Shown piece after piece: positions 1 through 64,000 of a stretch of 64,000 bases of DNA; positions within the stretch are counted from its first letter, which is position 1; each line of letters starts with the position of its first letter. Origin of the DNA: Flavihumibacter sp. (GTDB taxonomy: Bacteria; Bacteroidota; Bacteroidia; Chitinophagales; Chitinophagaceae); assembly GCA_031553495.1 (NCBI GenBank), contig JAVBLN010000045.1, forward strand, positions 10,174-74,173, given 5' to 3'. Both the position numbers and the translations under genes were made by a program. The notes below the pieces were generated by a model. It was not told the origin of the DNA. It saw only the letters and a list, made by a program, of their open reading frames with translations, and ran no database searches.

Positions 1-1264
1 CAGTAAGGCTTACAGTTCCAATTGTGAACCGCGGACTGCGACCCTTAGAGATCAATGTACTGGTTACAATGGGGCCCCAACCGCCACCGCCAAATGAATC
101 AAAAAAACCACCCGCAGCAGCAAGCCAGCCTACACGTTTAATTTTCTTATTTACAGCAACAACAATAAATGCTTTTCGCAAAATTTTTACACCCAGGAAA
201 AAAGCATAACACGCGATGGCGGGCATCAACCATTTACCATACTTATCACCTAACCAAACCAACATCAATGCACCGGCCACCGCGCCTATAACACCTGGTA
301 TTACCAAATGCCGGAACAACTTTTTATTTACATTCCCAAATCTATAATGACTATAGCCGGAAGCGGCTGTGGTAAACATTTCCGCGGTATGAATACTGGC
401 GCTTACCGAAACAGGATTTACACCCATAGAAATTAAACAGGTGGCAGATGTAACGCCATAGCCCATTCCCAAAGAACCATCTACCATTTGCGCTAAAAAA
501 CCGGCAAGTATAAACAATATAAAATGATAATCAAGCTGACTGTATAAATCGCTGAAAACCTCTTCCACCGCGGAGAAAGGAATAACACTAAAAACAGCAT
601 GACCTAATATCATAAATCCGAAAGCCGCTATACAGTAGGTGGCTACACGTTTCCAGTTGGGTTCTTTTTTTTGCGACGGATGATTGTTTACCAATACTTG
701 CGTTATATGATCCAGCTTCTTTACTTTCTGTTGAAAGTTTCCATTTAGCCGGCTACGAATTGTGCTCATGTTTTCCAGCACATTATCCATTTCAGTAGGA
801 ATACTTTCATTCAATAATTCTTTGATACGCTTGGCCACAGTGGGCGATTTACCATTAGTACTAACCGCAATTTTTAAATGACCTTTATTTACAATACTGC
901 TTAAATAAAAATCGCACAACTCAGGAGTATCAACTACATTAGCCAACACACCTTTTTTTTCTGCCGCTTTTTTTACTTCAGTATTTAATAGCGCATCTGC
1001 TGTAGCAGCGATTACCAAGTCTTTTCCGTTAAGATCTTCCGGTTCAAAAGGCTTTTGCAACAATAGAATATTTTTGTTATCAGCAGCCAGTTCTCTTATA
1101 GCTTCACTTATTTCTTTTGCTACCACAGTAACTCTTGCGCCAGGCGAACAGGTTATTACAGAGTGCATTTTTTCTGTACCCACCAAACCTCCACCCACTA
1201 TCAACAGATGCAGATTTTCGAGCTTTAAAAAAACCGGGTATAAATTATTTCTAGTTTGTGTCAT
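1..1264 (-). CDS. SirC/CysG-N-like precorrin-2 dehydrogenase/sirohydrochlorin ferrochelatase domain fused to a TSUP (TauE/SafE) membrane transporter domain; C-terminus lies beyond the window start
   Basis: Absent from the ORF track because the frame is open at the window edge. Manual reverse-complement translation from ATG 1264 gives MTQTRNNLYPVFLKLENLHLLIVGGGLVGTEKMHSVITCSPGARVTVVAKEISEAIRELAADNKNILLLQKPFEPEDLNGKDLVIAATAD (Rossmann GGGxVG, SirC-like). It continues in frame into ...LAQMVDGSLGMGYGVTSATCLISMGVNPVSVSASIHTAEMFTTAASGYSHYRFGNV...GGGGWGPIVTSTLIS (TSUP-like). No stop was seen down to nt 1. Confidence 0.7.
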   Translation of the reverse strand, partial: MTQTRNNLYPVFLKLENLHLLIVGGGLVGTEKMHSVITCSPGARVTVVAKEISEAIRELAADNKNILLLQKPFEPEDLNGKDLVIAATADALLNTEVKKAAEKKGVLANVVDTPELCDFYLSSIVNKGHLKIAVSTNGKSPTVAKRIKELLNESIPTEMDNVLENMSTIRSRLNGNFQQKVKKLDHITQVLVNNHPSQKKEPNWKRVATYCIAAFGFMILGHAVFSVIPFSAVEEVFSDLYSQLDYHFILFILAGFLAQMVDGSLGMGYGVTSATCLISMGVNPVSVSASIHTAEMFTTAASGYSHYRFGNVNKKLFRHLVIPGVIGAVAGALMLVWLGDKYGKWLMPAIACYAFFLGVKILRKAFIVVAVNKKIKRVGWLAAAGGFFDSFGGGGWGPIVTSTLISKGRSPRFTIGTVSLT

Positions 1265-1274
1265 TCTTATTTTT

Positions 1275-1345
1275 GAATCATTGAATCATTGAATTATTTA
1301 ATAAATACTGTCACTCATAACTCACCACTCATAACTCCTCACTCC
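1275..1345. repeat. Short-period module block (AATCATTGA array then CTCATAACTCA array)
   Basis: gaatcattgaatcattgaatta (1275-1296) and cactcataactcaccactcataactcctcactcc (1312-1345). Together they fill the 84-bp gap between the TonB receptor stop and the sirC::TSUP start. Confidence 0.8.
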
Positions 1346-1348
1346 TTC

Positions 1349-4333
1349 TCAGTTTCCCTGCAATAATCCATCTACAATAATTGTCGCATAATATAATCCT
1401 CCAATTGTTGGTCCGCCTGCGTATTGATAAAATCTTTTGTTCAACAAATTCGCTCCGCCAATTTTTATGCTGCTTCTCAACTTTGGAATGGTAAATGTTA
1501 TTTGCGCATCAATTGTATTGTAAGCAGGCACCAAACCTGTTACCAGCGGGCTTTCCCAAAGGAAAGCATCCTGCCATTTCCACACTATATTAAAGCCGAT
1601 GTTATCAATAACTTCTCTATTCCCAAGCGATATATTCGTCGTCCATTTAGGCGTATTGAATGCGGTGATAAATACATCGCTTGTAGCATTCGATTTTATA
1701 TCGTTATAGTTTATATTTCCGGATATAGTGAATTTCCTGTAAAAATTATATGTCAGGCCCAATGATGAACCATAACTATGGTAAGTGTTTCTTGCATTTG
1801 TGTAAACCCTGTACCGGTCTTGCCCCTTACTTGCTGCATTTCCGCCACCGGCCGTAGTGGCGTCGCGGTTACGGTCTATCATTGCTATTACAGCCGCGTC
1901 AGTTCCAACTGTTTCTCCTTTTGGTACAAACACCTGCACCTGCCCCAAAAATCCATCATACACATTTGAATACGCGTCTACATCAAGGATCACTTTATTA
2001 TTAAAGAGTACAGTTTTATAACCCACTTCAAATGAATTTATTCTTTCCGGACGAGCATCCGGCAAATTGGCTACTACCAACAGGTTTCTGTTAGCCAATG
2101 CGGCCTGATCGGTATTACCGGCAGCCTTAACCGACGCGTTAAAGTTAACAACCGAAGACTGGGTATAACTGTTATTAAGATAACCCAGGCCATCGTTGAT
2201 ATATGGAAGACTGCCAACACGCTTTACACGTCCGTTGTTCACGTAAGAAAGCGCTTCGAACAATGCAGGAAAACGATAGCCCTGCTGATAGGTAACACGA
2301 AAGTTATGAACTTTATTAAGCGTGTACACTGCGGCCACACGTGGTGTAAACTTTCCGGTAAATTCAGGATTATAATCATATCGCAACGAACCGAATAGTT
2401 TTAATTTTTCCTCAAAGAAAGTCTTTGTGATTTGCGCGAAAGCTCCAAACTTTTTATAATACACATTGCTTCCAAAGTTGCTTGAATCCGGCACTTTACC
2501 ATCTACCTGCACAGGCTTGTTACGTTCATCAATGGGGCGGCTAAAGTCAACAAAATTATTTCCGTCGGGTATAATTTCATACACCCTGGCATCTGCCCCA
2601 ACCAATAAATTAAAAAACTTTACTCTTCTTGTAATATCCCATTGACCTTCGGCATGATACATCCTGCTTTTCTGAATCAACGCCGCTCCACCGGTTACAG
2701 GCGCATCCGGTATAGAGCCGGATCTTATATCCCAATTATTTATGTGACGAATGGTGTTAACCAAATTGTTAAAACCCGCAGTACCGGGTTCCGCACGTCC
2801 GGCATCCGCTTGCCCGCAGGCAAATTGTGTAGCGGCAGCAAGATTTCCGGAAGTTAACGCGCCGCCATTTTGCGCGGCATAATTCAACAAAGCAGTTTTA
2901 TATTTGTCACTCCAAGCACTAGCACTTCCTCCGCTATATAATTCAAGATTATCAGCCAAAGGTTTTACATTATAAGAATCGCCTGTATTTTCAAGCGATA
3001 CATAAGTGCGTACAAGAAACTCATCACTCTTCAATTCCAGCTTATGATTTTGTACATGTACATTATCCAATTGTATTTTATTGCCGCGCTGAAATACTCC
3101 ATCCATTTTGCCAAACCGATAGCTGTAGGAAATTTCAGTTTTTGGAGAAATCCTATAAAATAACGAAGCATCCAATTTTAAATTATCAATAACAGGACTC
3201 ACAAGATCTTTTTCCCAATAACCAGTTCTTGCTACCGTTAAGGTTTGATTGTTTTGTCCGTTAATCGTCAGCCCTGTTATGGATACAGTATTACTACCTG
3301 CCAGCGCATCATCACCATATTTGTTCCATCCGTCATATACCGTATTGTTTGCACCATTTAATTCCGGGAAAGAGGGATTTGCCGATTTTAAATTATTAGG
3401 ATTTTGATCAGCAGTATTATTAGATCTCCAATCAATACCATGCAAATAAGCGGCATTAATTTTAAATGCGAACTTGTTCTTAAACGCTTTAGCAAATCGA
3501 ATAGCCGTCTCTGTTAGTATTGCCGGAGAATGATCAATTCCGTCCACATGATTCACTCCGGTTCTTTGATAAACGCTCAACCCCTGGTACTGAAATGGAT
3601 TCTTTGTAATCAGGTTTGCCATACCATTAATTGCATTCATGCCATATAGCGCGGAGGCAGCGCCGGGAGTAATTTCCACGGTTTGAATATCAAGATCTGT
3701 GGGACCAATAGCGTTACCAAGCGGCACGCCAAGCGTAGCAGCCTGCATATCCACGCCATCTACCAACTGCATAAAGCGGAAATTATTCGGAATGTTAAAT
3801 CCTCTTGTGTTCGGAACTTTAAACGTAAGTGAAGATGTAGTAAGCTGAACACCTTTTACATTACCCAAAGCATCATAAAAAGATGGCGAGGGTGTTTCCT
3901 TCAGCGCTCTGATATCCAGCTTTTCAATAGCCACCGGAGAACGTAATATTCTTTCGGACTGGCGGCTGGCGGTTACCACCACTTCATTTGCATAAAACGT
4001 TTGTGTAAATAGTTGTACGCGTATTTTATCGTTTACGGTTTTCACATTCACTTCTTTAGGCGCAAAGCCCACGCCGGTTATTACTAGTACAAATGGAAGT
4101 TGTTTTGCTGTTATTAATTTAAAATTTCCCAGGCTGTCAGTTGTTGTTCCGGTTTGTGCACCTCTTATTTGTACGGAAATTCCATCAATAGGCAATTGCC
4201 TGTCATCTACTACTTTGCCCGATACCTGGATGGCTCCATTAAGCTGAGCCTGAGCGTTGTTTAATATAAAATATGTCGATATTGTTATCAAGATAACAAA
4301 TCTTGTTTTGTTAAGTATTAATAGTCGTTGCAT
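1349..4333 (-). CDS. TonB-dependent receptor with CarboxypepD_reg-like N-terminal domain
   Basis: 994-aa ORF with ATG at 4333. Signal-like N-terminus, CarboxypepD_reg-like stretch (IQVSGKVVDDRQLPIDGISVQIRGAQTGTTTDSLGNFKL), plug (VVVTASRQSERILRSPVAIEKLDIRAL) and a long beta-barrel. No SusD-like gene follows. Confidence 0.85.
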   Translation of the reverse strand: MQRLLILNKTRFVILITISTYFILNNAQAQLNGAIQVSGKVVDDRQLPIDGISVQIRGAQTGTTTDSLGNFKLITAKQLPFVLVITGVGFAPKEVNVKTVNDKIRVQLFTQTFYANEVVVTASRQSERILRSPVAIEKLDIRALKETPSPSFYDALGNVKGVQLTTSSLTFKVPNTRGFNIPNNFRFMQLVDGVDMQAATLGVPLGNAIGPTDLDIQTVEITPGAASALYGMNAINGMANLITKNPFQYQGLSVYQRTGVNHVDGIDHSPAILTETAIRFAKAFKNKFAFKINAAYLHGIDWRSNNTADQNPNNLKSANPSFPELNGANNTVYDGWNKYGDDALAGSNTVSITGLTINGQNNQTLTVARTGYWEKDLVSPVIDNLKLDASLFYRISPKTEISYSYRFGKMDGVFQRGNKIQLDNVHVQNHKLELKSDEFLVRTYVSLENTGDSYNVKPLADNLELYSGGSASAWSDKYKTALLNYAAQNGGALTSGNLAAATQFACGQADAGRAEPGTAGFNNLVNTIRHINNWDIRSGSIPDAPVTGGAALIQKSRMYHAEGQWDITRRVKFFNLLVGADARVYEIIPDGNNFVDFSRPIDERNKPVQVDGKVPDSSNFGSNVYYKKFGAFAQITKTFFEEKLKLFGSLRYDYNPEFTGKFTPRVAAVYTLNKVHNFRVTYQQGYRFPALFEALSYVNNGRVKRVGSLPYINDGLGYLNNSYTQSSVVNFNASVKAAGNTDQAALANRNLLVVANLPDARPERINSFEVGYKTVLFNNKVILDVDAYSNVYDGFLGQVQVFVPKGETVGTDAAVIAMIDRNRDATTAGGGNAASKGQDRYRVYTNARNTYHSYGSSLGLTYNFYRKFTISGNINYNDIKSNATSDVFITAFNTPKWTTNISLGNREVIDNIGFNIVWKWQDAFLWESPLVTGLVPAYNTIDAQITFTIPKLRSSIKIGGANLLNKRFYQYAGGPTIGGLYYATIIVDGLLQGN

Positions 4334-4490
4334 GTAGAAAGCAGTTACTTTTGGAGAATATGTTCAATGAAAAAGCGATTGAATGTTTGAATCATCCTTG
4401 CGGAGATTTGCATGTACTAATAATTAGCCCTCACGGGCAACATTTATCGCTACAAGTGAATGCACATATAAAGGTTACTTTTTTCATAAA

Positions 4491-4564
4491 TCTACTAAAT
4501 AGATAGAGTATTTGGTATCACAAAAATAACAGACTATTTTTATTATCCTACTAAACTGATAGAT
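4491..4564. promoter_or_regulatory. Pair of 18-nt direct repeats upstream of the TonB receptor gene
   Basis: tctactaaatagatagag (4491-4508) and cctactaaactgatagat (4547-4564), with 56 nt between their starts. They lie 158-231 nt upstream of ATG 4333 (minus strand). Confidence 0.3.
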
Positions 4565-4656
4565 TATTTTTTAAATTCATAAGTTAAAAAATCAACAAAA
4601 ATAAATCTCAAAAAATAAACTGCCTGCTAAAACAATGAATCTATTGATTTTACCGT

Positions 4657-4730
4657 TCAATAGATATTCACTGTTGAACGGAGCGTCGCAACTGAAGCTC
4701 AATCGAGATTCTATAGCTGACATCCAAAAT
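4657..4730 (-). repeat. Interspersed repeat core unit, R orientation, subtype V2
   Basis: ttcaatagatattcactgttgaacgGAGCGTCGCAACtgaagctcaatcgagattctatagctgacatcc, lying between the cysD stop and the TonB receptor start. The F-form hairpin is CAGCU-AUA-GAAUCUC-GAUU-GAGCUUC-AGUUG. Confidence 0.8.
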
Positions 4731-4763
4731 GAACTACCGGCAGTTCAGGTTTTGATTATCTAC

Positions 4764-5672
4764 TTAAAAATATCCATCCTTTTTGCGTTGTTCCATGGCC
4801 GCTTCGCTGCGCTGATCGTCCATGCGAGCGCCACGCTCAGAAATTTTTGCAGCCAGAATTTCATGAATAATATCATCAATATTATCTGCAACGGATGCAA
4901 CAGCCGCAGTGCAAGTCATATCGCCAACTGTACGAAAGCGAACCTTTTGAGAAAACGGAATCTCCTGTTCTGTGGTATTTAAAAAATCGGAGTATGGCCA
5001 TAAATTACCATCTCGTGTAATCACCTGCCGCTCGTGAGAAAAATAAATAGACGGTATCTGCAAACCTTCTTCACGTATATACGTCCACACATCCAACTCA
5101 GTCCAGTTGCTAATTGGAAACACTCTCACATTTTCACCGCGGTTAATTTTTCCATTCAGCATGCCAAACAATTCCGGTCGTTGTTTTTTAGGATCCCATT
5201 GCCCGAAATCATTGCGTACGGAAAATATGCGTTCTTTGGCACGGGCTTTTTCTTCATCTCTCCTGGCGCCGCCAATACACGCATCAAACTTAAATTCTTC
5301 AATAGCATCAAGCAAGGTTACGGTTTGCAAGGCATTCCGGCTTGCGTATTTTCCTGTTTCTTCTTTCACTTTTCCTTCATTAATGCTATCCTGCACATAA
5401 CGAACAATAAGTTCCGCGCCGGTTTCATTTATAAGCCAGTCGCGAAATTCAAGTGTTTCAAAAAAATTATGACCAGTATCCACATGCAATAAAGGGAACG
5501 GAATTTTTCCCGGCCAGAAAGCTTTTTGCGCCAGCCTCACAAGGGTTATAGAGTCTTTACCACCGCTAAACAACAATACAGGACGCTCAAATTGCGCAGC
5601 TACTTCTCTCATGATGTAGATACTTTCATCCTCAAGGCTGCGTGGAAAAGACGGAATTCTTTTTTCAGACAT
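4764..5672 (-). CDS. cysD: Sulfate adenylyltransferase subunit 2
   Basis: 302-aa ORF with ATG at 5672. ATP-PPase/PAPS-reductase fold motifs LLFSGGKDSITLVRLA and HVDTGHNF. Length and C-terminus (RMDDQRSEAAMEQRKKDGYF) are typical of CysD. Confidence 0.9.
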   Translation of the reverse strand: MSEKRIPSFPRSLEDESIYIMREVAAQFERPVLLFSGGKDSITLVRLAQKAFWPGKIPFPLLHVDTGHNFFETLEFRDWLINETGAELIVRYVQDSINEGKVKEETGKYASRNALQTVTLLDAIEEFKFDACIGGARRDEEKARAKERIFSVRNDFGQWDPKKQRPELFGMLNGKINRGENVRVFPISNWTELDVWTYIREEGLQIPSIYFSHERQVITRDGNLWPYSDFLNTTEQEIPFSQKVRFRTVGDMTCTAAVASVADNIDDIIHEILAAKISERGARMDDQRSEAAMEQRKKDGYF

Positions 5673-5762
5673 TCTTCTTCGTTTAATTTAAATCTCGTTT
5701 ACTCAATTGATCAGTATTCATTACTGATGTATGTTTTCTAAAATTATTTTTATTGTCACTTT

Positions 5763-6488
5763 TTATTTTACCACTGTTTGCACACTATGCAATCCGCATT
5801 CTTTTTGCGATGTTTCCCACCACCACCTTCCGGCTCTTATGTCTTCTCCGGGTTGAATGGCACGAGTGCAAGGCTGGCAGCCAATACTCAAAAATCCCTT
5901 ATCATGCAATGGATTATAAGGGATGTTATTGGTTGCAATGTATTGCAATAATTGCTCAAAAGTCCACTCGATTAGTGGATTAATTTTTACTAAGCCTCTT
6001 CCGCTATCCCATTCAGCCACCTGCATCTCATGCCTGTTGGCAGATTGATCTGCACGCAATCCTGTTATCCATATCTTCGCATTTTGCAATGCACGATTAA
6101 GCGGTTCCACCTTGCGTATATAACAACACTCTTTGCGGTTTTCAACAGACTCATAAAAACTATTCATTCCTTTCGTGTTCACCATTTCCTCTACTTTTGA
6201 AGCATCAGGAAAATAAGCCTTTACAGGAACTTTATATCTTGCCATTGTTTTGTCAATCAACTCATATGTTTCCTGGAAAAGCCGCCCCGTATCAAGCGTA
6301 AATATTTTTACGGGAAGTTGTTGCTTTGCAATCATGTGAGTAATAACCTGGTCTTCCTGTCCTAAAGATGTTGAAAAAACAACACCTTCCGGATAAAGCG
6401 AAACGATTTTTCTTAAACGCTCTTCCGCAGATAATGGTTGCAATGCCGTGATTACATCCTGCAAAATTTTAGCAAAGCTTTCATTCAT
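5763..6488 (-). CDS. cysH: Thioredoxin-dependent adenylyl-sulfate (APS)/PAPS reductase, Fe-S-type motif set
   Basis: The track ORF 5763-6515 begins at a TTG. In-frame ATGs lie at 6512 and 6488 (MNESFAKILQDV...), and I prefer 6488. The protein carries ECCYIRK plus GCQPC (the CC...CxxC motif of Fe-S APS reductases) and a C-terminal ECGLH catalytic motif. Confidence 0.85.
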   Translation of the reverse strand: MNESFAKILQDVITALQPLSAEERLRKIVSLYPEGVVFSTSLGQEDQVITHMIAKQQLPVKIFTLDTGRLFQETYELIDKTMARYKVPVKAYFPDASKVEEMVNTKGMNSFYESVENRKECCYIRKVEPLNRALQNAKIWITGLRADQSANRHEMQVAEWDSGRGLVKINPLIEWTFEQLLQYIATNNIPYNPLHDKGFLSIGCQPCTRAIQPGEDIRAGRWWWETSQKECGLHSVQTVVK

Positions 6489-6524
6489 GATCAATGTTTT
6501 TATTATAAACATCAAAATTAAAAA

Positions 6525-7436
6525 CTAAAACAATCCCTCAATTGACAAATACCGCTCGCCGGTATCATAATTAAATGTAAGAACTGTACTGCCTTCCGGA
6601 ATTTCATTTATCTTTTTTGCAACTGCGGCAAATGCCGCGCCGCTTGATATTCCAACAAACAATCCTTCTTCTTTGGCTGCACGCTGCGTAAAATCAAACG
6701 CTTCGTCTTTACTAATTTGAATTACGCCATCTAGCAATTCCATCTTTAAAATGGAAGGAACAAATCCCGCGCCTAAACCCTGTAATGGATGCGGGCCGGG
6801 ACTTCCGCCACTTAATACAGGCGATAATTCCGGCTCCACAGCAAACACTTTCAGGTTTGGAAATTTTGATTTCAACACTTCAGCCACACCTGTAATATGG
6901 CCGCCTGTTCCTACACCTGTTATAAGATAATCAATACCACCCGGAAAATCATTAACTATTTCAAGCGCAGTTGTATTGCGGTGTATCTCAGTATTGGCCT
7001 CGTTATTAAACTGCTGCGGCATCCACGCATTCGGTATCAACTGTACTAATTCCGTAGCTTTTTCAATAGCCCCTTTCATACCTTTTTCCCGCGGTGTTAG
7101 CTCAAACGATGCGCCATACAACTGCATCAGCCTTCTGCGTTCAACACTCATACTTTCCGGCATTACCAAAATTATTTTATACCCTTTCACCGCTGCCACC
7201 ATTGCAAGTCCAATGCCTGTGTTGCCCGATGTTGGTTCTATAATCACACTGTCTTTATGCAGCACTCCTTTCCTTTCAGCGTCTTCAATCATTGCAAGAG
7301 CAATGCGGTCTTTTATGCTTGCTCCCGGATTGCTGCGTTCAAGCTTTACATACACCTTATGTTTATCGCCAAACAATCTGTTGATCTTCACATGAGGTGT
7401 GTTTCCAATAGTTTCCAGAATGTTGTTAGCTACCAT
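6525..7436 (-). CDS. cysK: Cysteine synthase A (O-acetylserine sulfhydrylase)
   Basis: PLP-fold motifs [26 protein letters not shown] and [10 protein letters not shown]. The track ORF extends to 7547 only by reading through repeat unit 7493-7572 ([10 protein letters not shown]...). ATG 7436 ([17 protein letters not shown]) is the plausible start. Confidence 0.9.
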
Positions 7437-7492
7437 TTCACTAAATTTTAAATTCTCTTTTATTATTAATAAGCACAATAATCGGTTCGTGC

Positions 7493-7843
7493 TTTTTATT
7501 ATGATACCGGCATTTGTGCTACTATTAAGCATCGTTGTGTCACTCACTTCAACTTTTAGTTCTTTAATCAGCTATACTACATGCAGCATAAGTTTATGCA
7601 TGAATGCTATTGGGCAGCCTCATCCCCGGCCCTTCTCCAAAGGAAAAGGGAGCCCGGCGCACAAAGCGGATATTCGTGGTCACAACAATTCTTTCACCAT
7701 TCATCCTTACCCGTTTTTAGTGGCTCATGCATCTCTCACTCATAACTCATAACTCACTACTCGATGAATAGCATTACTACCGTACAAGTGAGTGACACAA
7801 CGATGCTTAATAGTAGCAATACCGCTGGTTCCCACACAAAAAA
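7493..7843. repeat. Inverted doublet of repeat units (F 7493-7572, R 7765-7843, both V1) with mosaic spacer
   Basis: Left unit ...ccggcatttgtgctactattaagcatcgttgtgtcactcacttc...; right unit gaatagcattactaccgtacaagtgagtgacacaacgatgcttaatagtagcaataccgctgg. The spacer and right unit (7601-7843) are collinear with the 15137-15383 part of doublet 15074-15383, including the cctcatccccggcccttctccaaaggaaaagggagcc, attcgtggtcacaa and ctcataactcataactca modules. Confidence 0.9.
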
Positions 7844-7931
7844 TCTTTGCACATTTTCATGCTGTATAAAGTAAAAAATAAAGAACTAAATTCAATAGCA
7901 GCAGCTACTGCAGGAATTTTGTCAGCAATTT

Positions 7932-8744
7932 CTATATCACCCAGTTCAATGGTTCATTATAATCTTTTTTATCTTTCACTATTACCACAGGTTGATGATA
8001 TGCCACACTATAAGCCGGCACACTGTATGTGATAAAACAGTTGCCGCCAATTACCGATTCGCGCCCAATTACAGTATCGCCGCCAAGTATAGTACTGTTG
8101 GCATAAATAATCACACCATCTTCAATAGTAGGATGGCGCTGCCCTGTGAGCGTTTTCTTTACAGCCAACGCACCAATGGTAACACCCTGATACAACTTCA
8201 CATTCTTACCTATAACGGTTGTTTCACCAATCACTATACCGGTTCCGTGATCAATAATAAAAGGCACGCCAATAGTGGCACCGGGATGAATATCGATGCC
8301 TGTTACGGAGTGCGCCCATTCGGTAATAATGCGCGGCACTATGGGCAATTTTAACTGACATAATTTATGAGCGATCCTATATGCCGCCACCGCTAAAAAA
8401 CCGGGATATGTAATGATCACTTCATCAATGCTTTTAGCTGCCGGATCAAACTCCAGTATAGCGTTTGCATCTTCTACCAGCTTTTCTTTTATCTCATTAA
8501 GTGATGCCAGGAACGGATCGCAAATATTTGCTTCGTAGTATTTACTTTTCTCATCGAATGAATACAATATATCCAGCAAGCTATTTTTTAATGCCTCGGC
8601 CTTGCGCTGATGCCGGTTTAAAAAAGCCTGCTCATTTTCCACGATCGGAAAAAGATAATTGATCACTTCCTGTGCAAATTGAATCACCGCCTCTTTTTGA
8701 GGAATGCTTTTACTTAATAAATATCCCGGATACTGACTGGCCAT
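7932..8744 (-). CDS. cysE: Serine O-acetyltransferase
   Basis: 270-aa ORF with ATG at 8744. Left-handed beta-helix hexapeptide repeats (GATIGVPFIIDHGTGIVIGETTVIGKNVKLYQGVTIG...HPTIEDGVIIYANSTILGG) follow an alpha-helical SAT N-domain. It lies between cobA and cysK. Confidence 0.8.
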   Translation of the reverse strand: MASQYPGYLLSKSIPQKEAVIQFAQEVINYLFPIVENEQAFLNRHQRKAEALKNSLLDILYSFDEKSKYYEANICDPFLASLNEIKEKLVEDANAILEFDPAAKSIDEVIITYPGFLAVAAYRIAHKLCQLKLPIVPRIITEWAHSVTGIDIHPGATIGVPFIIDHGTGIVIGETTVIGKNVKLYQGVTIGALAVKKTLTGQRHPTIEDGVIIYANSTILGGDTVIGRESVIGGNCFITYSVPAYSVAYHQPVVIVKDKKDYNEPLNWVI

Positions 8745-8755
8745 ACTTTTTCAAT

Positions 8756-10309
8756 TTATTTCAAGGACGACAAGTGTTGTTCAATACCATGTATTATTAT
8801 TGTTTGCGCCATTGCTTCTGCAGTGGCTGCTTCGGCTTCCACTATTTGCGTGAAGCCCGCTTTTTGCAATGCTTTTGTTGTAGTGGGTCCGATGGAAAAT
8901 ACAACATTCGCTTTATTAAAATTCAATTTATTTTCCGCGATCAATTTTTGCGCGGCATCTACAGCCGAGGGACTTGCAAAGGTAATGGCATCAAACGGAT
9001 ATTGTAATTGTTGCAACTCACCTTCATCAAAATCCGGAGAGGTATTCTTATAAGCTTCCACCTGCACTACTGTTGCTCCAAGTTGTTTCAATTCTTCCGC
9101 CCAACCAACTAACGCTTTATCACTTGAAGGATGCAGTATGCGTAAGTCTGCAGGATTCTCATATTCGTTCAACAAAGTCTTTACCATTTCCCGGGCATTG
9201 TATACGGAAGGTGTTATATCACTTTCAATTCCATATTGCCTCAAAACAGCTTTCGTTTCTTTTCCTACAGTTACTACTTTACAAGTATGCAGATAACGTG
9301 AATCGACACACGAAATTTTAAGTTGTTTGAAAAATGAAAGCACACCGGCCACTGATGTAAATACCAGAATATTGTATGATTGTAATGCCTTTATTTGTTC
9401 CTGCAATGCCGGGTTTTCATCCGGCATATAAATATCAATTAACGGCAGATGCGTTACTGCTGCACCCTCTGCAGTGAGGCTTGAATACAAAGTCTTTAAA
9501 GATGCGGCAGCATGTGTAAGTAAAATTCGCTTATGTACCAACGGTTTATTCTCAAACCATTCCAAAGATTTATGATACTTCACCACTTCGCCAACAACTA
9601 TCAACGCGGGCATACTTATCTGTTCTGACGCGATTTTACTTTCAATTGTATTCAAAGTGCCAGTAAATGTTCGTTGCAATGGCGTGGTGCCGTGCTCAAT
9701 AATCGCTATGGGAGTATCAGCGCTTTTGCCATTTGTGGTAAGGTTTTGCACAATATGCGGCATATTTTTAACACCCATATAAAATACGATAGTACCATCA
9801 AACGCGGCAAGTAAAGGCCAGTTGAGCAATTGTTTATCCGGTGTTTCTTTCTGGTGCGCGGTTACAAACAGTACTCCCGCCGAAGCTTCACGATGTGTTA
9901 CGGGAATTCCCGCATATGCGGGAACCGCGATTCCTGCTGTAACTCCGGGTATGATTTCAAAATCAATTCCATGAGCAGAAAGAAAATCAGCTTCTTCAGC
10001 GCCACGTCCGTACATTAGCGGATCGCCGCCTTTCAAGCGCACAACAATATTTCCCTCCACCGCGTATTCCAGCAGTTTTTGATGAATTACCTCCTGCCTG
10101 TTGGCGCAGGCAAATGGCAATTTGCCTACATATACTTTTTTAGCAAGTGGTTTGCAAAAATCGAGCAGGCGGCGATTAACGAGATTGTCGTACAGCACAA
10201 CATCTGCTTTCTGCAATATGTCCTTCGCCTTAATAGTAAGCAATCCTTCATCTCCCGGACCGGCGCCGGCAATGTACACTTTAGATTTTATATTTTCAGG
10301 CGTGCTCAT
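8756..10309 (-). CDS. cobA: Uroporphyrinogen-III C-methyltransferase (SUMT) fused to a uroporphyrinogen-III synthase (HemD)-like C-terminal domain
   Basis: 517-aa ORF. The N-terminal ~250 aa show the tetrapyrrole methylase motifs VYIAGAGPGDEGLLTIKA, GGDPLMYGRG and IPGVTAGIAVPAYAGIPVTHR. The C-terminal ~260 aa (KRILLTHAA...VFTSVAGV...ITFASPSAV...SIGPTTT) resemble HemD. Confidence 0.8.
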   Translation of the reverse strand: MSTPENIKSKVYIAGAGPGDEGLLTIKAKDILQKADVVLYDNLVNRRLLDFCKPLAKKVYVGKLPFACANRQEVIHQKLLEYAVEGNIVVRLKGGDPLMYGRGAEEADFLSAHGIDFEIIPGVTAGIAVPAYAGIPVTHREASAGVLFVTAHQKETPDKQLLNWPLLAAFDGTIVFYMGVKNMPHIVQNLTTNGKSADTPIAIIEHGTTPLQRTFTGTLNTIESKIASEQISMPALIVVGEVVKYHKSLEWFENKPLVHKRILLTHAAASLKTLYSSLTAEGAAVTHLPLIDIYMPDENPALQEQIKALQSYNILVFTSVAGVLSFFKQLKISCVDSRYLHTCKVVTVGKETKAVLRQYGIESDITPSVYNAREMVKTLLNEYENPADLRILHPSSDKALVGWAEELKQLGATVVQVEAYKNTSPDFDEGELQQLQYPFDAITFASPSAVDAAQKLIAENKLNFNKANVVFSIGPTTTKALQKAGFTQIVEAEAATAEAMAQTIIIHGIEQHLSSLK

Positions 10310-10370
10310 TATTGCAAAATTCTGATTTTATTTTAAGACGCTGCCAGAGTTATTTTTAAAATTTTGATCA

Positions 10371-10458
10371 GCAACCTAATGTCGCCATGAAATACTACCG
10401 TACAAGTGAGTGACACAACGATGATGCCATGAAAAGCTAATGCCGGCACCAAAAAAAA
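10371..10458 (-). repeat. Repeat core unit, R orientation, subtype V4 (TTTCATGGC-flanked)
   Basis: gcaacctaatgtcgccatgaaatactaccgtacaagtgagtgacacaacgatgatgccatgaaaagctaatgccggcacc followed by an A-run. It sits in the cysI to cobA gap. Confidence 0.85.
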
Positions 10459-10516
10459 TCAAATGATTTTTATGAATGCCACAAATCAAGTGTACAATAA
10501 TACCTAATACAACTTC

Positions 10517-12223
10517 CTACCTGTGAAAATTTTCTGTCGCGCTTTTATACTCTATGATTTTCTTCCTTACCAAAAAATCTCCGAAATGTTCTTCACTATT
10601 TTTCTCAGTTGCGTATTGCGCAATGAGTGGACCCAGTGTTGTTAAAATTTCTTCCTCATTTAATGATTCCTTATATAATACATTCATCCTGTCTCCATTA
10701 AACGAAGCTCCCAAATACAGGTTGTACTTGCCGGGGGCACGCCCCACAAAACCTATTTCACCTAAATAGGGCCTTGCACAACCATTGGGACAGCCCGTCA
10801 TTCGTATTGTTACAGGTTGCTTTTGCAAATTATGCATACCTAACAATGCTTCAATTTTATCAACCAGTTCGGGCAAATACCTTTCCCCTTCCGCATTTGC
10901 AAGCGGGCACACATTTAAAGCAACACAAGCCAAAGAATGCAAGCGCAATGGCGTTTTATCCTGCTGCTGATGAATATTGTACCGCAGCAATAATTGTTCT
11001 ATCAGCTCTTTTTTCTGATCGCTGATATTTCCCAATACAACATTTTGGTTACCTGTCAATCGAAAATCACCATCACTGATCTTGGCAATTTCACGAAGCC
11101 CGGTCCTTAAAGGATATGCTTCAGTATCTTTTACTCTTCCACCTTCCACAAACAAAGTAATAAACCATTTTCCGTTCGCACCCTTCACCCATCCGTAGCT
11201 ATCGCCGTTGGTAATAAAAGTAAACGGTTTCGCGGGTTCCAATTTGTAACCTATTCTCTTGTGTAATTCTTCAATTAAAAAATCCAACCCAATTCTTTCT
11301 ATAGTATATTTCAATCTTGACAACCGCCTGTTTTCACGATTGCCATAATCGCGTTGTATTGTTAAAATTTTTTCACACACATCAACAGTTCTTTCTAACG
11401 GCACAAAGCCAATAACATTGCCGATTCGCGGATGTGTGGCGGTGTCACCAAAAGTCATTCCCATACCACCACCCACGCTAATATTGAAACCGGTTAATTT
11501 TTTGTTTTCTTCAATGGCTATCAATCCCAGGTCATGCGCAAACACATCCGTATCATTATATGGCGGTATCGCAAATGTTATCTTGAATTTGCGAGGCAGG
11601 TATACTTTCCCATATACCGGTTCTTCCACTTCTTCTGTTAGTCCGTTACCTCCTACTTCCTCATCGTTCAACCAAATTTTATAATAAGAAGTTGTTTTAG
11701 GATTCAGGTGATCGCTTACCTGCCGGGCTATGCGCTGCACATCATCATGAATATAACTTGTGTGCGGATTCACCGTATTCATCACATTCCGGTTCACATC
11801 GCCACAAGCGGCTATGGTACTTAAAAGCGCTTCATTAATTTCCTTTATTGTTGCCTTTAAATTATGCTTCAATATACCATGCAATTCAAACGCCTGGCGT
11901 GTAGTAAGCTTCAATGTAGGCATACCGTATTTACTAGCCAGCTCATCCAGTTGCAACCATTGCCCGGGTGTGGCAATACCACCCGGCACTCGCACCCGTA
12001 TCATGAATGAGTACAACGGTTCCAGCTTTTGCGCTTTGCGTTCTTTATCCAACTCACGATCACTCTGCACATACGACCCATGAAATTTTATGAGTTGTTG
12101 ATCCTGAGCAAACAAATTTCCCGTCACTTCATTCTGAAGACTCTCGGGCAGCGTACCACGCAGGTATTCGCTTTTCTCTTTTATATGTTCTACTTCAGAA
12201 AGTTTATTTTTATCCTCATTCAT
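10517..12223 (-). CDS. cysI: Assimilatory sulfite reductase (NADPH) hemoprotein beta-component
   Basis: The track start 12232 is a TTG; the first ATG is at 12223 (MNEDKNKLSEVEHIK). Nitrite/sulfite reductase siroheme/4Fe-4S motifs ACVALNVCPLANAE and TGCPNGCARPYLGEIG are present. Confidence 0.9.
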   Translation of the reverse strand: MNEDKNKLSEVEHIKEKSEYLRGTLPESLQNEVTGNLFAQDQQLIKFHGSYVQSDRELDKERKAQKLEPLYSFMIRVRVPGGIATPGQWLQLDELASKYGMPTLKLTTRQAFELHGILKHNLKATIKEINEALLSTIAACGDVNRNVMNTVNPHTSYIHDDVQRIARQVSDHLNPKTTSYYKIWLNDEEVGGNGLTEEVEEPVYGKVYLPRKFKITFAIPPYNDTDVFAHDLGLIAIEENKKLTGFNISVGGGMGMTFGDTATHPRIGNVIGFVPLERTVDVCEKILTIQRDYGNRENRRLSRLKYTIERIGLDFLIEELHKRIGYKLEPAKPFTFITNGDSYGWVKGANGKWFITLFVEGGRVKDTEAYPLRTGLREIAKISDGDFRLTGNQNVVLGNISDQKKELIEQLLLRYNIHQQQDKTPLRLHSLACVALNVCPLANAEGERYLPELVDKIEALLGMHNLQKQPVTIRMTGCPNGCARPYLGEIGFVGRAPGKYNLYLGASFNGDRMNVLYKESLNEEEILTTLGPLIAQYATEKNSEEHFGDFLVRKKIIEYKSATENFHR

Positions 12224-12234
12224 TTTAGACAAAT

Positions 12235-12445
12235 CATTGAATTATTGAATCATTGATTTCCAAATTATGGCATCCATCACATTACCCTCATTTTCAAACG
12301 CATTTCTAAATTCATTTTCACATTTTCACATTACCAAAATTTGTTCAAACCAAATAAGCAAAGCCATTCACACTGCATTTTCAAATTTTCAAATCAGCAC
12401 ATTTTCAAATTCATTTCAACATTTCCACATTTTCACATTTCTACA
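12235..12445. repeat. Short-period module block (AATCATTGA array then about 15 copies of a CATTTTCA-like array) filling the cysJ-cysI spacer
   Basis: atcattgaattattgaatcattga, then ...cattttcacattttcacattacc...cattttcaaattttcaaatcagcacattttcaaattcatttcaacatttccacattttcacatttctacat. Confidence 0.85.
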
Positions 12446-14317
12446 TTAATACACGTCTTCCTGCAACCTTCCTGCCTTTATCATTTCTTTCATAAAATGA
12501 ACAGCCTCTTCGTGGCTGATGGCAGCATGCTTTTCTACAATTTCAATCAGCGTATTTCTTACATCTCTTGCCATTTGTTTTCCATCGCCGCATATATAAA
12601 CATGAGCGCCATCCTTTATCCAACTGTATATTTCATCCGTATGTTGCGCCATTCTGTGTTGTACATATACTTTGTTCTCCGTATCACGTGAAAAAGCAGT
12701 GTTCATTTGCGTTAGTGTACCGATTTTTAAATGTCGTTGCCATTCGAGCTGATACAGAAAATCCGTAGTAAAATGACGATCTCCAAAAAACAACCAGCTT
12801 TTTCCTTTTGCGCCGGTAACGCTTCTTTCCTCTACAAAAGCACGGAACGGCGCTATGCCTGTTCCCGGACCAATCATTATAATAGGAGTACTGTCATCCT
12901 GCGGCAAACGAAACGATTCATTCTTTTCAATAAATAAATTAACGGTATCGCCCACACTAATTTCATCTGCTACAAAATTCGAGCAAACTCCTTTTCGCTC
13001 ACGTCCCCGGTTTTCATACAATACCTTTCCGATTGTAAGGTGTACTTCTTCTTCATGCTCTTTTATGGATGAGGCAATGGAATACATTCTCGGCTGCAAT
13101 GGAAGCGCTATATCTACAAATTCTTCAGCAGAAATGGCGGGAGCATATTCTTGTATAATATCCAACACGTCTTTTCCATATAATACAGATGTAAGCTCCT
13201 TCTTGTTTTCCAGTAACTTTTCCAAGGCTGCAGCGCTTTGTACAATCCTTTTTTCCTTAACATACTTCAGTACATTTTCAAGAAAAACACCGGACACGGT
13301 GGTAAGTTCTTTATGATGTATTAAAATCTCCTCCAGTGTCAGCAATTGATCTTTAAAGGCATGCATGGAGGAGGCATCCCATTTTGTAAATGACAAGATC
13401 TCTGCCACCAGCGCACTTGAATTCTTTGCATATACCCCAACCGTATCGCCGGGCTCATAGGTAAGTCCGCTTCCTTCCAGCGAAAACTCTACATGATAAG
13501 TTTGTTTTTGCGAACCTCGTCCATTTAATTGAATTTTCTCAAGTACTGTTGCCGCAAAAGGATTTTTCCGGCTGTACGAAATCTTTTTTGCAGCTTTTTC
13601 TACTCCTGCTATAGCAGGCTTTTTCGCAATACCATTTCCATTGCCGCTATTGATTTGCGATTGCAGTTTTGCGGAAATTTCCTCTATCCATTTTTCAGCG
13701 GTTTCTTCAAAGTCAACATCAGCGTCGGTTCTGTCCATCAGTCTTTCAGCGCCCAGCTCCGCGAAGCGCTTATCAAAATCTTTTCCGGTTTGGCAAAAGT
13801 TCACATAGCTCTGATCGCCAAGAGCAAGCACTGCATATTTCAGACCCGGAATAGCAGGAGACTTACGGTTATGAACAAACGCATGCAAATCTTCCGCAGC
13901 CGGTGGAGGATCACCTTCGCCATGCGTACTTACAATTACAAGCAGGTATTTTTCATTTTTTAGGGAAGCGCCGTTGTACTTGTTCATATCCTGGAGCGCC
14001 ACCATAAAACCTTTAGCAGTAAGCTTTTCCTGCAACGATTGTGCAATGCTTTTACTATTACCGCTTTTTGATCCGAATAGGATGGTAACAGGAATCTGCG
14101 AAATATCACTTTTCTCTGCGGGTGCCGTAGCTTCCTGCACTCCGGGAAACTGGTTCAATAATTCAAGAAGTTGGCGATTCGCCTGGTTCAGGCCGGTTAA
14201 ATAACCAGCCAGCCATTGCAATTGCGGAGGTTCAAAACTCCGCAATAACTGTTGCACCTGCTGTTTTTCGGAAGCGGTAAAAAGAGGCGACGTTATGGTG
14301 AATTGATCGTTACTCAT
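12446..14317 (-). CDS. cysJ: Assimilatory sulfite reductase (NADPH) flavoprotein alpha-component
   Basis: 623-aa ORF. Flavodoxin-like FMN domain (ILFGSKSGNSKSIA, STHGEGDPP), FAD/NADPH domain (RMYSIASS, GPGTGIAPFRAF) and C-terminal LQEDVY. Confidence 0.9.
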   Translation of the reverse strand: MSNDQFTITSPLFTASEKQQVQQLLRSFEPPQLQWLAGYLTGLNQANRQLLELLNQFPGVQEATAPAEKSDISQIPVTILFGSKSGNSKSIAQSLQEKLTAKGFMVALQDMNKYNGASLKNEKYLLVIVSTHGEGDPPPAAEDLHAFVHNRKSPAIPGLKYAVLALGDQSYVNFCQTGKDFDKRFAELGAERLMDRTDADVDFEETAEKWIEEISAKLQSQINSGNGNGIAKKPAIAGVEKAAKKISYSRKNPFAATVLEKIQLNGRGSQKQTYHVEFSLEGSGLTYEPGDTVGVYAKNSSALVAEILSFTKWDASSMHAFKDQLLTLEEILIHHKELTTVSGVFLENVLKYVKEKRIVQSAAALEKLLENKKELTSVLYGKDVLDIIQEYAPAISAEEFVDIALPLQPRMYSIASSIKEHEEEVHLTIGKVLYENRGRERKGVCSNFVADEISVGDTVNLFIEKNESFRLPQDDSTPIIMIGPGTGIAPFRAFVEERSVTGAKGKSWLFFGDRHFTTDFLYQLEWQRHLKIGTLTQMNTAFSRDTENKVYVQHRMAQHTDEIYSWIKDGAHVYICGDGKQMARDVRNTLIEIVEKHAAISHEEAVHFMKEMIKAGRLQEDVY

Positions 14318-14354
14318 GGCGTTCTTATAAAACGACCCTTCTTATGGAAGGGTC
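14318..14354 (-). terminator. Hairpin plus U-rich tract between rrf2 and cysJ (terminator or leader attenuator-like element)
   Basis: On the minus strand: GACCCTTC-cataa-GAAGGGTC (14354-14334), then GTTTTATAAGAACGCC and the cysJ ATG at 14317. Confidence 0.35.
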
Positions 14355-14471
14355 AACATTTACAAAAATGTAATTGCAACCGGAATTTTACCGTTTGCAA
14401 CCGCATTTATTGTATGTACTAATGGTTAACATTATTTGATTTGTGAATACGAAAATAATTATTATTCCTAT

Positions 14472-14496
14472 ATTTCCTATAATTTTAATAGGAAAT
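14472..14496. promoter_or_regulatory. AT-rich inverted repeat, candidate Rrf2-type operator upstream of cysJ
   Basis: aTTTCCTAT-aatttta-ATAGGAAAt, with a further attcctat half-site at 14464-14471. It lies 155-180 nt upstream of the cysJ start and just downstream of the rrf2 stop. Confidence 0.35.
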
Positions 14497-14524
14497 TATT
14501 ATAAAAAATATATCCTGTTGATAA

Positions 14525-14971
14525 TCAAATCGAAAAATCGGTAGGGAAACGCACTTCTTTATTCATAAGGTCACGCAACGATTTACCTTCCAGAACTTTT
14601 AACGTTACATCCCGTACCTCAAGAAACACCTGCCTTATAGCGCATGCAGGCTCGGGGTATGGACAAATATGGCAGGGTTCATAAAAAACTTTACTTACAC
14701 ATGGCAATAAAGCAATTGGGCCATCCATGGTACGCATAATCTGAACAAGCATAATTTCTTCCGGTGGTTTTGTAAGATAATAGCCACCGCCTTTCCCTGT
14801 ACGGCTGCCCAAAATTCCCGCCTTCCGTAATTCCAATAAAATAGCTTCCAGAAATTTATAAGGTATTTTCCGGTCTTCCGCAATTTGGTTAATGGGCACA
14901 TGGCCCTGTTTATACCGCTCTCCCAAATACGTTAATGCATGAATCGCATACTGTGCCTTATTTGATAACAT
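14525..14971 (-). CDS. Rrf2-family (IscR/CymR-like) transcriptional regulator with Cys ligand set
   Basis: 148-aa ORF. Winged-helix N-terminus MLSNKAQYAIHALTYLG...IPYKFLEAILLELRKAGIL, with cysteines at LLPCVS...CHICPYPEPAC suitable for Fe-S binding. It is the first gene of the minus-strand cys cluster. Confidence 0.85.
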   Translation of the reverse strand: MLSNKAQYAIHALTYLGERYKQGHVPINQIAEDRKIPYKFLEAILLELRKAGILGSRTGKGGGYYLTKPPEEIMLVQIMRTMDGPIALLPCVSKVFYEPCHICPYPEPACAIRQVFLEVRDVTLKVLEGKSLRDLMNKEVRFPTDFSI

Positions 14972-15037
14972 ATGCGGGTAAAATTAGCTTTTTTGTCCGT
15001 TTTACTTTAGGATTTTTATGGCAGAAAGATATTTGAA

Positions 15038-15064
15038 ATGCTTCATAATGTTATGCTTCATAAT
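15038..15064. promoter_or_regulatory. Perfect 12-nt direct repeat upstream of rrf2 (candidate autoregulatory site)
   Basis: ATGCTTCATAAT-gtt-ATGCTTCATAAT at 15038-15049 and 15053-15064, which is 67-93 nt upstream of the rrf2 ATG (14971, minus strand). Confidence 0.3.
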
Positions 15065-15073
15065 TTTTTAAGA

Positions 15074-15383
15074 TTTTTTTGGGAACCGGCTTTAGTGGTA
15101 CTATTAAGCATCGTTGTGTCACTCACTTGTACGGTAGTAATGCTATTGGGCAGCCTCATCCCCGGCCCTTCTCCAAAGGAAAAGGGAGCCGACGCACAAA
15201 GCGGAAATTCGTGGTCACAATAATTCTTTCTCCATTCATCTTTACGCGTTTTAAGCGGCTCATGCATCTCTCACTCATAACTCATAACTCAAAACTCACT
15301 ACTCAATGAATAGCATTCCTACTGTACAAGTGAGTGACACAACGATGCTTAATAGTAGCACTACCGCCCGTCCCAAAAAAATA
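15074..15383. repeat. Inverted doublet of repeat units (F 15074-15151, R 15305-15383, both V1) with mosaic spacer
   Basis: tttttttgggaaccggctttagtggtactattaagcatcgttgtgtcactcacttgtacggtagtaatgctattgggc ... gaatagcattcctactgtacaagtgagtgacacaacgatgcttaatagtagcactaccgcccgtccc followed by an A-run. It lies in the divergent rrf2/fhs region. Confidence 0.9.
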
Positions 15384-15657
15384 AATCTCAATATAGTACA
15401 ATGTTAAACACTCTAAAGCATCTCAAATTTCAAATCTGGCCAGCATTAGATTTTGCCTTTATTTTCTTACCAACTATTTAAAACCATCCAAACAAACAGA
15501 CTCATTTTTTAAAAAAATTAAACGCAAAATCATTTTACTTAAAACATTTCTAAAAACTCCGCCCATTATTGTTTTACGTAAATTTCCTGATATTGGTCAT
15601 CGATTTTCTGATAAGTTTTTCAAACATTAGCCAATATTTTTTTAAGAATCCTAAAAC

Positions 15658-17325
15658 ATGAGAAGTAATATCCAAATCTCAAGGGAAACATCCCTTCAAA
15701 ACATCTATGAAATAGCTGCAAACGCCGGCATTCACGAAGACAATGTTATTCCGTTTGGCAAACACAAAGCGAAAATTTCACTTACTGAAATTGATGAAAA
15801 AAAAGTAAAGAAAGCCAACCTGATATTGGTTACAGCTATTACGCCAAATAAAGCGGGGGTAGGCAAAACCGTAACATCCGTAGGCCTTTCGCTGGGATTA
15901 AACAAACTTGGCAAAAAAGCTATAGTAGCATTACGCGAACCATCACTCGGACCTTGCTTTGGTATGAAAGGCGGCGCAACGGGCGGCGGACTTTCACAGG
16001 TTTTACCAATGGAAGATATTAACCTGCATTTCACCGGTGATTTTCATGCGATCACTTCGGCAAATAATATGATTGCCGCTTTGCTGGATAATTATCAATA
16101 TCAAAACAGAAATAATGGACAAGCGCTGGCGCAAATAGTATGGCGCCGTGTGCTGGATGTTAACGATCGTTCTTTACGCAACATCGTTTCCGGCCTTGGT
16201 GGAAGCGCCAATGGTGTGCCGCAGGAAACAGGATTTGATATTACACCCGCTTCGGAAATTATGGCGCTGTTGTGCCTGGCCACAAGTTTTGAAGATCTTG
16301 AAAATCGTGTAAATAATGTTCTGCTGGGATACCGTGCAGATAAATCTCCTTTTTATGTAAAAGATCTTGGTATAGGCAGCGCAATTACAGTGCTGCTGAA
16401 AGACGCGCTGCTGCCCAATCTTGTGCAAACATCAGAAAATACGGCGGCATTTATACACGGCGGTCCGTTTGCCAATATAGCTCACGGCTGCAATTCCATA
16501 CTGGCCACAAAAATGGCAATGAGCCACGCGGATTATGTAGTGACGGAAGCTGGCTTCGGCGCCGACCTGGGTGCAGAAAAATTTATAGATATCAAATGTC
16601 GTGCTGCCGGCCTGCAGCCCAAAGTAATTGTAATCGCGCTTACAACGCTTTCGCTGAAACTGCATGGCGGCGTGCCTGAGAAGGATATAAAACTGCCTAA
16701 TATGCAGGCTTTAAAAGACGGCATGCCTAACCTTGTGCGGCATATTGAAAACCTGCAACAATTCGGACTGCCGATAATTGCGGCACTTAATCAGCACGCT
16801 ACTGATACTAATGAAGAAATTGCTTTCATCAAAGAATGGTGCGCAAAAAACAAAGTGCATTTTGCAACAAACAATTGCTTTGCATTTGGAGGAGATGGCG
16901 CATTGGAACTGGCCGCGGAAGTAGTAAAAGCTGCTGACAATGCTGATGCTGCAACCCTGCGTTATATGTATGAAATGGAAGATGACACACTGGTAAAAAT
17001 TGAAAAAATTGCAAAGCGCATATACAGAGCGGCCGATGTGAAATTAAGCAGCAAAGCCGAAAGCAAATTGCAAACCATTCGCAAAAACGGCTGGCACACG
17101 CTTCCGGTATGTATAGCTAAAACGCAATATTCATTTGCAGATGATCCGAAAATGGGCGCTGCTCCAAATGATTTCAGTATAACTATTCAAGACCTTGTAG
17201 TGAATACAGGTGCGGGATTCATAGTGGCCATTGCAGGCGACATAATGCGCATGCCCGGGCTTCCAAAAGAACCCGCAGCGCTTAAAATAAAAATGGAAAA
17301 CGGCCTGATTGAAGGTTTAAGTTAA
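15658..17325 (+). CDS. fhs: Formate--tetrahydrofolate ligase
   Basis: 555-aa ORF. ITPNKAGVGKTVTSVGL nucleotide-binding loop, EPSLGPCFGMKGGATGGG, and full-length collinearity with FTHFS. Confidence 0.95.
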   Translation: MRSNIQISRETSLQNIYEIAANAGIHEDNVIPFGKHKAKISLTEIDEKKVKKANLILVTAITPNKAGVGKTVTSVGLSLGLNKLGKKAIVALREPSLGPCFGMKGGATGGGLSQVLPMEDINLHFTGDFHAITSANNMIAALLDNYQYQNRNNGQALAQIVWRRVLDVNDRSLRNIVSGLGGSANGVPQETGFDITPASEIMALLCLATSFEDLENRVNNVLLGYRADKSPFYVKDLGIGSAITVLLKDALLPNLVQTSENTAAFIHGGPFANIAHGCNSILATKMAMSHADYVVTEAGFGADLGAEKFIDIKCRAAGLQPKVIVIALTTLSLKLHGGVPEKDIKLPNMQALKDGMPNLVRHIENLQQFGLPIIAALNQHATDTNEEIAFIKEWCAKNKVHFATNNCFAFGGDGALELAAEVVKAADNADAATLRYMYEMEDDTLVKIEKIAKRIYRAADVKLSSKAESKLQTIRKNGWHTLPVCIAKTQYSFADDPKMGAAPNDFSITIQDLVVNTGAGFIVAIAGDIMRMPGLPKEPAALKIKMENGLIEGLS

Positions 17326-17350
17326 AGCATATCGAATCTTTATAAATTGC

Positions 17351-17385
17351 CAAAGGCACGAGTTTCTTCGTGCCTTTGCTTTTTT
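17351..17385 (+). terminator. Rho-independent terminator of fhs
   Basis: CAAAGGCACGA-gtttct-TCGTGCCTTTG (11-bp perfect stem) followed by CTTTTTT, 26 nt after the fhs stop. Confidence 0.8.
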
Positions 17386-17418
17386 ATACAATGCAATGTT
17401 ATGATCTATGAAAAGAAT

Positions 17419-17760
17419 ATTTGTGGGCCGGGCGATAGAATAAGCATTAAGCTTTTCTTGCGTCGCACTCTTGTACGTTTGGTTCGCTATTCGGCGCTAA
17501 TATGCAAATTAATATTTTCATACAATGGAATTAATATATAGCCGCAATCAAAGGTATAAAACGAAATAAGAATACTTATTTACAGTGTTTATTCAGGGTC
17601 TGCAAGACAACTTATTATTCTTTAAAACAACCTCTAAAATGCGAATTTCCGCTGCTGTCATTAATAAAGAATACTGCCCCTAAATCGTTGAATAGAATTC
17701 CCTTTGCTGAAGTCACAGTAGTGCAAAAGCTTAATCAGGGCGCTACCCGCAATCGGGCCG
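17419..17760. repeat. Degenerate inverted doublet (F 17419-17496 subtype V3; R 17688-17760 strongly diverged)
   Basis: F unit: tttgtgggccgggcgatagaataagcattaagcttttcttGCGTCGCactcttgtacgtttggttcgctattcggc. R unit: ttgaatagaattccctttgctgaagtcacagtagtgcaaaagcttaatcagggcgctacccgc, where the core heptamer is lost. Confidence 0.55.
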
Positions 17761-17927
17761 TCATCGATCGCGGGTGGGCTTTTTTGTTACTTTTTTGCCC
17801 AAACAAAAAAGTAAGAATACTTCTTATGAATGAAATTTCGAAACAAATCGAACGATTATTCAGAATAATTTTCTATCAAAAGTTTTTTATTTTTGCTGGC
17901 TGTTATACATCAACTCATAACCTTACA

Positions 17928-18590
17928 TCAATATTTTCCTTCTAATTCGTCTTTTAATTTTTCAATGTAGATGCGCAAATAATCAGCATTTTTTTGAGCA
18001 AGCATTTTACCGGTTCGTGTGTTCATTAGTTCCGGCAGGCGCAGCAATTTCAATTCGAAATGATCAATAGCATACTTCGCATCATCCGGAGTGCGGGAAA
18101 CCGCAAACGGATCCTCAGCATGAAAAAGTGATGACCTGTTAAGACCCGCAGTATAAAAAACCCGCGCCAGGCCAATGGCCCCAAGCGCTTCCATGCGATC
18201 GGCATCCTGCAAAATCTTCGCCTCAATTGTTACAGGGGCCACTCCCGCAGAAAAACTATGTGCATGTATTGCATGCGCCACATTATCTCTTTTACTCTTC
18301 GGAAATTCGGGAAACTCGTTTACTAATATCTCCAAAGCCTTATCAGCGCTAAGCTCTGAAGCTTTTTTTCTATCGGGGTGATTTTTAGGAATGGTAATAA
18401 TATCATGAAAATAAGCAGCCGTCAAAAGCACCAGGTCATCTGCAATATTGCCTTCCGCGGCATTTATGTACCTGCAGGTTTTCCAAACCCTGCTGAAGTG
18501 TTTTATATCATGTGCCGCATCATCAGAAGTATGATATTGATACAGGTAATTTTTATAAGCGTTTTCCCAATCCGTTAAAGTTAATTCCAT
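17928..18590 (-). CDS. HD-domain phosphohydrolase
   Basis: The track start 18599 is a TTG; ATG is at 18590 (MELTLTDWENAY). HD motif AAYFHDI plus downstream HAHS and QDADRMEALGAIG. Confidence 0.7.
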   Translation of the reverse strand: MELTLTDWENAYKNYLYQYHTSDDAAHDIKHFSRVWKTCRYINAAEGNIADDLVLLTAAYFHDIITIPKNHPDRKKASELSADKALEILVNEFPEFPKSKRDNVAHAIHAHSFSAGVAPVTIEAKILQDADRMEALGAIGLARVFYTAGLNRSSLFHAEDPFAVSRTPDDAKYAIDHFELKLLRLPELMNTRTGKMLAQKNADYLRIYIEKLKDELEGKY

Positions 18591-18602
18591 GTTGTACAAA
18601 TA

Positions 18603-19793
18603 TTAAGCCGGCATTTCTGCGCAACAGCCCAGCCAGCTCATAAATCCTATTCCAATTTCTATAGCGCTTTCATCCACATTAAAAGTTGGTGTATGCACAC
18701 CGGAGATGATACCTTTTTCCATATTCATTACTCCCAACCTGTAAAAGCAACCGGGCACTAACTGTGAGTAATAACCGAAATCTTCCGCTCCCATTCTCAT
18801 TTCAGTTTCCTCTACTTTTTCTTTAGGCAAATATTCTTCGGCAAGTGTACGGGCAAGAGTGTTCAAAGCTTCGTTGTTAAATACATGTGGATAGCCCACA
18901 TCAATCAGCAACTCTAAAGAAGCCCCCATCGATTGCACAAGCTCTGTTGATATTTTGCGGATCAGCTCATGCGCTTCATAACGCCATTTTTCATCAACCG
19001 CCCTAAAAGTACCCATCAGCTTCACTTCGCTGGGAATTACATTTGTAGTATATCCACCCTGGAAAGATGTGATTGATAAAACCGAAGGATTAAGCGGATC
19101 TCTGTTTCTACTAATTATTTGCTGCAAAGCCGTTACAAGGTGAGAAGCCACCAAAATGGTATCGGTAGTTAAATGCGGCGCTGCGGCATGACCACCATTA
19201 CTTCTTATGGTCATATACAGCTCATCAGCGCTGGCCATTACTTTGCCACCACGAAAACTCACTTTTCCAACTTCAAGTCCGGGATGCACATGCAACCCAA
19301 ATATCGCCTGTGGCGTAGGGTTTTCCAGTACTCCATCCTTAATCATCAGGCTGGCGCCACCGGGATTTTTTTCTTCACCGGGCTGAAATATCAGCTTCAC
19401 TGTGCCTTCCCATTCATCTTTCAATTCACTCAATATTCTAGCCGCGCCAAGCAAAATGGCAGTGTGCACATCGTGACCACAAGCATGCATTACTCCCGGA
19501 ACCGTTGACTTGTAATCAACATTATTTTCTTCTTCAATTGGCAGCGCATCCATATCAGCACGCAACGCAATTATTCGCTTTGCGGGATTCTTCCCTTCAA
19601 TTATTCCCACCACACCCGTTTCCGCCATTACTGTATAAGGTATGCCATAAGAAATGAGTTTTTCCTGCACAAGGCGGCAGGTTTCAAATTCTTTGTAACT
19701 CAATTCGGGATGGGCATGCAAATGCCTGCGGATATGTATAAACTCTTCTGCGTAAGTAGCAGCAAGATTTTTTATTTTGTTTTTAAGTAACAT
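18603..19793 (-). CDS. M20-family amidohydrolase (N-acyl-L-amino-acid amidohydrolase-like)
   Basis: 396-aa ORF. HAHPELSYKE, ALRADMDALP, MHACGHDVH and FQPGEE metal-ligand motifs of the M20D peptidase family. Confidence 0.8.
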   Translation of the reverse strand: MLLKNKIKNLAATYAEEFIHIRRHLHAHPELSYKEFETCRLVQEKLISYGIPYTVMAETGVVGIIEGKNPAKRIIALRADMDALPIEEENNVDYKSTVPGVMHACGHDVHTAILLGAARILSELKDEWEGTVKLIFQPGEEKNPGGASLMIKDGVLENPTPQAIFGLHVHPGLEVGKVSFRGGKVMASADELYMTIRSNGGHAAAPHLTTDTILVASHLVTALQQIISRNRDPLNPSVLSITSFQGGYTTNVIPSEVKLMGTFRAVDEKWRYEAHELIRKISTELVQSMGASLELLIDVGYPHVFNNEALNTLARTLAEEYLPKEKVEETEMRMGAEDFGYYSQLVPGCFYRLGVMNMEKGIISGVHTPTFNVDESAIEIGIGFMSWLGCCAEMPA

Positions 19794-19814
19794 AAAATGT
19801 TTAAGCGAAAGAGG

Positions 19815-20237
19815 TTAGTCCAATGTGGGTAAAGTATCAGGTTTTATTTCAATAACATCTCTCACAATTAACAAACTTTCAAATTGATTTGCCATTTTTT
19901 TTTGATAAGCCGCCGCTTCTTCTCTTGTTTTAAAATTACCAACACGCAGTCTGAAATATGGCGCTTGATAAAGCAGGTAAGCTTTCAGCTCAGGGTACAC
20001 TTTATAAACCTTTGTTTTTGCATCCAGCGCCTTATTCCGGTCGTTAGTATTGGCCACTTGTATACGAAAACCCGGCCCCGAACTTCTGGCTGCACGAGTG
20101 GTTACTTCATTTATTTGCGCTTGCTTTCTTATAAGCAAATCAATTCGCGGATCTTTTTTTATAATTACGCTGGTGGTATTTTGTGCTTTTAAGCTAAAAA
20201 AGAACCCACAAAAAAACATCATAAAAACAATTCTCAT
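19815..20237 (-). CDS. SPOR-domain protein (secreted)
   Basis: The track start 20258 is a TTG; ATG at 20237 gives the signal peptide MRIVFMMFFCGFFFSLKAQ. The C-terminal SPOR-like fold reads FRIQVANTNDRNKALDAKTKVYKVYPELKAYLLYQAPYFRLRVGNFKTREEAAAYQKKM. Confidence 0.65.
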   Translation of the reverse strand: MRIVFMMFFCGFFFSLKAQNTTSVIIKKDPRIDLLIRKQAQINEVTTRAARSSGPGFRIQVANTNDRNKALDAKTKVYKVYPELKAYLLYQAPYFRLRVGNFKTREEAAAYQKKMANQFESLLIVRDVIEIKPDTLPTLD

Positions 20238-20261
20238 AGTACATTTTATAAGCTTCAAAAA

Positions 20262-20936
20262 TCAATAACCTTTAGAATTGGAAGTTGGTTCTCCGGTAAC
20301 TATGGCCACACCTGCACTACATCCCAATCTGTCTGCACCGGCATCCACAAGCTGTTTGGCAAACGCATAATCTCTTATTCCTCCCGATGCTTTAATTTTT
20401 ACCGAAGCCGGCAAATGCTTCCGCATCAATTGAACAGCTTCCACAGTAGCACCTTTCTCTGCATATCCGGTAGATGTTTTCATAAAATCGATACCCTCGC
20501 TTCCAAGATTTTTACAGCAATCAATTATCTCTGTATCAGAAAGAATGCCACTTTCCACAATCAGTTTAAAAATTTTGCTTTTGTTATGAATTATTTCTGC
20601 CAGTAACCTTACTTCCCTTTTTAAAAATTCCCAATCATTCATTCGCAAAGCCACCAGGTTGATCACCACATCAATTTCGTCGGCGCCATCTACTAATGCA
20701 AGCACCGTTTCCGCAATTTTTGATTCCGTACAAGAATATCCAAATGGAAAACCCACCACTGTGGCCACTTTCACATTTGTGGGCTCCAAAATAGCGACAG
20801 CCCTCTTTACAAAAGGCGGAGGCACGCATACCGCTGCAAATTCATATTTCACAGCTTCGCTACAAAGTTTTTCAATTTCTGCCAATGTTGTAGTTGGCTT
20901 TAACACAGTGTGATCTATATATCCTGCTATATTCAT
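20262..20936 (-). CDS. deoC: Deoxyribose-phosphate aldolase
   Basis: The track start 20942 is a TTG; ATG is at 20936 (MNIAGYIDHTVLKP). DeoC class I aldolase pattern with the Schiff-base Lys region (DFMKTSTGY, KASGGIR). Confidence 0.85.
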   Translation of the reverse strand: MNIAGYIDHTVLKPTTTLAEIEKLCSEAVKYEFAAVCVPPPFVKRAVAILEPTNVKVATVVGFPFGYSCTESKIAETVLALVDGADEIDVVINLVALRMNDWEFLKREVRLLAEIIHNKSKIFKLIVESGILSDTEIIDCCKNLGSEGIDFMKTSTGYAEKGATVEAVQLMRKHLPASVKIKASGGIRDYAFAKQLVDAGADRLGCSAGVAIVTGEPTSNSKGY

Positions 20937-21012
20937 GTACAATAAATTATCGCCGAAGTTAACTCATTTTGGCTAATCCCGGTTTAGAGATATGCTTTCC
21001 CAATTTTGAAAT

Positions 21013-21094
21013 TATTAATATGGAACCGGCAGTTGAGCCCTGATCTGGCTTCTGTTGTGTCACTCACTTGTACTGTTGTAATTCTATTGAGCGA
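21013..21094 (+). repeat. Repeat core unit, F orientation (V1 tail, V2-type hairpin apex)
   Basis: ttattaatatggaaccggcagttgagccctgatctggcttctgttgtgtcactcacttgtactgttgtaattctattgagcgag. Hairpin: CGGCAG-UU-GAGCC-CUGAUCU-GGCUU-CUGUUG. Confidence 0.9.
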
Positions 21095-21170
21095 GTGAGG
21101 AGTTGGCAGCGGAGAAGCTAACAAGTAACTAAAATAAAAATCGAAGCTATATAAGACTACTGTCACCGGT

Positions 21171-22307
21171 TTAAGGAATTACTTCAAACAACAAAAACTG
21201 AGTTTTTCTATCCGGCAAAAAATCATTGTCTGAAACAAAAATGATGCTCTCATGTCCATTTGGCAACCGGGGACCGTAAGTAGCTCCTTCAACATTGTCA
21301 ATATACCTGCTTACTTCGCTCATATCAAGTAATAACTTTTTTTCAACCAATTTTGCCGGCGGATTATTTATTAACGACGCAACACCATTTATATCAGTGT
21401 CGCTTTTAAAACTACATTTAAAAACCTTTATCACACAACCCACGCCACCATTGGAATACGAGCGTTCTGTAATTAAGAATTCATTATTACCGATGTCCAG
21501 AATATCAACAATTCCATTTACCATAAAGCTTCCTGCAGGTGCTGGTTCAAAAGCTACAGGTTCTAATTTATATGCATACTGAGCCAAAAGTCTCTTCTTC
21601 AAAAAATCATACTTCATAATGCGCACATAAGCCGTTGTATCACGCAAGCCCGCAGCAGGCCCATCTTCAAACAACGGAGATTCCATTGCTACATACATAA
21701 ACCTCTTACCTGCAAAACAGATTCCTTCAAAAACACCGTTATGCCTTGGACCTTTATCAGCAGTTTTCATGGTAAACAATTCGGGTAATGGAAAAGCACC
21801 AACAAACCGGCCATTCATATCAGCAATATTAATAGCAGGATTTTGCAAGACCAAATTCCCATTATTTTCAGCACGCTCGCCTTCGCTGGTCCACACAAGT
21901 TTTCCGGTTATAGCATTAAACCTTATAGCTTCCGGATCGGGCGCACGCGCCGGATCAATTTTAATTCCGGGATATACTTCTCCGTTAGGTTGAAGCAGTT
22001 CTGTTTTCCCGGTAAAATAAACCGTATCAAATTCCATACCTTTCAATGCAATCTTTGTGGTATAAAACCGAACAGGATTTATTGCTGATCTATCATCCGA
22101 AATTATATAATACTCATCCGCCTTGGGGTTGTAATCTATTCCTGACAAACCACCAACTGTTGTATTTTGATATTGATAATTATAAGGAACCACAAACTCG
22201 CTTAAAAATCTTAGCCGGCTTATTGCTCCCGTATTTTCTTTTCTGCTTTGAGAAAATGAAACGCCGGCCAATAAAACCAATACAAAAATGTGCAAACAAA
22301 CTCTCAT
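21171..22307 (-). CDS. Secreted phytase-like (esterase-like activity of phytase family) protein
   Basis: The track start 22322 is a TTG; ATG at 22307 gives the signal peptide MRVCLHIFVLVLLAGVSFSQ. GGLSGIDYNPKADEYYIISDDRS and later beta-propeller-like repeats resemble the Phytase-like family. This rests on recalled family features only. Confidence 0.55.
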   Translation of the reverse strand: MRVCLHIFVLVLLAGVSFSQSRKENTGAISRLRFLSEFVVPYNYQYQNTTVGGLSGIDYNPKADEYYIISDDRSAINPVRFYTTKIALKGMEFDTVYFTGKTELLQPNGEVYPGIKIDPARAPDPEAIRFNAITGKLVWTSEGERAENNGNLVLQNPAINIADMNGRFVGAFPLPELFTMKTADKGPRHNGVFEGICFAGKRFMYVAMESPLFEDGPAAGLRDTTAYVRIMKYDFLKKRLLAQYAYKLEPVAFEPAPAGSFMVNGIVDILDIGNNEFLITERSYSNGGVGCVIKVFKCSFKSDTDINGVASLINNPPAKLVEKKLLLDMSEVSRYIDNVEGATYGPRLPNGHESIIFVSDNDFLPDRKTQFLLFEVIP

Positions 22308-22383
22308 CAATTTTTTCTGCAAAATAATTTATTCTTTTGATAGTGGGCAGTTGGCATCAGAGAGATGTCAGAGAACAGTGTCT

Positions 22384-22466
22384 TGCCGAATAGAATTACT
22401 TCAGCACAAGAGTGCGACGCAACGGCCGTTCCATAGTAATTCAAATGTTGGGCTCATAATAAAAAC
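22384..22466 (-). repeat. Repeat core unit, R orientation, subtype V3
   Basis: gccgaatagaattacttcagcacaagagtGCGACGCaacggccgttccatagtaattcaaatgttgggctcataataaaaacc. Differs from 57958-58038 by 3 substitutions and 1 indel. Confidence 0.9.
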
Positions 22467-22659
22467 CTGATTAATTACAATTCCTATAAATAACTAATAG
22501 CTGCTATTGACTTTGCGCATAATACTCTCCGTTAGTTTCATTAACAGCCATTATTTGTTGCCGGTATACCTCAATATAGCGCTGCACTACGCACACAACA
22601 ATGGAATGCTCCATTCACATTTCTCTAATCAATAAACACTTTTAATTTTCAACACCCAA

Positions 22660-25320
22660 CTATTTAGCTTTCCCCTTCAACACAATAATCTGAAATTTTG
22701 TAAACAAATTTTGTATCTGCATTTCACTATTTGCCTTTATCATTTCATCAGTAAAAATATTCCTCCATTCATATGGAGCATCCTTTGGGAGATTTATTTT
22801 TATCGCATTCAAATCATTTTTCGAAACACCTCGCAAGCCTACCGGGGCCACTACAATTATCCAATTATGTTCTTTTCTTCTTGCATAAGCGATTACTTTG
22901 CATTTTTCGATAAAAGCCGTCAATGGTAAATACTCGCCTTCAATAAACAGGTTATTATTTTCCTTTCGTAAATGTGCCAACTTTCTTGTAACAAACATTT
23001 TTGCCGCCCCTTGCATGCGCTTTTCCATGGCCCATTTAAGAACCGTTTCAGCACCGTTGGTTTCCGCGATAAGCAATTCATTCAATAATTGTTTGCGAAT
23101 TTCATAATTCACCTTCCCACGGTTATCAGGATCAACATAGCTCAAATCCCACAATTCACAACCCTGGTAAAAATCAGGAATACCCGGAGCAGTGGATTTT
23201 ATCATTACCTGCAAAAGCGTATATGCATTAGTGTAAGGTATAATTGTTTTTACAAAATCAATCATCTTCTGTATAAAACTATGATTTGGATTAAAAAGAT
23301 GGTCTATAAATTCACTACATGCCTGCTCATATGCGGTATGCGGATTTGTATGCGTACTAATATATTTCGCTTCCCGCAAAGCTTTTGTATACAAGTCTTT
23401 AAGTCGGTTCCTGCATTCATCCGTTACACAAAAATCTTCCGCTAACCCACCAACAATACTTTGATAAAGAAAATACTCATCGTTCACAACCGGCGACAGC
23501 ACGCCATTTATCATTTTCTTAAATTGCCGGTTTTCATTCACAAATTGTTTCACCAATGTTATCCATTCATCAGCAAATTCACTCAAAACATTAATTCTAA
23601 TTCTCGCATCCTCACCTCTCTTAGTATCATGTGTGGAAGTATTATTCAGCGACAAAGGATTCAATAACTGCCGCTGTGTCATTTTTTTATGAAATTCATC
23701 TATGGAAATTCCTAATACACACGGCAGATCGCCAACTTCATTGTGTGAGATAAGTGGATTGTATTGATAAAAAGTAGTATCCTCAACTCCCTTTGCAGCA
23801 AGCGGTCCGGTAAACTGCATTAACCTTTGCAGGAATTGTAATCGTTCATCTGTCTTCTTTTCATTCGCACAAAAAAGATTTTCCAATATATCAAAAGCCT
23901 TTGCCAGATCATGCCTTCTCATCCTGGCCACATCAAACGCTTTTGCTATAATTTCATTGCCATATTCATCAATTGGAAATTCATTTATATAAATACGATA
24001 AACCGGAAATGCAGCCATTAATACGCCTAAAGCCTGTTTTAAATCCTCATGGCATATTTCTCTTTCATCAATTATATTCAATGAAAACAACAATCTCAAT
24101 AAGTTATTCCATTCTCCATGCATCGATTTATCCAGAAAAGAAAATTTATTCTTAAATACAGTATCATCATAATCTGCGAACTCAGGAACCAATTTTTTGT
24201 AAAATGAAAGCAGCTTCTCCGAACTATTCATTTTTGTAACTACCTGGTTGATGTATGAAAGAAATTCATAGCCGCTTGTACCCTGTATATCAAATGCCGC
24301 AGGAAGCTGTTCTTTAATCTCCAATATTTTCTCTGCTATTATATAACAATCATTTCCAAATAAATTTCGGAGGCTGTTGATGTATGCAACCGGATTTTTT
24401 AACCCATCTATATGATCAATGCGAAGTCCCTGAATTAAACCTTCATCATACAATTTCTTTATTAAGCTATGATAATCTTTAAACACCTTTTCGTCTTCCA
24501 TGCGAAGGCAAATCAAACTGTTTATTGTGAAAAATCTTCTGTAATTAATCAGTTTGTCAGACACTTCATACCATTCTAGTTTATAATGCTGCTCATTAAT
24601 AATGCCAGTTAAAAAACGTTTATCTGCATTGATTTTACTAAGTGCCGCTTGAATAGTAGAATCGTACTTCAGCAAATGCGTTACAAAAAACATTTTGCTT
24701 TTTCGCCAGGAGTTATAATCAAGTTCCTTCTGTGAAATTATTGTACATAAAGCATCTTCATACAAATGTCTTTCTACTCCACATTGCGCCAGAAGCAAAT
24801 CATAAAGTTCAATTTTTACCGGATAAAAATTTTCATAATAGCACAATCCAAATCCTTTGTTCGTAAAACCAATCTCTATTTTATCATTAGCAATACACCA
24901 ACTCAGTGTGGCTTCAAGAAATGGAAGCAAAATTTTATTCTTCAACTCCGGATGCTCCCAATCAATATCAAAGTAGTCCTGAAAAGGCGAAACCCGTCCA
25001 CGCTCTAATACATCCCACAAACGATAATTCGTATCAATTACAGCCATATGATTGGGAACAATATCCTGAATCCACGTCATTCCTCTTTCCTTCAATTTCT
25101 TCGATAAATGTCTAAACTCATCCAATGTTCCAATTTCATCATTTATCATATGCGGATCCACCACATCATAACCATGATCACTTCCTTTTATGGCTTTAAA
25201 AAACGGAGAAGCATAAATAGTGGATATTCCCAGGTCGTACAGGTAATCTGTTATTTGCTCAAGATGTCTGAAAGTAAAATCTTTATTCAACTGCACACGA
25301 TATGTGGATGATGGAACCAT
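22660..25320 (-). CDS. treY: Malto-oligosyltrehalose synthase (GH13)
   Basis: STYRVQLNKDFTFRHLEQITDYLYDLGISTIYASPFFKA at the N-terminus. GH13 regions QDIVPNHMA and GLRIDHIDGL. The track start 25404 adds 28 hydrophobic residues; ATG 25320 (MVPSSTYRVQL) fits TreY N-termini. Confidence 0.85.
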   Translation of the reverse strand: MVPSSTYRVQLNKDFTFRHLEQITDYLYDLGISTIYASPFFKAIKGSDHGYDVVDPHMINDEIGTLDEFRHLSKKLKERGMTWIQDIVPNHMAVIDTNYRLWDVLERGRVSPFQDYFDIDWEHPELKNKILLPFLEATLSWCIANDKIEIGFTNKGFGLCYYENFYPVKIELYDLLLAQCGVERHLYEDALCTIISQKELDYNSWRKSKMFFVTHLLKYDSTIQAALSKINADKRFLTGIINEQHYKLEWYEVSDKLINYRRFFTINSLICLRMEDEKVFKDYHSLIKKLYDEGLIQGLRIDHIDGLKNPVAYINSLRNLFGNDCYIIAEKILEIKEQLPAAFDIQGTSGYEFLSYINQVVTKMNSSEKLLSFYKKLVPEFADYDDTVFKNKFSFLDKSMHGEWNNLLRLLFSLNIIDEREICHEDLKQALGVLMAAFPVYRIYINEFPIDEYGNEIIAKAFDVARMRRHDLAKAFDILENLFCANEKKTDERLQFLQRLMQFTGPLAAKGVEDTTFYQYNPLISHNEVGDLPCVLGISIDEFHKKMTQRQLLNPLSLNNTSTHDTKRGEDARIRINVLSEFADEWITLVKQFVNENRQFKKMINGVLSPVVNDEYFLYQSIVGGLAEDFCVTDECRNRLKDLYTKALREAKYISTHTNPHTAYEQACSEFIDHLFNPNHSFIQKMIDFVKTIIPYTNAYTLLQVMIKSTAPGIPDFYQGCELWDLSYVDPDNRGKVNYEIRKQLLNELLIAETNGAETVLKWAMEKRMQGAAKMFVTRKLAHLRKENNNLFIEGEYLPLTAFIEKCKVIAYARRKEHNWIIVVAPVGLRGVSKNDLNAIKINLPKDAPYEWRNIFTDEMIKANSEMQIQNLFTKFQIIVLKGKAK

Positions 25321-25405
25321 ACCGGAATTTTGAATTATAAACTTTAATAAACAAAAACATAAAAGATTAAAGACACTTGTTAATAAAGCACTTTCAATTT
25401 TCAAC

Positions 25406-26206
25406 TCACCTCAGTACACCATTTTCAACATTTAATTCTTTTAATAGTTCATCCAATATTTTTTCCTGTAGTACCAGTTTAGTATCTATAAAACCATGAG
25501 CCTGCAACCATACATTTATCATTACTTTATATCCATCCGGTTCTAATGATGATATTCCGATCCTGATATCAGGATCTTTCAATACATTCTTGTGCTCAGA
25601 CAAAGTTCTTTGCAACACATCCTTCACTTTGCTATAAGCAATGCCATAATTGAATTTCATTTCCACATCCAGCCTTCGCTTCCCTTCCATGCTTGTATTC
25701 ACAATCACTTCATTGGAAAGTTTGCTGTTTGGAATAATTACGGTTCTGTTATCAAAAGTTAATACTACAGTATAAAAAATTTGAATGGAGGTTACGATAC
25801 CCGATTGTCCTTGAGCTGTAATATTATCACCAACACGATATGGTTTTAGGAGAAGTATAAGAATGCCACTCATGAAATTTTGTAAAGTACCCGACAACGC
25901 TAAACCCGCTGCTACACCAAATGCACCGATCAACGCTGTAAAGATAGTAACCTTCACGCCTACTATATCCATCAATGCGAAAATCATCAGAAGCTGCAAC
26001 ACAATACTAATAAGGCTCAGCAAAAAAGGTTGTAATGTAGCATCTACATCTTCCTTTATCATCAGCTTTCTAATCCACCTTCTCAATAAACGTATTAGCC
26101 ACTGTGCGATAATAAATATAACAACAGCCAATAAAATTTTCCCGCCATGCAGTAATATCCAACTTTTAAAAACAACAAACATTTCATCCAATTTCATTTT
26201 ATGCAT
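25406..26206 (-). CDS. Small-conductance mechanosensitive channel (MscS family)
   Basis: 266-aa ORF. Three N-terminal TM helices followed by the MscS beta-domain (LKPYRVGDNITAQGQSGIVTSIQIFYTVVLTFDNRTVIIPNSKL). Confidence 0.8.
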   Translation of the reverse strand: MHKMKLDEMFVVFKSWILLHGGKILLAVVIFIIAQWLIRLLRRWIRKLMIKEDVDATLQPFLLSLISIVLQLLMIFALMDIVGVKVTIFTALIGAFGVAAGLALSGTLQNFMSGILILLLKPYRVGDNITAQGQSGIVTSIQIFYTVVLTFDNRTVIIPNSKLSNEVIVNTSMEGKRRLDVEMKFNYGIAYSKVKDVLQRTLSEHKNVLKDPDIRIGISSLEPDGYKVMINVWLQAHGFIDTKLVLQEKILDELLKELNVENGVLR

Positions 26207-26485
26207 TTTTAAAACTTTGCATAAAATATTGCGCCTTAAATTGTTTTAACCGAAACAATTAAATGATAAAATCGAGCATTATATCATTTGTAGAAATTTT
26301 GGGACAATTAAAAGAGTTAAAAATTGAAAGTTGAAAGTGCTGGTAATATCTAAATGAATTCACTCAAAACTCATTACTCATAACTTTTTTGAAACCGGCG
26401 ATATTGCTACTATTAAGCATCGTTGTGTCACTCACTTGTGCGGTTGTAATACTATTGGGCAATTTGGTTGTTGGTTGTTGGCGTT

Positions 26486-26589
26486 TAACCACAAGGGACA
26501 CGACAAGAGGCACAAAGGCCACAAGGATTGGTAGCAATTCAGCCTACCCTTGTGTGCCCTGTGCTTCCCTTTGTGGCCCTTGTGGTTAA
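26486..26589. repeat. Long imperfect hairpin built from CACAAGG-type oligo repeats
   Basis: TTAACCACAAGGGACACGACAAGAGGCACAAAGGCCACAAGG - 21 nt - CCTTGTGTGCCCTGTGCTTCCCTTTGTGGCCCTTGTGGTTAA. The outer 13 bp are perfect and the inner arm is about 70 percent complementary. Confidence 0.8.
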
Positions 26590-26620
26590 AACACTCATAA
26601 CTCAACTCATCTCTCATACT

Positions 26621-26667
26621 TTAAAAACAAAACTGCAAAATTTGAGATTAACACAAATTTTGCAGTT
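26621..26667 (-). terminator. Rho-independent terminator of the TlpA-like gene, located distal to a repeat unit
   Basis: On the minus strand: AACTGCAAAATTTG-9 nt-CAAATTTTGCAGTT (14-bp perfect stem) followed by TTGTTTTTAA. Repeat unit 26681-26758 lies between the stop codon (26778) and this terminator. Confidence 0.7.
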
Positions 26668-26777
26668 AAACTTTTCAGGGCTCAATAGCTATTCTACAGA
26701 TGAACGGAGCGTCGCAACCGAAGCCTCATCAGGGCGCTACCGCCGGCCCCATAATAACAATTTTAAAACATCAGAGG

Positions 26778-27995
26778 CTATTTCAACACCTCTGCCAGTT
26801 TGTCCTCAAGATCTTTACCACGCAATGATTCAGCAATTACTTTCCCCTGCGGATCAATTAATATGTTATAAGGAATTCCTCTGAATTTATAAGTATTCAC
26901 GGCAGCGCTCGCCCAAAATTTCAGGTCGCTCACATTTGTCCATTCCAATTTGTCATCTTTAATTGCCTGTTGCCATTGGTCTTTTTCTTTATCAAGAGAT
27001 ACACCCAGTATGGCAAAATTCTTTCCTTTGAATTTGTTATACGCGTCCACCACATTCGGATTTTCCGCACGGCACGGCCCGCACCAACTTGCCCAAAAAT
27101 CTACTAACAAATATTTTCCTTTGAAATCCGAAAGAGATATCATTTTCCCATTGCCATCCGGCAATGATAATGAGGGAGCGCTCTTCCCAACCCATGAAGT
27201 CTCATCTTCTTGCATCTTACGCTCTTTTTCCGCGAGAATTTGCTGTTGGTCGTATGTGGCTTTCAACTGAGTAAGCGGCTTATACTCAGGAAATTTTTTC
27301 ACTGTCGCCAGCAACGCTTTTTCAAATTCATCTTTTTGAAATGATCGGGAAGTATAGCTGAGAACAAACAAACTTACAACAGGATTTGAGGAACCTGTAA
27401 GCGAATTATTTAGGAAAGTATTTAGTGAATTAATTTCTTCGTTTTTCTTTTGTGTTGTAGCAATAATCAAACTATCGGATGCGGCATTCTTTTTTAAGCT
27501 GTCAACTGTGGCAAATGCTCTGTTAACAGCAAAGAGTTTTTCCGAATAAGATTTCATAAAATCATTTAATTGCTGACTGGCCACCGATTTGCTTACCTGG
27601 CAATAATTTGTATGCTGCGAAAAATCAATATTCACAGTCATTTCTTCCACATCATTCACTACCAGCACCATCGGACCATTTTCTACCAATATCTGGTAAA
27701 GGTTTTCCTGTGCGCTGCTTCCTTTCAATGTAAACGATCCTGAGGTTTCTTTTATCATTCCGCTATCCAGCAACACCGGCGTTTGTTCTTCACCGTAAGG
27801 TATTTCTTCCAGCGTTACTTTTAACGGAACGGCCTTGCGGGCACTATCTGAAAAGCTGCCTGCCTGCCATAGTTTATCGGCGTTTTTATAATTCACTGTT
27901 ATCTTAAACGCGTCGCCTTTTTTGTGCTTGCACGCAATTGAAAACAGCATCACGAAAGAGGTAATTACAAGGATTGTTTTTTTTAGTAATTGCAT
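26778..27995 (-). CDS. TlpA-family thiol:disulfide oxidoreductase lipoprotein (DUF4369-like N-domain + thioredoxin fold)
   Basis: 405-aa ORF. Lipoprotein-like signal (LFSIAC) and a C-terminal thioredoxin fold with the active site FWASWCGPCRAENP. Confidence 0.8.
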   Translation of the reverse strand: MQLLKKTILVITSFVMLFSIACKHKKGDAFKITVNYKNADKLWQAGSFSDSARKAVPLKVTLEEIPYGEEQTPVLLDSGMIKETSGSFTLKGSSAQENLYQILVENGPMVLVVNDVEEMTVNIDFSQHTNYCQVSKSVASQQLNDFMKSYSEKLFAVNRAFATVDSLKKNAASDSLIIATTQKKNEEINSLNTFLNNSLTGSSNPVVSLFVLSYTSRSFQKDEFEKALLATVKKFPEYKPLTQLKATYDQQQILAEKERKMQEDETSWVGKSAPSLSLPDGNGKMISLSDFKGKYLLVDFWASWCGPCRAENPNVVDAYNKFKGKNFAILGVSLDKEKDQWQQAIKDDKLEWTNVSDLKFWASAAVNTYKFRGIPYNILIDPQGKVIAESLRGKDLEDKLAEVLK

Positions 27996-28016
27996 TATTT
28001 TGTTTTATCGTTAAAG

Positions 28017-29468
28017 TTATTGATTCAATTTTTCAGTTAGCATTTGTGTGGCCACTTTAGGATCAGCTTTACCTTTCGACACTTTTTTCACTTCTCCCAT
28101 AAACAAACCGATCAGGCCCTTTTTCCCTTTTTTATACTCAGCTACTTTATCCGGCATTTTTGCCAGCACTTCATCCACCCAGGCAGCTATATTGTCAACA
28201 TTCGATTCCTGCAATAAGTTCAGCGACGTTGCAATTTCCAAGGCATTGGCTGCATTTCCACTTAACATTGCCGGAAATATTCTTGATGCCGCTATAGAAA
28301 AACTCACTTTCCCACTTTCTACCAATTCTATAACCTGGGCAAGTTTTTCAGGCTGCAAGGTAAAATCTTCAATGGTAATATTGTTTTCTTTCAGATTAGA
28401 TTTTACAGGCCCCAGCAACCAGTTTGCCGCAGGCTTAATATGAGCTGTACATTGTATAAGCTTTTCAAAATATTGAATGGTTCCGCTATCATCGCAAATC
28501 ACCCTCGCGTCATACTCTGAAAGGTTTAGATCCTTCATGTATTTGGCTACCAATGCTTCAGGCAAGGGCGGCATGGCCTGTTGCACTTTTAAAAGTTCTT
28601 CTTCACTTACAATGAATGGCGGCAAATCGGGGTCCGGAAAATACCTGTAATCATTTGCTTCCTCTTTCGTGCGAAGCGCAAAGGTAGTGTCATTAGTGGC
28701 ATCAAAGCTACGTGTTTGTTGTATAATCTTTTCACCTTTTTCAACCAACTCAATCATTCTGTCTACTTCGTAATCAATGGCTTTTTTTACATTACGGATT
28801 GAATTAAGATTCTTGACCTCCACTTTGGTGCCAAGTTTTGTTTCGCCTCTTAATCTTATTGAAATATTTGCATCGCAGCGCAAACTGCCTTCCTCCATAT
28901 TTCCATCGCACACATTAAGATAACGCACAAGTTTGCGCAGCTCGGTTACGTAAGCATACGCCTCTTCGCTGCTATGCAAATCAGGCTCTGACACAATTTC
29001 TACCAGGGGTACTCCGGCGCGGTTTAAATCGATACAGGTATTTTTTTCATCAAGGTCGTGAATACTTTTTCCGGCATCTTCTTCCAAATGAATGCGGTTT
29101 AGTTTTACATTTCTTTTCCCTTCGGAAGTGCGTATTTCCACGTAACCACCTTTACATATAGGCGTGGTATGCTGCGAGATCTGGTAACCTTTCGGCAAAT
29201 CAGGATAGAAATAATTTTTCCGGGCAAAATAATTTGTGCGCTCAATTTCGCAACCACAAGCCAATCCCAGCTTTAAAGCGAGTTCCACAGCTTTGCGATT
29301 CAGCTTAGGCAATGAGCCGGGATAAGCCAGGGCAATAGGACTAATATGCGTATTGGGCTCACCGCCAAACGCAGCGCTGTCGCCACTAAAAAGTTTGCTC
29401 TCAGTAAGTAATTGAGCATGAACCTCTAATCCAATCACCACTTCGTACTTGTCTCTGCCTTGTATCAT
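28017..29468 (-). CDS. gatB: Asp-tRNA(Asn)/Glu-tRNA(Gln) amidotransferase subunit B
   Basis: YEVVIGLEVHAQL, NRAGVPLVEIVSEPD and a GatB/YqeY C-domain. The track start 29513 adds 15 residues; ATG 29468 (MIQGRDKYEVVIGLEVH) is the conserved-type start. Confidence 0.95.
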   Translation of the reverse strand: MIQGRDKYEVVIGLEVHAQLLTESKLFSGDSAAFGGEPNTHISPIALAYPGSLPKLNRKAVELALKLGLACGCEIERTNYFARKNYFYPDLPKGYQISQHTTPICKGGYVEIRTSEGKRNVKLNRIHLEEDAGKSIHDLDEKNTCIDLNRAGVPLVEIVSEPDLHSSEEAYAYVTELRKLVRYLNVCDGNMEEGSLRCDANISIRLRGETKLGTKVEVKNLNSIRNVKKAIDYEVDRMIELVEKGEKIIQQTRSFDATNDTTFALRTKEEANDYRYFPDPDLPPFIVSEEELLKVQQAMPPLPEALVAKYMKDLNLSEYDARVICDDSGTIQYFEKLIQCTAHIKPAANWLLGPVKSNLKENNITIEDFTLQPEKLAQVIELVESGKVSFSIAASRIFPAMLSGNAANALEIATSLNLLQESNVDNIAAWVDEVLAKMPDKVAEYKKGKKGLIGLFMGEVKKVSKGKADPKVATQMLTEKLNQ

Positions 29469-29605
29469 AATGAAACTTTCCTTTAAACAAATTACATTAA
29501 AAATAATTTGCAAAACTATCGAATAATCAAATTATTGAATCAATGAATTAATGAAAAGGCAAACATTAGCTTATACAGCCTGCTTCACTCATTCAATCAT
29601 TTGTC

Positions 29606-29805
29606 CAACAGCATTACCACAGTTGAACGGAGCGTCGCAACCGGTGCGCAATCAGGGCTCTGCTGCCGGCTCCATTATCAAAAATCAAAAATTAGACATT
29701 GTATAAGCCTATGCAGTAAATCGCATTTTTTTTGGGGGACGAGCCGTTGTAATACTATTCAACATCGTTGTGTCACTCACTTCAACTGTAGTAATTCTAT
29801 TCATC
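29606..29805. repeat. Back-to-back pair of repeat units in R-then-F order (R 29606-29685 V2; F 29726-29805 V1)
   Basis: caacagcattaccacagttgaacggaGCGTCGCaaccggtgcgcaatcagggctctgctgccggctccattatcaaaaa ... ttttttttgggggacgagccgttgtaatactattcaacatcgttGTGTCACtcacttcaactgtagtaattctattcatc. Confidence 0.85.
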
Positions 29806-29942
29806 AATTTGTACATCCTCACTTATTGCAAACAACACAAAATTCTGAGCCCAATTATTCTATAATTCAATCATTCAATAATTGAAAAAGGGCCATGAGC
29901 AAATCAACTCATGACCCCAAAACGATAGGCTGATAAAAAAAA

Positions 29943-30968
29943 TTAAAGCGTTGCTGTTTTTAATTTCTTAGGTATTTTAACTTCAAGGTTGTGTATTTTA
30001 CCGTCCCGGTTTACTTTCACGGAAATCGAGCTTTTATCTCTGGCAGCCCGGGTCGCATTGATCAATTCATCAGTATTGGCAATCATTTTTCCGTCACAAG
30101 CAGTAATTATATCGCCTTCTTTAATACCCGCTTTTGCCGCATTTGATGAATCTTCTACATTTAAAACCTTAACACCTTTTCCTTCCTCCATATCTTGCGC
30201 TTTAATGCCCAGTCTGACGCCACCACCACCACGATACATAAAAGGCTTCATATCACCCAGGCCTCTCAATGCGTCTAGTCCATCCAGGTTTAAATCAAAA
30301 GCGCCTTCCGGAACATTATACCTGTACACATTTTCTACCTTTCTTTTACTCAATTCTGTAGTTACTCTTTGTTCTTTATTATTTCGTTTATACGTAATTG
30401 TTACTTTTTCTTCAGGTTTGTATGAACCAATAGTTTTACTTAAATCTTCCGGAGTATTAATAACCACATTATCAACTTTTGTAATAATGTCCCCCACTTT
30501 CAGACCGGCTTTTTCCGCTGCGGATCCGGGTACAACTTCGGCAATTTTTACACCTCCATCAACCTTTTCCGATTGCACGCCCAGAAAGCCTTTATTCTCA
30601 TCTTCAAAATTGAACCTGAAATCTCTTTGTATGCGGAAAGGCGAATTAGAGCCACCGGGAGGAACAGTAAAAGCGAAATCGCCGCCTTCACCATGTATAA
30701 TCACTTTTTTTCTGCGAATAGAAAGATCATCATCCTTGAACTCAGCCAGTGGCTTTCCATTTACTGTAACCACGCCATCATTTATTTCGATGGTTACCTT
30801 TTTGTTCTTGTCATCATCACTCTTTTTCTTAATGATGATTTCGTCATATTGGTTCAGCTTATCTTTATCCTTATCCGGGCTTTTTTGTTTTCCCTCTTGT
30901 GCGAAAACTGCGCCACCAATAAGAGCTGCCGCAAAAAGAGCGAAAGCCTTAGAAGTAAAATATTTCAT
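29943..30968 (-). CDS. Secreted tandem-PDZ-domain protein
   Basis: 341-aa ORF. Signal peptide MKYFTSKAFALFAAALIGGAVFAQ, then two PDZ-like segments (GVKIAEVVPGSAAEKAGLKVGDIITKVDN and GVKVLNVEDSSNAAKAGIKEGDIITACDG). The 361-aa plus-strand ORF 29989-31074 is its low-complexity antisense shadow. Confidence 0.75.
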   Translation of the reverse strand: MKYFTSKAFALFAAALIGGAVFAQEGKQKSPDKDKDKLNQYDEIIIKKKSDDDKNKKVTIEINDGVVTVNGKPLAEFKDDDLSIRRKKVIIHGEGGDFAFTVPPGGSNSPFRIQRDFRFNFEDENKGFLGVQSEKVDGGVKIAEVVPGSAAEKAGLKVGDIITKVDNVVINTPEDLSKTIGSYKPEEKVTITYKRNNKEQRVTTELSKRKVENVYRYNVPEGAFDLNLDGLDALRGLGDMKPFMYRGGGGVRLGIKAQDMEEGKGVKVLNVEDSSNAAKAGIKEGDIITACDGKMIANTDELINATRAARDKSSISVKVNRDGKIHNLEVKIPKKLKTATL

Positions 30969-31012
30969 AGATCAAAAATTTATATTAAACAAGTACGTTT
31001 TTTTTCGTAGAT

Positions 31013-31020
31013 CAAATATA
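31013..31020 (-). promoter_or_regulatory. Possible Bacteroidota-type -7 promoter box (TAnnTTTG) for the PDZ protein gene
   Basis: The minus strand reads TATATTTG, with a TTTC 18 nt upstream in place of the -33 TTTG. The box lies 45 nt upstream of ATG 30968. Confidence 0.3.
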
Positions 31021-31175
31021 GTTCATTTTATGATATACGAAAGTTTTCGCAAATATTTTTTTCTTTTTAACTAATTTTTGGCTAATTAATAATTATCAAT
31101 TAATAATTCTTACGAGTGATTGGCGGGTTGATAAGATATTTTAGAATATTTAGGATATGCATATATGTTAGTATT

Positions 31176-31277
31176 TCCAAGTATCCTACACCTTTGAGGT
31201 GTAGGATACTTGGACTTGGAAACCTATACTGATGCTAAAAGCAACAGTATAGTGCTGCAAGGCTGTAAGCCTTGCAG
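31176..31277. repeat. Three consecutive near-perfect hairpins (17-bp, 8-bp, 9-bp stems)
   Basis: TCCAAGTATCCTACACC-tttga-GGTGTAGGATACTTGGA (31176-31214); CTATACTG-13 nt-CAGTATAG (31224-31252); CTGCAAGGC-tgtaa-GCCTTGCAG (31255-31277). Confidence 0.75.
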
Positions 31278-31373
31278 AGCGTAAAAATTAGTTGATAGTT
31301 GAAAGTGCTTTTTACACTAATTGCTAGCAAAAACAAAAGCACTCATTACTCAAAACTCAAAACTCATAACTTG

Positions 31374-31458
31374 TTGAATAGCATTACTACCGTACAAGTG
31401 AGTGACACAACAGAAGCTTAATAGTAGCACTTCTGCCGGCTCCATAAAAAAATAAAAC
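31374..31458 (-). repeat. Repeat core unit, R orientation, V1 with fully compensated hairpin
   Basis: ttgaatagcattactaccgtacaagtgagtgacacaacagaagcttaatagtagcacttctgccggctccataaaaaaataaaac. The F-form hairpin is CGGCAGAAG-U-GCU-ACUAUUA-AGC-CUUCUGUUG. Confidence 0.9.
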
Positions 31459-31517
31459 TTCTGTGAGAACACGTCTCATCATTGTCATCTGTGTACCAAA
31501 ACAAAAAAACGCGATTC

Positions 31518-33329
31518 TTATTTCACCTCCTGCATGTCCACCAGTTTCTTATAAAAACCGTTGTAAGCAATCAGTTCGTCATGTGTACCGCGTTCTACAA
31601 TTTCGCCTTTTTGCAAAACAATAATTTCATCGGCATTACGAATGGTTGATAACCTATGTGCAATTACTATACTGGTGCGGCTTTGCATCATATTATTAAT
31701 TGCATCCTGCACCAGCCTTTCACTTTCCGTATCAAGGGAAGATGTTGCTTCATCCAATATAAGTATTGGCGGATTTTTCAATACCGCCCTGGCGATGGTA
31801 AGTCTTTGCCTTTCACCACCGCTCAGTTTCATTCCCCTGTCACCAATATTTGTGTTGTAGCCTTCTTCTTTTTGTACAATAAATTTATGTGCATTGGCCA
31901 CGGTAGCAGCGTTCACAATTTCATCGTGCGTGGCCTTCGGAGCGCCTAAAGCAATATTATTAGCAATGGAATCATTAAACAAAATGGGCTCTTGCGTAAC
32001 TATGCTTATATGACTTCTGATTGAGGCCAAAGCATAATCTTTAATATTCACGCCATCAATGAGCACTTCACCTTCTGTGGCATCATGAAACCTGGGAACC
32101 AGATCGGCCAGGGTAGATTTTCCCGCACCGGAAGATCCAACCAGCGCCACCGTTTTTCCCTTCTTAATAGTCAGATTAATATTCTTTAAAATTGCCGCAT
32201 CTTCATACGCAAAGCTCACATTGCGCAATTCGATGCAATCATTAAATGCAGGTAATTCTTTGCCGGAAGGGTTGTCATCAACTGTTACCGGCGCATTCAG
32301 CACTTCTTCCACACGTTCAATAGCTGCAGCGCCTCTTTGTATATTAAAAAAAGAAGTGGATATATTTTTTGCAGGATTAATAACCATTGCGAAAAGAGCG
32401 ATATATGCCAGCAAACCCGAAGCGCTAAGGCTATTTCCGCCGCCGAGAACCAGTCGTCCACCAAAATAAAGAATAATACATAATACAATTACACCTAGCA
32501 ATTCTGTAAGCGGTGATGCAAGATCGCGCCGTGCATTCATTTTTCTGCGGGTGTGAAAAAGAGCATTATTCACTTTAAAAAATCTTGTGCTTAATAATTT
32601 CTCCGCCAAAAACGCTTTGATTACACGCAATCCACTCAATGTTTCATCCATTATGGATAAACTTTCACCCAACAGTAAAGCGGCATCCTGCGATTGTGTT
32701 TTTAATTTGCGGCTTATTCTGCCAACAAGGAATCCTGTAAGTGGCAATAATATCAACAGAAAAAGAGATAACATTGGAGAAATTAACACAAGAGCGCCTA
32801 AATACCCGATTATAGTTATCGGATCTTTTATGAATCCTTCCATAGTGCCCACTATTGAAACTTCAATTTCACCGATATCATTCGTCATCCGCGACATGAT
32901 ATCGCCTTTTCTTTTTTCGGTAAAATAACCAATTGGCAGGGAAAGTATCTTGTTATATAAATCGCCCCTCATTTCTGTAACCACCGCACTTCTTATAGGA
33001 GCAGATAATAAGTTGGATAAATACAGAAATAAGTTTTTAAGAAAAGTGGCGCCAACCAAAAAGAAACAAATAATACTTAGCGCCGCTACACGCCCATTGG
33101 GCTGTTGAATAACTTTTTCAAGATAACCATTGATGAAAGACATCATACGGTTATCAGTTAAAATTTGGTTTACTGGTTGATCAGGTTTAAAGATCAAATC
33201 AAAAAAAGGCATTAACATGGAAATTGAAAACACTCCAAAACCCGTTGATAACAGTATAAACAAAAAATAAAGCAATATTTTGTCGCTATACTTCTTTATG
33301 TACTTAAAAATCCTTGAAAACTTCTTCAT
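31518..33329 (-). CDS. ABC transporter permease/ATP-binding fusion (MsbA-like exporter)
   Basis: 603-aa ORF. Six-TM ABC exporter domain, then Walker A GSSGAGKST, signature LSGGERQR and Walker B ILILDEATS. Confidence 0.9.
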   Translation of the reverse strand: MKKFSRIFKYIKKYSDKILLYFLFILLSTGFGVFSISMLMPFFDLIFKPDQPVNQILTDNRMMSFINGYLEKVIQQPNGRVAALSIICFFLVGATFLKNLFLYLSNLLSAPIRSAVVTEMRGDLYNKILSLPIGYFTEKRKGDIMSRMTNDIGEIEVSIVGTMEGFIKDPITIIGYLGALVLISPMLSLFLLILLPLTGFLVGRISRKLKTQSQDAALLLGESLSIMDETLSGLRVIKAFLAEKLLSTRFFKVNNALFHTRRKMNARRDLASPLTELLGVIVLCIILYFGGRLVLGGGNSLSASGLLAYIALFAMVINPAKNISTSFFNIQRGAAAIERVEEVLNAPVTVDDNPSGKELPAFNDCIELRNVSFAYEDAAILKNINLTIKKGKTVALVGSSGAGKSTLADLVPRFHDATEGEVLIDGVNIKDYALASIRSHISIVTQEPILFNDSIANNIALGAPKATHDEIVNAATVANAHKFIVQKEEGYNTNIGDRGMKLSGGERQRLTIARAVLKNPPILILDEATSSLDTESERLVQDAINNMMQSRTSIVIAHRLSTIRNADEIIVLQKGEIVERGTHDELIAYNGFYKKLVDMQEVK

Positions 33330-33371
33330 TGTGAATTTGCTACGTTGGTTTTATGCCGCTTCGGTATTAAA

Positions 33372-33387
33372 GCTGTAAATTTACAGC
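33372..33387. promoter_or_regulatory. Perfect 16-bp palindrome in the divergent msbA-like/rbfA promoter region
   Basis: GCTGTAAATTTACAGC, 17 nt upstream of the rbfA ATG. Confidence 0.25.
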
Positions 33388-33403
33388 GAACAAAGGTAAT
33401 ATT

Positions 33404-33772
33404 ATGGAAGAAGGAAAAAGACAAAAACAAGTGGCTGGTTTGCTAAATGAAGAACTAAATACTATTTTCCACAAATTAGGATTAAGCATGATGGATGGAG
33501 GAATGGTATCCATTTCATCAGTAAAAATTACACCCGACCTACACGAAGCGAGAATATACCTCAGCTTTTTTCAAATAAAAGACACCACAGCTACACTTAA
33601 AAAAATTACGGAGCGTGAGTGGGAAATTAAAAAAGAACTGGTTGCTAAAATAAAACACCAGTTGCGCACCATGCCCGAACTCAGGTTTTACATTGATGAC
33701 ACACTTGACTACGTTTTCAAAATGGAAGAACTGTTTAAAAAAATAAACCAGGGTGAAGAAGGGAAAGAATAG
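33404..33772 (+). CDS. rbfA: Ribosome-binding factor A
   Basis: 122-aa ORF. RQKQVAGLLNEELNTIF...VSISSVKITPDLHEARIYLSF matches the RbfA KH-like fold pattern. Confidence 0.85.
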   Translation: MEEGKRQKQVAGLLNEELNTIFHKLGLSMMDGGMVSISSVKITPDLHEARIYLSFFQIKDTTATLKKITEREWEIKKELVAKIKHQLRTMPELRFYIDDTLDYVFKMEELFKKINQGEEGKE

Positions 33773-33782
33773 TTGATAGTGC

Positions 33783-34253
33783 TCACTTCTTCACTTTCAT
33801 AAGCCTGTCATCAAATGAAATACCGGTTTCTTCAACAATCTTTATTTTAGAAAAATCCTTGTGATTGGGATTGATTAGATAATTGTTTTCATAAGGCTGC
33901 ACTGCAGACGGCACGCTCATTACAAGAAATTTTCCTTCTTCAACAAACTTATCGCCAATTTTTTGAAGCATCGCCGGAGAAGGATATTTATTCCATTGCG
34001 CGGGTAGATCTTTTGCCTGTATATATAATATATCAGATGGCGAAATATCCAACTGTATTTTTATCATGCAAAACTGCGGCATACGTGCCACCGATGATAT
34101 ATGCACCAGCGTTTCCAGCATAGCCAGCGACGGGCTTCCGGCGGTATAAAGAATATATGTACCCTTACTGTTCCATCTACCCGGGTAATTCGCTGCGCCA
34201 AAGCCTGACAAGTCTCTGCAATATTTGCAGGAGGTGATTCTAAATACTTCCAT
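33783..34253 (-). CDS. RES-domain toxin (NAD+-targeting, MbcT/Res-like)
   Basis: 156-aa ORF. GRWNSKGTYILYTAGSPSLAMLE contains the R..S elements of the RES motif. It overlaps the upstream antitoxin stop by 1 nt (TAATG at 34251-34255). Confidence 0.8.
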   Translation of the reverse strand: MEVFRITSCKYCRDLSGFGAANYPGRWNSKGTYILYTAGSPSLAMLETLVHISSVARMPQFCMIKIQLDISPSDILYIQAKDLPAQWNKYPSPAMLQKIGDKFVEEGKFLVMSVPSAVQPYENNYLINPNHKDFSKIKIVEETGISFDDRLMKVKK

Positions 34254-34771
34254 TATCCAAAAATTCCGTGTTCAATACGACCTAATTCTTCCATTAAAAT
34301 CTCAATTCCCAAAGATGTATCTAAAAATTCTTTAGGCTTTTTATTTCCTAAAGACAATACAGGATCATTCATCCATTCTTTGAAAGCATTAAGGCTGCCA
34401 AATACTTCTTCGCCATAGCTGTAAAGGCGGGTAAGCTCTACAATGCGTTCCGATTGTTCGGAATTCAGAAGGGTATTATCGTTATATCTTCTCAACGTGC
34501 GATCGGTAGTATGCAGTATTTGCGCCATTTCATCGGTAGAAATATCGGTAAGCTCCATCAAGCGGTCTAAAGATCTTTTCTCAATTCCTTTTTTTATAAC
34601 GGTTATATAATCATGTTTGTTAGAAATACTTTTAAAAGGAAATGAACCCGAAAAATGTTGTACAAACATGCCCGGTCTTTTATTGTAGGAAACAGCCGCT
34701 TCTTTCACAATATTCTTCGATTCGGAATCTTCGGCGTTATACGTTTTCGTTTGTGTTACTTTTTTTGCCAT
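34253..34771 (-). CDS. Xre-like antitoxin with DUF2384 (MbcA/ParS-type) toxin-binding domain
   Basis: 172-aa ORF. C-terminal AFKEWMNDPVLSLGNKKPKEFLDTSLGIEILMEELGRIEHGIFG is DUF2384-like. It is translationally coupled to the RES gene. Confidence 0.75.
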   Translation of the reverse strand: MAKKVTQTKTYNAEDSESKNIVKEAAVSYNKRPGMFVQHFSGSFPFKSISNKHDYITVIKKGIEKRSLDRLMELTDISTDEMAQILHTTDRTLRRYNDNTLLNSEQSERIVELTRLYSYGEEVFGSLNAFKEWMNDPVLSLGNKKPKEFLDTSLGIEILMEELGRIEHGIFG

Positions 34772-34780
34772 CTCTTTTTA

Positions 34781-34853
34781 TTTTCTGTCCCAAATTTACG
34801 GACAAATGTCCGGGTTTTTTCTTTTTTCCTAATATTTTTTTTCTGTCGCAAAA
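34781..34853. promoter_or_regulatory. Candidate operator set upstream of the Xre-like antitoxin gene
   Basis: Palindrome CGGACAAATGTCCG (34799-34812) flanked by direct repeats ttttctgtcccaaat (34781-34795) and ttttctgtcgcaaaa (34839-34853). The first element begins 10 nt upstream of the antitoxin ATG (34771). Confidence 0.4.
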
Positions 34854-34889
34854 TGTAATTGTTATTTAGACATAATTTATGTTCATGCG

Positions 34890-34970
34890 TTTTTTTATGG
34901 GGTCAGCGGCAATGCTACTATCAGCAGCCGTTGCCACGCTCGCTTGTACAATTGTAATGCTATTGGGCGC
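34890..34970 (+). repeat. Repeat core unit, F orientation, diverged V1 (core GCCACGC)
   Basis: tttttttatggggtcagcggcaatgctactatcagcagccgttgccacgctcgcttgtacaattgtaatgctattgggcgc. Hairpin: CAGCGGC-AA-UGCU-ACUAUC-AGCA-GCCGUUG. Confidence 0.75.
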
Positions 34971-35044
34971 TGAATTTCGAACTTTCCTGCTAATTTTGGC
35001 AGTAAGCACTAATATTCTATTAATCTAATAAAACCGGTTTCACA

Positions 35045-36265
35045 TTGAATTTTTTATTCGCCTGGCGTTATTTCAAATCAAAAAAATCGACCAATGCTAT
35101 TAATGTAATAGCCTGGATCAGTGTGGTAGCCATTATGGTTGGAACCGCTTCTTTTATTGTAGTATTAAGTGTGTATAATGGCTTTGAAGACCTTGTAAAA
35201 TCATTGTACGCAACATTTTATACCGATCTGAAAGTTACACCGGCGCAAGGAAAAACGTTCTATCTGTCTCCGGAAAAAATAGCCGAAATTAAATCTCTAC
35301 CCGGTATCAAGTCTTATTCTTTAAATGTTGAGGAAAAAGCGCTAATGCGAAATGGCGAGTGGCAAAGCCTGGTATACCTGAAAGGTGTGGATACCAATTA
35401 TACCAAAGTAACTGGTGTAAAAAAACAACTGCGACGCGGAAGTTATAATCTTGGCACGGCCGAAAAGCCTTCCGCCATTTTAGGAGTGGGAATTGAAAAT
35501 GCCCTGGCTGTAGAATCGGACAAAGCATTACTGCCATTAACAGTGTATTTACCCAAAAAAGGAATAAGTATAGATGCTCTGGATCCGTTACAAAGCCTGG
35601 TTGCAGATAATATCAGCACATCTGGCGCTTTTGCCATTCAGGAAGATTTCGATAATAAATATGTAATCACCAACATAGGTTTTATGCAGCGCATGCTGAA
35701 CTTGCAACCTAATGAGTACAGCGCTGTTGAAATTTCCATAACCTCTCCAGGCGATGAAAGCAATACTAAAAAAAGCTTGCAAAAATTGCTTGGGCAGCAG
35801 TTTAAAGTACAAACCCGTTATGAGCAAAACCAAACATTTTTCTCCGCGATGGAATTGGAAAAATGGATCATTTACGCGGTGCTGTCGCTAATATTAATTG
35901 TGGCCGCTTTCACCATGATCGGATCGCTCACTATGCTTGTTTTGGAAAAACAAAAAGATATTCAAATTCTGAAAGCCCTAGGAACACCTGACAACAAAAT
36001 ACAAAGCATTTTTTTAAGCGAAGGCCTGCTTCTTGCATTTATTGGAGGTGTAAGCGGCGTCCTGCTTGCATTACTCATTTGTTTTGCACAAGAAAAACTA
36101 AAGATCATTTCGCTTGAAGGTGGCAGTTTCATTATAGATCATTATCCGGTAAAGCTTAACGCCTCAGACGTTATACTGGTTTTAATAACAGTCATTGTAG
36201 TTGCCGCACTTGCATCGTGGTTCCCTTCACGCAAGGCCTCACTGCAGCCGGTAGAACTTAGGTAA
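35045..36265 (+). CDS. FtsX-like ABC transporter permease (LolC/LolE family)
   Basis: 406-aa ORF with a TTG start (no nearby in-frame ATG). N-terminus FAWRYFKSKKSTNAINVIAWISV, a periplasmic MacB-like domain, and a C-terminal FtsX 3-TM bundle (ILKALGT...SRKASLQPVELR). Confidence 0.8.
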   Translation: MNFLFAWRYFKSKKSTNAINVIAWISVVAIMVGTASFIVVLSVYNGFEDLVKSLYATFYTDLKVTPAQGKTFYLSPEKIAEIKSLPGIKSYSLNVEEKALMRNGEWQSLVYLKGVDTNYTKVTGVKKQLRRGSYNLGTAEKPSAILGVGIENALAVESDKALLPLTVYLPKKGISIDALDPLQSLVADNISTSGAFAIQEDFDNKYVITNIGFMQRMLNLQPNEYSAVEISITSPGDESNTKKSLQKLLGQQFKVQTRYEQNQTFFSAMELEKWIIYAVLSLILIVAAFTMIGSLTMLVLEKQKDIQILKALGTPDNKIQSIFLSEGLLLAFIGGVSGVLLALLICFAQEKLKIISLEGGSFIIDHYPVKLNASDVILVLITVIVVAALASWFPSRKASLQPVELR

Positions 36266-36605
36266 TGTGAGAAAATTTGCACTCACCCGGATGCAAGCTT
36301 GCAGCACCTTGCACCATTCGCAGTATATCTCGCCTTATTTGGGCAACCATATTCCTAAATTTGGCAAATTTCACCATACATATTCAAATTTTTCATATTA
36401 ATTATAATTCATGTAAATAAATTATAATATTTCGATTATTAATATATTAAAATAAAAATCATTTAAATTTTTTGGTATTTAATTTGCAATTACTATTTTC
36501 CCTCAGAATAACCTAAATACGATTTTTTTTTGGAACAAACAATCATTTTTGAACAATGGTTATCCAACAGAAAGTATACTTTTGTACAGTAATCAATTAA
36601 ACCTT

Positions 36606-37751
36606 ATGTTTGATATAATTCTAAGTTTATCAATATCATTTGCAGTTTCTTATATGGCAATCCCCATTATTATTAAGGTTGCTAAAATAAAAAAGCTGTA
36701 CGATGAACCTGATGAACGCAAGGTGCATGTTACCCCAATTCCTTCTTTAGGAGGTCTGGGAATTTTTGCAGGATTTGTCTTTGGTTCTATGTTGAGTATC
36801 AATTTTTCGCAATCCAATGAAATGCAATATTTCATTGCAGCTACACTTGTAATATTTTTTCTTGGTATAAAAGATGACATCCTCATTCTTTCGCCAATAA
36901 AAAAGTTTATTGGCCAGGTGCTGGCGGCTTTCATTGTAATTTATAAGGGAGGAATTCAAATAAGCAGCATGCACGGCTTTCTTGGCATTTATGAGTTGCC
37001 GGAAATGTATAGTTTGCTGCTCACCTACTTTACAATTCTCGTTATAATTAATTCTTTTAATCTTATCGATGGTATTGATGGGCTTGCCGGAAGCCTGGGG
37101 CTCATGGTATCCGCAATGGTAGGCATTTATATGTGGCAAATTGGCGAAATGGCTTATTCAATATTAGCATTTTCGCTCTCTGGTGCACTGGTTGCGTTTC
37201 TCTTATTCAATTTTCAACCGGCAAAAATATTTATGGGCGACACCGGATCATTGCTCATAGGGCTGCTATGTTCAATTTTGGTCATTAAGTTTATAAATAT
37301 CGCCTCCACTTCAGTTATACCTATCAGCAGCACACCTGCAGTTGGTATAGCATTGTTATATATTCCACTGCTCGATACCTTAAGAGTATTTGCAATACGG
37401 ATGTTTAACAGAAGATCACCGTTCAGCGCAGATAGAAATCACATACACCACCTGCTGCTGGACATGGGGCTTTCCCATAAAAACATTGTGCTATCACTGG
37501 TATCGGCAAATGTGGTGGTAATAATTTTAACCGCATTTCTGTCCAACTATATTAATTGTACTTTTTTAATATTCGGTTTGGTTGCCCTTTTCTTTACAGC
37601 CGTTGGTTTATTGTACAAACTCAAAAAACCGGTATTATCTGTGGCTGGTCCGCAAAATAAAAATCCAAATAACATTCAGCCCATTCCAACAAAAGTGGTG
37701 CCCTTAACCAAAGATGCGGTCTTAGAACAACAACTTAGCGACACCATTTAA
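36606..37751 (+). CDS. Glycosyltransferase family 4 polyprenyl-phosphate sugar-1-phosphate transferase (WecA/MraY-like)
   Basis: The track ORF starts at TTG 36549; the first in-frame ATG is at 36606 (MFDIILSLSISF). KKLYDEPDERKVH, NSFNLIDGIDGLAG and FMGDTGSLLIG are hallmark motifs. Confidence 0.8.
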   Translation: MFDIILSLSISFAVSYMAIPIIIKVAKIKKLYDEPDERKVHVTPIPSLGGLGIFAGFVFGSMLSINFSQSNEMQYFIAATLVIFFLGIKDDILILSPIKKFIGQVLAAFIVIYKGGIQISSMHGFLGIYELPEMYSLLLTYFTILVIINSFNLIDGIDGLAGSLGLMVSAMVGIYMWQIGEMAYSILAFSLSGALVAFLLFNFQPAKIFMGDTGSLLIGLLCSILVIKFINIASTSVIPISSTPAVGIALLYIPLLDTLRVFAIRMFNRRSPFSADRNHIHHLLLDMGLSHKNIVLSLVSANVVVIILTAFLSNYINCTFLIFGLVALFFTAVGLLYKLKKPVLSVAGPQNKNPNNIQPIPTKVVPLTKDAVLEQQLSDTI

Positions 37752-37833
37752 GAACTGTTTTAGTAGGATATTTTGAATTCCGGCAGAAGCCTTTACCAGG
37801 ATCACCGTTATTTTATTTTGATCCTGCTGATTA

Positions 37834-37930
37834 CCACAGTTAATAATTGTTATACCGGCGGCGGTTTTTTATGGCATCATCGTTGCGTCGCATTCCGTTC
37901 ATCGGTAGTATTTCATGGCATCGTTGGGCC
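37834..37930 (+). repeat. Repeat core unit, F orientation, subtype V4 (core GCGTCGC)
   Basis: ccacagttaataattgttataccggcggcggttttttatggcatcatcgttGCGTCGCattccgttcatcggtagtatttcatggcatcgttgggcc. It is collinear with 60684-60780. Confidence 0.85.
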
Positions 37931-38078
37931 GAAGACACAACATTTCGCCAACAACTCTAACAGCGTCGAAGCCTTAGTAACTTAATGATCGATACGATTT
38001 GTAAGCAACATTTTTGCTTTTATTTACAAAAAGACTCATTTTTTCACATTAATTTGCAATCCATTAACTTACGCAATT

Positions 38079-38642
38079 ATGGCAGAAGAATTAACAATGA
38101 TTATGGATGATACGGATGCTTCCATGACAAAAGCAATAAAACATCTTGAAACCGAATTATTAAAGATACGGGCCGGCAAAGCCAATCCGCAAATACTAGA
38201 TGGTATATCTGTTGATTATTATGGCTCGCACACACCTCTTAACCAGGTGGCAAATGTTTCGGTACTGGATGCCCGCACATTAACCATTCAACCTTGGGAA
38301 AAAAACATGTTGCAGCCTATTGAAAGAGCAATTATAAACTCTAACATTGGGCTTACTCCACAAAACGATGGTGTTATTATTCGTCTTTTCCTGCCCCCGC
38401 TAACTGAGGAACGCCGCAAAGAATTTGTGAAAAAAGCGCATAATGAAGGCGAATTTTCAAAAGTTTCTATACGCAATATTAGAAGAGACGCCATCGAAAT
38501 GATTAAGAAACTACAAAAAGACGGCCTTAGCGAAGATGTGGCCAAAGACGCAGAAAAAGATGTGCAGGTACTAACTGATAAATTTATTGCACAGGTTGAA
38601 AAACACCTTGCCGGCAAAGAGAAAGAAATCATGTCGGTGTAA
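38079..38642 (+). CDS. frr: Ribosome recycling factor
   Basis: 187-aa ORF. LKIRAGKANPQILDGISVDYYGSHTPLNQVANVSV...IRNIRRDA is typical Frr. Confidence 0.95.
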   Translation: MAEELTMIMDDTDASMTKAIKHLETELLKIRAGKANPQILDGISVDYYGSHTPLNQVANVSVLDARTLTIQPWEKNMLQPIERAIINSNIGLTPQNDGVIIRLFLPPLTEERRKEFVKKAHNEGEFSKVSIRNIRRDAIEMIKKLQKDGLSEDVAKDAEKDVQVLTDKFIAQVEKHLAGKEKEIMSV

Positions 38643-38735
38643 AAGGCAACAGCCCCGTATTTTTATTTTATGTATTTATTATAAGTCTGTTTTTTAACAC
38701 AATCCTTGTAACCACACTGTGAGCGAATAAAATTG

Positions 38736-38765
38736 AAACCGGCTTTGCGGCCGGTTTTATTTATA
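38736..38765 (+). terminator. Rho-independent terminator of frr
   Basis: AAACCGGC-tttgcg-GCCGGTTT followed by TATTTAT; the stem runs directly into the T tract. Confidence 0.7.
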
Positions 38766-38830
38766 AAACCGATTTCATTATTTTTTTACTTGCCTATCCA
38801 TTGTGATAGAACCTGTTAAATTGTACTGAT

Positions 38831-38908
38831 GATTAGAATTACTACAGTACAAGTGAGTGACACAACCGGAGCATAATCAGGGCCCAGCCGCCGGTACCCA
38901 AATAATAA
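38831..38908 (-). repeat. Repeat core unit, R orientation (V1 tail, V2-type apex)
   Basis: gattagaattactacagtacaagtgagtgacacaaccggagcataatcagggcccagccgccggtacccaaataataa. Confidence 0.85.
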
Positions 38909-39158
38909 TCGCCAATTAATACCGGACTGATACATGGCAACACCCAAAACATTATGCCTGCATTGATTTCGGGAACTCAGTAAAACACAACTTTTGAAAG
39001 GTTTTTGAGTTATTTGCAAATAGTTTGCTTAATGGCTATCATTGCCATGGAACAGATGCGGAGATTGTGCAACCGACCGGGAAGGCTGAAGTAAAATCAG
39101 AACTATTCAACAAAGATTTTGTAATATATAATTATTCTTAAACCAATTAAAACTAAAC

Positions 39159-39575
39159 ATGATGGGATTTATCAAAGAATTTAAAGAATTTGCCATGAAG
39201 GGCAATGTAATGGATCTGGCAATTGCCGTGATTATTGGTGGGGCATTTGGTAAAATTGTTGACTCAATTGTAAATGATCTGTTCATGCCGCTTATTTCAA
39301 AAATATTGCTCCGCGGTATAAGTTTTACCGACAAATTTATTTCGCTTGACGGCTCACATTATGAAACATATGCAGATGCCAAAAAAGCAGGTGCAGCAAT
39401 TTTTGCCTGGGGAAATTTCATGCAGGTACTAATCAATTTCCTGATTATTGCCTTTGTGCTGTTTATGGTGGTAAAAGGCATGAATAAAGCAAGAAAACCC
39501 GCACCGGTGGCGCCTGCAGAACCATCTTCCACAGATAAATTGCTGATGGAAATAAGAGATTCCCTGAAAAAATAA
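39159..39575 (+). CDS. mscL: Large-conductance mechanosensitive channel
   Basis: 138-aa [40 protein letters not shown] is the MscL signature region. Confidence 0.9.
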
Positions 39576-39657
39576 TTCAAGTAAGCTACAATATCACTAA
39601 TTATATAAGCAACTTTTTTTAAAAGAAAACTCTCATAGGTTAAACACATAAATCATT

Positions 39658-40590
39658 ATGAAAAAAATCATGGCGACCTGCTGCCTGGTTCTAATAACCG
39701 GCTGGCTCTTTGCACAAGATGAAACCATAAAAGGAATGCAGGCGGAAAGTAAAAGAACTGTAAGTAAAGATCCCAACGATACAACGAAGAAAACATGGAA
39801 AACAGGCGGATTGTTTGGAATAGATTTCGGGCAGACTTCATTAACAAACTGGGCAGCCGGCGGCGATAATCTTTCTCTCAATTTAAATTCCCTGTTAAGC
39901 CTGTATGCTTTTTATAAAAAGGAAAAACACACCTGGGATAATACACTAGACCTGGGCCTCGGATATGTAAAAACCACATCGCTGAGCACACGCAAAAGCA
40001 ATGATAAAATTGACCTGTATTCAAAATATGGTTATCAAATTGCACCTAAATGGTATGTGAGCGGGTTGCTCAATTTCCGTAGCCAGTTTACCGTTGGGTA
40101 TGAATATCCGACAAGCGATACCAAACAGAAGATCTCGAATTTCCTGTCGCCTGCAAACATTCTTCTTTCTCCCGGTATTGATTACAGGCCTAAGGATTAT
40201 TTCACTATTTTCATATCGCCTATAACCGCACGGTGGATAGTGGTTACAGATGCCGATCTTTCTGCAAAAGGAGCATATGGTGTAGATTCCGGAAAACATG
40301 TGCGTTCGGAAATTGGCGCATTTTTAACTGTTAACTACATGCATGATATTATGAAAAATGTAACCTATAAAGGAAGGCTTGATCTCTTTTCGAATTACAA
40401 AAAAAATCCTCAAAACGTGGACTTATATATGACCAACCTGGTGGTAATGAAGATCAACAAATTTTTATCGGCTACTGTTGCGCTGGATCTGATTTATGAC
40501 GATGACACCCGTATTTTTGGGCCAAACGAAAATGGCGCCCGCTTGCAAATACGTGAAAACGTGGGGGTTGGCCTCGCTTTAAAGTTTTAA
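39658..40590 (+). CDS. DUF3078-family outer-membrane beta-barrel protein
   Basis: 310-aa ORF. Signal peptide MKKIMATCCLVLITGWLFAQ. WKTGGLFGIDFGQTSLTNWAAGGDNLSLNLNSLL resembles DUF3078, and the rest shows an alternating beta-strand pattern. Confidence 0.6.
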   Translation: MKKIMATCCLVLITGWLFAQDETIKGMQAESKRTVSKDPNDTTKKTWKTGGLFGIDFGQTSLTNWAAGGDNLSLNLNSLLSLYAFYKKEKHTWDNTLDLGLGYVKTTSLSTRKSNDKIDLYSKYGYQIAPKWYVSGLLNFRSQFTVGYEYPTSDTKQKISNFLSPANILLSPGIDYRPKDYFTIFISPITARWIVVTDADLSAKGAYGVDSGKHVRSEIGAFLTVNYMHDIMKNVTYKGRLDLFSNYKKNPQNVDLYMTNLVVMKINKFLSATVALDLIYDDDTRIFGPNENGARLQIRENVGVGLALKF

Positions 40591-40621
40591 GAAACTTACT
40601 TAGCAAAAACTCTATTTTTGT

Positions 40622-40656
40622 AAGCCTGTTGAAATTTTCAACAGGCTTTATTACTT
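40622..40656 (+). terminator. Probable terminator downstream of the DUF3078 gene
   Basis: AAGCCTGTTGAA-att-TTCAACAGGCTT (12-bp stem) followed by the weak U tract TATTACTT. Confidence 0.5.
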
Positions 40657-40668
40657 AAAAAATACTAC

Positions 40669-41460
40669 GTGAGTCAACAACCAACATATCAAATTAAACT
40701 GCCGCAGTTTGAAGGCCCTTTTGATCTTTTGTTGTTTTTCATTGAAAGAGATGAACTGGATATATACAATATTCCCATTACCAAAATAATTAACGACTTT
40801 CTCGATTTTATACATTCTCAAGAGTCACTCAACATAGAGCTTTCCAGCGAATTTATTTTGTTTATTTCCACACTCATGCGCATTAAGGCAAAAATGCTAT
40901 TACCCAGAAAAGAGCTGGATGCGCAGGGAAATGAAATAGACCCGCGCCAGGAGCTTATTGATAAAATTCTTGAATACAAAAAATACAAACAGGCAGCCGC
41001 TGAAATGGCCGAAATGGAAGCCATCCGCATGCTGATGGTAAAGCGCGGCAACCTTCAAAAAGATCTATCAAGCATCGGCGAAGAAGCCGGCGAAGGCACC
41101 GAAATACAGGCAATTACACTTTTCAAACTAATGAAGGCTTTTGAAAAAGCCATGCAAAAAGTGTATGATCGTAATAATAAGCCTGTGCATACCGTGGAGC
41201 AATATAACTATACCATGGAGCGAAGCCGCGAATATATGCTGGAAACCGTTTCAAAGGAAAGAACCATGTCGTTTGAAAAAATATTTGAAATCTGCGAAAA
41301 CCGCATTCACGCTATTTTTCTTTTCCTCAGTATGCTGGAACTCGTACAAATGAAATACATGACCATTCTTGCCGGAGAAGGCAGAAACAATTTTATTGTA
41401 GAATTCAACGAAAACCGCGAAGAAGAAGACAATAATATCAATTTTGAATTGTTGACATAG
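40669..41460 (+). CDS. scpA: Segregation and condensation protein A
   Basis: 263-aa ORF with a GTG start. KLPQFEGPFDLLLFFIERDELDIYNIPITKI is the ScpA N-terminal signature. Confidence 0.85.
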   Translation: MSQQPTYQIKLPQFEGPFDLLLFFIERDELDIYNIPITKIINDFLDFIHSQESLNIELSSEFILFISTLMRIKAKMLLPRKELDAQGNEIDPRQELIDKILEYKKYKQAAAEMAEMEAIRMLMVKRGNLQKDLSSIGEEAGEGTEIQAITLFKLMKAFEKAMQKVYDRNNKPVHTVEQYNYTMERSREYMLETVSKERTMSFEKIFEICENRIHAIFLFLSMLELVQMKYMTILAGEGRNNFIVEFNENREEEDNNINFELLT

Positions 41461-41504
41461 CAGGCAACTGGCAGCAAGCATTCGCACAGTATAAAATTGT
41501 GCAA

Positions 41505-41740
41505 TTTTTTTTGGTATCAACGGTATTGCTACTATTTAGCATCGTTGTGTCACTCACTTGTGCGGTAGTAATTCTTTTCAGCAAGTTGAAGCATTCATGC
41601 GTAAATTTATACTGCGAATAGCATAGCGAGATCAATACATAAGAACACTACTGCATAATGTACAATAAAGAACAAACCGCTGAAGTGTGCGACGCAACAA
41701 AAGTTCAATAGTAGCAATGCAGCCGGGTCCATAAAAAAAA
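41505..41740. repeat. Inverted heterotypic doublet, 236 bp (F 41505-41582 V1; R 41663-41740 V3)
   Basis: ttttttttggtatcaacggtattgctactatttagcatcgttgtgtcactcacttgtgcggtagtaattcttttcagc ... caataaagaacaaaccgctgaagtgtGCGACGCaacaaaagttcaatagtagcaatgcagccgggtccataaaaaaaa. Same length and architecture as 53558-53793. Confidence 0.9.
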
Positions 41741-41821
41741 CACCTAAAAAATAACCTGTTCAAATATATTATCAACTCCGGCATCATGAAAACGATTGGC
41801 AGATAATTACAACCATACATC

Positions 41822-44266
41822 ATGATAAATATTCCTACTCACCTCCGGTTGCTGCTGTTATTGAGTGTTACGCTTTTACTCAACCAAGCCTGCAACAATA
41901 AGACTGCCGCGGTAACAATTACCATAGATGCGGAAAAAATTGAAAATCGCATTCCATCATTTTTATATGGCTCGTGCATTGAAGATGTAAACCACGAAAT
42001 TTATGGTGGTTTGTACGATCAAAAAATATTCGGCGAAAGTTTTGAAGAACCGGAGCCTTCACCCGAAATTGAAAATTTTACAGTGCATGAAGGCGTTTGG
42101 AAAGCAACAAATAATGAAGTTTTTGTGCTAGCATTTTCAGGAGCTAAACTTATATACAACCCCACCGATGTAACTAAAGGATATGCTGAAACAGAAATAA
42201 AATTCAATTCGAAAAACGATGGTAATGCAGGCTTTATTACCCGTGTAACAAAGCCCGGCAAAGGTGCCGACAATTTTTACGGCTATGAAATAAGCTTAAA
42301 AGCCGACGGTAAAAAAATTGTATTCGCGAAACACAAAAACAATTTTGAACATATACAGGACATAGATGTAGATTGTAATCCGCTTCAGTGGAACCGTTTG
42401 AAAGCAATGATGGACAATGGAAAAATTGAACTGCTGTTAAATGATAAAAGTGTTTTTACTTATAGTGATAATGACACGTTGCTTACATCTGGTAAAGTTG
42501 GACTGCGCACATGGAATGCGGATGTTTCATTTAAAAACGTGAAAATAAAATCCGGCAAAGGAGAAGCAACACTTTCTTTCAAAACGCCGCTGGTACTCAA
42601 TCTTAGCTCGCAATGGGATGCCATTCAAACCGGCGATAGCAAAGTGTTATTCGTACATGATACAAGAGATGCTTTTAACGGAAAGTGTTCTCAAACCGTT
42701 CAACTAATACCAAGCGATGGCAATGCGGGTGTAGCCAATAAAGGATTAAACCGCTGGGGCATTGCCGTTAGTAATGGTCAGCAATATAATGGAAGTATTT
42801 ATTTAAAAAGCAACAGCCTGGAAGGCCCTGTAACAGTGGCTTTGCAAAGTGCGGACGGGCAAATGGAATATGCCGCTAAACAAATACAAAACATTTCGAG
42901 TAAATGGGAAAAATATACTTTTGAACTTACAGCAAACAGTAGTGATACAAATGCACGCTTTGCAGTGTATTTCAACCAACCGGGAAAACTTTGGATAGAC
43001 CAGGTTACATTAATGAATACCCCAAAAGATCAATTTAAAGGTTTGCCATTTAGAAAAGATATTAGCGAAGCATTGGTAGCGCAAGGTCTTACATTTTTGC
43101 GTTACGGCGGTTCAATGATAAATGCGCCGGAATATAGGTTTAAAAAAATGATTGGCGATCCCGGTAAACGCCCGCCGTATAAAGGAACATGGTATAATTA
43201 TTCGACAAATGGTTTTGGTATAGAAGACTTCCTGAAATTTTGTGAAGCTGCAGGTTTTACCGCATCGTTTGCTGTAAACATAGAAGAAACACCGGCGGAC
43301 ATGGCTGATATGGTAGAATACCTGAATGGCCCTGCCACATCAACGTGGGGAAAGAAAAGAGCTGAAAACGGGCATCCAGCGCCTTATAATGTGAAGTATA
43401 TCGAAATAGGTAACGAAGAAGTTTTGGGTGGCGGAGATAATGCTGCGGGTTATGACCATTATATACAAAGATTCAACCTGCTTCACAATGCCATGAAAAG
43501 CAAAGACTCGTCTATTATGCTTATTAATGCTGCATGGTGGCGGCCGAAATCACCCAACATAGAAAAAGTGTTTAAAGCATTGGATGGCAAAGCCGCATAT
43601 TGGGATTATCATCCGTGGGCCGAAAATCCCGCCTGCGGAAGATATGTTGAAAGAGAATTGAAACATATGCGTGAACTGTTCCTTAAATGGAATCCCAACA
43701 CTACTATGAAATGTGCCATCTTTGAAGAAAACGGCAATATTCATAATATGCAAAGAGCGCTGGCGCACGTTAGCCTGCAAAATGCCGTTCGGAAAATGGG
43801 TGATTTTGTGTTAACATCTTGTGCTGCAAACGCGTTACAGCCCTATAAACAAAACGATAACGGCTGGGACCAGGGACAAATATTTTTTACACCAACACAG
43901 GTTTGGGGTATGCCGCCATTTTACGCACAAAAAATTGCATCTGAAAATCATTTGCCTTTAAGAGTATCATCTGCTGCAAGTAATGACACGCTGGATATTA
44001 CAGCCACCCGCGATGAAAATGGGAACAAACTAATTCTCCATATTGCCAATATTCATGAAGCGCCAATTACGGCGAGCATTACTATCAAAGGATTTGAGAA
44101 CATATCCTCCGCAAAAGCAGTTTACTTAACCGGCAAACCCGGCGATGTAAACTCCCCTGAAAAACCGGAATTTATTAGCCCAAAAACAAAAGAGCTAAAA
44201 GCGGGAAATACTGTTACGTTTGAATTTGAACCATATTCCTACACCATATTAATTTTTACAAAATAG
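41822..44266 (+). CDS. Secreted GH51-like glycoside hydrolase (alpha-L-arabinofuranosidase family) with an inserted DUF1080-like lectin/jelly-roll domain
   Basis: 814-aa ORF with a lipoprotein-like signal (LLLNQAC). SCIEDVNHEIYGGLYDQ resembles the GH51 N-terminal motif, YIEIGNEE the acid/base GNE motif, and the C-terminus a beta-sandwich. Residues ~90-240 (HEGVWKA...GLRTWNADVSFKNVKIK) resemble DUF1080. Confidence 0.6.
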   Translation: MINIPTHLRLLLLLSVTLLLNQACNNKTAAVTITIDAEKIENRIPSFLYGSCIEDVNHEIYGGLYDQKIFGESFEEPEPSPEIENFTVHEGVWKATNNEVFVLAFSGAKLIYNPTDVTKGYAETEIKFNSKNDGNAGFITRVTKPGKGADNFYGYEISLKADGKKIVFAKHKNNFEHIQDIDVDCNPLQWNRLKAMMDNGKIELLLNDKSVFTYSDNDTLLTSGKVGLRTWNADVSFKNVKIKSGKGEATLSFKTPLVLNLSSQWDAIQTGDSKVLFVHDTRDAFNGKCSQTVQLIPSDGNAGVANKGLNRWGIAVSNGQQYNGSIYLKSNSLEGPVTVALQSADGQMEYAAKQIQNISSKWEKYTFELTANSSDTNARFAVYFNQPGKLWIDQVTLMNTPKDQFKGLPFRKDISEALVAQGLTFLRYGGSMINAPEYRFKKMIGDPGKRPPYKGTWYNYSTNGFGIEDFLKFCEAAGFTASFAVNIEETPADMADMVEYLNGPATSTWGKKRAENGHPAPYNVKYIEIGNEEVLGGGDNAAGYDHYIQRFNLLHNAMKSKDSSIMLINAAWWRPKSPNIEKVFKALDGKAAYWDYHPWAENPACGRYVERELKHMRELFLKWNPNTTMKCAIFEENGNIHNMQRALAHVSLQNAVRKMGDFVLTSCAANALQPYKQNDNGWDQGQIFFTPTQVWGMPPFYAQKIASENHLPLRVSSAASNDTLDITATRDENGNKLILHIANIHEAPITASITIKGFENISSAKAVYLTGKPGDVNSPEKPEFISPKTKELKAGNTVTFEFEPYSYTILIFTK

Positions 44267-44291
44267 CGAGCATTCTTTTCAATTACAGGCT

Positions 44292-44415
44292 GGTTACAAG
44301 TCACAAGTCGCAGGTGGCAGGTGTTTTAATGCAGGCAGGTGCTACATCATTTAGGCTGATTGTAAAAAATAGCAAGTACCTGACCCTTGCAACCTGCAAC
44401 CTGTAGCTTGTAACC
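44292..44415. repeat. Long imperfect hairpin built from ACAAGT/GCAGGT oligo repeats
   Basis: The left arm is ggttacaagtcacaagtcgcaggtggcaggtg (44292-44323). The right arm is ccttgcaacctgcaacctgtagcttgtaacc (44385-44415), whose reverse complement is ggttacaagctacaggttgcaggttgcaagg. Confidence 0.7.
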
Positions 44416-44546
44416 CCAACTCGCAACCAGGCAAAGAATTTGCCACAAGACATTGCGTTAAATTTATTAATTTCGATTGATTGGTTGTTTAACTAACCAT
44501 TTACACTCATCAATTAATTTAACCAAATACAAAACCATCTTGCTAT

Positions 44547-46925
44547 ATGAAACGTACAATCAAAAAAGTAGCCGTATTAGGAAGTGGAGTTATGGGATCA
44601 AGAATTGCCTGTCTTTTTGGAGGAATTGGTGTACAGGTTTTGTTGCTTGATATTGTACCGAAAGATGCTGTTGATAGCACTAATAAAAATGCCCGCAACA
44701 AAATTGTTGATGAGGCGCTTGCCGCCACATTAAAAAGCAATCCGTCTCCTGTGTATAACAAAGATGCCATCAAAAAAATTACAACAGGCAACTTTGATGA
44801 CAATATGAAAGATATTGCCGTTTGTGATTGGATCATTGAGGTAGTAGTTGAAAGACTTGATATCAAAAAACAGGTTTTTGAAAAAGTAGAGCAGTTCCGT
44901 AAACCGGGCACACTGGTCACTTCCAACACATCGGGCATTCCTGTTCACCTGATGACGGAAGGAAGGAGCGATGATTTTAAAGCACACTTCTGCGGATCGC
45001 ATTTTTTTAATCCGCCACGCTACCTGCGTTTACTGGAAATTATTCCAACACCACACACATCGCAGGAAGTTATTGATTTTCTCATGCATTACGGAGATCT
45101 GTATTTGGGAAAAACAACCGTATTGTGTAAAGACACACCGGCATTTATTGCTAACCGGATTGGTGTTTACGGCATTATGGCCATTTTCAATTTAATAGAA
45201 AAATTGAACCTCAGCATTGACGAAGTAGAGGCGCTTACCGGTCCCATTATTGGCAGACCGAAATCTGCAACATTTCGCACAGCGGATGTTGTGGGTATAG
45301 ATACGCTTATAAAAGTGGCAAAGGGTGTTGCAGAAAATTGCCCAAATGATGAACAAAAAGAAATCTTCAACATTCCTGTATGGCTAAATAAAATTGCAGA
45401 AAACAACTGGCTGGGAGATAAAACAGGACAAGGTTTTTTCAAAAAAACAAAAGGCACCGCCGGCGAGAAAGAAATATTGGTTTTGAATCTTTCAACAATG
45501 GAATATGAGCCGCGCAAAAAACCAAAGTTTGCCACAGTTGAAACTGCGAAACCAATAGATGATCTAAAAACCAGGCTTAAAGCTCTTGTAGCCGGAAACG
45601 ATAAGGCCGGTGAGTTTTACAAACATTTTCATTATGGTCTCTTCTCCTACATATCGCATCGCATACCGGAAATAAGTAACGAACTATATCGAATAGATGA
45701 CGCAATGATGGCCGGCTTTGGCTGGGAAACAGGCGCTTTTGAAAGCTGGGATATTTTAGGCGTTGCAAAAATGACGGAAGCAATGAAAGCCTCAGGATAT
45801 GCAGTGGCAACCTGGGTAGAAGAAATGCTGCAAAAAGGTTTCACATCTTTTTACAAAGTGGAAAACGGCAAACGTTTTTATTATGACATTTCTACGCAAT
45901 CATACAAAGCCCTGCCCGGAGGTGAAGCTTTCATTGTAATGAAGAATTTTGAAAACCAAACCGTGTGGAAAAACAGTGCCTGCAGAACTTATCACCTGGG
46001 CGATGATGTGCTGGGCCTTGAGTGGAATACCAAAATGGGAACCATTGGAGGTGAGGTGTTGGAAGGAATTCAAAAGTCAATAGCGCTTGCCGAAGAAAAA
46101 TATAAAGGACTGGTTATAGCAAACGATGCACCTAATTTTTCAGCAGGGGCAAATGTAGGTATGATCTTCATGTTTGCAGTAGAACAGGAGTTCGATGAAT
46201 TGGATATGGCAGTTCGCCAGTTTCAAAACACTATGATGCGCGCAAGATATTCATCTGTACCGGTAGTAGTAGCGCCACATGCGCTAACATTGGGCGGCGC
46301 TTGCGAATTGAGTTTGCATAGCGATAAAGTTTGCGCCGCGGCAGAAACCTACATTGGTCTTGTAGAGCTTGGTGTAGGCCTTATTCCCGGAGGTGGCGGT
46401 ACAAAAGAGTTTGCACTGCGGGCCGCGGATGAAATGCACGAAGATGAACCCGAAACCATTACTTTAAAAAATCGTTTCCTTACAATAGCTACAGCAAAAG
46501 TGGCCACATCCGCCGCGGAAGCATTTGATATGGGCATACTTCGCAAAGGACAAGATGAGATAGTGATGAATACCAGCCGCCGTGTAGCCAATGCAAAAAA
46601 CAGCGTGATTGAAATATTTGACCGTGGTTATACAATACCACAGTTACGAACAAACGTAAAAGTGTTAGGGCGCTCTGCTTTGGGAGCTTTATATGCGGGC
46701 ATCAATGGCATGTGGCGTGCAAACTATGCCACCAGTCATGATGTGGTAGTTGCAAAAAAACTTGCCTTAGTAATGTGTGGCGGCGACCTTAGCGAGCCTT
46801 CGTTTGTAAGCGAGCAATATTTACTGGATCTTGAACGCGAAGCTTTCCTGAGCCTGGCCGGTGAAAAGAAAACACTTGAAAGAATTCAGAGTGTGTTGAA
46901 AGGAGGAAAACCAATAAGGAATTAG
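44547..46925 (+). CDS. 3-hydroxyacyl-CoA dehydrogenase / enoyl-CoA hydratase family fusion protein (FadB/FadJ-like)
   Basis: 792-aa ORF. N-terminal NAD-binding VAVLGSGVMGSRIA plus 3HCDH domains, and a C-terminal crotonase-like region (ANDAPNFSAGANVG...GGACE). Confidence 0.85.
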   Translation: MKRTIKKVAVLGSGVMGSRIACLFGGIGVQVLLLDIVPKDAVDSTNKNARNKIVDEALAATLKSNPSPVYNKDAIKKITTGNFDDNMKDIAVCDWIIEVVVERLDIKKQVFEKVEQFRKPGTLVTSNTSGIPVHLMTEGRSDDFKAHFCGSHFFNPPRYLRLLEIIPTPHTSQEVIDFLMHYGDLYLGKTTVLCKDTPAFIANRIGVYGIMAIFNLIEKLNLSIDEVEALTGPIIGRPKSATFRTADVVGIDTLIKVAKGVAENCPNDEQKEIFNIPVWLNKIAENNWLGDKTGQGFFKKTKGTAGEKEILVLNLSTMEYEPRKKPKFATVETAKPIDDLKTRLKALVAGNDKAGEFYKHFHYGLFSYISHRIPEISNELYRIDDAMMAGFGWETGAFESWDILGVAKMTEAMKASGYAVATWVEEMLQKGFTSFYKVENGKRFYYDISTQSYKALPGGEAFIVMKNFENQTVWKNSACRTYHLGDDVLGLEWNTKMGTIGGEVLEGIQKSIALAEEKYKGLVIANDAPNFSAGANVGMIFMFAVEQEFDELDMAVRQFQNTMMRARYSSVPVVVAPHALTLGGACELSLHSDKVCAAAETYIGLVELGVGLIPGGGGTKEFALRAADEMHEDEPETITLKNRFLTIATAKVATSAAEAFDMGILRKGQDEIVMNTSRRVANAKNSVIEIFDRGYTIPQLRTNVKVLGRSALGALYAGINGMWRANYATSHDVVVAKKLALVMCGGDLSEPSFVSEQYLLDLEREAFLSLAGEKKTLERIQSVLKGGKPIRN

Positions 46926-46929
46926 AGAA

Positions 46930-47195
46930 AATAGTGGAAAGTTGAAAATTGAAAGTTGTATAAATGGATTCTCACTCATAACTCACAACGCATAACTTTT
47001 TTGTAACCGGCGGTATTGCTACTATTAAGCATCGTTGTGTCACTCACTTGTACGGCAGGAATGCTATTGAGCGAGTTATGAGTTATGAGTTTTGCGTAAT
47101 AAGTGCTTTTGTTTTTGCTTGCAATCAGTGCATAAAGCATTCTCAATTCTCAATTCTCCACTAAATAAGCACTTTCAACTTTCAATTCTCCATTT
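46930..47195. repeat. Nested palindromic mosaic: TTGAAAGT arm / CTCATAACTCA arm / core unit / inverted CTCATAACTCA arm / spacer module / inverted TTGAAAGT arm
   Basis: gtggaaagttgaaaattgaaagttg (46934-46958) pairs with gcactttcaactttcaattctcc (47169-47191). ctcactcataactcacaacgcataac (46971-46996) pairs with gttatgagttatgagttttgcg (47076-47097). Core unit 46997-47075 sits at the apex. Confidence 0.8.
46997..47075 (+). repeat. Repeat core unit, F orientation, canonical V1
   Basis: ttttttgtaaccggcggtattgctactattaagcatcgttgtgtcactcacttgtacggcaggaatgctattgagcgag. Hairpin pairs: 47008-47013 with 47032-47037, and 47017-47020 with 47028-47031. Confidence 0.95.
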
Positions 47196-47235
47196 ATTCA
47201 AAAACAATTAGATTTGATTCAGAAGAATCTTTACT

Positions 47236-47883
47236 ATGGGAGAAGCATTTATTGATTATGATTTACAGGAACTAACAATTCATTCTGATTTCTTTTTTTA
47301 CGGAGATGAAGCAAATGAGCCACTTGCAAAGCAAATTGCCGCCGATATACAAAACCAATGGAATGAAACAGAAAAAATAATTATAATAAAAAAAGTCCCA
47401 TTTAAAGTTCGCTTTTTTATTGAAGGTTATTATACTCAAAATCTGCAACCTGAAGATGTTTGGTATAACGATAATCCGAAAAACAATTACTTCCGCATAG
47501 AAAAATATTCAAACATCGATATTTCGTTTGTTGATGACATAGGCTCCAACACAGGTTATTTTAAATTAGACAACATACTCAATCATTCTACCACAGCCGC
47601 GCATGAATATGGCCACACGCTTGGATTACTTCATCCTCAAATACTTGATATAAGAGGAGAAGGCATTCCCGGAATTATGTATCCACGGGGAACTATTTGC
47701 GACCCGCTGTTTCAGTATGATCCGAATGCGCAACCGAATGCCAGCGGCGGCACGCTTAATCCTTTGTTCAGAAAAGTATCGCAGATAGACGTTGACAACT
47801 TGCGACTGCATCGTTTATCATTTAAAAACGGAAGAGCTATTGTAGGAGAGTTCACCAGTATATTTCATGAAAGACACGGATAA
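47236..47883 (+). CDS. Small leaderless zinc metalloprotease (metzincin-type HExxHxxGxxH)
   Basis: 215-aa ORF with motif AAHEYGHTLGLLH. No signal peptide or TM segment is apparent. It is a monocistronic gene between repeat-filled gaps. Confidence 0.65.
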   Translation: MGEAFIDYDLQELTIHSDFFFYGDEANEPLAKQIAADIQNQWNETEKIIIIKKVPFKVRFFIEGYYTQNLQPEDVWYNDNPKNNYFRIEKYSNIDISFVDDIGSNTGYFKLDNILNHSTTAAHEYGHTLGLLHPQILDIRGEGIPGIMYPRGTICDPLFQYDPNAQPNASGGTLNPLFRKVSQIDVDNLRLHRLSFKNGRAIVGEFTSIFHERHG

Positions 47884-47970
47884 ATGATTGAATCATTGAA
47901 ATTATGCAAAGCATTCTTTCGTGTATTGATGCTATACGCTGTATAAGTTTGCGCATGAATGTTTCACTTT

Positions 47971-48050
47971 GCTCAATAGCATTACTACCGCACAAGTGAG
48001 TGACACAACGATGCTTAATAGTAGCAATACCGTTGATGCCAAAAATAAAA
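47971..48050 (-). repeat. Repeat core unit, R orientation, V1, with extension module 47933-47970
   Basis: gctcaatagcattactaccgcacaagtgagtgacacaacgatgcttaatagtagcaataccgttgatgccaaaaataaaa. The preceding tacgctgtataagtttgcgcatgaatgtttcac is the reverse complement of the module following F units at 53637-53670. Confidence 0.9.
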
Positions 48051-48130
48051 ATGCAGTTCTTCACACCGTGTGAAGTATAACACACTATGCTTTTCCATAT
48101 TAACAAAGAATATTTCAATTCAATAAACGA

Positions 48131-48212
48131 TCATTTACTTTCATTCTCAAATTTTCAAATCAACTCATTTTCAAATTAATTTTCACATTCCCTCATTTCC
48201 ACATTATTTCAC
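48131..48212. repeat. CATTTTCA-type short-period module block
   Basis: tcatttactttcattctcaaattttcaaatcaactcattttcaaattaattttcacattccctcatttccacattatttcac. This is the same module type as 12288-12445. Confidence 0.75.
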
Positions 48213-48235
48213 TATCTTCCTATAAAAATTAACGC

Positions 48236-49132
48236 ATGCCTGTTTTAACAGTTAATCACATCTCTAAATCCTATGGAAGTATACGGGCATTGAATGACGT
48301 ATCTTTTGAGGTACCGCGAGGCGCCATATTCGGCGTGCTTGGCCCAAATGGAAGTGGAAAAACTACGCTGCTAAGTATTATAGTTGATGTGCTTAGCGCC
48401 GATAACGGAAACTTTCAATGGTTTGGCAAACCCGGTTCTCCGGAAATCAGAAAACAAATTGGAACATTACTTGAAACGCCAAATTTCTACCATTATCTTT
48501 CCGCGGTTAACAACTTAAAAATTACTCAAAGCATAAGCGGCAGGGGCAACCCTGAAAATATTGATGACGTGCTATCAAAAGTAAAACTACTTGAAAGAAA
48601 GAAAAGCCGCTTCAGTACTTACAGTCTTGGTATGAAACAACGGCTTGCTATTGCCGCCGCATTGTTGGGAAATCCTACAATACTGGTACTTGATGAACCT
48701 ACTAATGGCCTTGACCCTGTTGGCATTGCTGAAACACGCGAACTGATCAAAGAATTAAGCAAAGCGGGACATACCGTTATTATGGCGAGCCATTTGCTGG
48801 ATGAAGTTGAAAAAGTTTGTACACATGTGGCTATATTAAAAAAAGGCACACTGCTTGCAACTGGCGGGGTTGATGATGTATTGGCCGATGAAGACGTGAT
48901 AGAGCTTAGCGCCGGAGATAACAATACATTAATAAGTATTTTGCAATCCTACACAAATGCGATCCGTATTGAACAGCATGACATGTTTGTTCAATTGCAT
49001 CTTCCTAAAGGCACTGCAAAAACGGAAGAGATCAATTCTTTTTGTTTTGGCAACGGCATTTCTTTACAACATCTTGTTGTAAAAAAGAAAAGACTGGAAG
49101 CTAAATTTTTCGAACTCACCAACAATCATTAA
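48236..49132 (+). CDS. ABC transporter ATP-binding protein (ABC-2 type)
   Basis: 298-aa ORF. Walker A GPNGSGKTT, signature YSLGMKQR, Walker B ILVLDEPTNGLD and H-loop ASHLL. Confidence 0.9.
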   Translation: MPVLTVNHISKSYGSIRALNDVSFEVPRGAIFGVLGPNGSGKTTLLSIIVDVLSADNGNFQWFGKPGSPEIRKQIGTLLETPNFYHYLSAVNNLKITQSISGRGNPENIDDVLSKVKLLERKKSRFSTYSLGMKQRLAIAAALLGNPTILVLDEPTNGLDPVGIAETRELIKELSKAGHTVIMASHLLDEVEKVCTHVAILKKGTLLATGGVDDVLADEDVIELSAGDNNTLISILQSYTNAIRIEQHDMFVQLHLPKGTAKTEEINSFCFGNGISLQHLVVKKKRLEAKFFELTNNH

Positions 49133-49153
49133 TCACCGATTTATTATTCATAT

Positions 49154-49969
49154 ATGTTCAACCTTATTAAAACCGAATGGCTCAAAATAAAGCATTATCC
49201 GGCATTTTGGTGGCTCATGGGTATTACAGCGCTTTCCTATCCCGGCATAAATTATAGCTTTCTAAAAATTTACCAAAACATTACTCAGAACCAAAATATG
49301 CAAGGGCAGGTAATGAAAATGTTATTGGGAAATCCTTTTGCTTTTCCTGAGGCATGGCATTCGGTTGCTTACTTTTCATCTGTTTTTATTTTCATTCCTG
49401 CTATTGTGGTAATTATGCTTATCACAAACGAATACTCCTATAAAACACACAGGCAAAACATTATTGACGGTTGGAGCAGACAGCAATTCTTATGGAGTAA
49501 ATTTATTAGCGTGGCAATCATTACAGTTATTGTTACCGCTATATATTTTGTGATCAGCATTATCATGGGAATATCCAACACCAAAGCTGAAGGCATAAAG
49601 ATATGGCCGCAATTCCATTATGTATTTTTATTTGCGCTGCAAACATTTTCGCAGCTTTCCATTGCTTTTCTTGTTGGCATACTGGTTCGTAAATCTTTTA
49701 TAGCATTAAGCATTTTCATATTTTACTTCATAATCCTGGAACCAATATTAGTTGGATTATTAAAATTTAAAGCGCACGATGCAGGACGTTTTCTTCCTTT
49801 GGAAGTATCGGATCGTTTAATTCCTGTTCCCGCATTCCTTGGCAAACTTGATGCTGATTCATATCAAAAATCTCTTGACGCAGTGCAACCTCATATTTTG
49901 TACACATTCATTTGCCTGGCCATTACATGGTCAATTTGTATGTATGTATACAAGAAAAGAGACCTGTAA
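49154..49969 (+). CDS. ABC-2 family transporter permease
   Basis: 271-aa hydrophobic ORF with about 6 predicted TM helices, 21 nt downstream of the ATPase gene. Confidence 0.65.
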   Translation: MFNLIKTEWLKIKHYPAFWWLMGITALSYPGINYSFLKIYQNITQNQNMQGQVMKMLLGNPFAFPEAWHSVAYFSSVFIFIPAIVVIMLITNEYSYKTHRQNIIDGWSRQQFLWSKFISVAIITVIVTAIYFVISIIMGISNTKAEGIKIWPQFHYVFLFALQTFSQLSIAFLVGILVRKSFIALSIFIFYFIILEPILVGLLKFKAHDAGRFLPLEVSDRLIPVPAFLGKLDADSYQKSLDAVQPHILYTFICLAITWSICMYVYKKRDL

Positions 49970-49973
49970 ATAA

Positions 49974-50060
49974 GTGGAGAGTGGAGAGTTGAGAATGGAG
50001 AGTTGAGAATGCTATAGATATTAGATAAAGCTGAAACAAAAACACTCATAACTCACAACC
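49974..50060. repeat. Module block (GAGAGTTGAGAAT array, spacer module, CTCATAACTCA) adjoining unit 50062-50141
   Basis: gtggagagtggagagttgagaatggagagttgagaatgct...aaacaaaaacactcataactcacaaccc. The module order matches 31291-31373 and mirrors 47076-47192. Confidence 0.75.
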
Positions 50061-50061
50061 C

Positions 50062-50141
50062 GCTCAATAGCATTCCTACCGTACAAGTGAGTGACACAAC
50101 AGAAGCCCCATCAGGGCTTTACTGTTGGTCACATAATAAAA
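50062..50141 (-). repeat. Repeat core unit, R orientation, V1 tail with fully Watson-Crick hairpin
   Basis: gctcaatagcattcctaccgtacaagtgagtgacacaacagaagccccatcagggctttactgttggtcacataataaaa. The hairpin is CAACAG/CUGUUG plus AAGCCC/GGGCUU (50097-50127). Confidence 0.9.
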
Positions 50142-50153
50142 CCTCAAATAGTT

Positions 50154-51500
50154 TCAACTCTTTTCATCGGAAGCCGGAGGATTACTTTTATCACTCACAA
50201 ACAAAACCGAGAAGCCTCCAATTACCATAGCCACACCGGCTACTACAAACATGTACACAGCATGCTTGTCAAATACCTGCGTAAGAATTATGCCGCCAAA
50301 CAAGCCTGCAATAATTTGTGGAATAGTGATAGTGGCATTAAAGATACCCATATAAACGCCCATCTTACTCGCCGGCAACGACGCTGATAAGATGGCATAA
50401 GGCATCGCAAGAATGGCTGCCCAGGCTATTCCCAAGCCAATCATTGGTATAAGCAACATATATTTATCAGTAATAAAAAACATGGAGCAAAGCCCTATGC
50501 CGCCTGCAATTAGCGAACACATATACACCGCTTTCCTTCCAAATTTATTTGCAAGCGGAGTTAATACTAATGAATACAACGCAGCAAAAAAGCTGTATGC
50601 AGCAAAAATAATTCCTACCCAGTTGCCGGCTTCGTTGTATGCTTTTGAATGCGCATCGTCGGTATTCCAAACATTATTGGCCACACCTTCAGTTGTATAT
50701 ACCCAAACAATGAAAAGCGAAAACCATGAAAAGAACTGCACGATAGCCAGTTGATACATTGCCTGCGGCATGTTTGCAACCAAACGCCAGAATGATACTT
50801 TCACTTTCTCTTCCTCCTTCACGTTGTTGTATAATTCATACTCTTTAGGAGGATATTCTTTTGTAGTGAAGGAAGTCCACAACACTGTGAACAATAATAT
50901 GGCGCCGCCAATATAAAACGACCAGACAACAGATTGCGCCACCTTTTCACCGGCACCGGGTTCATTTTTCACACCCCACCATGTTAATAAAAACGGCAGC
51001 ATAGAACCCAACACAGCACCTACATTAATTAGAAAACTTTGAATAGAATACCCAAGGTTACGCTGTTTATCATTCACCATATCTCCCACCAAAGCCCTAA
51101 AAGGCTGCATGGTAACATTGAATGACGTATCCATAAATAACAACATGAACGCCCCAAAAAAAATTGGTGGCAATAGTTGCGCAAAGTGTTCTGAGTTAGG
51201 CATAAAGAACATGGCCAGTGCGGAAACTATTGCACCGCCCAATATAAATGGAACCCGCCGCCCCATACGTGTCCAGGTTTTATCGCTCGATAAACCAACT
51301 ATTGGTTGCACCAGCAAACCCGCCAGGGGCGCGGCAAGCCAGAAGTAGCTTAGACTGTCGGTATCTGCCCCTAAAGCTTTCAATATACGGCTCGTGTTTC
51401 CGTTCTGCAGGGAATAACCAATTTGCACGCCTAAAAAACCAAAACTTAAATTCCATATCTGAAAAAAACTAAGCAGTGGTTTCTGAATTATTTGTTTCAT
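50154..51500 (-). CDS. MFS transporter, SLC45/GPH-like (probable maltose/maltodextrin:H+ symporter)
   Basis: The track start 51506 is a TTG; ATG is at 51500 (MKQIIQKPLL). IWNLSFGFLGVQIGYSLQNGNTSRIL and SDKTWTRMGRRVPFILGG are SLC45-like motifs. It heads a GH13/GH65 cluster. Confidence 0.75.
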   Translation of the reverse strand: MKQIIQKPLLSFFQIWNLSFGFLGVQIGYSLQNGNTSRILKALGADTDSLSYFWLAAPLAGLLVQPIVGLSSDKTWTRMGRRVPFILGGAIVSALAMFFMPNSEHFAQLLPPIFFGAFMLLFMDTSFNVTMQPFRALVGDMVNDKQRNLGYSIQSFLINVGAVLGSMLPFLLTWWGVKNEPGAGEKVAQSVVWSFYIGGAILLFTVLWTSFTTKEYPPKEYELYNNVKEEEKVKVSFWRLVANMPQAMYQLAIVQFFSWFSLFIVWVYTTEGVANNVWNTDDAHSKAYNEAGNWVGIIFAAYSFFAALYSLVLTPLANKFGRKAVYMCSLIAGGIGLCSMFFITDKYMLLIPMIGLGIAWAAILAMPYAILSASLPASKMGVYMGIFNATITIPQIIAGLFGGIILTQVFDKHAVYMFVVAGVAMVIGGFSVLFVSDKSNPPASDEKS

Positions 51501-51526
51501 ACACAATATGTTTTCAATCGTTTACT

Positions 51527-51690
51527 TAACCACAAGGGTCACAATGGTTTTTCACAAGGGCACAAAAATTTTTGAAGTACCAAGGGAAATTCGTGATCAC
51601 AACAATTCTTTTCAGCTTCCCTCTATATTTTCACTTGCAATTAGTGCATAAGGCACTCCCAACTCTCAATTCTCAACTCAATAAGGTTCG
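51527..51690. repeat. Module block without core unit (CACAAGGG, attcgtgatcacaacaattc, agtgcataaggcac, ctcaattctcaactc)
   Basis: ttaaccacaagggtcacaatggtttttcacaagggcacaaa...aaattcgtgatcacaacaattcttttc...gcaattagtgcataaggcactcccaactctcaattctcaactc. It overlaps the 3' end of the GH13 CDS (51641-51690). Confidence 0.75.
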
Positions 51691-53446
51691 CTCCCATTGG
51701 TGGCACTTTAACTCTTATAGTATTTCCATTTACTTCCAGCTGTGTACCGCTTAATAATTCTTTAATACTTCTGATCTTTTTCTTAGCAAGAGATAACTGC
51801 TCAAGAGGTAAAGTAATTTCCTCATCATAATAATCCGTACGACTAAAGTTAGCAATTACTAAAGCAATAGTATTACCGGTATAGCGTATAAATGAAAAGA
51901 CTTTGCTTTTATCATCCGTTGGCAATGCATAATACTCTCCATCTCTTAAAGCCTCGCAACTATTGCATGCGGTAAGCAACTTACAATAAAAACTTCTTAG
52001 ATTTTTTTGCTCATCACTTAGTAATCCTCCATCAAATTTACCGCCATTCATCCATTGCTGATGAGCGGACACGCCCCAATAATCAAACATGGTAGTTCGA
52101 TTATCATCTCCGCCAAACCCTTCTTTACCCTCAGCCTTCTCCCCTACTTCCTGTCCGAAATAAATCATCACCGGGCCTCGTGAAATGGTTGCTGAAATTG
52201 TCATTGCCGGAATTGCATACAAAGCGTTCCCAGCAAATCCTTTTGATGCGATCCGCTCTTCATCATGATTTTCCAAAAAACTTAACATGCGGTCATTAAA
52301 TTCGCGTACGCTATCGTGAGCAGCTGTGATGCTTTGCACATAAGCGTTTGGCTCATTCTTAATAAGGCGTTTTAGGGTATCGTATAAGCCCACTTTGTCA
52401 TACAGAAAATCAAACTTTCCTTCATTCAAATATTTCGCATATACATTAGGGTTATACGCTTCTGCAATAAAAATCAGCGCCGGGTTTATTTCTTTTACCT
52501 GTGGAATTACCCAATTCCAAAACTCTACAGGAACCATTTCAGCCATATCGCAGCGAAAACCATCGACATTTTTTTTAGTCCAAAACATTAAAATATCACG
52601 CATCTTCAGCCACACCGGCGGTACAGGATCAAAATATTTTTTTTCGTTGTTCTTATAGTCAACTCCATAATTAAGCTTTACTGTCTCATACCAGTCATCT
52701 ATTGAAGGCGATTCGACAAACACATTATTGCCGGTGGCTTTTGCAGGACTCTCATTAAATTTTCCATCTTTTAAAACGCTTTTAAATTCATCGCCGCCGG
52801 CATTTATACCTTTTGGTGCAATGAAATTTTTTCCCGTTATATAGTAAAAATCATTAGTAGCAAAGAATGCTTTGCTCTTGTCATCAAATTCGCCGAAATT
52901 CTTTACCCCCGCGGGTTTCACATCAGAACGATACTTTCGCGCCACGTGATTTGGAATAAAATCAATCAGCACTTTCAGCTTATGCGCATGCGTTCTTTTA
53001 ACCAATGCTTCAAACTCACCCATCCTGTTTTTTACATCAACTGCCAGGTCAGGATCAACATCATAATAATCTTTTACGGCATAAGGCGAGCCGGCTCTTC
53101 CTTTCACAACATCAGGATCATCGGCTTCTATTCCCTGCGTAGAATAATCATTCATAGTGGCATGCTCAATAACACCGGTGTACCAGACATGCGTAATGCC
53201 CAGTGTTTTCAATGAGTCTAGCGCTTTGTCATTAATGTCATTAAACTTTCCGCAACCATTTTCGCCTATAGAACCATAATATTTATTTGTGGAATTTGTA
53301 TTGCCAAAAAGGCGGGTCATCATTTGATATATAACAAGCTTTTCCTTATAGGCAGAATCTGTATTTGCAGCTTGTTTTCCTGAAGGTCCGGAATTGCAGG
53401 CGGCCAGCGCTGCAATCAATAACAATAATAAATAAGCTTGTTTCAT
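51641..53446 (-). CDS. GH13 alpha-amylase-family lipoprotein
   Basis: 601-aa ORF with lipobox LIAALAAC. GH13 regions DFIPNHVA, GFRCDMAEM, FIAEAY and FLENHDEERI. The last ~13 codons and the stop lie in a repeat module (see findings). Confidence 0.85.
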   Translation of the reverse strand: MKQAYLLLLLIAALAACNSGPSGKQAANTDSAYKEKLVIYQMMTRLFGNTNSTNKYYGSIGENGCGKFNDINDKALDSLKTLGITHVWYTGVIEHATMNDYSTQGIEADDPDVVKGRAGSPYAVKDYYDVDPDLAVDVKNRMGEFEALVKRTHAHKLKVLIDFIPNHVARKYRSDVKPAGVKNFGEFDDKSKAFFATNDFYYITGKNFIAPKGINAGGDEFKSVLKDGKFNESPAKATGNNVFVESPSIDDWYETVKLNYGVDYKNNEKKYFDPVPPVWLKMRDILMFWTKKNVDGFRCDMAEMVPVEFWNWVIPQVKEINPALIFIAEAYNPNVYAKYLNEGKFDFLYDKVGLYDTLKRLIKNEPNAYVQSITAAHDSVREFNDRMLSFLENHDEERIASKGFAGNALYAIPAMTISATISRGPVMIYFGQEVGEKAEGKEGFGGDDNRTTMFDYWGVSAHQQWMNGGKFDGGLLSDEQKNLRSFYCKLLTACNSCEALRDGEYYALPTDDKSKVFSFIRYTGNTIALVIANFSRTDYYDEEITLPLEQLSLAKKKIRSIKELLSGTQLEVNGNTIRVKVPPMGANLIELRIESWECLMH

Positions 53447-53557
53447 ATAGTTCGTTTTCTTACATAGTGTTTACAGATTTAATCATATCTCCGCGGCTTC
53501 GGCATCTTATACCACATGCCTGTTTATTATATTAATGCAGTAAAAAATGCGCAGTTA

Positions 53558-53793
53558 TTTTTTATTGAACCAGCGGTATTGCTACTATTAAGCATCGTTG
53601 TGTCACTCACTTGTGCGGTTGAATTTCTATTCAGCCATGTGAAACATTCATGCCAAATTTATACAGCGTTTAGTACAGCATGCTAAACAAATAAAACGCA
53701 TTCCGCATTATGCACAATAGCGAACAAACCGCTGAAGAGTGCGACGCAACGGCTGCTTAATAGTAGCACTACCGCCCGGCTCATAATAAAAAA
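53558..53793. repeat. Inverted heterotypic doublet, 236 bp (F 53558-53636 V1; R 53714-53793 V3)
   Basis: ttttttattgaaccagcggtattgctactattaagcatcgttgtgtcactcacttgtgcggttgaatttctattcagcc ... acaatagcgaacaaaccgctgaagagtGCGACGCaacggctgcttaatagtagcactaccgcccggctcataataaaaaa. Confidence 0.9.
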
Positions 53794-53818
53794 CAATTTA
53801 CGTTATACTGTTCATAAA

Positions 53819-56800
53819 TTATAATCTTGCCACTTTTATTCTTTGTATGTTGCTGCCATATTTTACAATAAAAACATACATGCCTGACGATTGGTATAAT
53901 AATACATTTTTCGCCGCGTCTTTCACATAGCTAAAACTGCCGGTATATCCTGCTATTTTGCTTCCATCCATGGTAAACACTTCCAACCCAATTTTTTCAG
54001 TTCCATTAAAGAAATAGTTTGATAGCACCTCTACTGAACTTCTTACAGGATTAGGTTTCACCATTATCATATTAGCCGGTTGCAGGTTTGTAATCACTTC
54101 AATTATTTTATGATTGCTAACACGACCATCATTATCCACCTGCTGAAGTCTGTAATACAATTTCGATGTATTTATATCATCATCAGTAAACGAGTAATTT
54201 TTTATAGTAGTATTTTCCTCTTTATCCGCATCTACAAAGCCTATTTCAAGAAAAGTTTTCCCATCTTCCGAACGAAGAACCTTAAACCCTTTATTGTTGT
54301 ATTCAGATGTAGTAGTCCATTTCAGTTCCACCACATTATTTTTATATAGTCCTGTAAAGCCGGTTAATGTTACAGGCAGTACAACATTATCACTATACAC
54401 AGCAAATACATGAAACGAAGGAATGTTATTCTCCGATTTTAAATAGGGCCCGGATCCTGTGGCGCCTGTTACTGAAGAAACGTTTGTCCAGCCTGCGACA
54501 GCATTCGAATACATTACTTTAGCGAGGCTGTTAACAAAGTCGCCTGACTGATCAGAAGCGTTCCACTGAAATGTAGCATTAACATTTACTCCACTTGCAA
54601 TTTCCGGTTCTATAATCCAACTTTTGTTTACAACACCTGTCGATACAGGGCTTCCGGAAGTTCCACCAGATAATACACTTTCAAAAACACGAATATTAAA
54701 ATTGGTTAAAGTGCCCGAATTACTTATAATCACAGGCGTATAAGTAGAATTACCAACCGGAAATAATTTGCTTTCGCTTCCTACCTGTTGTTCTACACTA
54801 CCCGCTCCTGCTGCAACATCCAGGGTTTGAATGTATGAGGAATTGCTGCCCCCTGTAATTGCTGTAGCAGGGGATAATTGTAAATTATAATTTCCAAGCT
54901 GCAGTTTTCCGTTCGTTAATATTAATTCATCATTCACTTTAATAGAAGCATTTAATTGAACATTGTTCGCATTGGCAATTTCGAGTTTGTTAAAAGCGAT
55001 GGCACCTGTAATGTTCTGCAATGCGTTTCCCGCCAGTATTACAGAACCTTCTCCGCTAAAAGTGCCACTGCCGCTTATGGTTTCGCCATTTACAAGTATG
55101 TTGACACCGGAATTAATTGTTGCAGTTGTCCCATCTTCAATCCATAAATCATTACACTGTATAGTATTTGTGAAAACAGGTGCAGGCTTAGCATTTGCGG
55201 GAATTATAAGATTATATGCAGCACCCGGCATTTGACCTTCTTCCCAATTGCCGCAATCTGTAATATCGGATGAACCTTTATTGCCAGTCCATATTGCTGC
55301 TTTCAAAGAAGTACTATTTTCTGGTGCAAGTGTATTAACCACCTGGGGCGCAGTGTATGTTACATTTATCCAACATTTTTGTTCGGACTGTGTGTTGGTG
55401 GTGTTCCTTATTTTTACTGTTATCCAGCCATCAGCAGAAGAAGTGAACACACCGGTTAAAGGAGATGCAGTTGAGGTAACACCACTCATTTCATGCAATT
55501 TGGTTCCATCCAAATTCCATATGGAAGTGGTGACATTGGTATTATTAACTTCAGGAAAAACTTTATAGGTAATTGTTTCTCCACCTGCTACAAATATTTT
55601 TCCGGCAACCCGCTGATTTGTGGAACTGGCAGGTAACTTACCGCCTTGTCCTAACGACTGACAATGACTATCTCCTAAATCATCAGCCATTTCCCACTCC
55701 TGCGTGGTTTCCGCACTGCGCGAAGGTGAATAAGTTGCTAAATGATCATACAAATCCTGAACACTTGTTACGGTCACGCCTTCCGGAGCAGGCGCCCAAA
55801 TAGAATATCCATGACCGTTAGCATCTGCTATTGTATGACCAACACAAGCCGTTTTAATTAACACCCTTCTATCATTATAAACTTCAGAAGTAGAAATTCC
55901 ATGAGCACCAGAATAATCGTATAATGTTTTACCCACCCACGAGTCATCTACTGTAACCCACACTTCCTGGTCGGTATCATAAGAATCGCTAATACCAATT
56001 ATAGCTTTCCCAATACGGTCAATTACCAAATGATCACCCAAATCACCTGTCACAAGGTAAACATCCGCCAGGGACGAGGGAACCGCATAACTACCATTTT
56101 TAAAATCCAATTTCTGATGGGCCTGCAAAATATTTTGCAGATCACTTCTTACTGGTAAATCACTGGTACTGGAAGGAAGGTGTGTCCATCGTTTTCCTGT
56201 GGTACCTATATCAAAAATATCTTCAAAAAAGAAAGCCGGATTGCCATCAATAGCGCAAATGGCAGCATAAGCCGCCGCAAGCCTTGGTTCGCGTGGATCT
56301 ATGTGCTGTCCGTTTCCACCAAGCTCATTGCCGGTATCCCATCCCGAAGCGTCTCCTAAAGGCTTTGAAAAGTTTCCGTCTGCATCCAATTTAGGACGAT
56401 ACGTATCATGGCTGTTTACAAAAGGCACAGTACGGTACACCCGCTTTCCACCAGGATAATCCATGTATCGCCTGTCTTGTTGCTCACCGGGAATATTTTG
56501 CATATTGTAGCCGCCCATTCCTAACACCATGCTATATAAACCGCCATTATACCCATACCCGCGCATACTAAAATCGAATGTTCCGGTACTTAGTTCGTTA
56601 GTAACACCATTTGGCGCAGTGCCGGTACGCACATTCCACATGTAGTTATCTAATTCTGTTTTATTGCCAATCCATTCTCCCACACAAAACATATTCTGAT
56701 CGCCATTTGCAAAGTCTGCAACATATTTTGAGTTATAAATAAAATCTTCCTGTACGTTGATATCAAAATGCTTTACTGCGTCCCATCGCCAGCCATCAAC

Positions 56801-57637
56801 TCCTGTTTGTTTTTTTAACCACACAATCCATTGGCGTGCATTATCACGCATATAATTATTTGCCTGTACAGGATTATAATATGGTCTTACCGTAGCACCA
56901 ATTGTTGCATTTCCGGTGGAAGGAATATTAGAGCTTTGCCCTGCCGATCCGCTTAAGTAGCTGATATCCGGCCCCCAGTAGCTTTCACAAATATCACCAC
57001 TCACACAATTGTCGGAGGCATTAGGATGAAAATTCCAATAGTTTTTACTCCATCTTCCGGAGCGTGTCCAGTAATCATCCGATGATTCATCAATTAAAGG
57101 TGTAGCGTATGAAACATAACGAAAGTTTTTATACCCACTCGCGGTTTGCATGGAATAAGTCGCTTCAGGATCCTGTCCGCCGGTACCGCTATTAGTGCCT
57201 GCATCAGTAGTGTGATTTAGCACCACATCCTGGATTACTTCAAGGCCATTGGCATGCATCACCGCAATCATGCGCAGGTATTCATCTTTGGTACCCATTC
57301 TTGTTTTCACATTTATGGTGCCGCCGCCTTTTTGAAATTTGTCGCCTAAATCATACTGATCAAATGGTGCATACCCTACAGAACCTGTAGATGAATTTTT
57401 ATAACTCGGTGGTATCCATACCGCATCAAAACCTGCCGCTTTAAGGCGCGGCGCCAATTCACATAAATAATTACTCCAGCCATTCGGATAATTCGCATTC
57501 CAATAGTCCCACCAGAATGCCTGAAAGACAGCTTTCTTTACTGTGGAATTTTGCCCATAACCAATAGTATGCAGCATCAAAAAACAGCATACCAAAAAGA
57601 GTAAGATTTTTGCAGATGAGTACTTTAACATTTTCAT
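53819..57637 (-). CDS. Secreted GH13 alpha-amylase with long beta-rich extension and T9SS C-terminal sorting domain
   Basis: 1272-aa ORF with a signal peptide. GH13 regions QDVVLNHTT, GWRWDAVKH, CVGEWI and FVNSHDTYRP. The C-terminal ~80 aa (VKPNPVRSSVEVL...GMYVFIVKYGSNIQRIKVARL) fit the T9SS type A CTD pattern. Confidence 0.85.
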   Translation of the reverse strand: MKMLKYSSAKILLFLVCCFLMLHTIGYGQNSTVKKAVFQAFWWDYWNANYPNGWSNYLCELAPRLKAAGFDAVWIPPSYKNSSTGSVGYAPFDQYDLGDKFQKGGGTINVKTRMGTKDEYLRMIAVMHANGLEVIQDVVLNHTTDAGTNSGTGGQDPEATYSMQTASGYKNFRYVSYATPLIDESSDDYWTRSGRWSKNYWNFHPNASDNCVSGDICESYWGPDISYLSGSAGQSSNIPSTGNATIGATVRPYYNPVQANNYMRDNARQWIVWLKKQTGVDGWRWDAVKHFDINVQEDFIYNSKYVADFANGDQNMFCVGEWIGNKTELDNYMWNVRTGTAPNGVTNELSTGTFDFSMRGYGYNGGLYSMVLGMGGYNMQNIPGEQQDRRYMDYPGGKRVYRTVPFVNSHDTYRPKLDADGNFSKPLGDASGWDTGNELGGNGQHIDPREPRLAAAYAAICAIDGNPAFFFEDIFDIGTTGKRWTHLPSSTSDLPVRSDLQNILQAHQKLDFKNGSYAVPSSLADVYLVTGDLGDHLVIDRIGKAIIGISDSYDTDQEVWVTVDDSWVGKTLYDYSGAHGISTSEVYNDRRVLIKTACVGHTIADANGHGYSIWAPAPEGVTVTSVQDLYDHLATYSPSRSAETTQEWEMADDLGDSHCQSLGQGGKLPASSTNQRVAGKIFVAGGETITYKVFPEVNNTNVTTSIWNLDGTKLHEMSGVTSTASPLTGVFTSSADGWITVKIRNTTNTQSEQKCWINVTYTAPQVVNTLAPENSTSLKAAIWTGNKGSSDITDCGNWEEGQMPGAAYNLIIPANAKPAPVFTNTIQCNDLWIEDGTTATINSGVNILVNGETISGSGTFSGEGSVILAGNALQNITGAIAFNKLEIANANNVQLNASIKVNDELILTNGKLQLGNYNLQLSPATAITGGSNSSYIQTLDVAAGAGSVEQQVGSESKLFPVGNSTYTPVIISNSGTLTNFNIRVFESVLSGGTSGSPVSTGVVNKSWIIEPEIASGVNVNATFQWNASDQSGDFVNSLAKVMYSNAVAGWTNVSSVTGATGSGPYLKSENNIPSFHVFAVYSDNVVLPVTLTGFTGLYKNNVVELKWTTTSEYNNKGFKVLRSEDGKTFLEIGFVDADKEENTTIKNYSFTDDDINTSKLYYRLQQVDNDGRVSNHKIIEVITNLQPANMIMVKPNPVRSSVEVLSNYFFNGTEKIGLEVFTMDGSKIAGYTGSFSYVKDAAKNVLLYQSSGMYVFIVKYGSNIQRIKVARL

Positions 57638-57785
57638 AGTAAGGCAATTTATAATTACAACATTTTGAAAATCTAATTTGTTTCAAAACTTCAATCATTC
57701 TACATTATAGTGTTGTTCTTAAAACGGCTATGATTTAGTTGCCTGGAGATTTAATAAAACTACATCATCACGAAAGATGAATTCA

Positions 57786-58038
57786 TATTATGAGCCCAAC
57801 GGTATTGATACTATTAAGCATCGTTGCGTCGCACTCTTCAGCTTTTGATTCTTTATTGGGCAATGACTAATAAAATTCAAAAGTCAAACAAAGAGCAGTC
57901 CGGTGTTGAAATTATGATTTACTAATAAGAACAACATTTAGTGCCTTATTATTAATTGCCGAATAGAATTACTTCAGCACAAGAGTGCGACGCAACGGCT
58001 GTTCCATAGTAATTCAAATGCCGGGCTCATAATAAAAC
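57786..58038. repeat. Inverted homotypic doublet (F 57786-57861 V3; R 57958-58038 V3)
   Basis: tattatgagcccaacggtattgatactattaagcatcgttGCGTCGCactcttcagcttttgattctttattgggc ... gccgaatagaattacttcagcacaagagtGCGACGCaacggctgttccatagtaattcaaatgccgggctcataataaaacc. Confidence 0.9.
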
Positions 58039-58163
58039 CAAATCTTAAATACAGTTCATATTAATAACCAGTTATTGGATTATTGGATTATGTTTTGCTG
58101 TTATCTCTAACACAGATTTCTGATATCTGATCTCTTTACCGCCTACTGTCAACTGCCAACTAC

Positions 58164-60446
58164 TTACTTCACAAATCGCTCTTCATTATTCACCATCACT
58201 ACAATGCCGTTGCCTGCACGCCTTTGAAAGCGTACATCATTTTTATCAATATACACATTCAATATAGTTCCTCTAAAAGTAATGTTGAATGAAAATGATT
58301 TCCAATTGTCAGGCACAAAAGGATTAAATGACAACTTGCCATCTTGCACCCGCATGCCTGCAAAACCCTGTACCACACTCATCCACGTGCCAGCCATGGA
58401 GGTAATATGTAAGCCGTCTTCCGTATCGTTATTATAATCATCAAGATCGAGCCGTGCAGTGCGCAAATACATTTCGTAAGCTTTCTCCTGGTAACCTAAT
58501 TTAGCGGCAAGTATAGAATGCACACATGGCGATAAAGAGCTTTCGTGTACTGTGCGTGGCTCATAAAAATCGAAATTGCTGCGAATGGTTTCAACATCAA
58601 ACCTGTCTTCAAAAAAATAAAGTCCCTGCAAAACATCCGCCTGCTTAATAAAACAAGAACGCAAAATGCGGTCCCAGCTCCACTTTTGATTGAGCGGCCT
58701 TTGCGATGAAGGCAAATCTTTTACTAATATCTGTTCCTTATCCATGTATCCATCCTGCTGCAAGAAAATTTCCAATTCTTCATCTTCCGGCAAATACATG
58801 TTTACAATTATATCATGCCATTTTTTTAATTCCAACTCCTCATTAAAATGAATTTTCTTAATAAGCAGATCATACTTTTCCGGCGCTGAGTGTCTTACAA
58901 TATCAATAGCTTCCATTGCATACTGCAGACACCATTTTGCAATGTAATTTGTGTACCAATTATTATTTACATTGTTTTCATACTCATTAGGGCCGGTTAC
59001 ACCAAGCATCACATACATGTTTTTTTCATTGCTGCGATTTACACGTTGTGCCCAAAACCGTGCAATACCTATCAGCACTTCCAATCCATAATTGTGCAGA
59101 TATTGCGCATCACCTGTATAGCGTATATAATTATAAATGGCGTAAGCAATAGCGCCATTGCGATGAATTTCTTCAAACGTTATCTCCCATTCGTTATGGC
59201 ATTCTTCGCCATTCATGGTAACCATCGGGTATAATGCGGCACCGCTATTAAACCCAAGCTTTTCAGCATTTTCAATAGCTTTAGGTAATTGCTGATAACG
59301 ATATAATAAAAGATTTTTTGTTACGTGTTGTTCTGCAGTAGATAAATAGAATGGCACACAATATGCTTCCGTATCCCAATACGTGGAACCGCCATACTTC
59401 TCTCCTGTAAAGCCTTTGGGGCCAATGTTGAGCCGGGCATCTTCGCCGGTATAAGTTTGATTAAGCTGAAAAATATTAAACCTGATCGCTTGTTGCGCAG
59501 CTACGTCGCCATCAATTATAATATCGCTCTCCTCCCATTTTTGATGCCACGCTTCCTGCTGCGCTTTAAACATGTTTTCAAATCCAATTGCAAAAATACT
59601 GCTGATAACCTCTTTACAATTTCGCGTCAAATTTTCCACATCGTGATTTTGTGAAGAAAGATTTGCTGCAAACTTATACAGCACCACTTCGTCATTTTGC
59701 TTTGCAGCTACAGAAAATATATGACCGACTTTTCTCTCTTCATAAAATGATTTCGGCTGCGCATCAATGGTCTTTCCATTTTGCTGCGCATAAAATTTCA
59801 TACCTGTGCAAACTTCAAAGTTCGTCTTCTTTGTTCGCAATGTTATAAAAGCTTCATCGTCGCCTAATTCATGACTTACTTCATCCCAAAACTTTTCATC
59901 ATAGTTTGAATCCTGGTTTTTAATATTGCCGTCAATGTAGGGTTTCAAAGTAATAGTTCCGCTAAAATTCAAAGGCGTAATGGCGTAGCGTATCACTCCG
60001 GCTTCATCATTTGAAATGCTGCAAAAACGCACAGACCGCACAGCCACTTGTTTTCCATCTTTTAAAGTGGCAACAAAAGTTCGCTCAAGATAACCCTCCT
60101 TCATGTGTAGCACTCTTCTAAATTGCTGTACCGAGCATGTATGCAGATCCAGTGTTTCATTGTCTATCTGCAGATCAATACCAATCCAGTTGGCCGCATT
60201 CAGCACTTTTGCAAAGTATTCAGGATAACCGTTCTTCCACCAGCCAACTCTTGTTTTATCAGGATAATAAACGCCGGCAACGTAATTCCCTTGCAGCGTT
60301 TCGCCTGTATATGTTTCCTCAAAATTGGCACGCTGCCCCATTCTGCCATTGCCAATACTAAATATACTTTCCGAAACCCTGTTTAATGCTGAATTAAATC
60401 CTTCTTCAATAATCAGCCATTCATCTTTTATTATGTAGTCTTTCAT
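58164..60446 (-). CDS. GH65 maltose phosphorylase-like disaccharide phosphorylase
   Basis: 760-aa ORF. N-terminus WLIIEEGFNSALNRVSESIFSIGNGRMGQRANFEE, a central (alpha/alpha)6 domain, and pgmB immediately upstream on the same strand. Confidence 0.9.
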   Translation of the reverse strand: MKDYIIKDEWLIIEEGFNSALNRVSESIFSIGNGRMGQRANFEETYTGETLQGNYVAGVYYPDKTRVGWWKNGYPEYFAKVLNAANWIGIDLQIDNETLDLHTCSVQQFRRVLHMKEGYLERTFVATLKDGKQVAVRSVRFCSISNDEAGVIRYAITPLNFSGTITLKPYIDGNIKNQDSNYDEKFWDEVSHELGDDEAFITLRTKKTNFEVCTGMKFYAQQNGKTIDAQPKSFYEERKVGHIFSVAAKQNDEVVLYKFAANLSSQNHDVENLTRNCKEVISSIFAIGFENMFKAQQEAWHQKWEESDIIIDGDVAAQQAIRFNIFQLNQTYTGEDARLNIGPKGFTGEKYGGSTYWDTEAYCVPFYLSTAEQHVTKNLLLYRYQQLPKAIENAEKLGFNSGAALYPMVTMNGEECHNEWEITFEEIHRNGAIAYAIYNYIRYTGDAQYLHNYGLEVLIGIARFWAQRVNRSNEKNMYVMLGVTGPNEYENNVNNNWYTNYIAKWCLQYAMEAIDIVRHSAPEKYDLLIKKIHFNEELELKKWHDIIVNMYLPEDEELEIFLQQDGYMDKEQILVKDLPSSQRPLNQKWSWDRILRSCFIKQADVLQGLYFFEDRFDVETIRSNFDFYEPRTVHESSLSPCVHSILAAKLGYQEKAYEMYLRTARLDLDDYNNDTEDGLHITSMAGTWMSVVQGFAGMRVQDGKLSFNPFVPDNWKSFSFNITFRGTILNVYIDKNDVRFQRRAGNGIVVMVNNEERFVK

Positions 60447-60683
60447 CTTGATTCTTTTTTTGTGCTCTTACAAGTACAGTTTAATTTTAAGGTCAAAGTA
60501 ATTCCTATAACTTACCAGCCATTACTCATAGAAGCCGCATGAGTAAGCATTTCCAGATATCCGCAGAAGTTTTTATTTTGGTTCTTGTTATTTAATTTAG
60601 CTATAATGAAAGCAGAGAGTTTTCATGGCACAAACGACAACTTTTATCAAGGTGTTTATACTCTATTTTTTTCTTGATGAATA

Positions 60684-60780
60684 CCGCAGTTGATAATTAT
60701 TGTACCGGCTTCAGTTTTTCATGGCATCATCGTTGTGTCACTCACTTGTACAGTAGTATTTCATGGGAACATTGGGTTGC
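60684..60780 (+). repeat. Repeat core unit, F orientation, subtype V4
   Basis: ccgcagttgataattattgtaccggcttcagtttttcatggcatcatcgttgtgtcactcacttgtacagtagtatttcatgggaacattgggttgc. A partial extra tttcatggcacaaacgacaac lies at about 60625-60648. Confidence 0.85.
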
Positions 60781-60815
60781 ACAAATAAAACTTTACTAAC
60801 AATTCAATCAGCCTT

Positions 60816-61490
60816 TTAAAAAACTATTTCCTTTAGTGATGGCAAAATAAAATCCGCCGCTTTAAGAATATTTGCATCACCAATACCTATAACATACATT
60901 CCTCCATTTTTCGCGGCTTCCACTCCGGCTTCAGCATCTTCAAACACCATACACGAAGCCGGTGAAACCCGCAACAATCCCGCTGCTTTCAAAAACACTT
61001 GCGGATCAGGTTTAGAGGCCGTTACCAAATTACCATCAACAATCGCATCAAAAAAATCAAGCACACCCGTTTTCTCCACAATGAGCCTGGCATTTTTACT
61101 GGCAGATCCTAAAGCAATTTTATAATTGTTGGCTTGCAGATATGTCAACAATTCCAATGCACCAGGCAACAAATTTTCTTTTGTCATCTTGTTGATCATT
61201 TCCAAATAGTCATCGTTCTTTTTTGCAGCAAGTGTTAATATCTCATCTTCTGATTTTGTAACATTTCCCCAACCTAAGATCAGCTTTAGCGAATCGATAC
61301 GACTAACTCCCTTTAGCTTTTCATTTTGTGAAACAGAAAAATCAAATCCCAATTCATTTGCCATTTTTCGCCAGGCCATGTAATGATATTCAGCAGTATT
61401 CACTAATACTCCATCTAAATCAAAAATGCATGCATGAATATTTAATAATTTGAAATTTGAAACTCGAAATTGCCCGACAGAATTGTTCAT
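60816..61490 (-). CDS. pgmB: Beta-phosphoglucomutase
   Basis: 224-aa HAD ORF. FDLDGVLVNT (DxDG), LKGVSR, GSASKN and FEDAEAGVEAAKNGGM. Confidence 0.85.
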   Translation of the reverse strand: MNNSVGQFRVSNFKLLNIHACIFDLDGVLVNTAEYHYMAWRKMANELGFDFSVSQNEKLKGVSRIDSLKLILGWGNVTKSEDEILTLAAKKNDDYLEMINKMTKENLLPGALELLTYLQANNYKIALGSASKNARLIVEKTGVLDFFDAIVDGNLVTASKPDPQVFLKAAGLLRVSPASCMVFEDAEAGVEAAKNGGMYVIGIGDANILKAADFILPSLKEIVF

Positions 61491-61544
61491 ATCTATCTAT
61501 ACATTTTTAAATTGAAGCAATATAACATAATAATATACACGAAA

Positions 61545-63404
61545 TTATTTCAACTCCAGCACCCATGCGGTTTTGGCCGGCATTGTAATATTTCCTGTAA
61601 CATCAACCACTGCATTCGTAATAATATTTTGTCCTTTTGTAAAGCTTTTAATACGTTCATCAAAGCGTTTGGCCGTCAGGGTCGTCTCCTTATCATTGCT
61701 ATTCACAATTATCATTACAGTTTCACTCTCATTATACCGGAAGCTTACATACACACCATTTTCCGGAACGTATTGCATAAGTTTTCCTGTTTGCAGCGCT
61801 TCGCTTTGTTTCCTATAATTTGCCAGTTTTCTAAAGTAATTAAAAGCATCGTTTTCTTTTGCGGTCCTTCCGCTTGCATCAAATTTGTTTACTTTATCTT
61901 CTGCCCATCCGCCTTTGAAATCTTCGCGCACTTTGCCATCAGGATCAGAAAAATTCTTCATTAAAATTTCGGTGCCATAATATATTTGCGGTATACCGCG
62001 GGTAGTGAGCAATAACGCCAGCCCGCTTTTGTATTTATCAATATCTTCCTGCACCATCGAGTAATAGCGGTTCATGTCGTGGTTATCCATAAACACAACA
62101 TTCCTGGAAGGATCTTTATACACAATATCCTGCGAAAGCACATCATAAAATCTTGCCACGCCATCCATCCAGCCAAACTTTCCGTTCAGCGATTCATAAA
62201 TAGCATTCTTTACCTGCACATCCGTTACACCGGGAAGCCTGGTATCGAAGCCTTGCTTAAACACATCCCCTTCGCAATAAAAGGCCTGGCTAACAACAGA
62301 ATTTACAAGTGTTTCACCAAAAATGGAGAAGTTTGGATATTCATACTTTACGGCGGTCATCCAATTAGCCATAAATTTTAAATCGTTATAAGGATATGTA
62401 TCAATTCTAAAACCATCTACACCGGCATATTCAATCCACCAGATATAATTCTGTGTAAGATACTTTTCAACCAGCGGATTGCTTTGATTCACATCGGGCA
62501 TGGTAGGTACAAACCAGCCATCAACCTGTAATTTCCAATCCATAACGGCCCTGTAAGGATCCATTGCCGGTTGATCTTTGTAAGTAGTTTGCGTATACCG
62601 CGGCCATTGATGTACCCAGTTTTTCATAGGAAGATCACGCATAAACCAATGCTCGCTGCCCCAATGGTTGGGAACCACATCTTTTATAACTTTCAAACCC
62701 TTTTCATGGCACTTTGCTACATAAGTTTTATACAATTCATTGGTCCCGTAACGCGGATCAATTTTGTAAAAATCAGTAGCGGCATAACCGTGATAAGAAG
62801 CCTGCTTCATATCATTTTCCACTTCGGGAGTCATCCATATAGCAGTAACGCCAAGATCTTTTAAATAATCCAAATGATTAATCACTCCTTGTATATCGCC
62901 ACCGTGCCTGTAATACATGGAATCGCGGTTAACCGTTGTTTCGCGCATGCCGGTAACTATATCGTTGGATCTATCCCCGTTTGAAAAACGATCAGGCATT
63001 ATAAGATAGATCAGATCTTTGCTGGTAACTCCTTGTGCTTTTACCCGTGCATGTTCCCGTGCTTTTAACTCATAGTTGTAAACAAGAGCTTTATCTTTTT
63101 TTGCAGCAGGCAGAAAAGTAATGGCAAAAGTTCCGGGTTGTGTGGTAGCGTCAATCTTTAAATCGAGAAACAAATAATTAGGATTCTCCGTTTTACATAC
63201 CTTTTCAAGTATAACACCGGGATAATTTAATTGCACATTTCGCTCTGCAATTTTATCGCCATATACCAGCAATTGCAAATTCGGGTCCTTCATACCCACC
63301 CACCAGTTAAGCGGCTCCACGCGGTCTAAAGAAGATTTCGGTTGTGCCATTACGTTAGTAATGGTAAAAAGGCAAAGCGAAAACGCTAAAATCAAGGCTT
63401 TCAT
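61545..63404 (-). CDS. GH13 neopullulanase/cyclomaltodextrinase-like enzyme (SusA-like) with N-terminal Cyc-maltodext_N-type domain
   Basis: 619-aa ORF with a signal peptide. RVEPLNWWVGM N-domain. GH13 regions KDVVPNHWG, GFRIDTYPY, IFGETL and FMDNHDMNR. Confidence 0.85.
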   Translation of the reverse strand: MKALILAFSLCLFTITNVMAQPKSSLDRVEPLNWWVGMKDPNLQLLVYGDKIAERNVQLNYPGVILEKVCKTENPNYLFLDLKIDATTQPGTFAITFLPAAKKDKALVYNYELKAREHARVKAQGVTSKDLIYLIMPDRFSNGDRSNDIVTGMRETTVNRDSMYYRHGGDIQGVINHLDYLKDLGVTAIWMTPEVENDMKQASYHGYAATDFYKIDPRYGTNELYKTYVAKCHEKGLKVIKDVVPNHWGSEHWFMRDLPMKNWVHQWPRYTQTTYKDQPAMDPYRAVMDWKLQVDGWFVPTMPDVNQSNPLVEKYLTQNYIWWIEYAGVDGFRIDTYPYNDLKFMANWMTAVKYEYPNFSIFGETLVNSVVSQAFYCEGDVFKQGFDTRLPGVTDVQVKNAIYESLNGKFGWMDGVARFYDVLSQDIVYKDPSRNVVFMDNHDMNRYYSMVQEDIDKYKSGLALLLTTRGIPQIYYGTEILMKNFSDPDGKVREDFKGGWAEDKVNKFDASGRTAKENDAFNYFRKLANYRKQSEALQTGKLMQYVPENGVYVSFRYNESETVMIIVNSNDKETTLTAKRFDERIKSFTKGQNIITNAVVDVTGNITMPAKTAWVLELK

Positions 63405-63551
63405 ATAATGAGTGGTTTATTATTTTTATACGGGAGCAGGCAATACTGATCATTCATAATGTTAATTCCCCCTTCAACATCTTCACAGTATTACCTGCAT
63501 TTCATTTGATCGTAGGTACATAGTGTTTGCAATAATTATTTCTGTTACACG

Positions 63552-63627
63552 TTGCCGAATAGTATTACTACCGTACAAGTGAGTGACACAACGATGCTTA
63601 ATAGTAGCAATACCGCCGGTTCCATAA
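63552..63627 (-). repeat. Repeat core unit, R orientation, canonical V1
   Basis: ttgccgaatagtattactaccgtacaagtgagtgacacaacgatgcttaatagtagcaataccgccggttccataac. Confidence 0.95.
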
Positions 63628-63670
63628 CATACTCCTTCATTGGTTTACTGCCGGAAATATCTCAGCCATT

Positions 63671-64000
63671 TCAATTCAACACATTGCTGCTGAACACATG
63701 AAATTCACCAGGAGCAAGTGTGGCATTGTAGTTTCCGGTTATAGAAATAGTAGTATTATTATTTAACGCATCGTACCATGTGCCAACCGATGGAAACGCA
63801 ATATTCGCGGTTTGATTGACTACATCGAAATTGCCCACCACCACTACATTTGCGGATCCACTCATTAGCTTGATCCATTTAATTGTTCCGCCTAAATCAT
63901 ATTGGAAATTTGTGGTTGCAAACACCGCATTGTTTTTCTTCAACGCAATCATTTTTGCAAATACATTATATAATGCCGCTCGATTAGGCTCTGTTCTGTA
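63671..64000 (-). CDS. C-terminal fragment of a further GH13 alpha-amylase-family protein (N-terminus beyond window end)
   Basis: The frame is open to nt 64000. Manual translation upstream of the track ORF gives ...YRTEPNRAALYNVFAKMIALKKNNAVFATTNFQY..., typical of the amylase C-terminal beta-sandwich. Stop at 63671. Confidence 0.6.
   Translation of the reverse strand, partial: YRTEPNRAALYNVFAKMIALKKNNAVFATTNFQYDLGGTIKWIKLMSGSANVVVVGNFDVVNQTANIAFPSVGTWYDALNNNTTISITGNYNATLAPGEFHVFSSNVLN

Follow-up and report, generated by a model that had tools for sequence, protein, structure and literature searches.

What is the repeat of about 80 nt that recurs between the genes of this 64,000-nt stretch of Flavihumibacter sp. 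DNA (hereafter the window)? A preliminary description of the window had counted 29 units, 13 in forward (+) and 16 in reverse (-) orientation, and an nhmmer profile of the 64-kb window recovered the same number and strand split (28/29 units with E ≤ 3e-4; one degenerate unit with E = 0.002). The 20-mer core GTTGTGTCACTCACTTGTAC was matched 17 times in the window at ≤3 mismatches, with 0 matches expected from shuffles. Together, the core matches, the profile matches and the intergenic placement described below demonstrate that the repeat family is real and non-random.

Architecture and dialects of the repeat unit

A unit of ~80 nt is composed, in order, of a T-run, a CCRGC box, a left arm of ~20 nt, a core of 20 nt and a right arm of ~20 nt. 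The arms are variable and the core is near-invariant across genera; the monomer is a linear sequence motif, not a palindrome. Two main core dialects, GTTGTGTCACTCACTTGTAC and GTTGCGTCGCACTCTTGTAC, coexist within single genomes, and a 7-bp palindromic segment of the core reads GTGTCAC in V1, GCGTCGC in V3 and GCGACGC in the rarer V2. Our genome scan demanded an exact core, which accounts for part of the core conservation in the V1 set; V3-type cores, which were not part of the locus selection criterion, were conserved equally well in loci picked by the V1 core. Arm identity was 0.71 among window units, 0.42 across genomes and 0.27 in shuffled sequences, and we count this greater likeness of arms inside one genome as duplicative behaviour.

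The four subtypes proposed earlier (V1–V4) were present as described when the units were aligned. V1 units include the copy originally taken as canonical (46997..47080, +; E = 3.9e-23), the unit at 63546..63628 (-; E = 4.6e-24) and one with a CCCTGAT-type left arm (21015..21098, +; E = 3.1e-19), and V1 cores with V4 arms were found at 10389..10457 (-; E = 1.2e-9; TTTCATGGC on both sides) and 60696..60762 (+; E = 6.5e-8). A V3 core, GTTGCGTCGCACTCTTGTGC, is carried by 22378..22463 (-; E = 8.2e-19; 96% identity to 57956-58037, family D5), and a variant core, GTTGCCACGCTCGCTTGTAC, by 34891..34974 (+; E = 4.6e-14) in a divergent gap. Short-read contigs from the same organism terminate in units (L001, L206), as is expected of multi-copy repeats.

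Placement of units relative to genes

All 29 units are intergenic, in agreement with the earlier claim that none lies inside a credible coding sequence; at a coding fraction of 0.81, the chance of this outcome is ~1e-21. The lone apparent overlap, between unit 7495+ and ORF 6525-7547, disappears when cysK is started at the Met near 7436. Units occupy 21 of the 26 gaps longer than 180 nt that separate the genes as called here (21 of 25, with a limit of about 180 bp, in the earlier count) plus the gap at the window end. They sit strictly between operons in either orientation relative to genes, and with respect to transcription their orientation is close to random. In the window, 16/29 lie in sense orientation downstream of a stop codon, among them a V2 unit with core GTTGCGACGCTCCGTTCAAC (4650..4729, -; E = 1.4e-10), 34 nt past the stop of gene 4764-5672. 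A solitary V1 unit (31365..31451, -; E = 2.1e-23) lies 66 nt past the stop of an ABC transporter gene.

The T-run side was nearer a gene in 87/125 single units (p = 1.4e-5), whichever end of the gene was concerned. A terminator-grade hairpin preceded the T-run in 24–39% of units facing a 3' end and in 6–19% of those facing a 5' end, and the T-run often doubles as the U-tract of the nearer gene's terminator; in our terminator scan, the T-run of unit 41506+ was the tail of a hairpin at 41484-41502 after scpA. These features would suit a core that is a host cis-element, a site for a conserved and abundant DNA-binding protein (nucleoid-associated, insulator-like or a roadblock terminator) that marks operon boundaries and whose copies are retained by selection, not transposition. 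The strict placement between operons, the polarity toward gene ends with frequent terminator fusion, the near-invariance of the core across genera and its palindromic 7-bp segment in all three dialects fit such a site. The nearly random orientation relative to transcription argues against it, as do the comparisons with relatives below, and we regard this explanation as unlikely.

Folding of single units and of head-to-head doublets

The preliminary description had called the unit structured, more elaborately so than REP/BIME, REPIN or MITE elements, and had placed a TGCT...AGCA hairpin in its left arm. None of this was borne out for single units. RNAalifold gave 0 consensus pairs for the 29 window units and none for 189 units on either strand, mean MFE z-scores against shuffles were -0.08 (F strand) and -0.5 (R strand), and the left arm and the core folded no better than shuffles. 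On its own, a unit has on neither strand a fold that is conserved or better than chance; it is therefore not a structured RNA, and not a strict palindromic REP either. A few copies carry a local hairpin, such as AAGCCCTGATGGGGCTT at 50103-50119, in the left arm of a unit with a V1 core located 13 nt past the stop of an MFS gene (50055..50140, -; E = 4e-20).

These hairpins, and the 16 sense units behind stop codons, are what could be said for a structured non-coding RNA, a small RNA gene or a 3'-UTR RNA element. Such a reading is largely refuted by the folding results and is highly improbable: Rfam returned 0 families at the gathering threshold and only noise at E ≤ 10, no promoter -7 box was found at a fixed offset, and units occur in both orientations relative to genes. 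No tRNA was found either. The earlier statements that the unit is not a tRNA and could be matched to no known RNA class are supported, and we found no previous description of the repeat in the literature searched.

Strong hairpins were given only by pairs of units in inverted orientation. Unit pairs ≤500 nt apart were convergent, or head-to-head, in 18 cases, divergent in 2 and tandem in 1, whereas those >500 nt apart were balanced (19 convergent, 21 divergent; 14 tandem). Close pairs were mostly heterotypic (V1+V3), and the head-to-head doublets form long imperfect hairpins (fold z = -4.5 to -14.7). Doublet 7495-7846 (z = -9.6; 83% identity to 15075-15381) consists of a unit with the …CTTCAAC variant of the V1 core (7495..7576, +; E = 7.7e-18) and a V1 unit (7756..7834, -; E = 4.6e-22). 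Doublet 15075-15381, in a divergent promoter gap, consists of two V1 units (15075..15155, +; E = 1.8e-22; 15307..15381, -; E = 1.7e-21) and has inverted-repeat arms of 73 nt that are 89% complementary (z = -14.7). A V1/V2 doublet (z = -7.7) is formed by 26385..26466 (+; E = 1e-22) and 26672..26757 (-; E = 1.9e-18), the latter 20 nt past the stop of gene 26778-27995. After scpA, V1 unit 41506..41591 (+; E = 7.5e-21) faces V3 unit 41653..41738 (-; GCACACTT; E = 6.1e-15; z = -4.5), and a further V1/V3 doublet (z = -6.4; 74% identity to 41603-41740, family D9) pairs 53559..53644 (+; E = 1.9e-22) with 53705..53790 (-; E = 1.2e-19), 28 nt past the stop of gene 53819-57637. The V3/V3 doublet is made of 57786..57868 (+; E = 3.6e-19) and 57951..58036 (-; E = 2e-20; z = -8.4). 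A V3-like unit 94 nt past the FTHFS stop (17420..17500, +; core CTTGCGTCGCACTCTTGTAC; E = 7e-11) and its degenerate partner with a decayed core (17681..17747, -; E = 0.002) together fold at the level of shuffles (z = -0.2). A single divergent (tail-to-tail) pair is present in the window; it comprises a V2 unit (29596..29681, -; E = 1.5e-17) and a V1 unit of the CAAC variant (29728..29812, +; E = 1.3e-19).

Composite doublets of 230–350 nt were duplicated whole at distant sites, with similarity stopping at the outer T-run and A-run, and no target-site duplication was visible at the doublet ends inspected. Unrelated arms are common in the two halves of one doublet, so nothing points to a perfect hairpin having been selected for, and the case for the doublet as the unit of replication is the weaker for it. 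An exact Bacteroidetes -7 box, TAnnTTTG, occurs in the spacers of some doublets.

In the window, inverted pairs also enclose single genes: the phytase-like 21171-22322, frr, the metzincin-like 47236-47883, and HAD together with amylase. Other genomes supplied 14 more such cases. If units were recombination sites of the attC, dif or invertase type, bracketing exchangeable or invertible segments, both these genes and the short promoter-bearing spacers between inverted units would be explained, and the metzincin-like gene is missing, together with one unit, from the syntenic locus L003. We nevertheless consider this very unlikely. The genes between the paired units are housekeeping genes without relation to one another, no recombinase gene lies nearby, and the usual difference in core between doublet partners (V1 versus V3) would prevent conservative site-specific exchange; moreover, no orientation is favoured beyond 500 nt, so gene-flanking pairs are expected from the high density alone.

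Distribution among relatives and likeness to known systems

The preliminary description had left a choice between a local duplication and a dispersed family, and the family is dispersed: the exact 20-mer core pattern was found in >113 loci from many genera of Chitinophagaceae, a family found in soil and water (596 Gb scanned; by a rough estimate, ~9 chance matches). Among the matches listed, every host with a name belongs to Chitinophagaceae or Chitinophagales, and cultured ones include Niabella, Segetibacter, Foetidibacter, Deminuibacter, Ferruginibacter, Polluticaenibacter and Chitinophaga. Related lineages differ in unit density, the extremes being 20 kb without a unit and one unit per 2 kb. 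In the window, the FtsX-GT4-frr-mscL-DUF3078-scpA neighbourhood holds six units in 10 kb, whereas the same neighbourhood in five relatives (frr 83–87% identical; Pinibacter aurantiacus and strain 26-R-25 included) holds 0 units in ~75 kb total. The V4-armed unit upstream of frr (37847..37914, +; core GTTGCGTCGCATTCCGTTCATC; E = 2.6e-4; 80% identity to 60659-60739, family D10) is absent from the orthologous gap of all five, and the V1-core unit between frr and mscL (38821..38906, -; E = 2.4e-19) is likewise absent from that of the relatives. Strain 26-R-25 has a full unit at another locus (L010). In L003, a unit in the orientation of V1 unit 47962..48045 (-; E = 4.6e-22) precedes the orthologous ABC gene, and the syntenic gap there has one unit against two units and an extra gene in the window. 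Loss of units in the relatives would, in principle, account for their absence as well. The only near-identical pair of loci (L040/L108, 98% identity) showed no presence/absence polymorphism.

Since five relatives have no unit in the orthologous gaps, the genes concerned do not need units, which counts against a selected protein-binding site. The range of densities does too, and selection on a 20-bp site leaves unexplained the genome-specific arms and the whole doublets duplicated elsewhere. We think it probable instead that the units are a Chitinophagaceae-specific family of non-autonomous interspersed mobile elements, selfish in behaviour and with REP/BIME/REPIN-like organisation, and their abundance in the window is best read as a burst of copying in its lineage.

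With no transposase, target-site duplication or strain-level polymorphism found, the mechanism of mobilisation is one that we infer. A family-conserved, sequence-specific enzyme acting in trans would recognise the core, perhaps together with the CCRGC box, and would insert new copies of units, or of head-to-head doublets, at T-rich sites beside gene ends. At 3' ends these sites would be terminator U-tracts; at 5' ends they would be the A-rich leader or promoter region, read on the other strand. Insertion into such sites would explain both the T-run polarity and the convergent pairing. Effects on the host are probably secondary: the T-run would act as a terminator tail, doublets would place hairpins in 3' UTRs, and an outward promoter-like module would occasionally be present. 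Against a mobile element, the conserved core is internal to the unit, unlike terminal DDE-type inverted repeats. A search of the window for a transposase, RAYT or integrase was negative, and the suggested RAYT, IS200/IS605 or TnpB partner was found neither there nor in ~1.2 Mb of unit-bearing loci, where phmmer with E. coli RayT gave no match; 717 ORFs around units yielded no recurrent transposase-like cluster. This lack of a mobilising enzyme also favours the protein-binding site.

Among known systems, DNA uptake signals (DUS and USS) resemble the units in having a core that is common to a family and split into dialects, in being dense and found in both orientations, and in often forming inverted pairs near terminators. 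It is extremely improbable that the core is such a signal, enriched through biased transformation: DUS and USS are motifs of 9–12 nt present within genes too, whereas the units are far longer, ~80-nt insertions confined to intergenic DNA, co-amplified with lineage-specific arms and missing from orthologous sites in relatives. Pneumococcal BOX elements are modular mosaics, as are the units, whose arm and core modules are recombined into V1–V4; however, BOX modules A and C pair into a stable fold, which the units do not have, and BOX occurs in only a few species, the units throughout a bacterial family. MITEs (Neisseria Correia, pneumococcal RUP, enterobacterial ERIC) resemble the doublets in length (150–350 bp), long inverted ends, whole-element duplication, intergenic location and a possible outward promoter-like module. 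They differ in that the doublets have no target-site duplication, doublet ends are usually of different dialects with unrelated arms, the unit is conserved in a subterminal or internal part, in most genomes the greater share of units are solo and no parent insertion sequence is known.

The closest likeness, already suggested in the preliminary description, is to REP/BIME of Enterobacteriaceae and REPIN-RAYT of Pseudomonas and E. coli. The ~80-nt monomer is not palindromic, it is invariant along a linear core of 20 nt, it has no 5' GTAG tag, and its core contains CGTC or TGTC without the 8–9-bp stem of CGTC REPs; a T-run polarised toward genes belongs to the unit or abuts it, and no RAYT was found in the ~1.2 Mb. 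REPs of the Bacteroidetes RAYT subclass 2.6 are short hairpins, unlike the unit (PMC6006769 Table S1). The organisation is nonetheless shared. Both are extragenic, highly repeated and found in both orientations, with common singlets, long-hairpin doublets, an association with gene 3' ends, lineage-specific expansion and maintenance throughout an entire bacterial family. REP families as a rule form head-to-head dimers and heterodimers (PMC3733652). In BIMEs, as among the units described here, head-to-head dimers predominate, often combining two sequence types (the Y and Z palindromic units in BIMEs) and with mosaic spacers.

Census and anatomy of the unit

Searching the window with the V1 core dialect, GTTGTGTCACTCACTTGTAC, gave 17 matches at three mismatches or fewer against none in 100 shuffles, indicating that the core repeat of the preliminary description is genuine. 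A profile built on 16 seed copies recovered the 29 units counted there, split 13:16 between the + and - strands (28/29 at E ≤ 3e-4 and one decayed copy at E = 0.002; 64-kb window). All 29 lay outside genes on our gene map of the window, as had been claimed, which has a chance probability of ~1e-21 because the coding fraction is 0.81; the unit at 7495 (+ strand) overlaps ORF 6525-7547 only through an over-extended GTG start, with the PALP domain beginning after a Met near 7436. Units occupied 21 of the 26 gaps longer than 180 nt, supporting the high occupancy first noted, and the four subtypes V1 to V4 were present as described. At roughly 80 nt each, the 29 copies make up ~3.6% of the window and sit in most of its inter-operon gaps, among ordinary chromosomal genes (cys operon, FTHFS, gatB, frr, mscL, scpA, starch utilisation). 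These housekeeping genes also surround a RES toxin/Xre-like antitoxin pair (33783-34771; PF08808, PF20432 + PF09722), which is replaced by a ParE-type pair in Chitinophagaceae bacterium strain 26-R-25. The exclusion of tRNA and CRISPR held, as ARAGORN found no tRNA in the window and unit spacing is irregular, in kilobases, unlike a CRISPR array.

An information profile of 189 units anchored on the core, with positions counted from the first core base, resolved a T-run that usually ends in G (-38 to -32), a CCRGC box (-27 to -23), a weakly conserved left arm (about -22 to -1), a near-invariant core (0 to 19) and a weakly conserved right arm (to about +38), beyond which conservation ceased. The two main core dialects are V1 and V3, the latter reading (G/C)TTGCGTCGCAC(T/A)CTTGTAC, and V2, GTTGCGACGCTCCGTTCA, is rarer. 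A 7-bp palindrome, GYGWCRC, is common to all three: units that pass the core pattern have either T/A or C/G at positions 4 and 8, with no mixed case, and outside that set the window variant at 34891 (+ strand), GCCACGC, departs from the palindrome. Because the dialects are subfamilies, these palindrome-preserving changes represent one or two evolutionary events and not repeated covariation. Within a unit, the two arms show weak direct similarity (p = 1.5e-4) and no inverted complementarity. In V4 copies TTTCATGGC flanks the core on both sides (e.g. 10389-10457, 37847-37914 and 60696-60762), in V1 copies CTATTRAGC does so, and two loci from outside the window (L109, L113) provide further examples; the similarity could stem from an ancient duplication inside the unit, from intra-unit conversion or from paired binding sites.

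The preliminary description had called the units structured, and here folding gave a different answer. The RNAalifold structure was empty for the 29 window copies and, on both strands, for 189 copies from many genomes, with mean MFE z-scores of single units at -0.08 and -0.5. A proposed TGCT-loop-AGCA hairpin did not survive, since the left arm folds no better than shuffles; the core likewise equalled shuffles and the right arm was marginally better (p = 0.03). The Rfam check suggested at that stage returned 0 matches at gathering score in the 64 kb, and a doublet (two neighbouring units) searched at E ≤ 10 returned noise only. On these grounds (empty RNAalifold, segments that fold like shuffles, no Rfam match) we rejected a structured RNA. 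We also rejected a signal-peptide-like micro-ORF: some window copies open with ATG and would translate into hydrophobic peptides, but frames vary by subtype, stops are present (the V2 frame reads ATG GGG CCG GCG GTA GCG CCC TGA) and copies in other genomes mostly have no ATG. Promoters inside the unit of the Bacteroidetes sigma-A (-33 TTTG/-7 TAnnTTTG), ECF or sigma-54 type were dismissed because spacings do not fit; on neither strand of the unit does a -7 box keep a constant offset, and a sigma-54-like TGGCAT-N5-TTGYG is confined to V4 arms. Separately, three V1 units have beside their right arm a module, CGCWGTATAARTTTRCGCATGAATGYTTCA (53654-53661, - strand; 47944-47951, + strand; 41602-41609), with an exact or near-exact Bacteroidetes -7 box (TAAATTTG, TAAGTTTG, TAAATTTA) that reads through the unit; two of the three modules are directed at a downstream gene start (53446, 48236). 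The module could be an outward promoter, though its -33 spacing falls short of ideal.

Distribution and lineage-specific spread

We scanned 185,579 species genomes for GTTGTGTCACTCACTTSWRC, requiring an exact V1 core, and found it in at least 113 stretches (rough chance expectation ~9). The family is thus dispersed, as first proposed, and is not a local duplication. Among the matches listed, all named hosts were Chitinophagaceae or Chitinophagales, and the cultured ones included Niabella pedocola, N. ginsengisoli, Segetibacter aerophilus, Foetidibacter luteolus, Deminuibacter soli, Ferruginibacter paludis, Polluticaenibacter yanchengensis and Chitinophaga skermanii. A profile search of the matches listed (0.8 Mb) detected 172 units, including V3 units that the scan had not selected for; 6 of the 172 fell inside ORFs, by crude longest-ORF calls. 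A number of genomes matched the window in density; UBA4407, for one, had 17 units across four 8-kb loci. In IMG/VR the exact core occurred on eleven stretches of nine contigs called viral or proviral (L195-L205), several of them bearing 3-5 units (L196, L203, L204, L205), and PLSDB plasmids and GenBank phages gave no match. An FTHFS-based metagenome scan yielded only loci without a unit (L115-L194), the best relatives being only 67% identical. Our literature search found no paper giving the core.

The gene order FtsX-GT4-frr-mscL-DUF3078-scpA is shared by the window and five relatives (frr 83–87% identical), namely Pinibacter aurantiacus, strain 26-R-25 and three metagenomic lineages. Across ~75 kb of these loci the relatives carry no unit, whereas the matching 10 kb of the window carries six, and the gaps of this segment are 150–190 nt longer in the window. 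Elsewhere strain 26-R-25 does have a complete unit (L010); the family is therefore present in that strain and sparse. At another syntenic locus, L003 (flanking genes at 70% nucleotide identity), a 195-nt gap holds one unit where the window holds two and an extra metzincin-like gene. That ORF (47236-47883; 215 aa) lies between inverted units, has no Pfam match, carries the metzincin-type zinc motif HEYGHTLGLLH and is missing from the L003 gap. Arms were 0.71 identical inside the window and 0.42 across genomes, against 0.27 in shuffles. Two doublets are themselves duplicated (7495-7846 versus 15068-15393, at 83%; 41499-41743 versus 53552-53795), and similarity between the copies ends at the outer T-run and A-run. 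Two Logan short-read contigs identical to the window (L001 and L206, run SRR23967709) stop at both ends within or beside units. Taken together, these observations show a duplicative spread specific to the lineage and not a regulatory site fixed since ancient times. A conserved position beside particular genes was also rejected, as the neighbouring ORFs cluster into paralogous families beside which the unit has no fixed place.

The main alternative, which we regard as unlikely, is a host protein-binding site for ‘operon punctuation’ with a conserved protein on the core; such a site would account for the invariant palindromic core but leaves the unit-free orthologous gaps, the genome-specific arms and the duplicated doublets unexplained. 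For the spreading repeat, we infer mobility from genus-level comparisons. The intergenic DNA of the closest relatives has diverged too far for an alignment to fix exact insertion points.

Short tandem arrays of 7-8-mers (ACTCATA/GAGTTAT, AGTTGAA, ATTTTCAA, AATTAATG) also occupy intergenic gaps, both in the window (46933-46990 with 47073-47195; 26315-26385; 29530-29555 with 29858-29883; 12313-12447; 48150-48206; 1273-1344) and in a further locus, L207 (3830-3960, 5330-5450, 6395-6560). They often form inverted pairs, sometimes nested, around a unit or central segment. Since similar inverted arrays occur in unit-free Pinibacter gaps, they are a separate feature of the clade.

Polarity, pairing and the search for a partner enzyme

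Units show almost no preference for one orientation with respect to the genes beside them. Single units turn their T-run side towards the nearer gene (87/125; p = 1.4e-5), at 3′ and 5′ gene ends alike, with genes outside the window taken as crude longest ORFs. A stable hairpin directly precedes the T-run in 24–39% of units facing a 3′ end in sense orientation versus 6–19% at 5′ ends, so that hairpin and T-run at a 3′ end constitute a canonical intrinsic terminator (e.g. hairpin 41484-41502). Pairs within 500 nt were overwhelmingly convergent (18 of 21, with 2 divergent and 1 tandem; 17:1:0 by a core-based count), whereas pairs more than 500 nt apart were not (19 convergent versus 21 divergent and 14 tandem). 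The majority of pairs join a V1 to a V3 unit. Doublets fold into long imperfect hairpins (z -4.5 to -14.7), and compact ones with core starts only 48 nt apart occur in two loci outside the window (L011 and L096). Partners often have unrelated arms, which limits pairing to cores, CCRGC boxes and T/A-runs. Duplicative, intergenic and family-restricted, the element combines an invariant core with T-run polarity and head-to-head pairing.

Doublet spacers contain further structures. Within that of doublet 26385/26672 lies a long near-perfect hairpin (26484-26590; 48-nt arms, 75% complementary, 11-nt loop) with many CACAAGG repeats. Two large doublets share in their spacers (~7625-7665 and 15160-15200) a hairpin module rich in G+C, GGCCCTTCTCCAAAGGAAAAGGGAGCC, with GCCTCATCCCC ahead of it; copies of a related sequence, CCCTCTCCAAAGGAGAGGG, lie beside a unit in a Segetibacter MAG (L028, 1735-1790), and the module is another dispersed repeat.

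Conservation of the core across a whole bacterial family points to a conserved protein partner. A conserved trans-acting enzyme probably reads the core and inserts copies beside T-tracts; on one strand such tracts would lie at terminators, on the opposite strand within A-rich leaders or promoter regions. Placement at T-tracts of both strands would account for the polarity rule and for the convergence of units that share a gap. We found no RAYT, IS200/IS605, TnpB or other transposase gene in the 64-kb window, no recurrent transposase-like cluster among 717 ORFs near units (all-against-all clustering), no transposase among ORFs between convergent units and, by phmmer with E. coli RayT, no match in ~1.2 Mb of unit-bearing loci. 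Neither six window doublets nor ten from other genomes had a direct repeat at their outer borders, and this lack of target-site duplication argues against classical DDE cut-and-paste. Bacteroidetes possess a RAYT subclass of their own (2.6), whose REPs are ‘atypical’ (PMC6006769). We rejected these as the identity of the unit, since the REPs listed in Table S1 of that paper are short hairpins unlike it; the Table S1 entries searched included no Chitinophagaceae species code. A dCas12f-sigmaE system was set aside, the paper on it concerning specific loci and not dispersed repeats.

One possible reading, which we hold tentatively, is that the family is a long-lived, vertically inherited Chitinophagaceae replicator analogous to REPIN-RAYT, whose enzyme would read, instead of a DNA hairpin, a linear 20-bp core in two coexisting dialects paired head-to-head. 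If so, there would be an undescribed domesticated transposase or recombinase, and T-tracts at gene ends would set insertion polarity.

Comparison with known repeat systems

Work on interspersed repeat families has concentrated on Proteobacteria and, to our knowledge, has hardly touched Bacteroidota. The units fragment short-read assemblies of common soil, freshwater and wastewater bacteria, and the family can serve as a marker to type strains and follow repeat bursts. A partner enzyme, if found, could represent a new sequence-specific DNA-processing activity; if a host factor binds the units instead, these sites would mark operon boundaries in an understudied phylum.

Readings of the unit as a recombination site, an uptake signal or a structured RNA each fail specific tests. 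Integron attC sites are imperfect palindromes with RYYYAAC...GTTRRRY ends and serve cassette ORFs in one orientation, whereas single units are not palindromic, doublets reverse the order of the ends (GTTG...CAAC), and units lie in both orientations beside housekeeping genes. DUS/USS have a short core that also occurs within coding regions; the units are instead intergenic and ~80 nt long, with co-amplified arms. An Rfam-type family has a covariation-backed structure and matches a curated model, and the units have neither.

The preliminary description had likened the units to REP/BIME, REPIN or MITE elements, ‘more elaborately structured’. The likeness stands for their intergenic placement and head-to-head doublets, but their monomers lack the REP palindrome and tag, no target-site duplication was seen, and the greater structure did not hold up. 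DDE-type MITEs have target-site duplications, which were absent at the doublets checked, and terminal inverted repeats; here inverted ends (~60–80 nt) belong to doublets, most units being solo and partners differing in arms and core dialect. MITEs also typically have an autonomous relative, an insertion sequence that shares their ends; here the 717 ORFs near units held no recurrent transposase, and PLSDB plasmids and GenBank phages gave no match. Unlike the units, REP/BIME/REPIN monomers are imperfect palindromes (stem-loops) with an unpaired 5′ tag at the hairpin foot (GT[AG]G or CGTC): the units have no GTAG at a fixed position, and CGTC/TGTC lies inside their core, where a stem follows in some V3 copies only and spans no more than 4 bp. 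A single-copy RAYT (Y1 HuH) flanked by repeats, which accompanies REPs, was found neither in the window nor in the 1.2 Mb of unit-bearing loci searched. Units and REP families share extragenic confinement, with tens to thousands of copies in REP families, and a dominance of inverted over tandem doublets. REP families form head-to-head dimers and few tandem ones and prefer heterodimers, habits that exactly match those of the units (PMC3733652). Failing the REP palindrome and tag tests and the MITE duplication test, the units are REP/MITE-like in behaviour and a member of neither family; the repeat family is real, we found no description of it, and it is best filed with the REP/BIME/MITE kind.

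Follow-up and report, generated by a model that had tools for sequence, protein, structure and literature searches.

An interspersed intergenic repeat of Chitinophagaceae that is copied as single arms and as inverted pairs

In a 64-kb stretch of a Flavihumibacter sp. genome (64,000 nucleotides, here termed the window), a doublet of two inverted sequence units at positions 41505-41740 belongs to a family-wide, non-coding, interspersed repeat of Chitinophagaceae that is not specific to this genome. Both single units (arms) and entire pairs of arms have been copied to new intergenic sites, with 79–96% identity between copies. We estimate, with a probability of roughly 0.55, that these arms form a non-autonomous repeat family that is mobilised in trans and works like BIME/REP, REPIN or ERIC elements. 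As far as the searchable literature and Rfam show, the repeat is previously undescribed. The core sequences are absent from the searchable literature, in which no MITEs or repeats are described for Chitinophagaceae, and a search of the entire window against Rfam 15 yielded zero matches at the gathering score. When E-values up to 10 were allowed, the matches of the window stretch were all unrelated (an enteroviral 3' UTR element and a lncRNA region) and those of locus L090 were mostly of generic miRNA or snoRNA type, all far below threshold.

To detect arms in the window, we combined a repeat search with an iterated nhmmer profile. This resulted in 29 arms (E-values from 1e-8 to 4e-25), which are copies of one unit of about 80–90 nt and which are all intergenic, located between long ORFs. 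Of the 30 intergenic regions that measure 50 bp or more, 20 contain arms, and the arms make up 26% of the intergenic DNA of the window. Intergenic regions with an arm have a mean length of 408 bp compared to 84 bp for those without. Arm-bearing spacers are thus about five times longer, which would make the arms a major driver of genome architecture if our reading is true. The genes of the window are ordinary housekeeping genes, including a sulfate-assimilation operon, GatB, RRF, RbfA, ScpA, formate-tetrahydrofolate ligase and ABC transporters, the G+C content is about 39%, and a search for tRNA and tmRNA genes found none. Written in the F sense, where the T-run comes first, the window consensus is TTTTTTATGGAACCGGCGGTATTGCTACTATTAAGCATCGTTGTGTCACTCACTTGTACGGTAGTAATGCTATTGAGC. 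The arms differ in their cores, which we term V1 (GTTGTGTCACTCACTTGTAC, found in 17 window arms), V2 (GTTGCGTCGCACTCTTGTAC) and V3 (GTTGCGACGCTCCGTTCAAC).

The first-pass annotation had reported eight loci with two inverted units, seven in F-then-R and one in R-then-F order, and all eight were recovered there by nhmmer. The focal doublet (41505-41740) consists of a V1 arm on the plus strand (41506-41595), a 53-nt spacer and a V2 arm on the minus strand (41737-41649), with the T-runs facing outward, and sits between a gene of the SMC_ScpA family (40669-41460; Pfam label) and the gene at 41822-44266. Its sister doublet (53558-53793) has the same V1/V2 composition, with a V1 arm at 53559-53648 (plus strand), a spacer and a V2 arm at 53789-53699 (minus strand). 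Together with the V1/V3 doublet at 26385-26757, these two bear out the claim of three heterotypic doublets. The F-then-R loci further include two V1/V1 doublets at 7496-7836 (previously 7493-7843) and 15075-15381 (previously 15074-15383), and a V2/V2 doublet at 57786-58035. The last F-then-R doublet, at 17418-17748 (previously 17419-17760), is flanked by convergent genes and combines a V2 left arm with a degenerate right arm (E-value 1.6e-8). As this right arm lacks an A-run, the outer boundary of a T-run on the left and an A-run on the right, said to be present always, is found in seven of the eight loci; a T-run is also part of the family consensus from other genera. The R-then-F pair at 29590-29813 (previously 29606-29805), with a V3 arm on the minus strand followed by a V1 arm on the plus strand, is the sole pair with inward T-runs, and 48 nt separate the T-run ends. 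Most simply, this pair consists of two adjacent single arms. Folded as single strands, the doublets form long hairpins, with z-scores of -7 to -8 for 53558-53793 and of -2.5 for 41505-41740.

Comparing doublets with each other, we observed that the doublet is a real architectural unit that is copied whole, with its spacer included. The focal doublet and its sister had been described as both exactly 236 bp long and collinear. They are indeed collinear through the spacer (41487-41742 compared to 53538-53795; 79% identity in a 261-nt alignment), whereas their exact length depends on the boundaries. Since the homology passes the left T-run by about 18 nt, ending just after the A-run, and includes 8 gap positions, the equal length depends on boundary choice and is partly due to indels that cancel by chance. 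For 7601-7843 and 15137-15383, an identity of about 90% had been estimated by eye; the alignment gives a slightly higher value of 94% column identity, with one 1-nt and one 7-nt indel. Similarly, locus L090 contains two collinear doublets of 149 bp. Single arms are copied as well: the V2 arm at 22376-22462 (minus strand) matches the right arm of the doublet at 57786 (57946-58035) with 96% identity, and this match ends sharply at the inner edge of the arm, whereas the outer flank is only about 70% identical.

Apart from that copy, single arms occur throughout the window. Two are located on the minus strand within the cys operon, a V3 arm at 4644-4729 and a V1 arm of the TTTTCATGGCATC subfamily at 10368-10457. 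The latter subfamily is also represented by the V1 arm at 60694-60784 (plus strand), and close to it is the variable part, TTTTTTATGGCATC, of a V2-like arm at 37844-37933 (plus strand). An arm with the variant core GCCACGC was found by nhmmer at 34892-34978 (plus strand). The other single arms have V1 cores. The arm at 21015-21101 (plus strand) is antisense to both neighbouring genes, the one at 50050-50139 (minus strand) lies between convergent genes, and the one at 38820-38905 (minus strand) is found 3' of the RRF gene's own terminator. The top-scoring copy of all is at 63541-63628 (minus strand; E-value 3.8e-25). The arms at 46997-47085 (plus strand) and 47958-48047 (minus strand) bracket the gene at 47236-47883. 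The second of these has no partner arm and matches the left half of the focal doublet over 120 nt at 89%, i.e. over the arm and the first 30 nt of the spacer. We considered arm-bracketed genes as possible cargo or transposases; all of them encode housekeeping or membrane proteins.

The arms share a fixed layout: a T-run followed by G, then CCRRC, then 23±1 variable nucleotides, then CATCGTTG-YGWCRC-WCWC-TTGTAC. The final C of CCRRC is found 8 nt after the G of the T-run (G9 to C17) in 168 of 170 arms, and the spacing from C17 to G40 is 22–24 nt in 165 of 170, so that the sequence in between is free and its length is fixed. Conservation falls abruptly 3' of the core, and across the family the arm module is about 60–90 bp long. 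Within the core, positions Y44 and R48 covary (T..A in 141 arms, C..G in 53 and 2 exceptions, in a sample seeded with V1), which preserves the palindromic symmetry of the heptamer G-Y-G-W-C-R-C. This heptamer is too short and thus does not form a hairpin. A hairpin proposed by hand (P1/P2) is 85% paired in the window arms; we did not rely on it, as local folding across the family equals that of shuffled sequence. There is no excess of local folding over shuffles (z about 0; -0.05 for arm region 12-46), and RNAalifold found no consensus structure on either strand, for 28 window arms or for all 196 arms of our alignment. The arm is thus a spaced sequence motif and, as predicted from sequence, most simply a protein-recognition site rather than a REP-like hairpin.

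Scanning one genome per species, we found the exact 20-nt core TCGTTGTGTCACTCACTTGT in at least 104 loci. Among the matches listed, nearly all loci come from Chitinophagaceae or Chitinophagales, including Ferruginibacter, Segetibacter, Niabella, Deminuibacter, Foetidibacter, Polluticaenibacter, Ilyomonas and many MAGs. A locus assigned to Methylophilus has a G+C content of 38% and is probably mis-binned. The 196 aligned arms were obtained by a profile search of the window and the loci listed. When the seeding arm of each locus is excluded, the loci listed contain about one arm per 12 kb compared to one per 2.2 kb in the window, where other genomes were sampled as 8-kb pieces and this genome as 64 kb. 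Furthermore, arms are present in myovirus-like IMG/VR contigs with genes for a major head-protease fusion, tail sheath, tape measure and RecT. The phage arms sit in the intergenic spaces of the structural modules; those of L117 and L121 apparently follow the same gene, as judged by ORF size and order. These phage contigs suggest a possible route for spread between hosts. The plasmid and phage nucleotide records contained no match to the repeat.

The arrangement of pairs is uniform across the family. For arms at most 400 bp apart in the window and the loci listed, the T-runs face outward in 25 of 26 pairs and none is in tandem; the loci from other genomes alone contribute 18 of 18 outward pairs. 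As random orientation would result in about 25% for each of the four arrangements, the pair arrangement is not due to chance. The shortest pairs span 143–172 bp, with arms that abut at their core-proximal ends. When comparing the variable 35 nt between the two arms of a doublet, we observed a mean similarity of 0.55 compared to 0.54–0.61 for random arms, although the similarity reaches 77–83% in some window doublets. Outside the conserved motifs, paired arms from other genera are no more alike than random arms, and they thus do not appear to be true terminal inverted repeats. The idea that V1 and V2 represent a left and a right end found no statistical support. Because the V1 core served as the seed of our genome scan, the counts of core types from other genera are biased, and a preference for V1/V2 heterotypic pairs was not significant once this bias was allowed for. 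Among arms sampled without bias, about 68% have V2-like cores, so chance alone is expected to produce mixed V1/V2 pairs. About three quarters of the arms in the window and the loci listed are single, and no recognisable remnants of a partner were found beside them; this would be awkward if the pair were the only mobile unit.

The positions of the arms suggest insertion into intergenic DNA irrespective of the neighbouring genes. Only 3 of about 170 arms in the window and the loci listed are inside ORFs. Single arms are found in sense (35) and antisense (30) orientation and in divergent (19) and convergent (18) regions; this random orientation relative to genes argues against terminators, promoters, leaders and operators. 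A filled and an empty site can be compared for trpE- and trpG-like genes, which were read from translations. In L018, a 75-nt arm lies between the stop codon and the next start codon, whereas the same genes overlap as TGAGATG in L068, with no arm. For the window genome, a metagenome scan and a protein search found relatives with at most 76% identity, plus one identical Logan contig. The relatives L112 (a Logan contig), Pinibacter soli L113 and L108 share the gene order but lack arms, and their spacers are shorter; the L112 orthologue of the protein encoded at 47236-47883 is 76% identical. Thus, presence/absence differences exist at orthologous sites. These filled and empty sites are all compared between genera or species and may also reflect deletion. 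Target-site duplications were not detectable, with a mean flanking match of 1.71 nt compared to 1.54 ± 0.28 nt for permuted flanks (24 doublets). We found no shared motif in the flanks outside the T-run, and no arms that had been split as targets of an IS.

Under the reading that we prefer, the fixed geometry and the symmetric heptamer would mark a protein-recognition site, and the arms would be mobilised by a trans-acting enzyme encoded elsewhere. We found no candidate gene for a transposase, RAYT or TnpA/TnpB in the window, in the 104 listed genome loci or in the viral loci. Searches for an autonomous IS with matching ends in the window, in about 744 kb of genome loci, in the viral loci and in the plasmid and phage records were negative. 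Mobilisation that leaves no target-site duplication would proceed without staggered target cleavage and may be of an HUH/single-stranded DNA type or of a recombinase type rather than a classical DDE cut-and-paste. We infer this mechanism from the fixed geometry, the symmetric heptamer and the absent target duplication. The pair may be the preferred substrate or the product of the enzyme. Copies that are kept at orthologous sites suggest that the arms are tolerated or secondarily useful, as are REP/BIME and ERIC elements. If this is true, then Chitinophagaceae, a large and ecologically important family in soil and water, have their own high-copy intergenic repeat system. This would have consequences for gene calling, for operon prediction and for the assembly and binning of their genomes, and the arms would be a ready marker for strain typing. 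The combination of fixed geometry, outward pairs, lack of target duplication and presence in phages would also offer a tractable entry to a new mobilising or binding protein.

The conservation of arms fits the main alternative reading. We found 13 orthologous groups among the 104 loci listed, and arms have been retained at orthologous sites in L003/L028 and in L038/L071. In these cases, the variable part is 82–83% identical compared to a random-arm baseline of 54 ± 9%, and the flanking coding DNA is about 72–75% identical. In addition, genera with coding DNA that is only about 73% identical share an identical 20-nt core. An invariant core and orthologous retention point to selection or homogenisation, and this fits a host function as well as selfish spread. 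It is possible, though on the whole unlikely, that the arm is primarily a site for an abundant host protein (nucleoid-associated, chromosome-organising or RNA-processing), where selection would keep the arms, pairs would act cooperatively and spread would be secondary. The fixed spacing, the preserved symmetry of the heptamer and the higher identity of the duplicated arm compared to its outer flank are consistent with such a site, and the independence of gene orientation fits a role at the DNA level. However, the window has 29 arms in 64 kb, whereas 32 kb of syntenic DNA from the closest relatives contains none, and such variation in copy number is hard to square with an essential general function. 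Arms at some shared sites differ in core type and orientation (e.g. L033 compared to L042), which indicates turnover, and arms are also found in phage structural operons. The mobile-repeat and the host-function readings could both hold, as is thought for REP and ERIC elements.

A more specific version of mobility, which we put forward tentatively and consider rather improbable, is an unrecognised mobilisation system. It would recognise the spaced bipartite motif instead of a hairpin or a terminal inverted repeat, would move single arms or convergent pairs without target duplication, and would travel between chromosomes and phages; the two covarying heptamer types, GTGTCAC and GCGWCGC, would then reflect two specificities of co-evolving enzymes. 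Shuttling between chromosomes and phages would explain why the 20-nt core is identical across genera.

The first-pass annotation had placed the doublets among MITE-, REPIN- or PATE-like composites. This holds insofar as the arms are interspersed, non-coding repeats of an insertion type whose doublets are copied as a unit, whereas none of the named classes is supported as stated: the family lacks defining features of DDE-type MITEs, of REP/RAYT systems and of PATEs. Among the known systems that come close are BIME/REP elements of Enterobacteria and REPINs of Pseudomonas, which are likewise very abundant and strictly intergenic, and occur singly or as inverted head-to-head pairs. Their pairs, too, often combine two sequence types and are copied as a unit, they lack target-site duplications, and they form mosaics with short motifs. 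As in REPINs, inverted pairs behave like a replicating unit here, with 25 of 26 pairs outward and whole doublets duplicated. A REP is a hairpin of 20–40 nt with a GTAG or CGTC tag. In contrast, the arms here measure 60–90 nt, contain a spaced bipartite motif and fold at chance level, and no RAYT was found. No tag is conserved beside a hairpin; CGTC occurs solely within the V2 core, and GTAG is confined to the 3' portion of window V1 arms, which is not conserved.

We therefore do not equate the family with these elements, and a true REPIN/REP-RAYT system or one derived from IS200/IS605 (PATE), in which the arms would be single-stranded DNA substrates of a Y1 HUH transposase, appears quite doubtful. 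The absent target-site duplications would agree with it. So would the contacts of CRRC with GTTG in a helix on the F strand, which tolerate G-T on one strand only; this helix shows 95.5% pairing among the window arms, where G-U alternates with A-U. Against it stand the folding results, the missing tag and the paired arms that are not complementary outside the conserved motifs. A Y1 gene was not found in about 808 kb, either by a motif scan or by tblastn searches for relatives of E. coli RAYT (4ER8) and IS608 TnpA; two weak RAYT/TnpA hits turned out to be a dihydroorotate dehydrogenase and a phage regulatory region. RAYT genes are typically present in 1–2 copies per genome, so that their absence from a sample of this size is uninformative. 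Further points in favour come from the literature: inverted head-to-head pairs also predominate in REP dimers (PMC3733652), and Bacteroidetes RAYTs with atypical repeats have been reported (Quentin et al. 2018, PMC6006769). PATEs and the ends of IS200/IS605 elements resemble the arms in leaving no target-site duplication and in that their two ends may differ, as do V1, V2 and V3. However, PATE ends carry subterminal hairpins on the same strand, and PATEs insert beside a fixed tetra- or pentanucleotide that lies 5' of the left end, neither of which is seen here; the arms are inverted, not direct, and no TnpA/TnpB was found in the window, the genome loci listed or the viral loci.

Two other classes invite comparison. 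ERIC/IRU elements are imperfect palindromes of 127 bp in Enterobacteriaceae and Vibrio, for which the mobilising agent is unknown. Similar to the arms, they are conserved in sequence across genera, differ in copy number by orders of magnitude between relatives, are intergenic (including within operons) in either orientation, and have variants with internal indels. Unlike in ERIC elements, the single arm is the commonest form here and the paired arms of other genera are not complementary outside the conserved motifs. As there is no sequence homology, the likeness to ERIC is a functional analogy and not membership. Bacterial MITEs such as Correia/NEMIS, RUP and Nezha are also small, non-coding and dispersed elements with inverted conserved ends that inflate intergenic regions; here, in contrast, there are no target-site duplications, no related autonomous IS was found, and complementary terminal inverted repeats were not evident beyond the shared motifs in other genera.

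Turning to readings without mobility, we regard it as very unlikely that the arms are multi-copy genes of a small RNA. In this model, transcription would run inward, starting on the side of the T-run; the RNA would have a stem at its 5' end and would expose the conserved 16-nt core as a single-stranded seed, and both members of a convergent pair would use one terminator between them. Such genes would be compatible with a conserved core that looks single-stranded and follows a possible small stem, and also with the independence from neighbouring genes that is expected of stand-alone genes. However, the consensus has no Bacteroidetes-type promoter (TTTG ... TAnnTTTG) at the required spacing, there is no consistent terminator 3' of the arms, Rfam gave no match, and arms lie between tightly coupled operon genes. 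The density of about one arm per 2 kb would exceed that of any small RNA family known to us.

That the arms are cis-regulatory signals of neighbouring genes (terminators, promoters or leaders) is extremely improbable: a pair, with its T-run and long hairpin, bears a superficial resemblance to a terminator, and one copy has a small hairpin just 5' of its T-run (41484-41502), but the T-run is located 5' of the arm and not 3' of a hairpin, all four gene contexts are about equally common, genes retain their own terminators beside arms (e.g. 38736-38771), and arms occur within operons and phage late operons. A terminator 5' of the T-run was rejected, as there is no consistent upstream hairpin. Promoter layouts (Bacteroidetes -33/-7, sigma-70, sigma-54 and ECF) were also rejected; their spacings do not fit the consensus and a scan revealed no excess.

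Two further candidates were discarded. A hydrophobic peptide can be read from a small ORF in the window arms, yet the frames of V1 and V2 differ and every core position is conserved. A loop resembling the CUGAUGA of a hammerhead is present in one subfamily only. Lastly, some copies carry additional sequence. The left arm of the doublet at 7496-7836 is a mosaic with an extra segment of about 43 nt after the core, and the spacer of this doublet contains a GC-rich hairpin and ACTCATA repeats. The single V1 arm at 31363-31450 (minus strand) has a 3' extension that consists of GAGTTATGAG repeats and a GTGCTTTTG...AAAGCAC module.

The arms, the 80-90 nt intergenic repeat units of the window, break up its sulfate-assimilation/cysteine operon (4644-14317, minus strand) at three gene junctions. 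This operon contains two PAPS-reductase-family genes and encodes a PLP-dependent enzyme, an acetyltransferase, a uroporphyrin methylase-HemD fusion, a sulfite reductase and a flavoprotein. At L013, an arm-bearing locus from another genome, arms are likewise found on both sides of a PLP-dependent (PALP-family) gene.

Arms were also observed between structural genes of myovirus-like phage contigs from IMG/VR, with up to three arms per contig (L116-L121). The arm-bearing IMG/VR contigs encode a major head-protease fusion, a head decoration protein, a tail sheath, a tape measure and RecT. Judging from ORF size and order, the same gene, which is not annotated in L117, apparently precedes an arm in L117 and L121.

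When comparing arms with an TTTTCATGGCATC-type variable part (37809-37964 and 60659-60812; also 10368-10457), we find that a longer common 5' homology replaces the clean T-run (37809-37889 versus 60659-60739). This variable part is also present in arms that are kept at orthologous sites in other genera (L038 and L071), and nearly so in L003 and L028; it may be close to the ancestral form of the arm. For the two arms that are 96% identical, the flanks outside the T-run are also about 70% alike over about 35 nt (22463-22500 versus 58036-58075). Either a longer segment was copied and the arm was later homogenised, or a target preference was common to both insertions.

Several intergenic regions of the window are filled by short tandem arrays with a period of 7-8 nt (1273-1344, 12232-12447, 15273-15306, 29852-29883, 31348-31371, 47139-47158, 48150-48206 and 49973-50011), whose units are TTGAATCA, TCACTCA/ACTCATA, AATCATTG, CATTTTCA, CAATAATT, ATTCTCA and AGTGGAG. 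Such arrays frequently adjoin the arms directly, and at 46969-47105 they lie on both sides of one arm, arranged as an inverted repeat. An additional repeated module, GTGCTTTTGTTTTTGCTTGCAATCAGTGCATAAAGCA, occurs 3' of some V1 arms and stands alone elsewhere in the window; its copies (47100-47169, 51628-51685 and, on the reverse strand, 31292-31340) are 84-87% identical to one another. Furthermore, the spacers of two doublets, i.e. inverted arm pairs, contain a nested GC-rich hairpin, CCCCGGCCCTTCTCCAAAGGAAAAGGGAGCCCGG (7620-7660 and 15156-15195). Similar hairpins of the CCCCTTCAGGGGG type recur intergenically in other Chitinophagaceae (L003, L028 and L066), and this GC-rich CCCCGGCCCTTCTCCAAAGGAAAAGGGAGCCCGG/CCCCTTCAGGGGG-type hairpin looks like a second repeat family that is unrelated to the arms.

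Lastly, the arm-bearing locus L061 (CALRQJ020000005.1) is labelled as a Methylophilus rhizosphaerae MAG, yet its G+C content is 38% and it carries a Chitinophagaceae arm; the contig is probably mis-binned.
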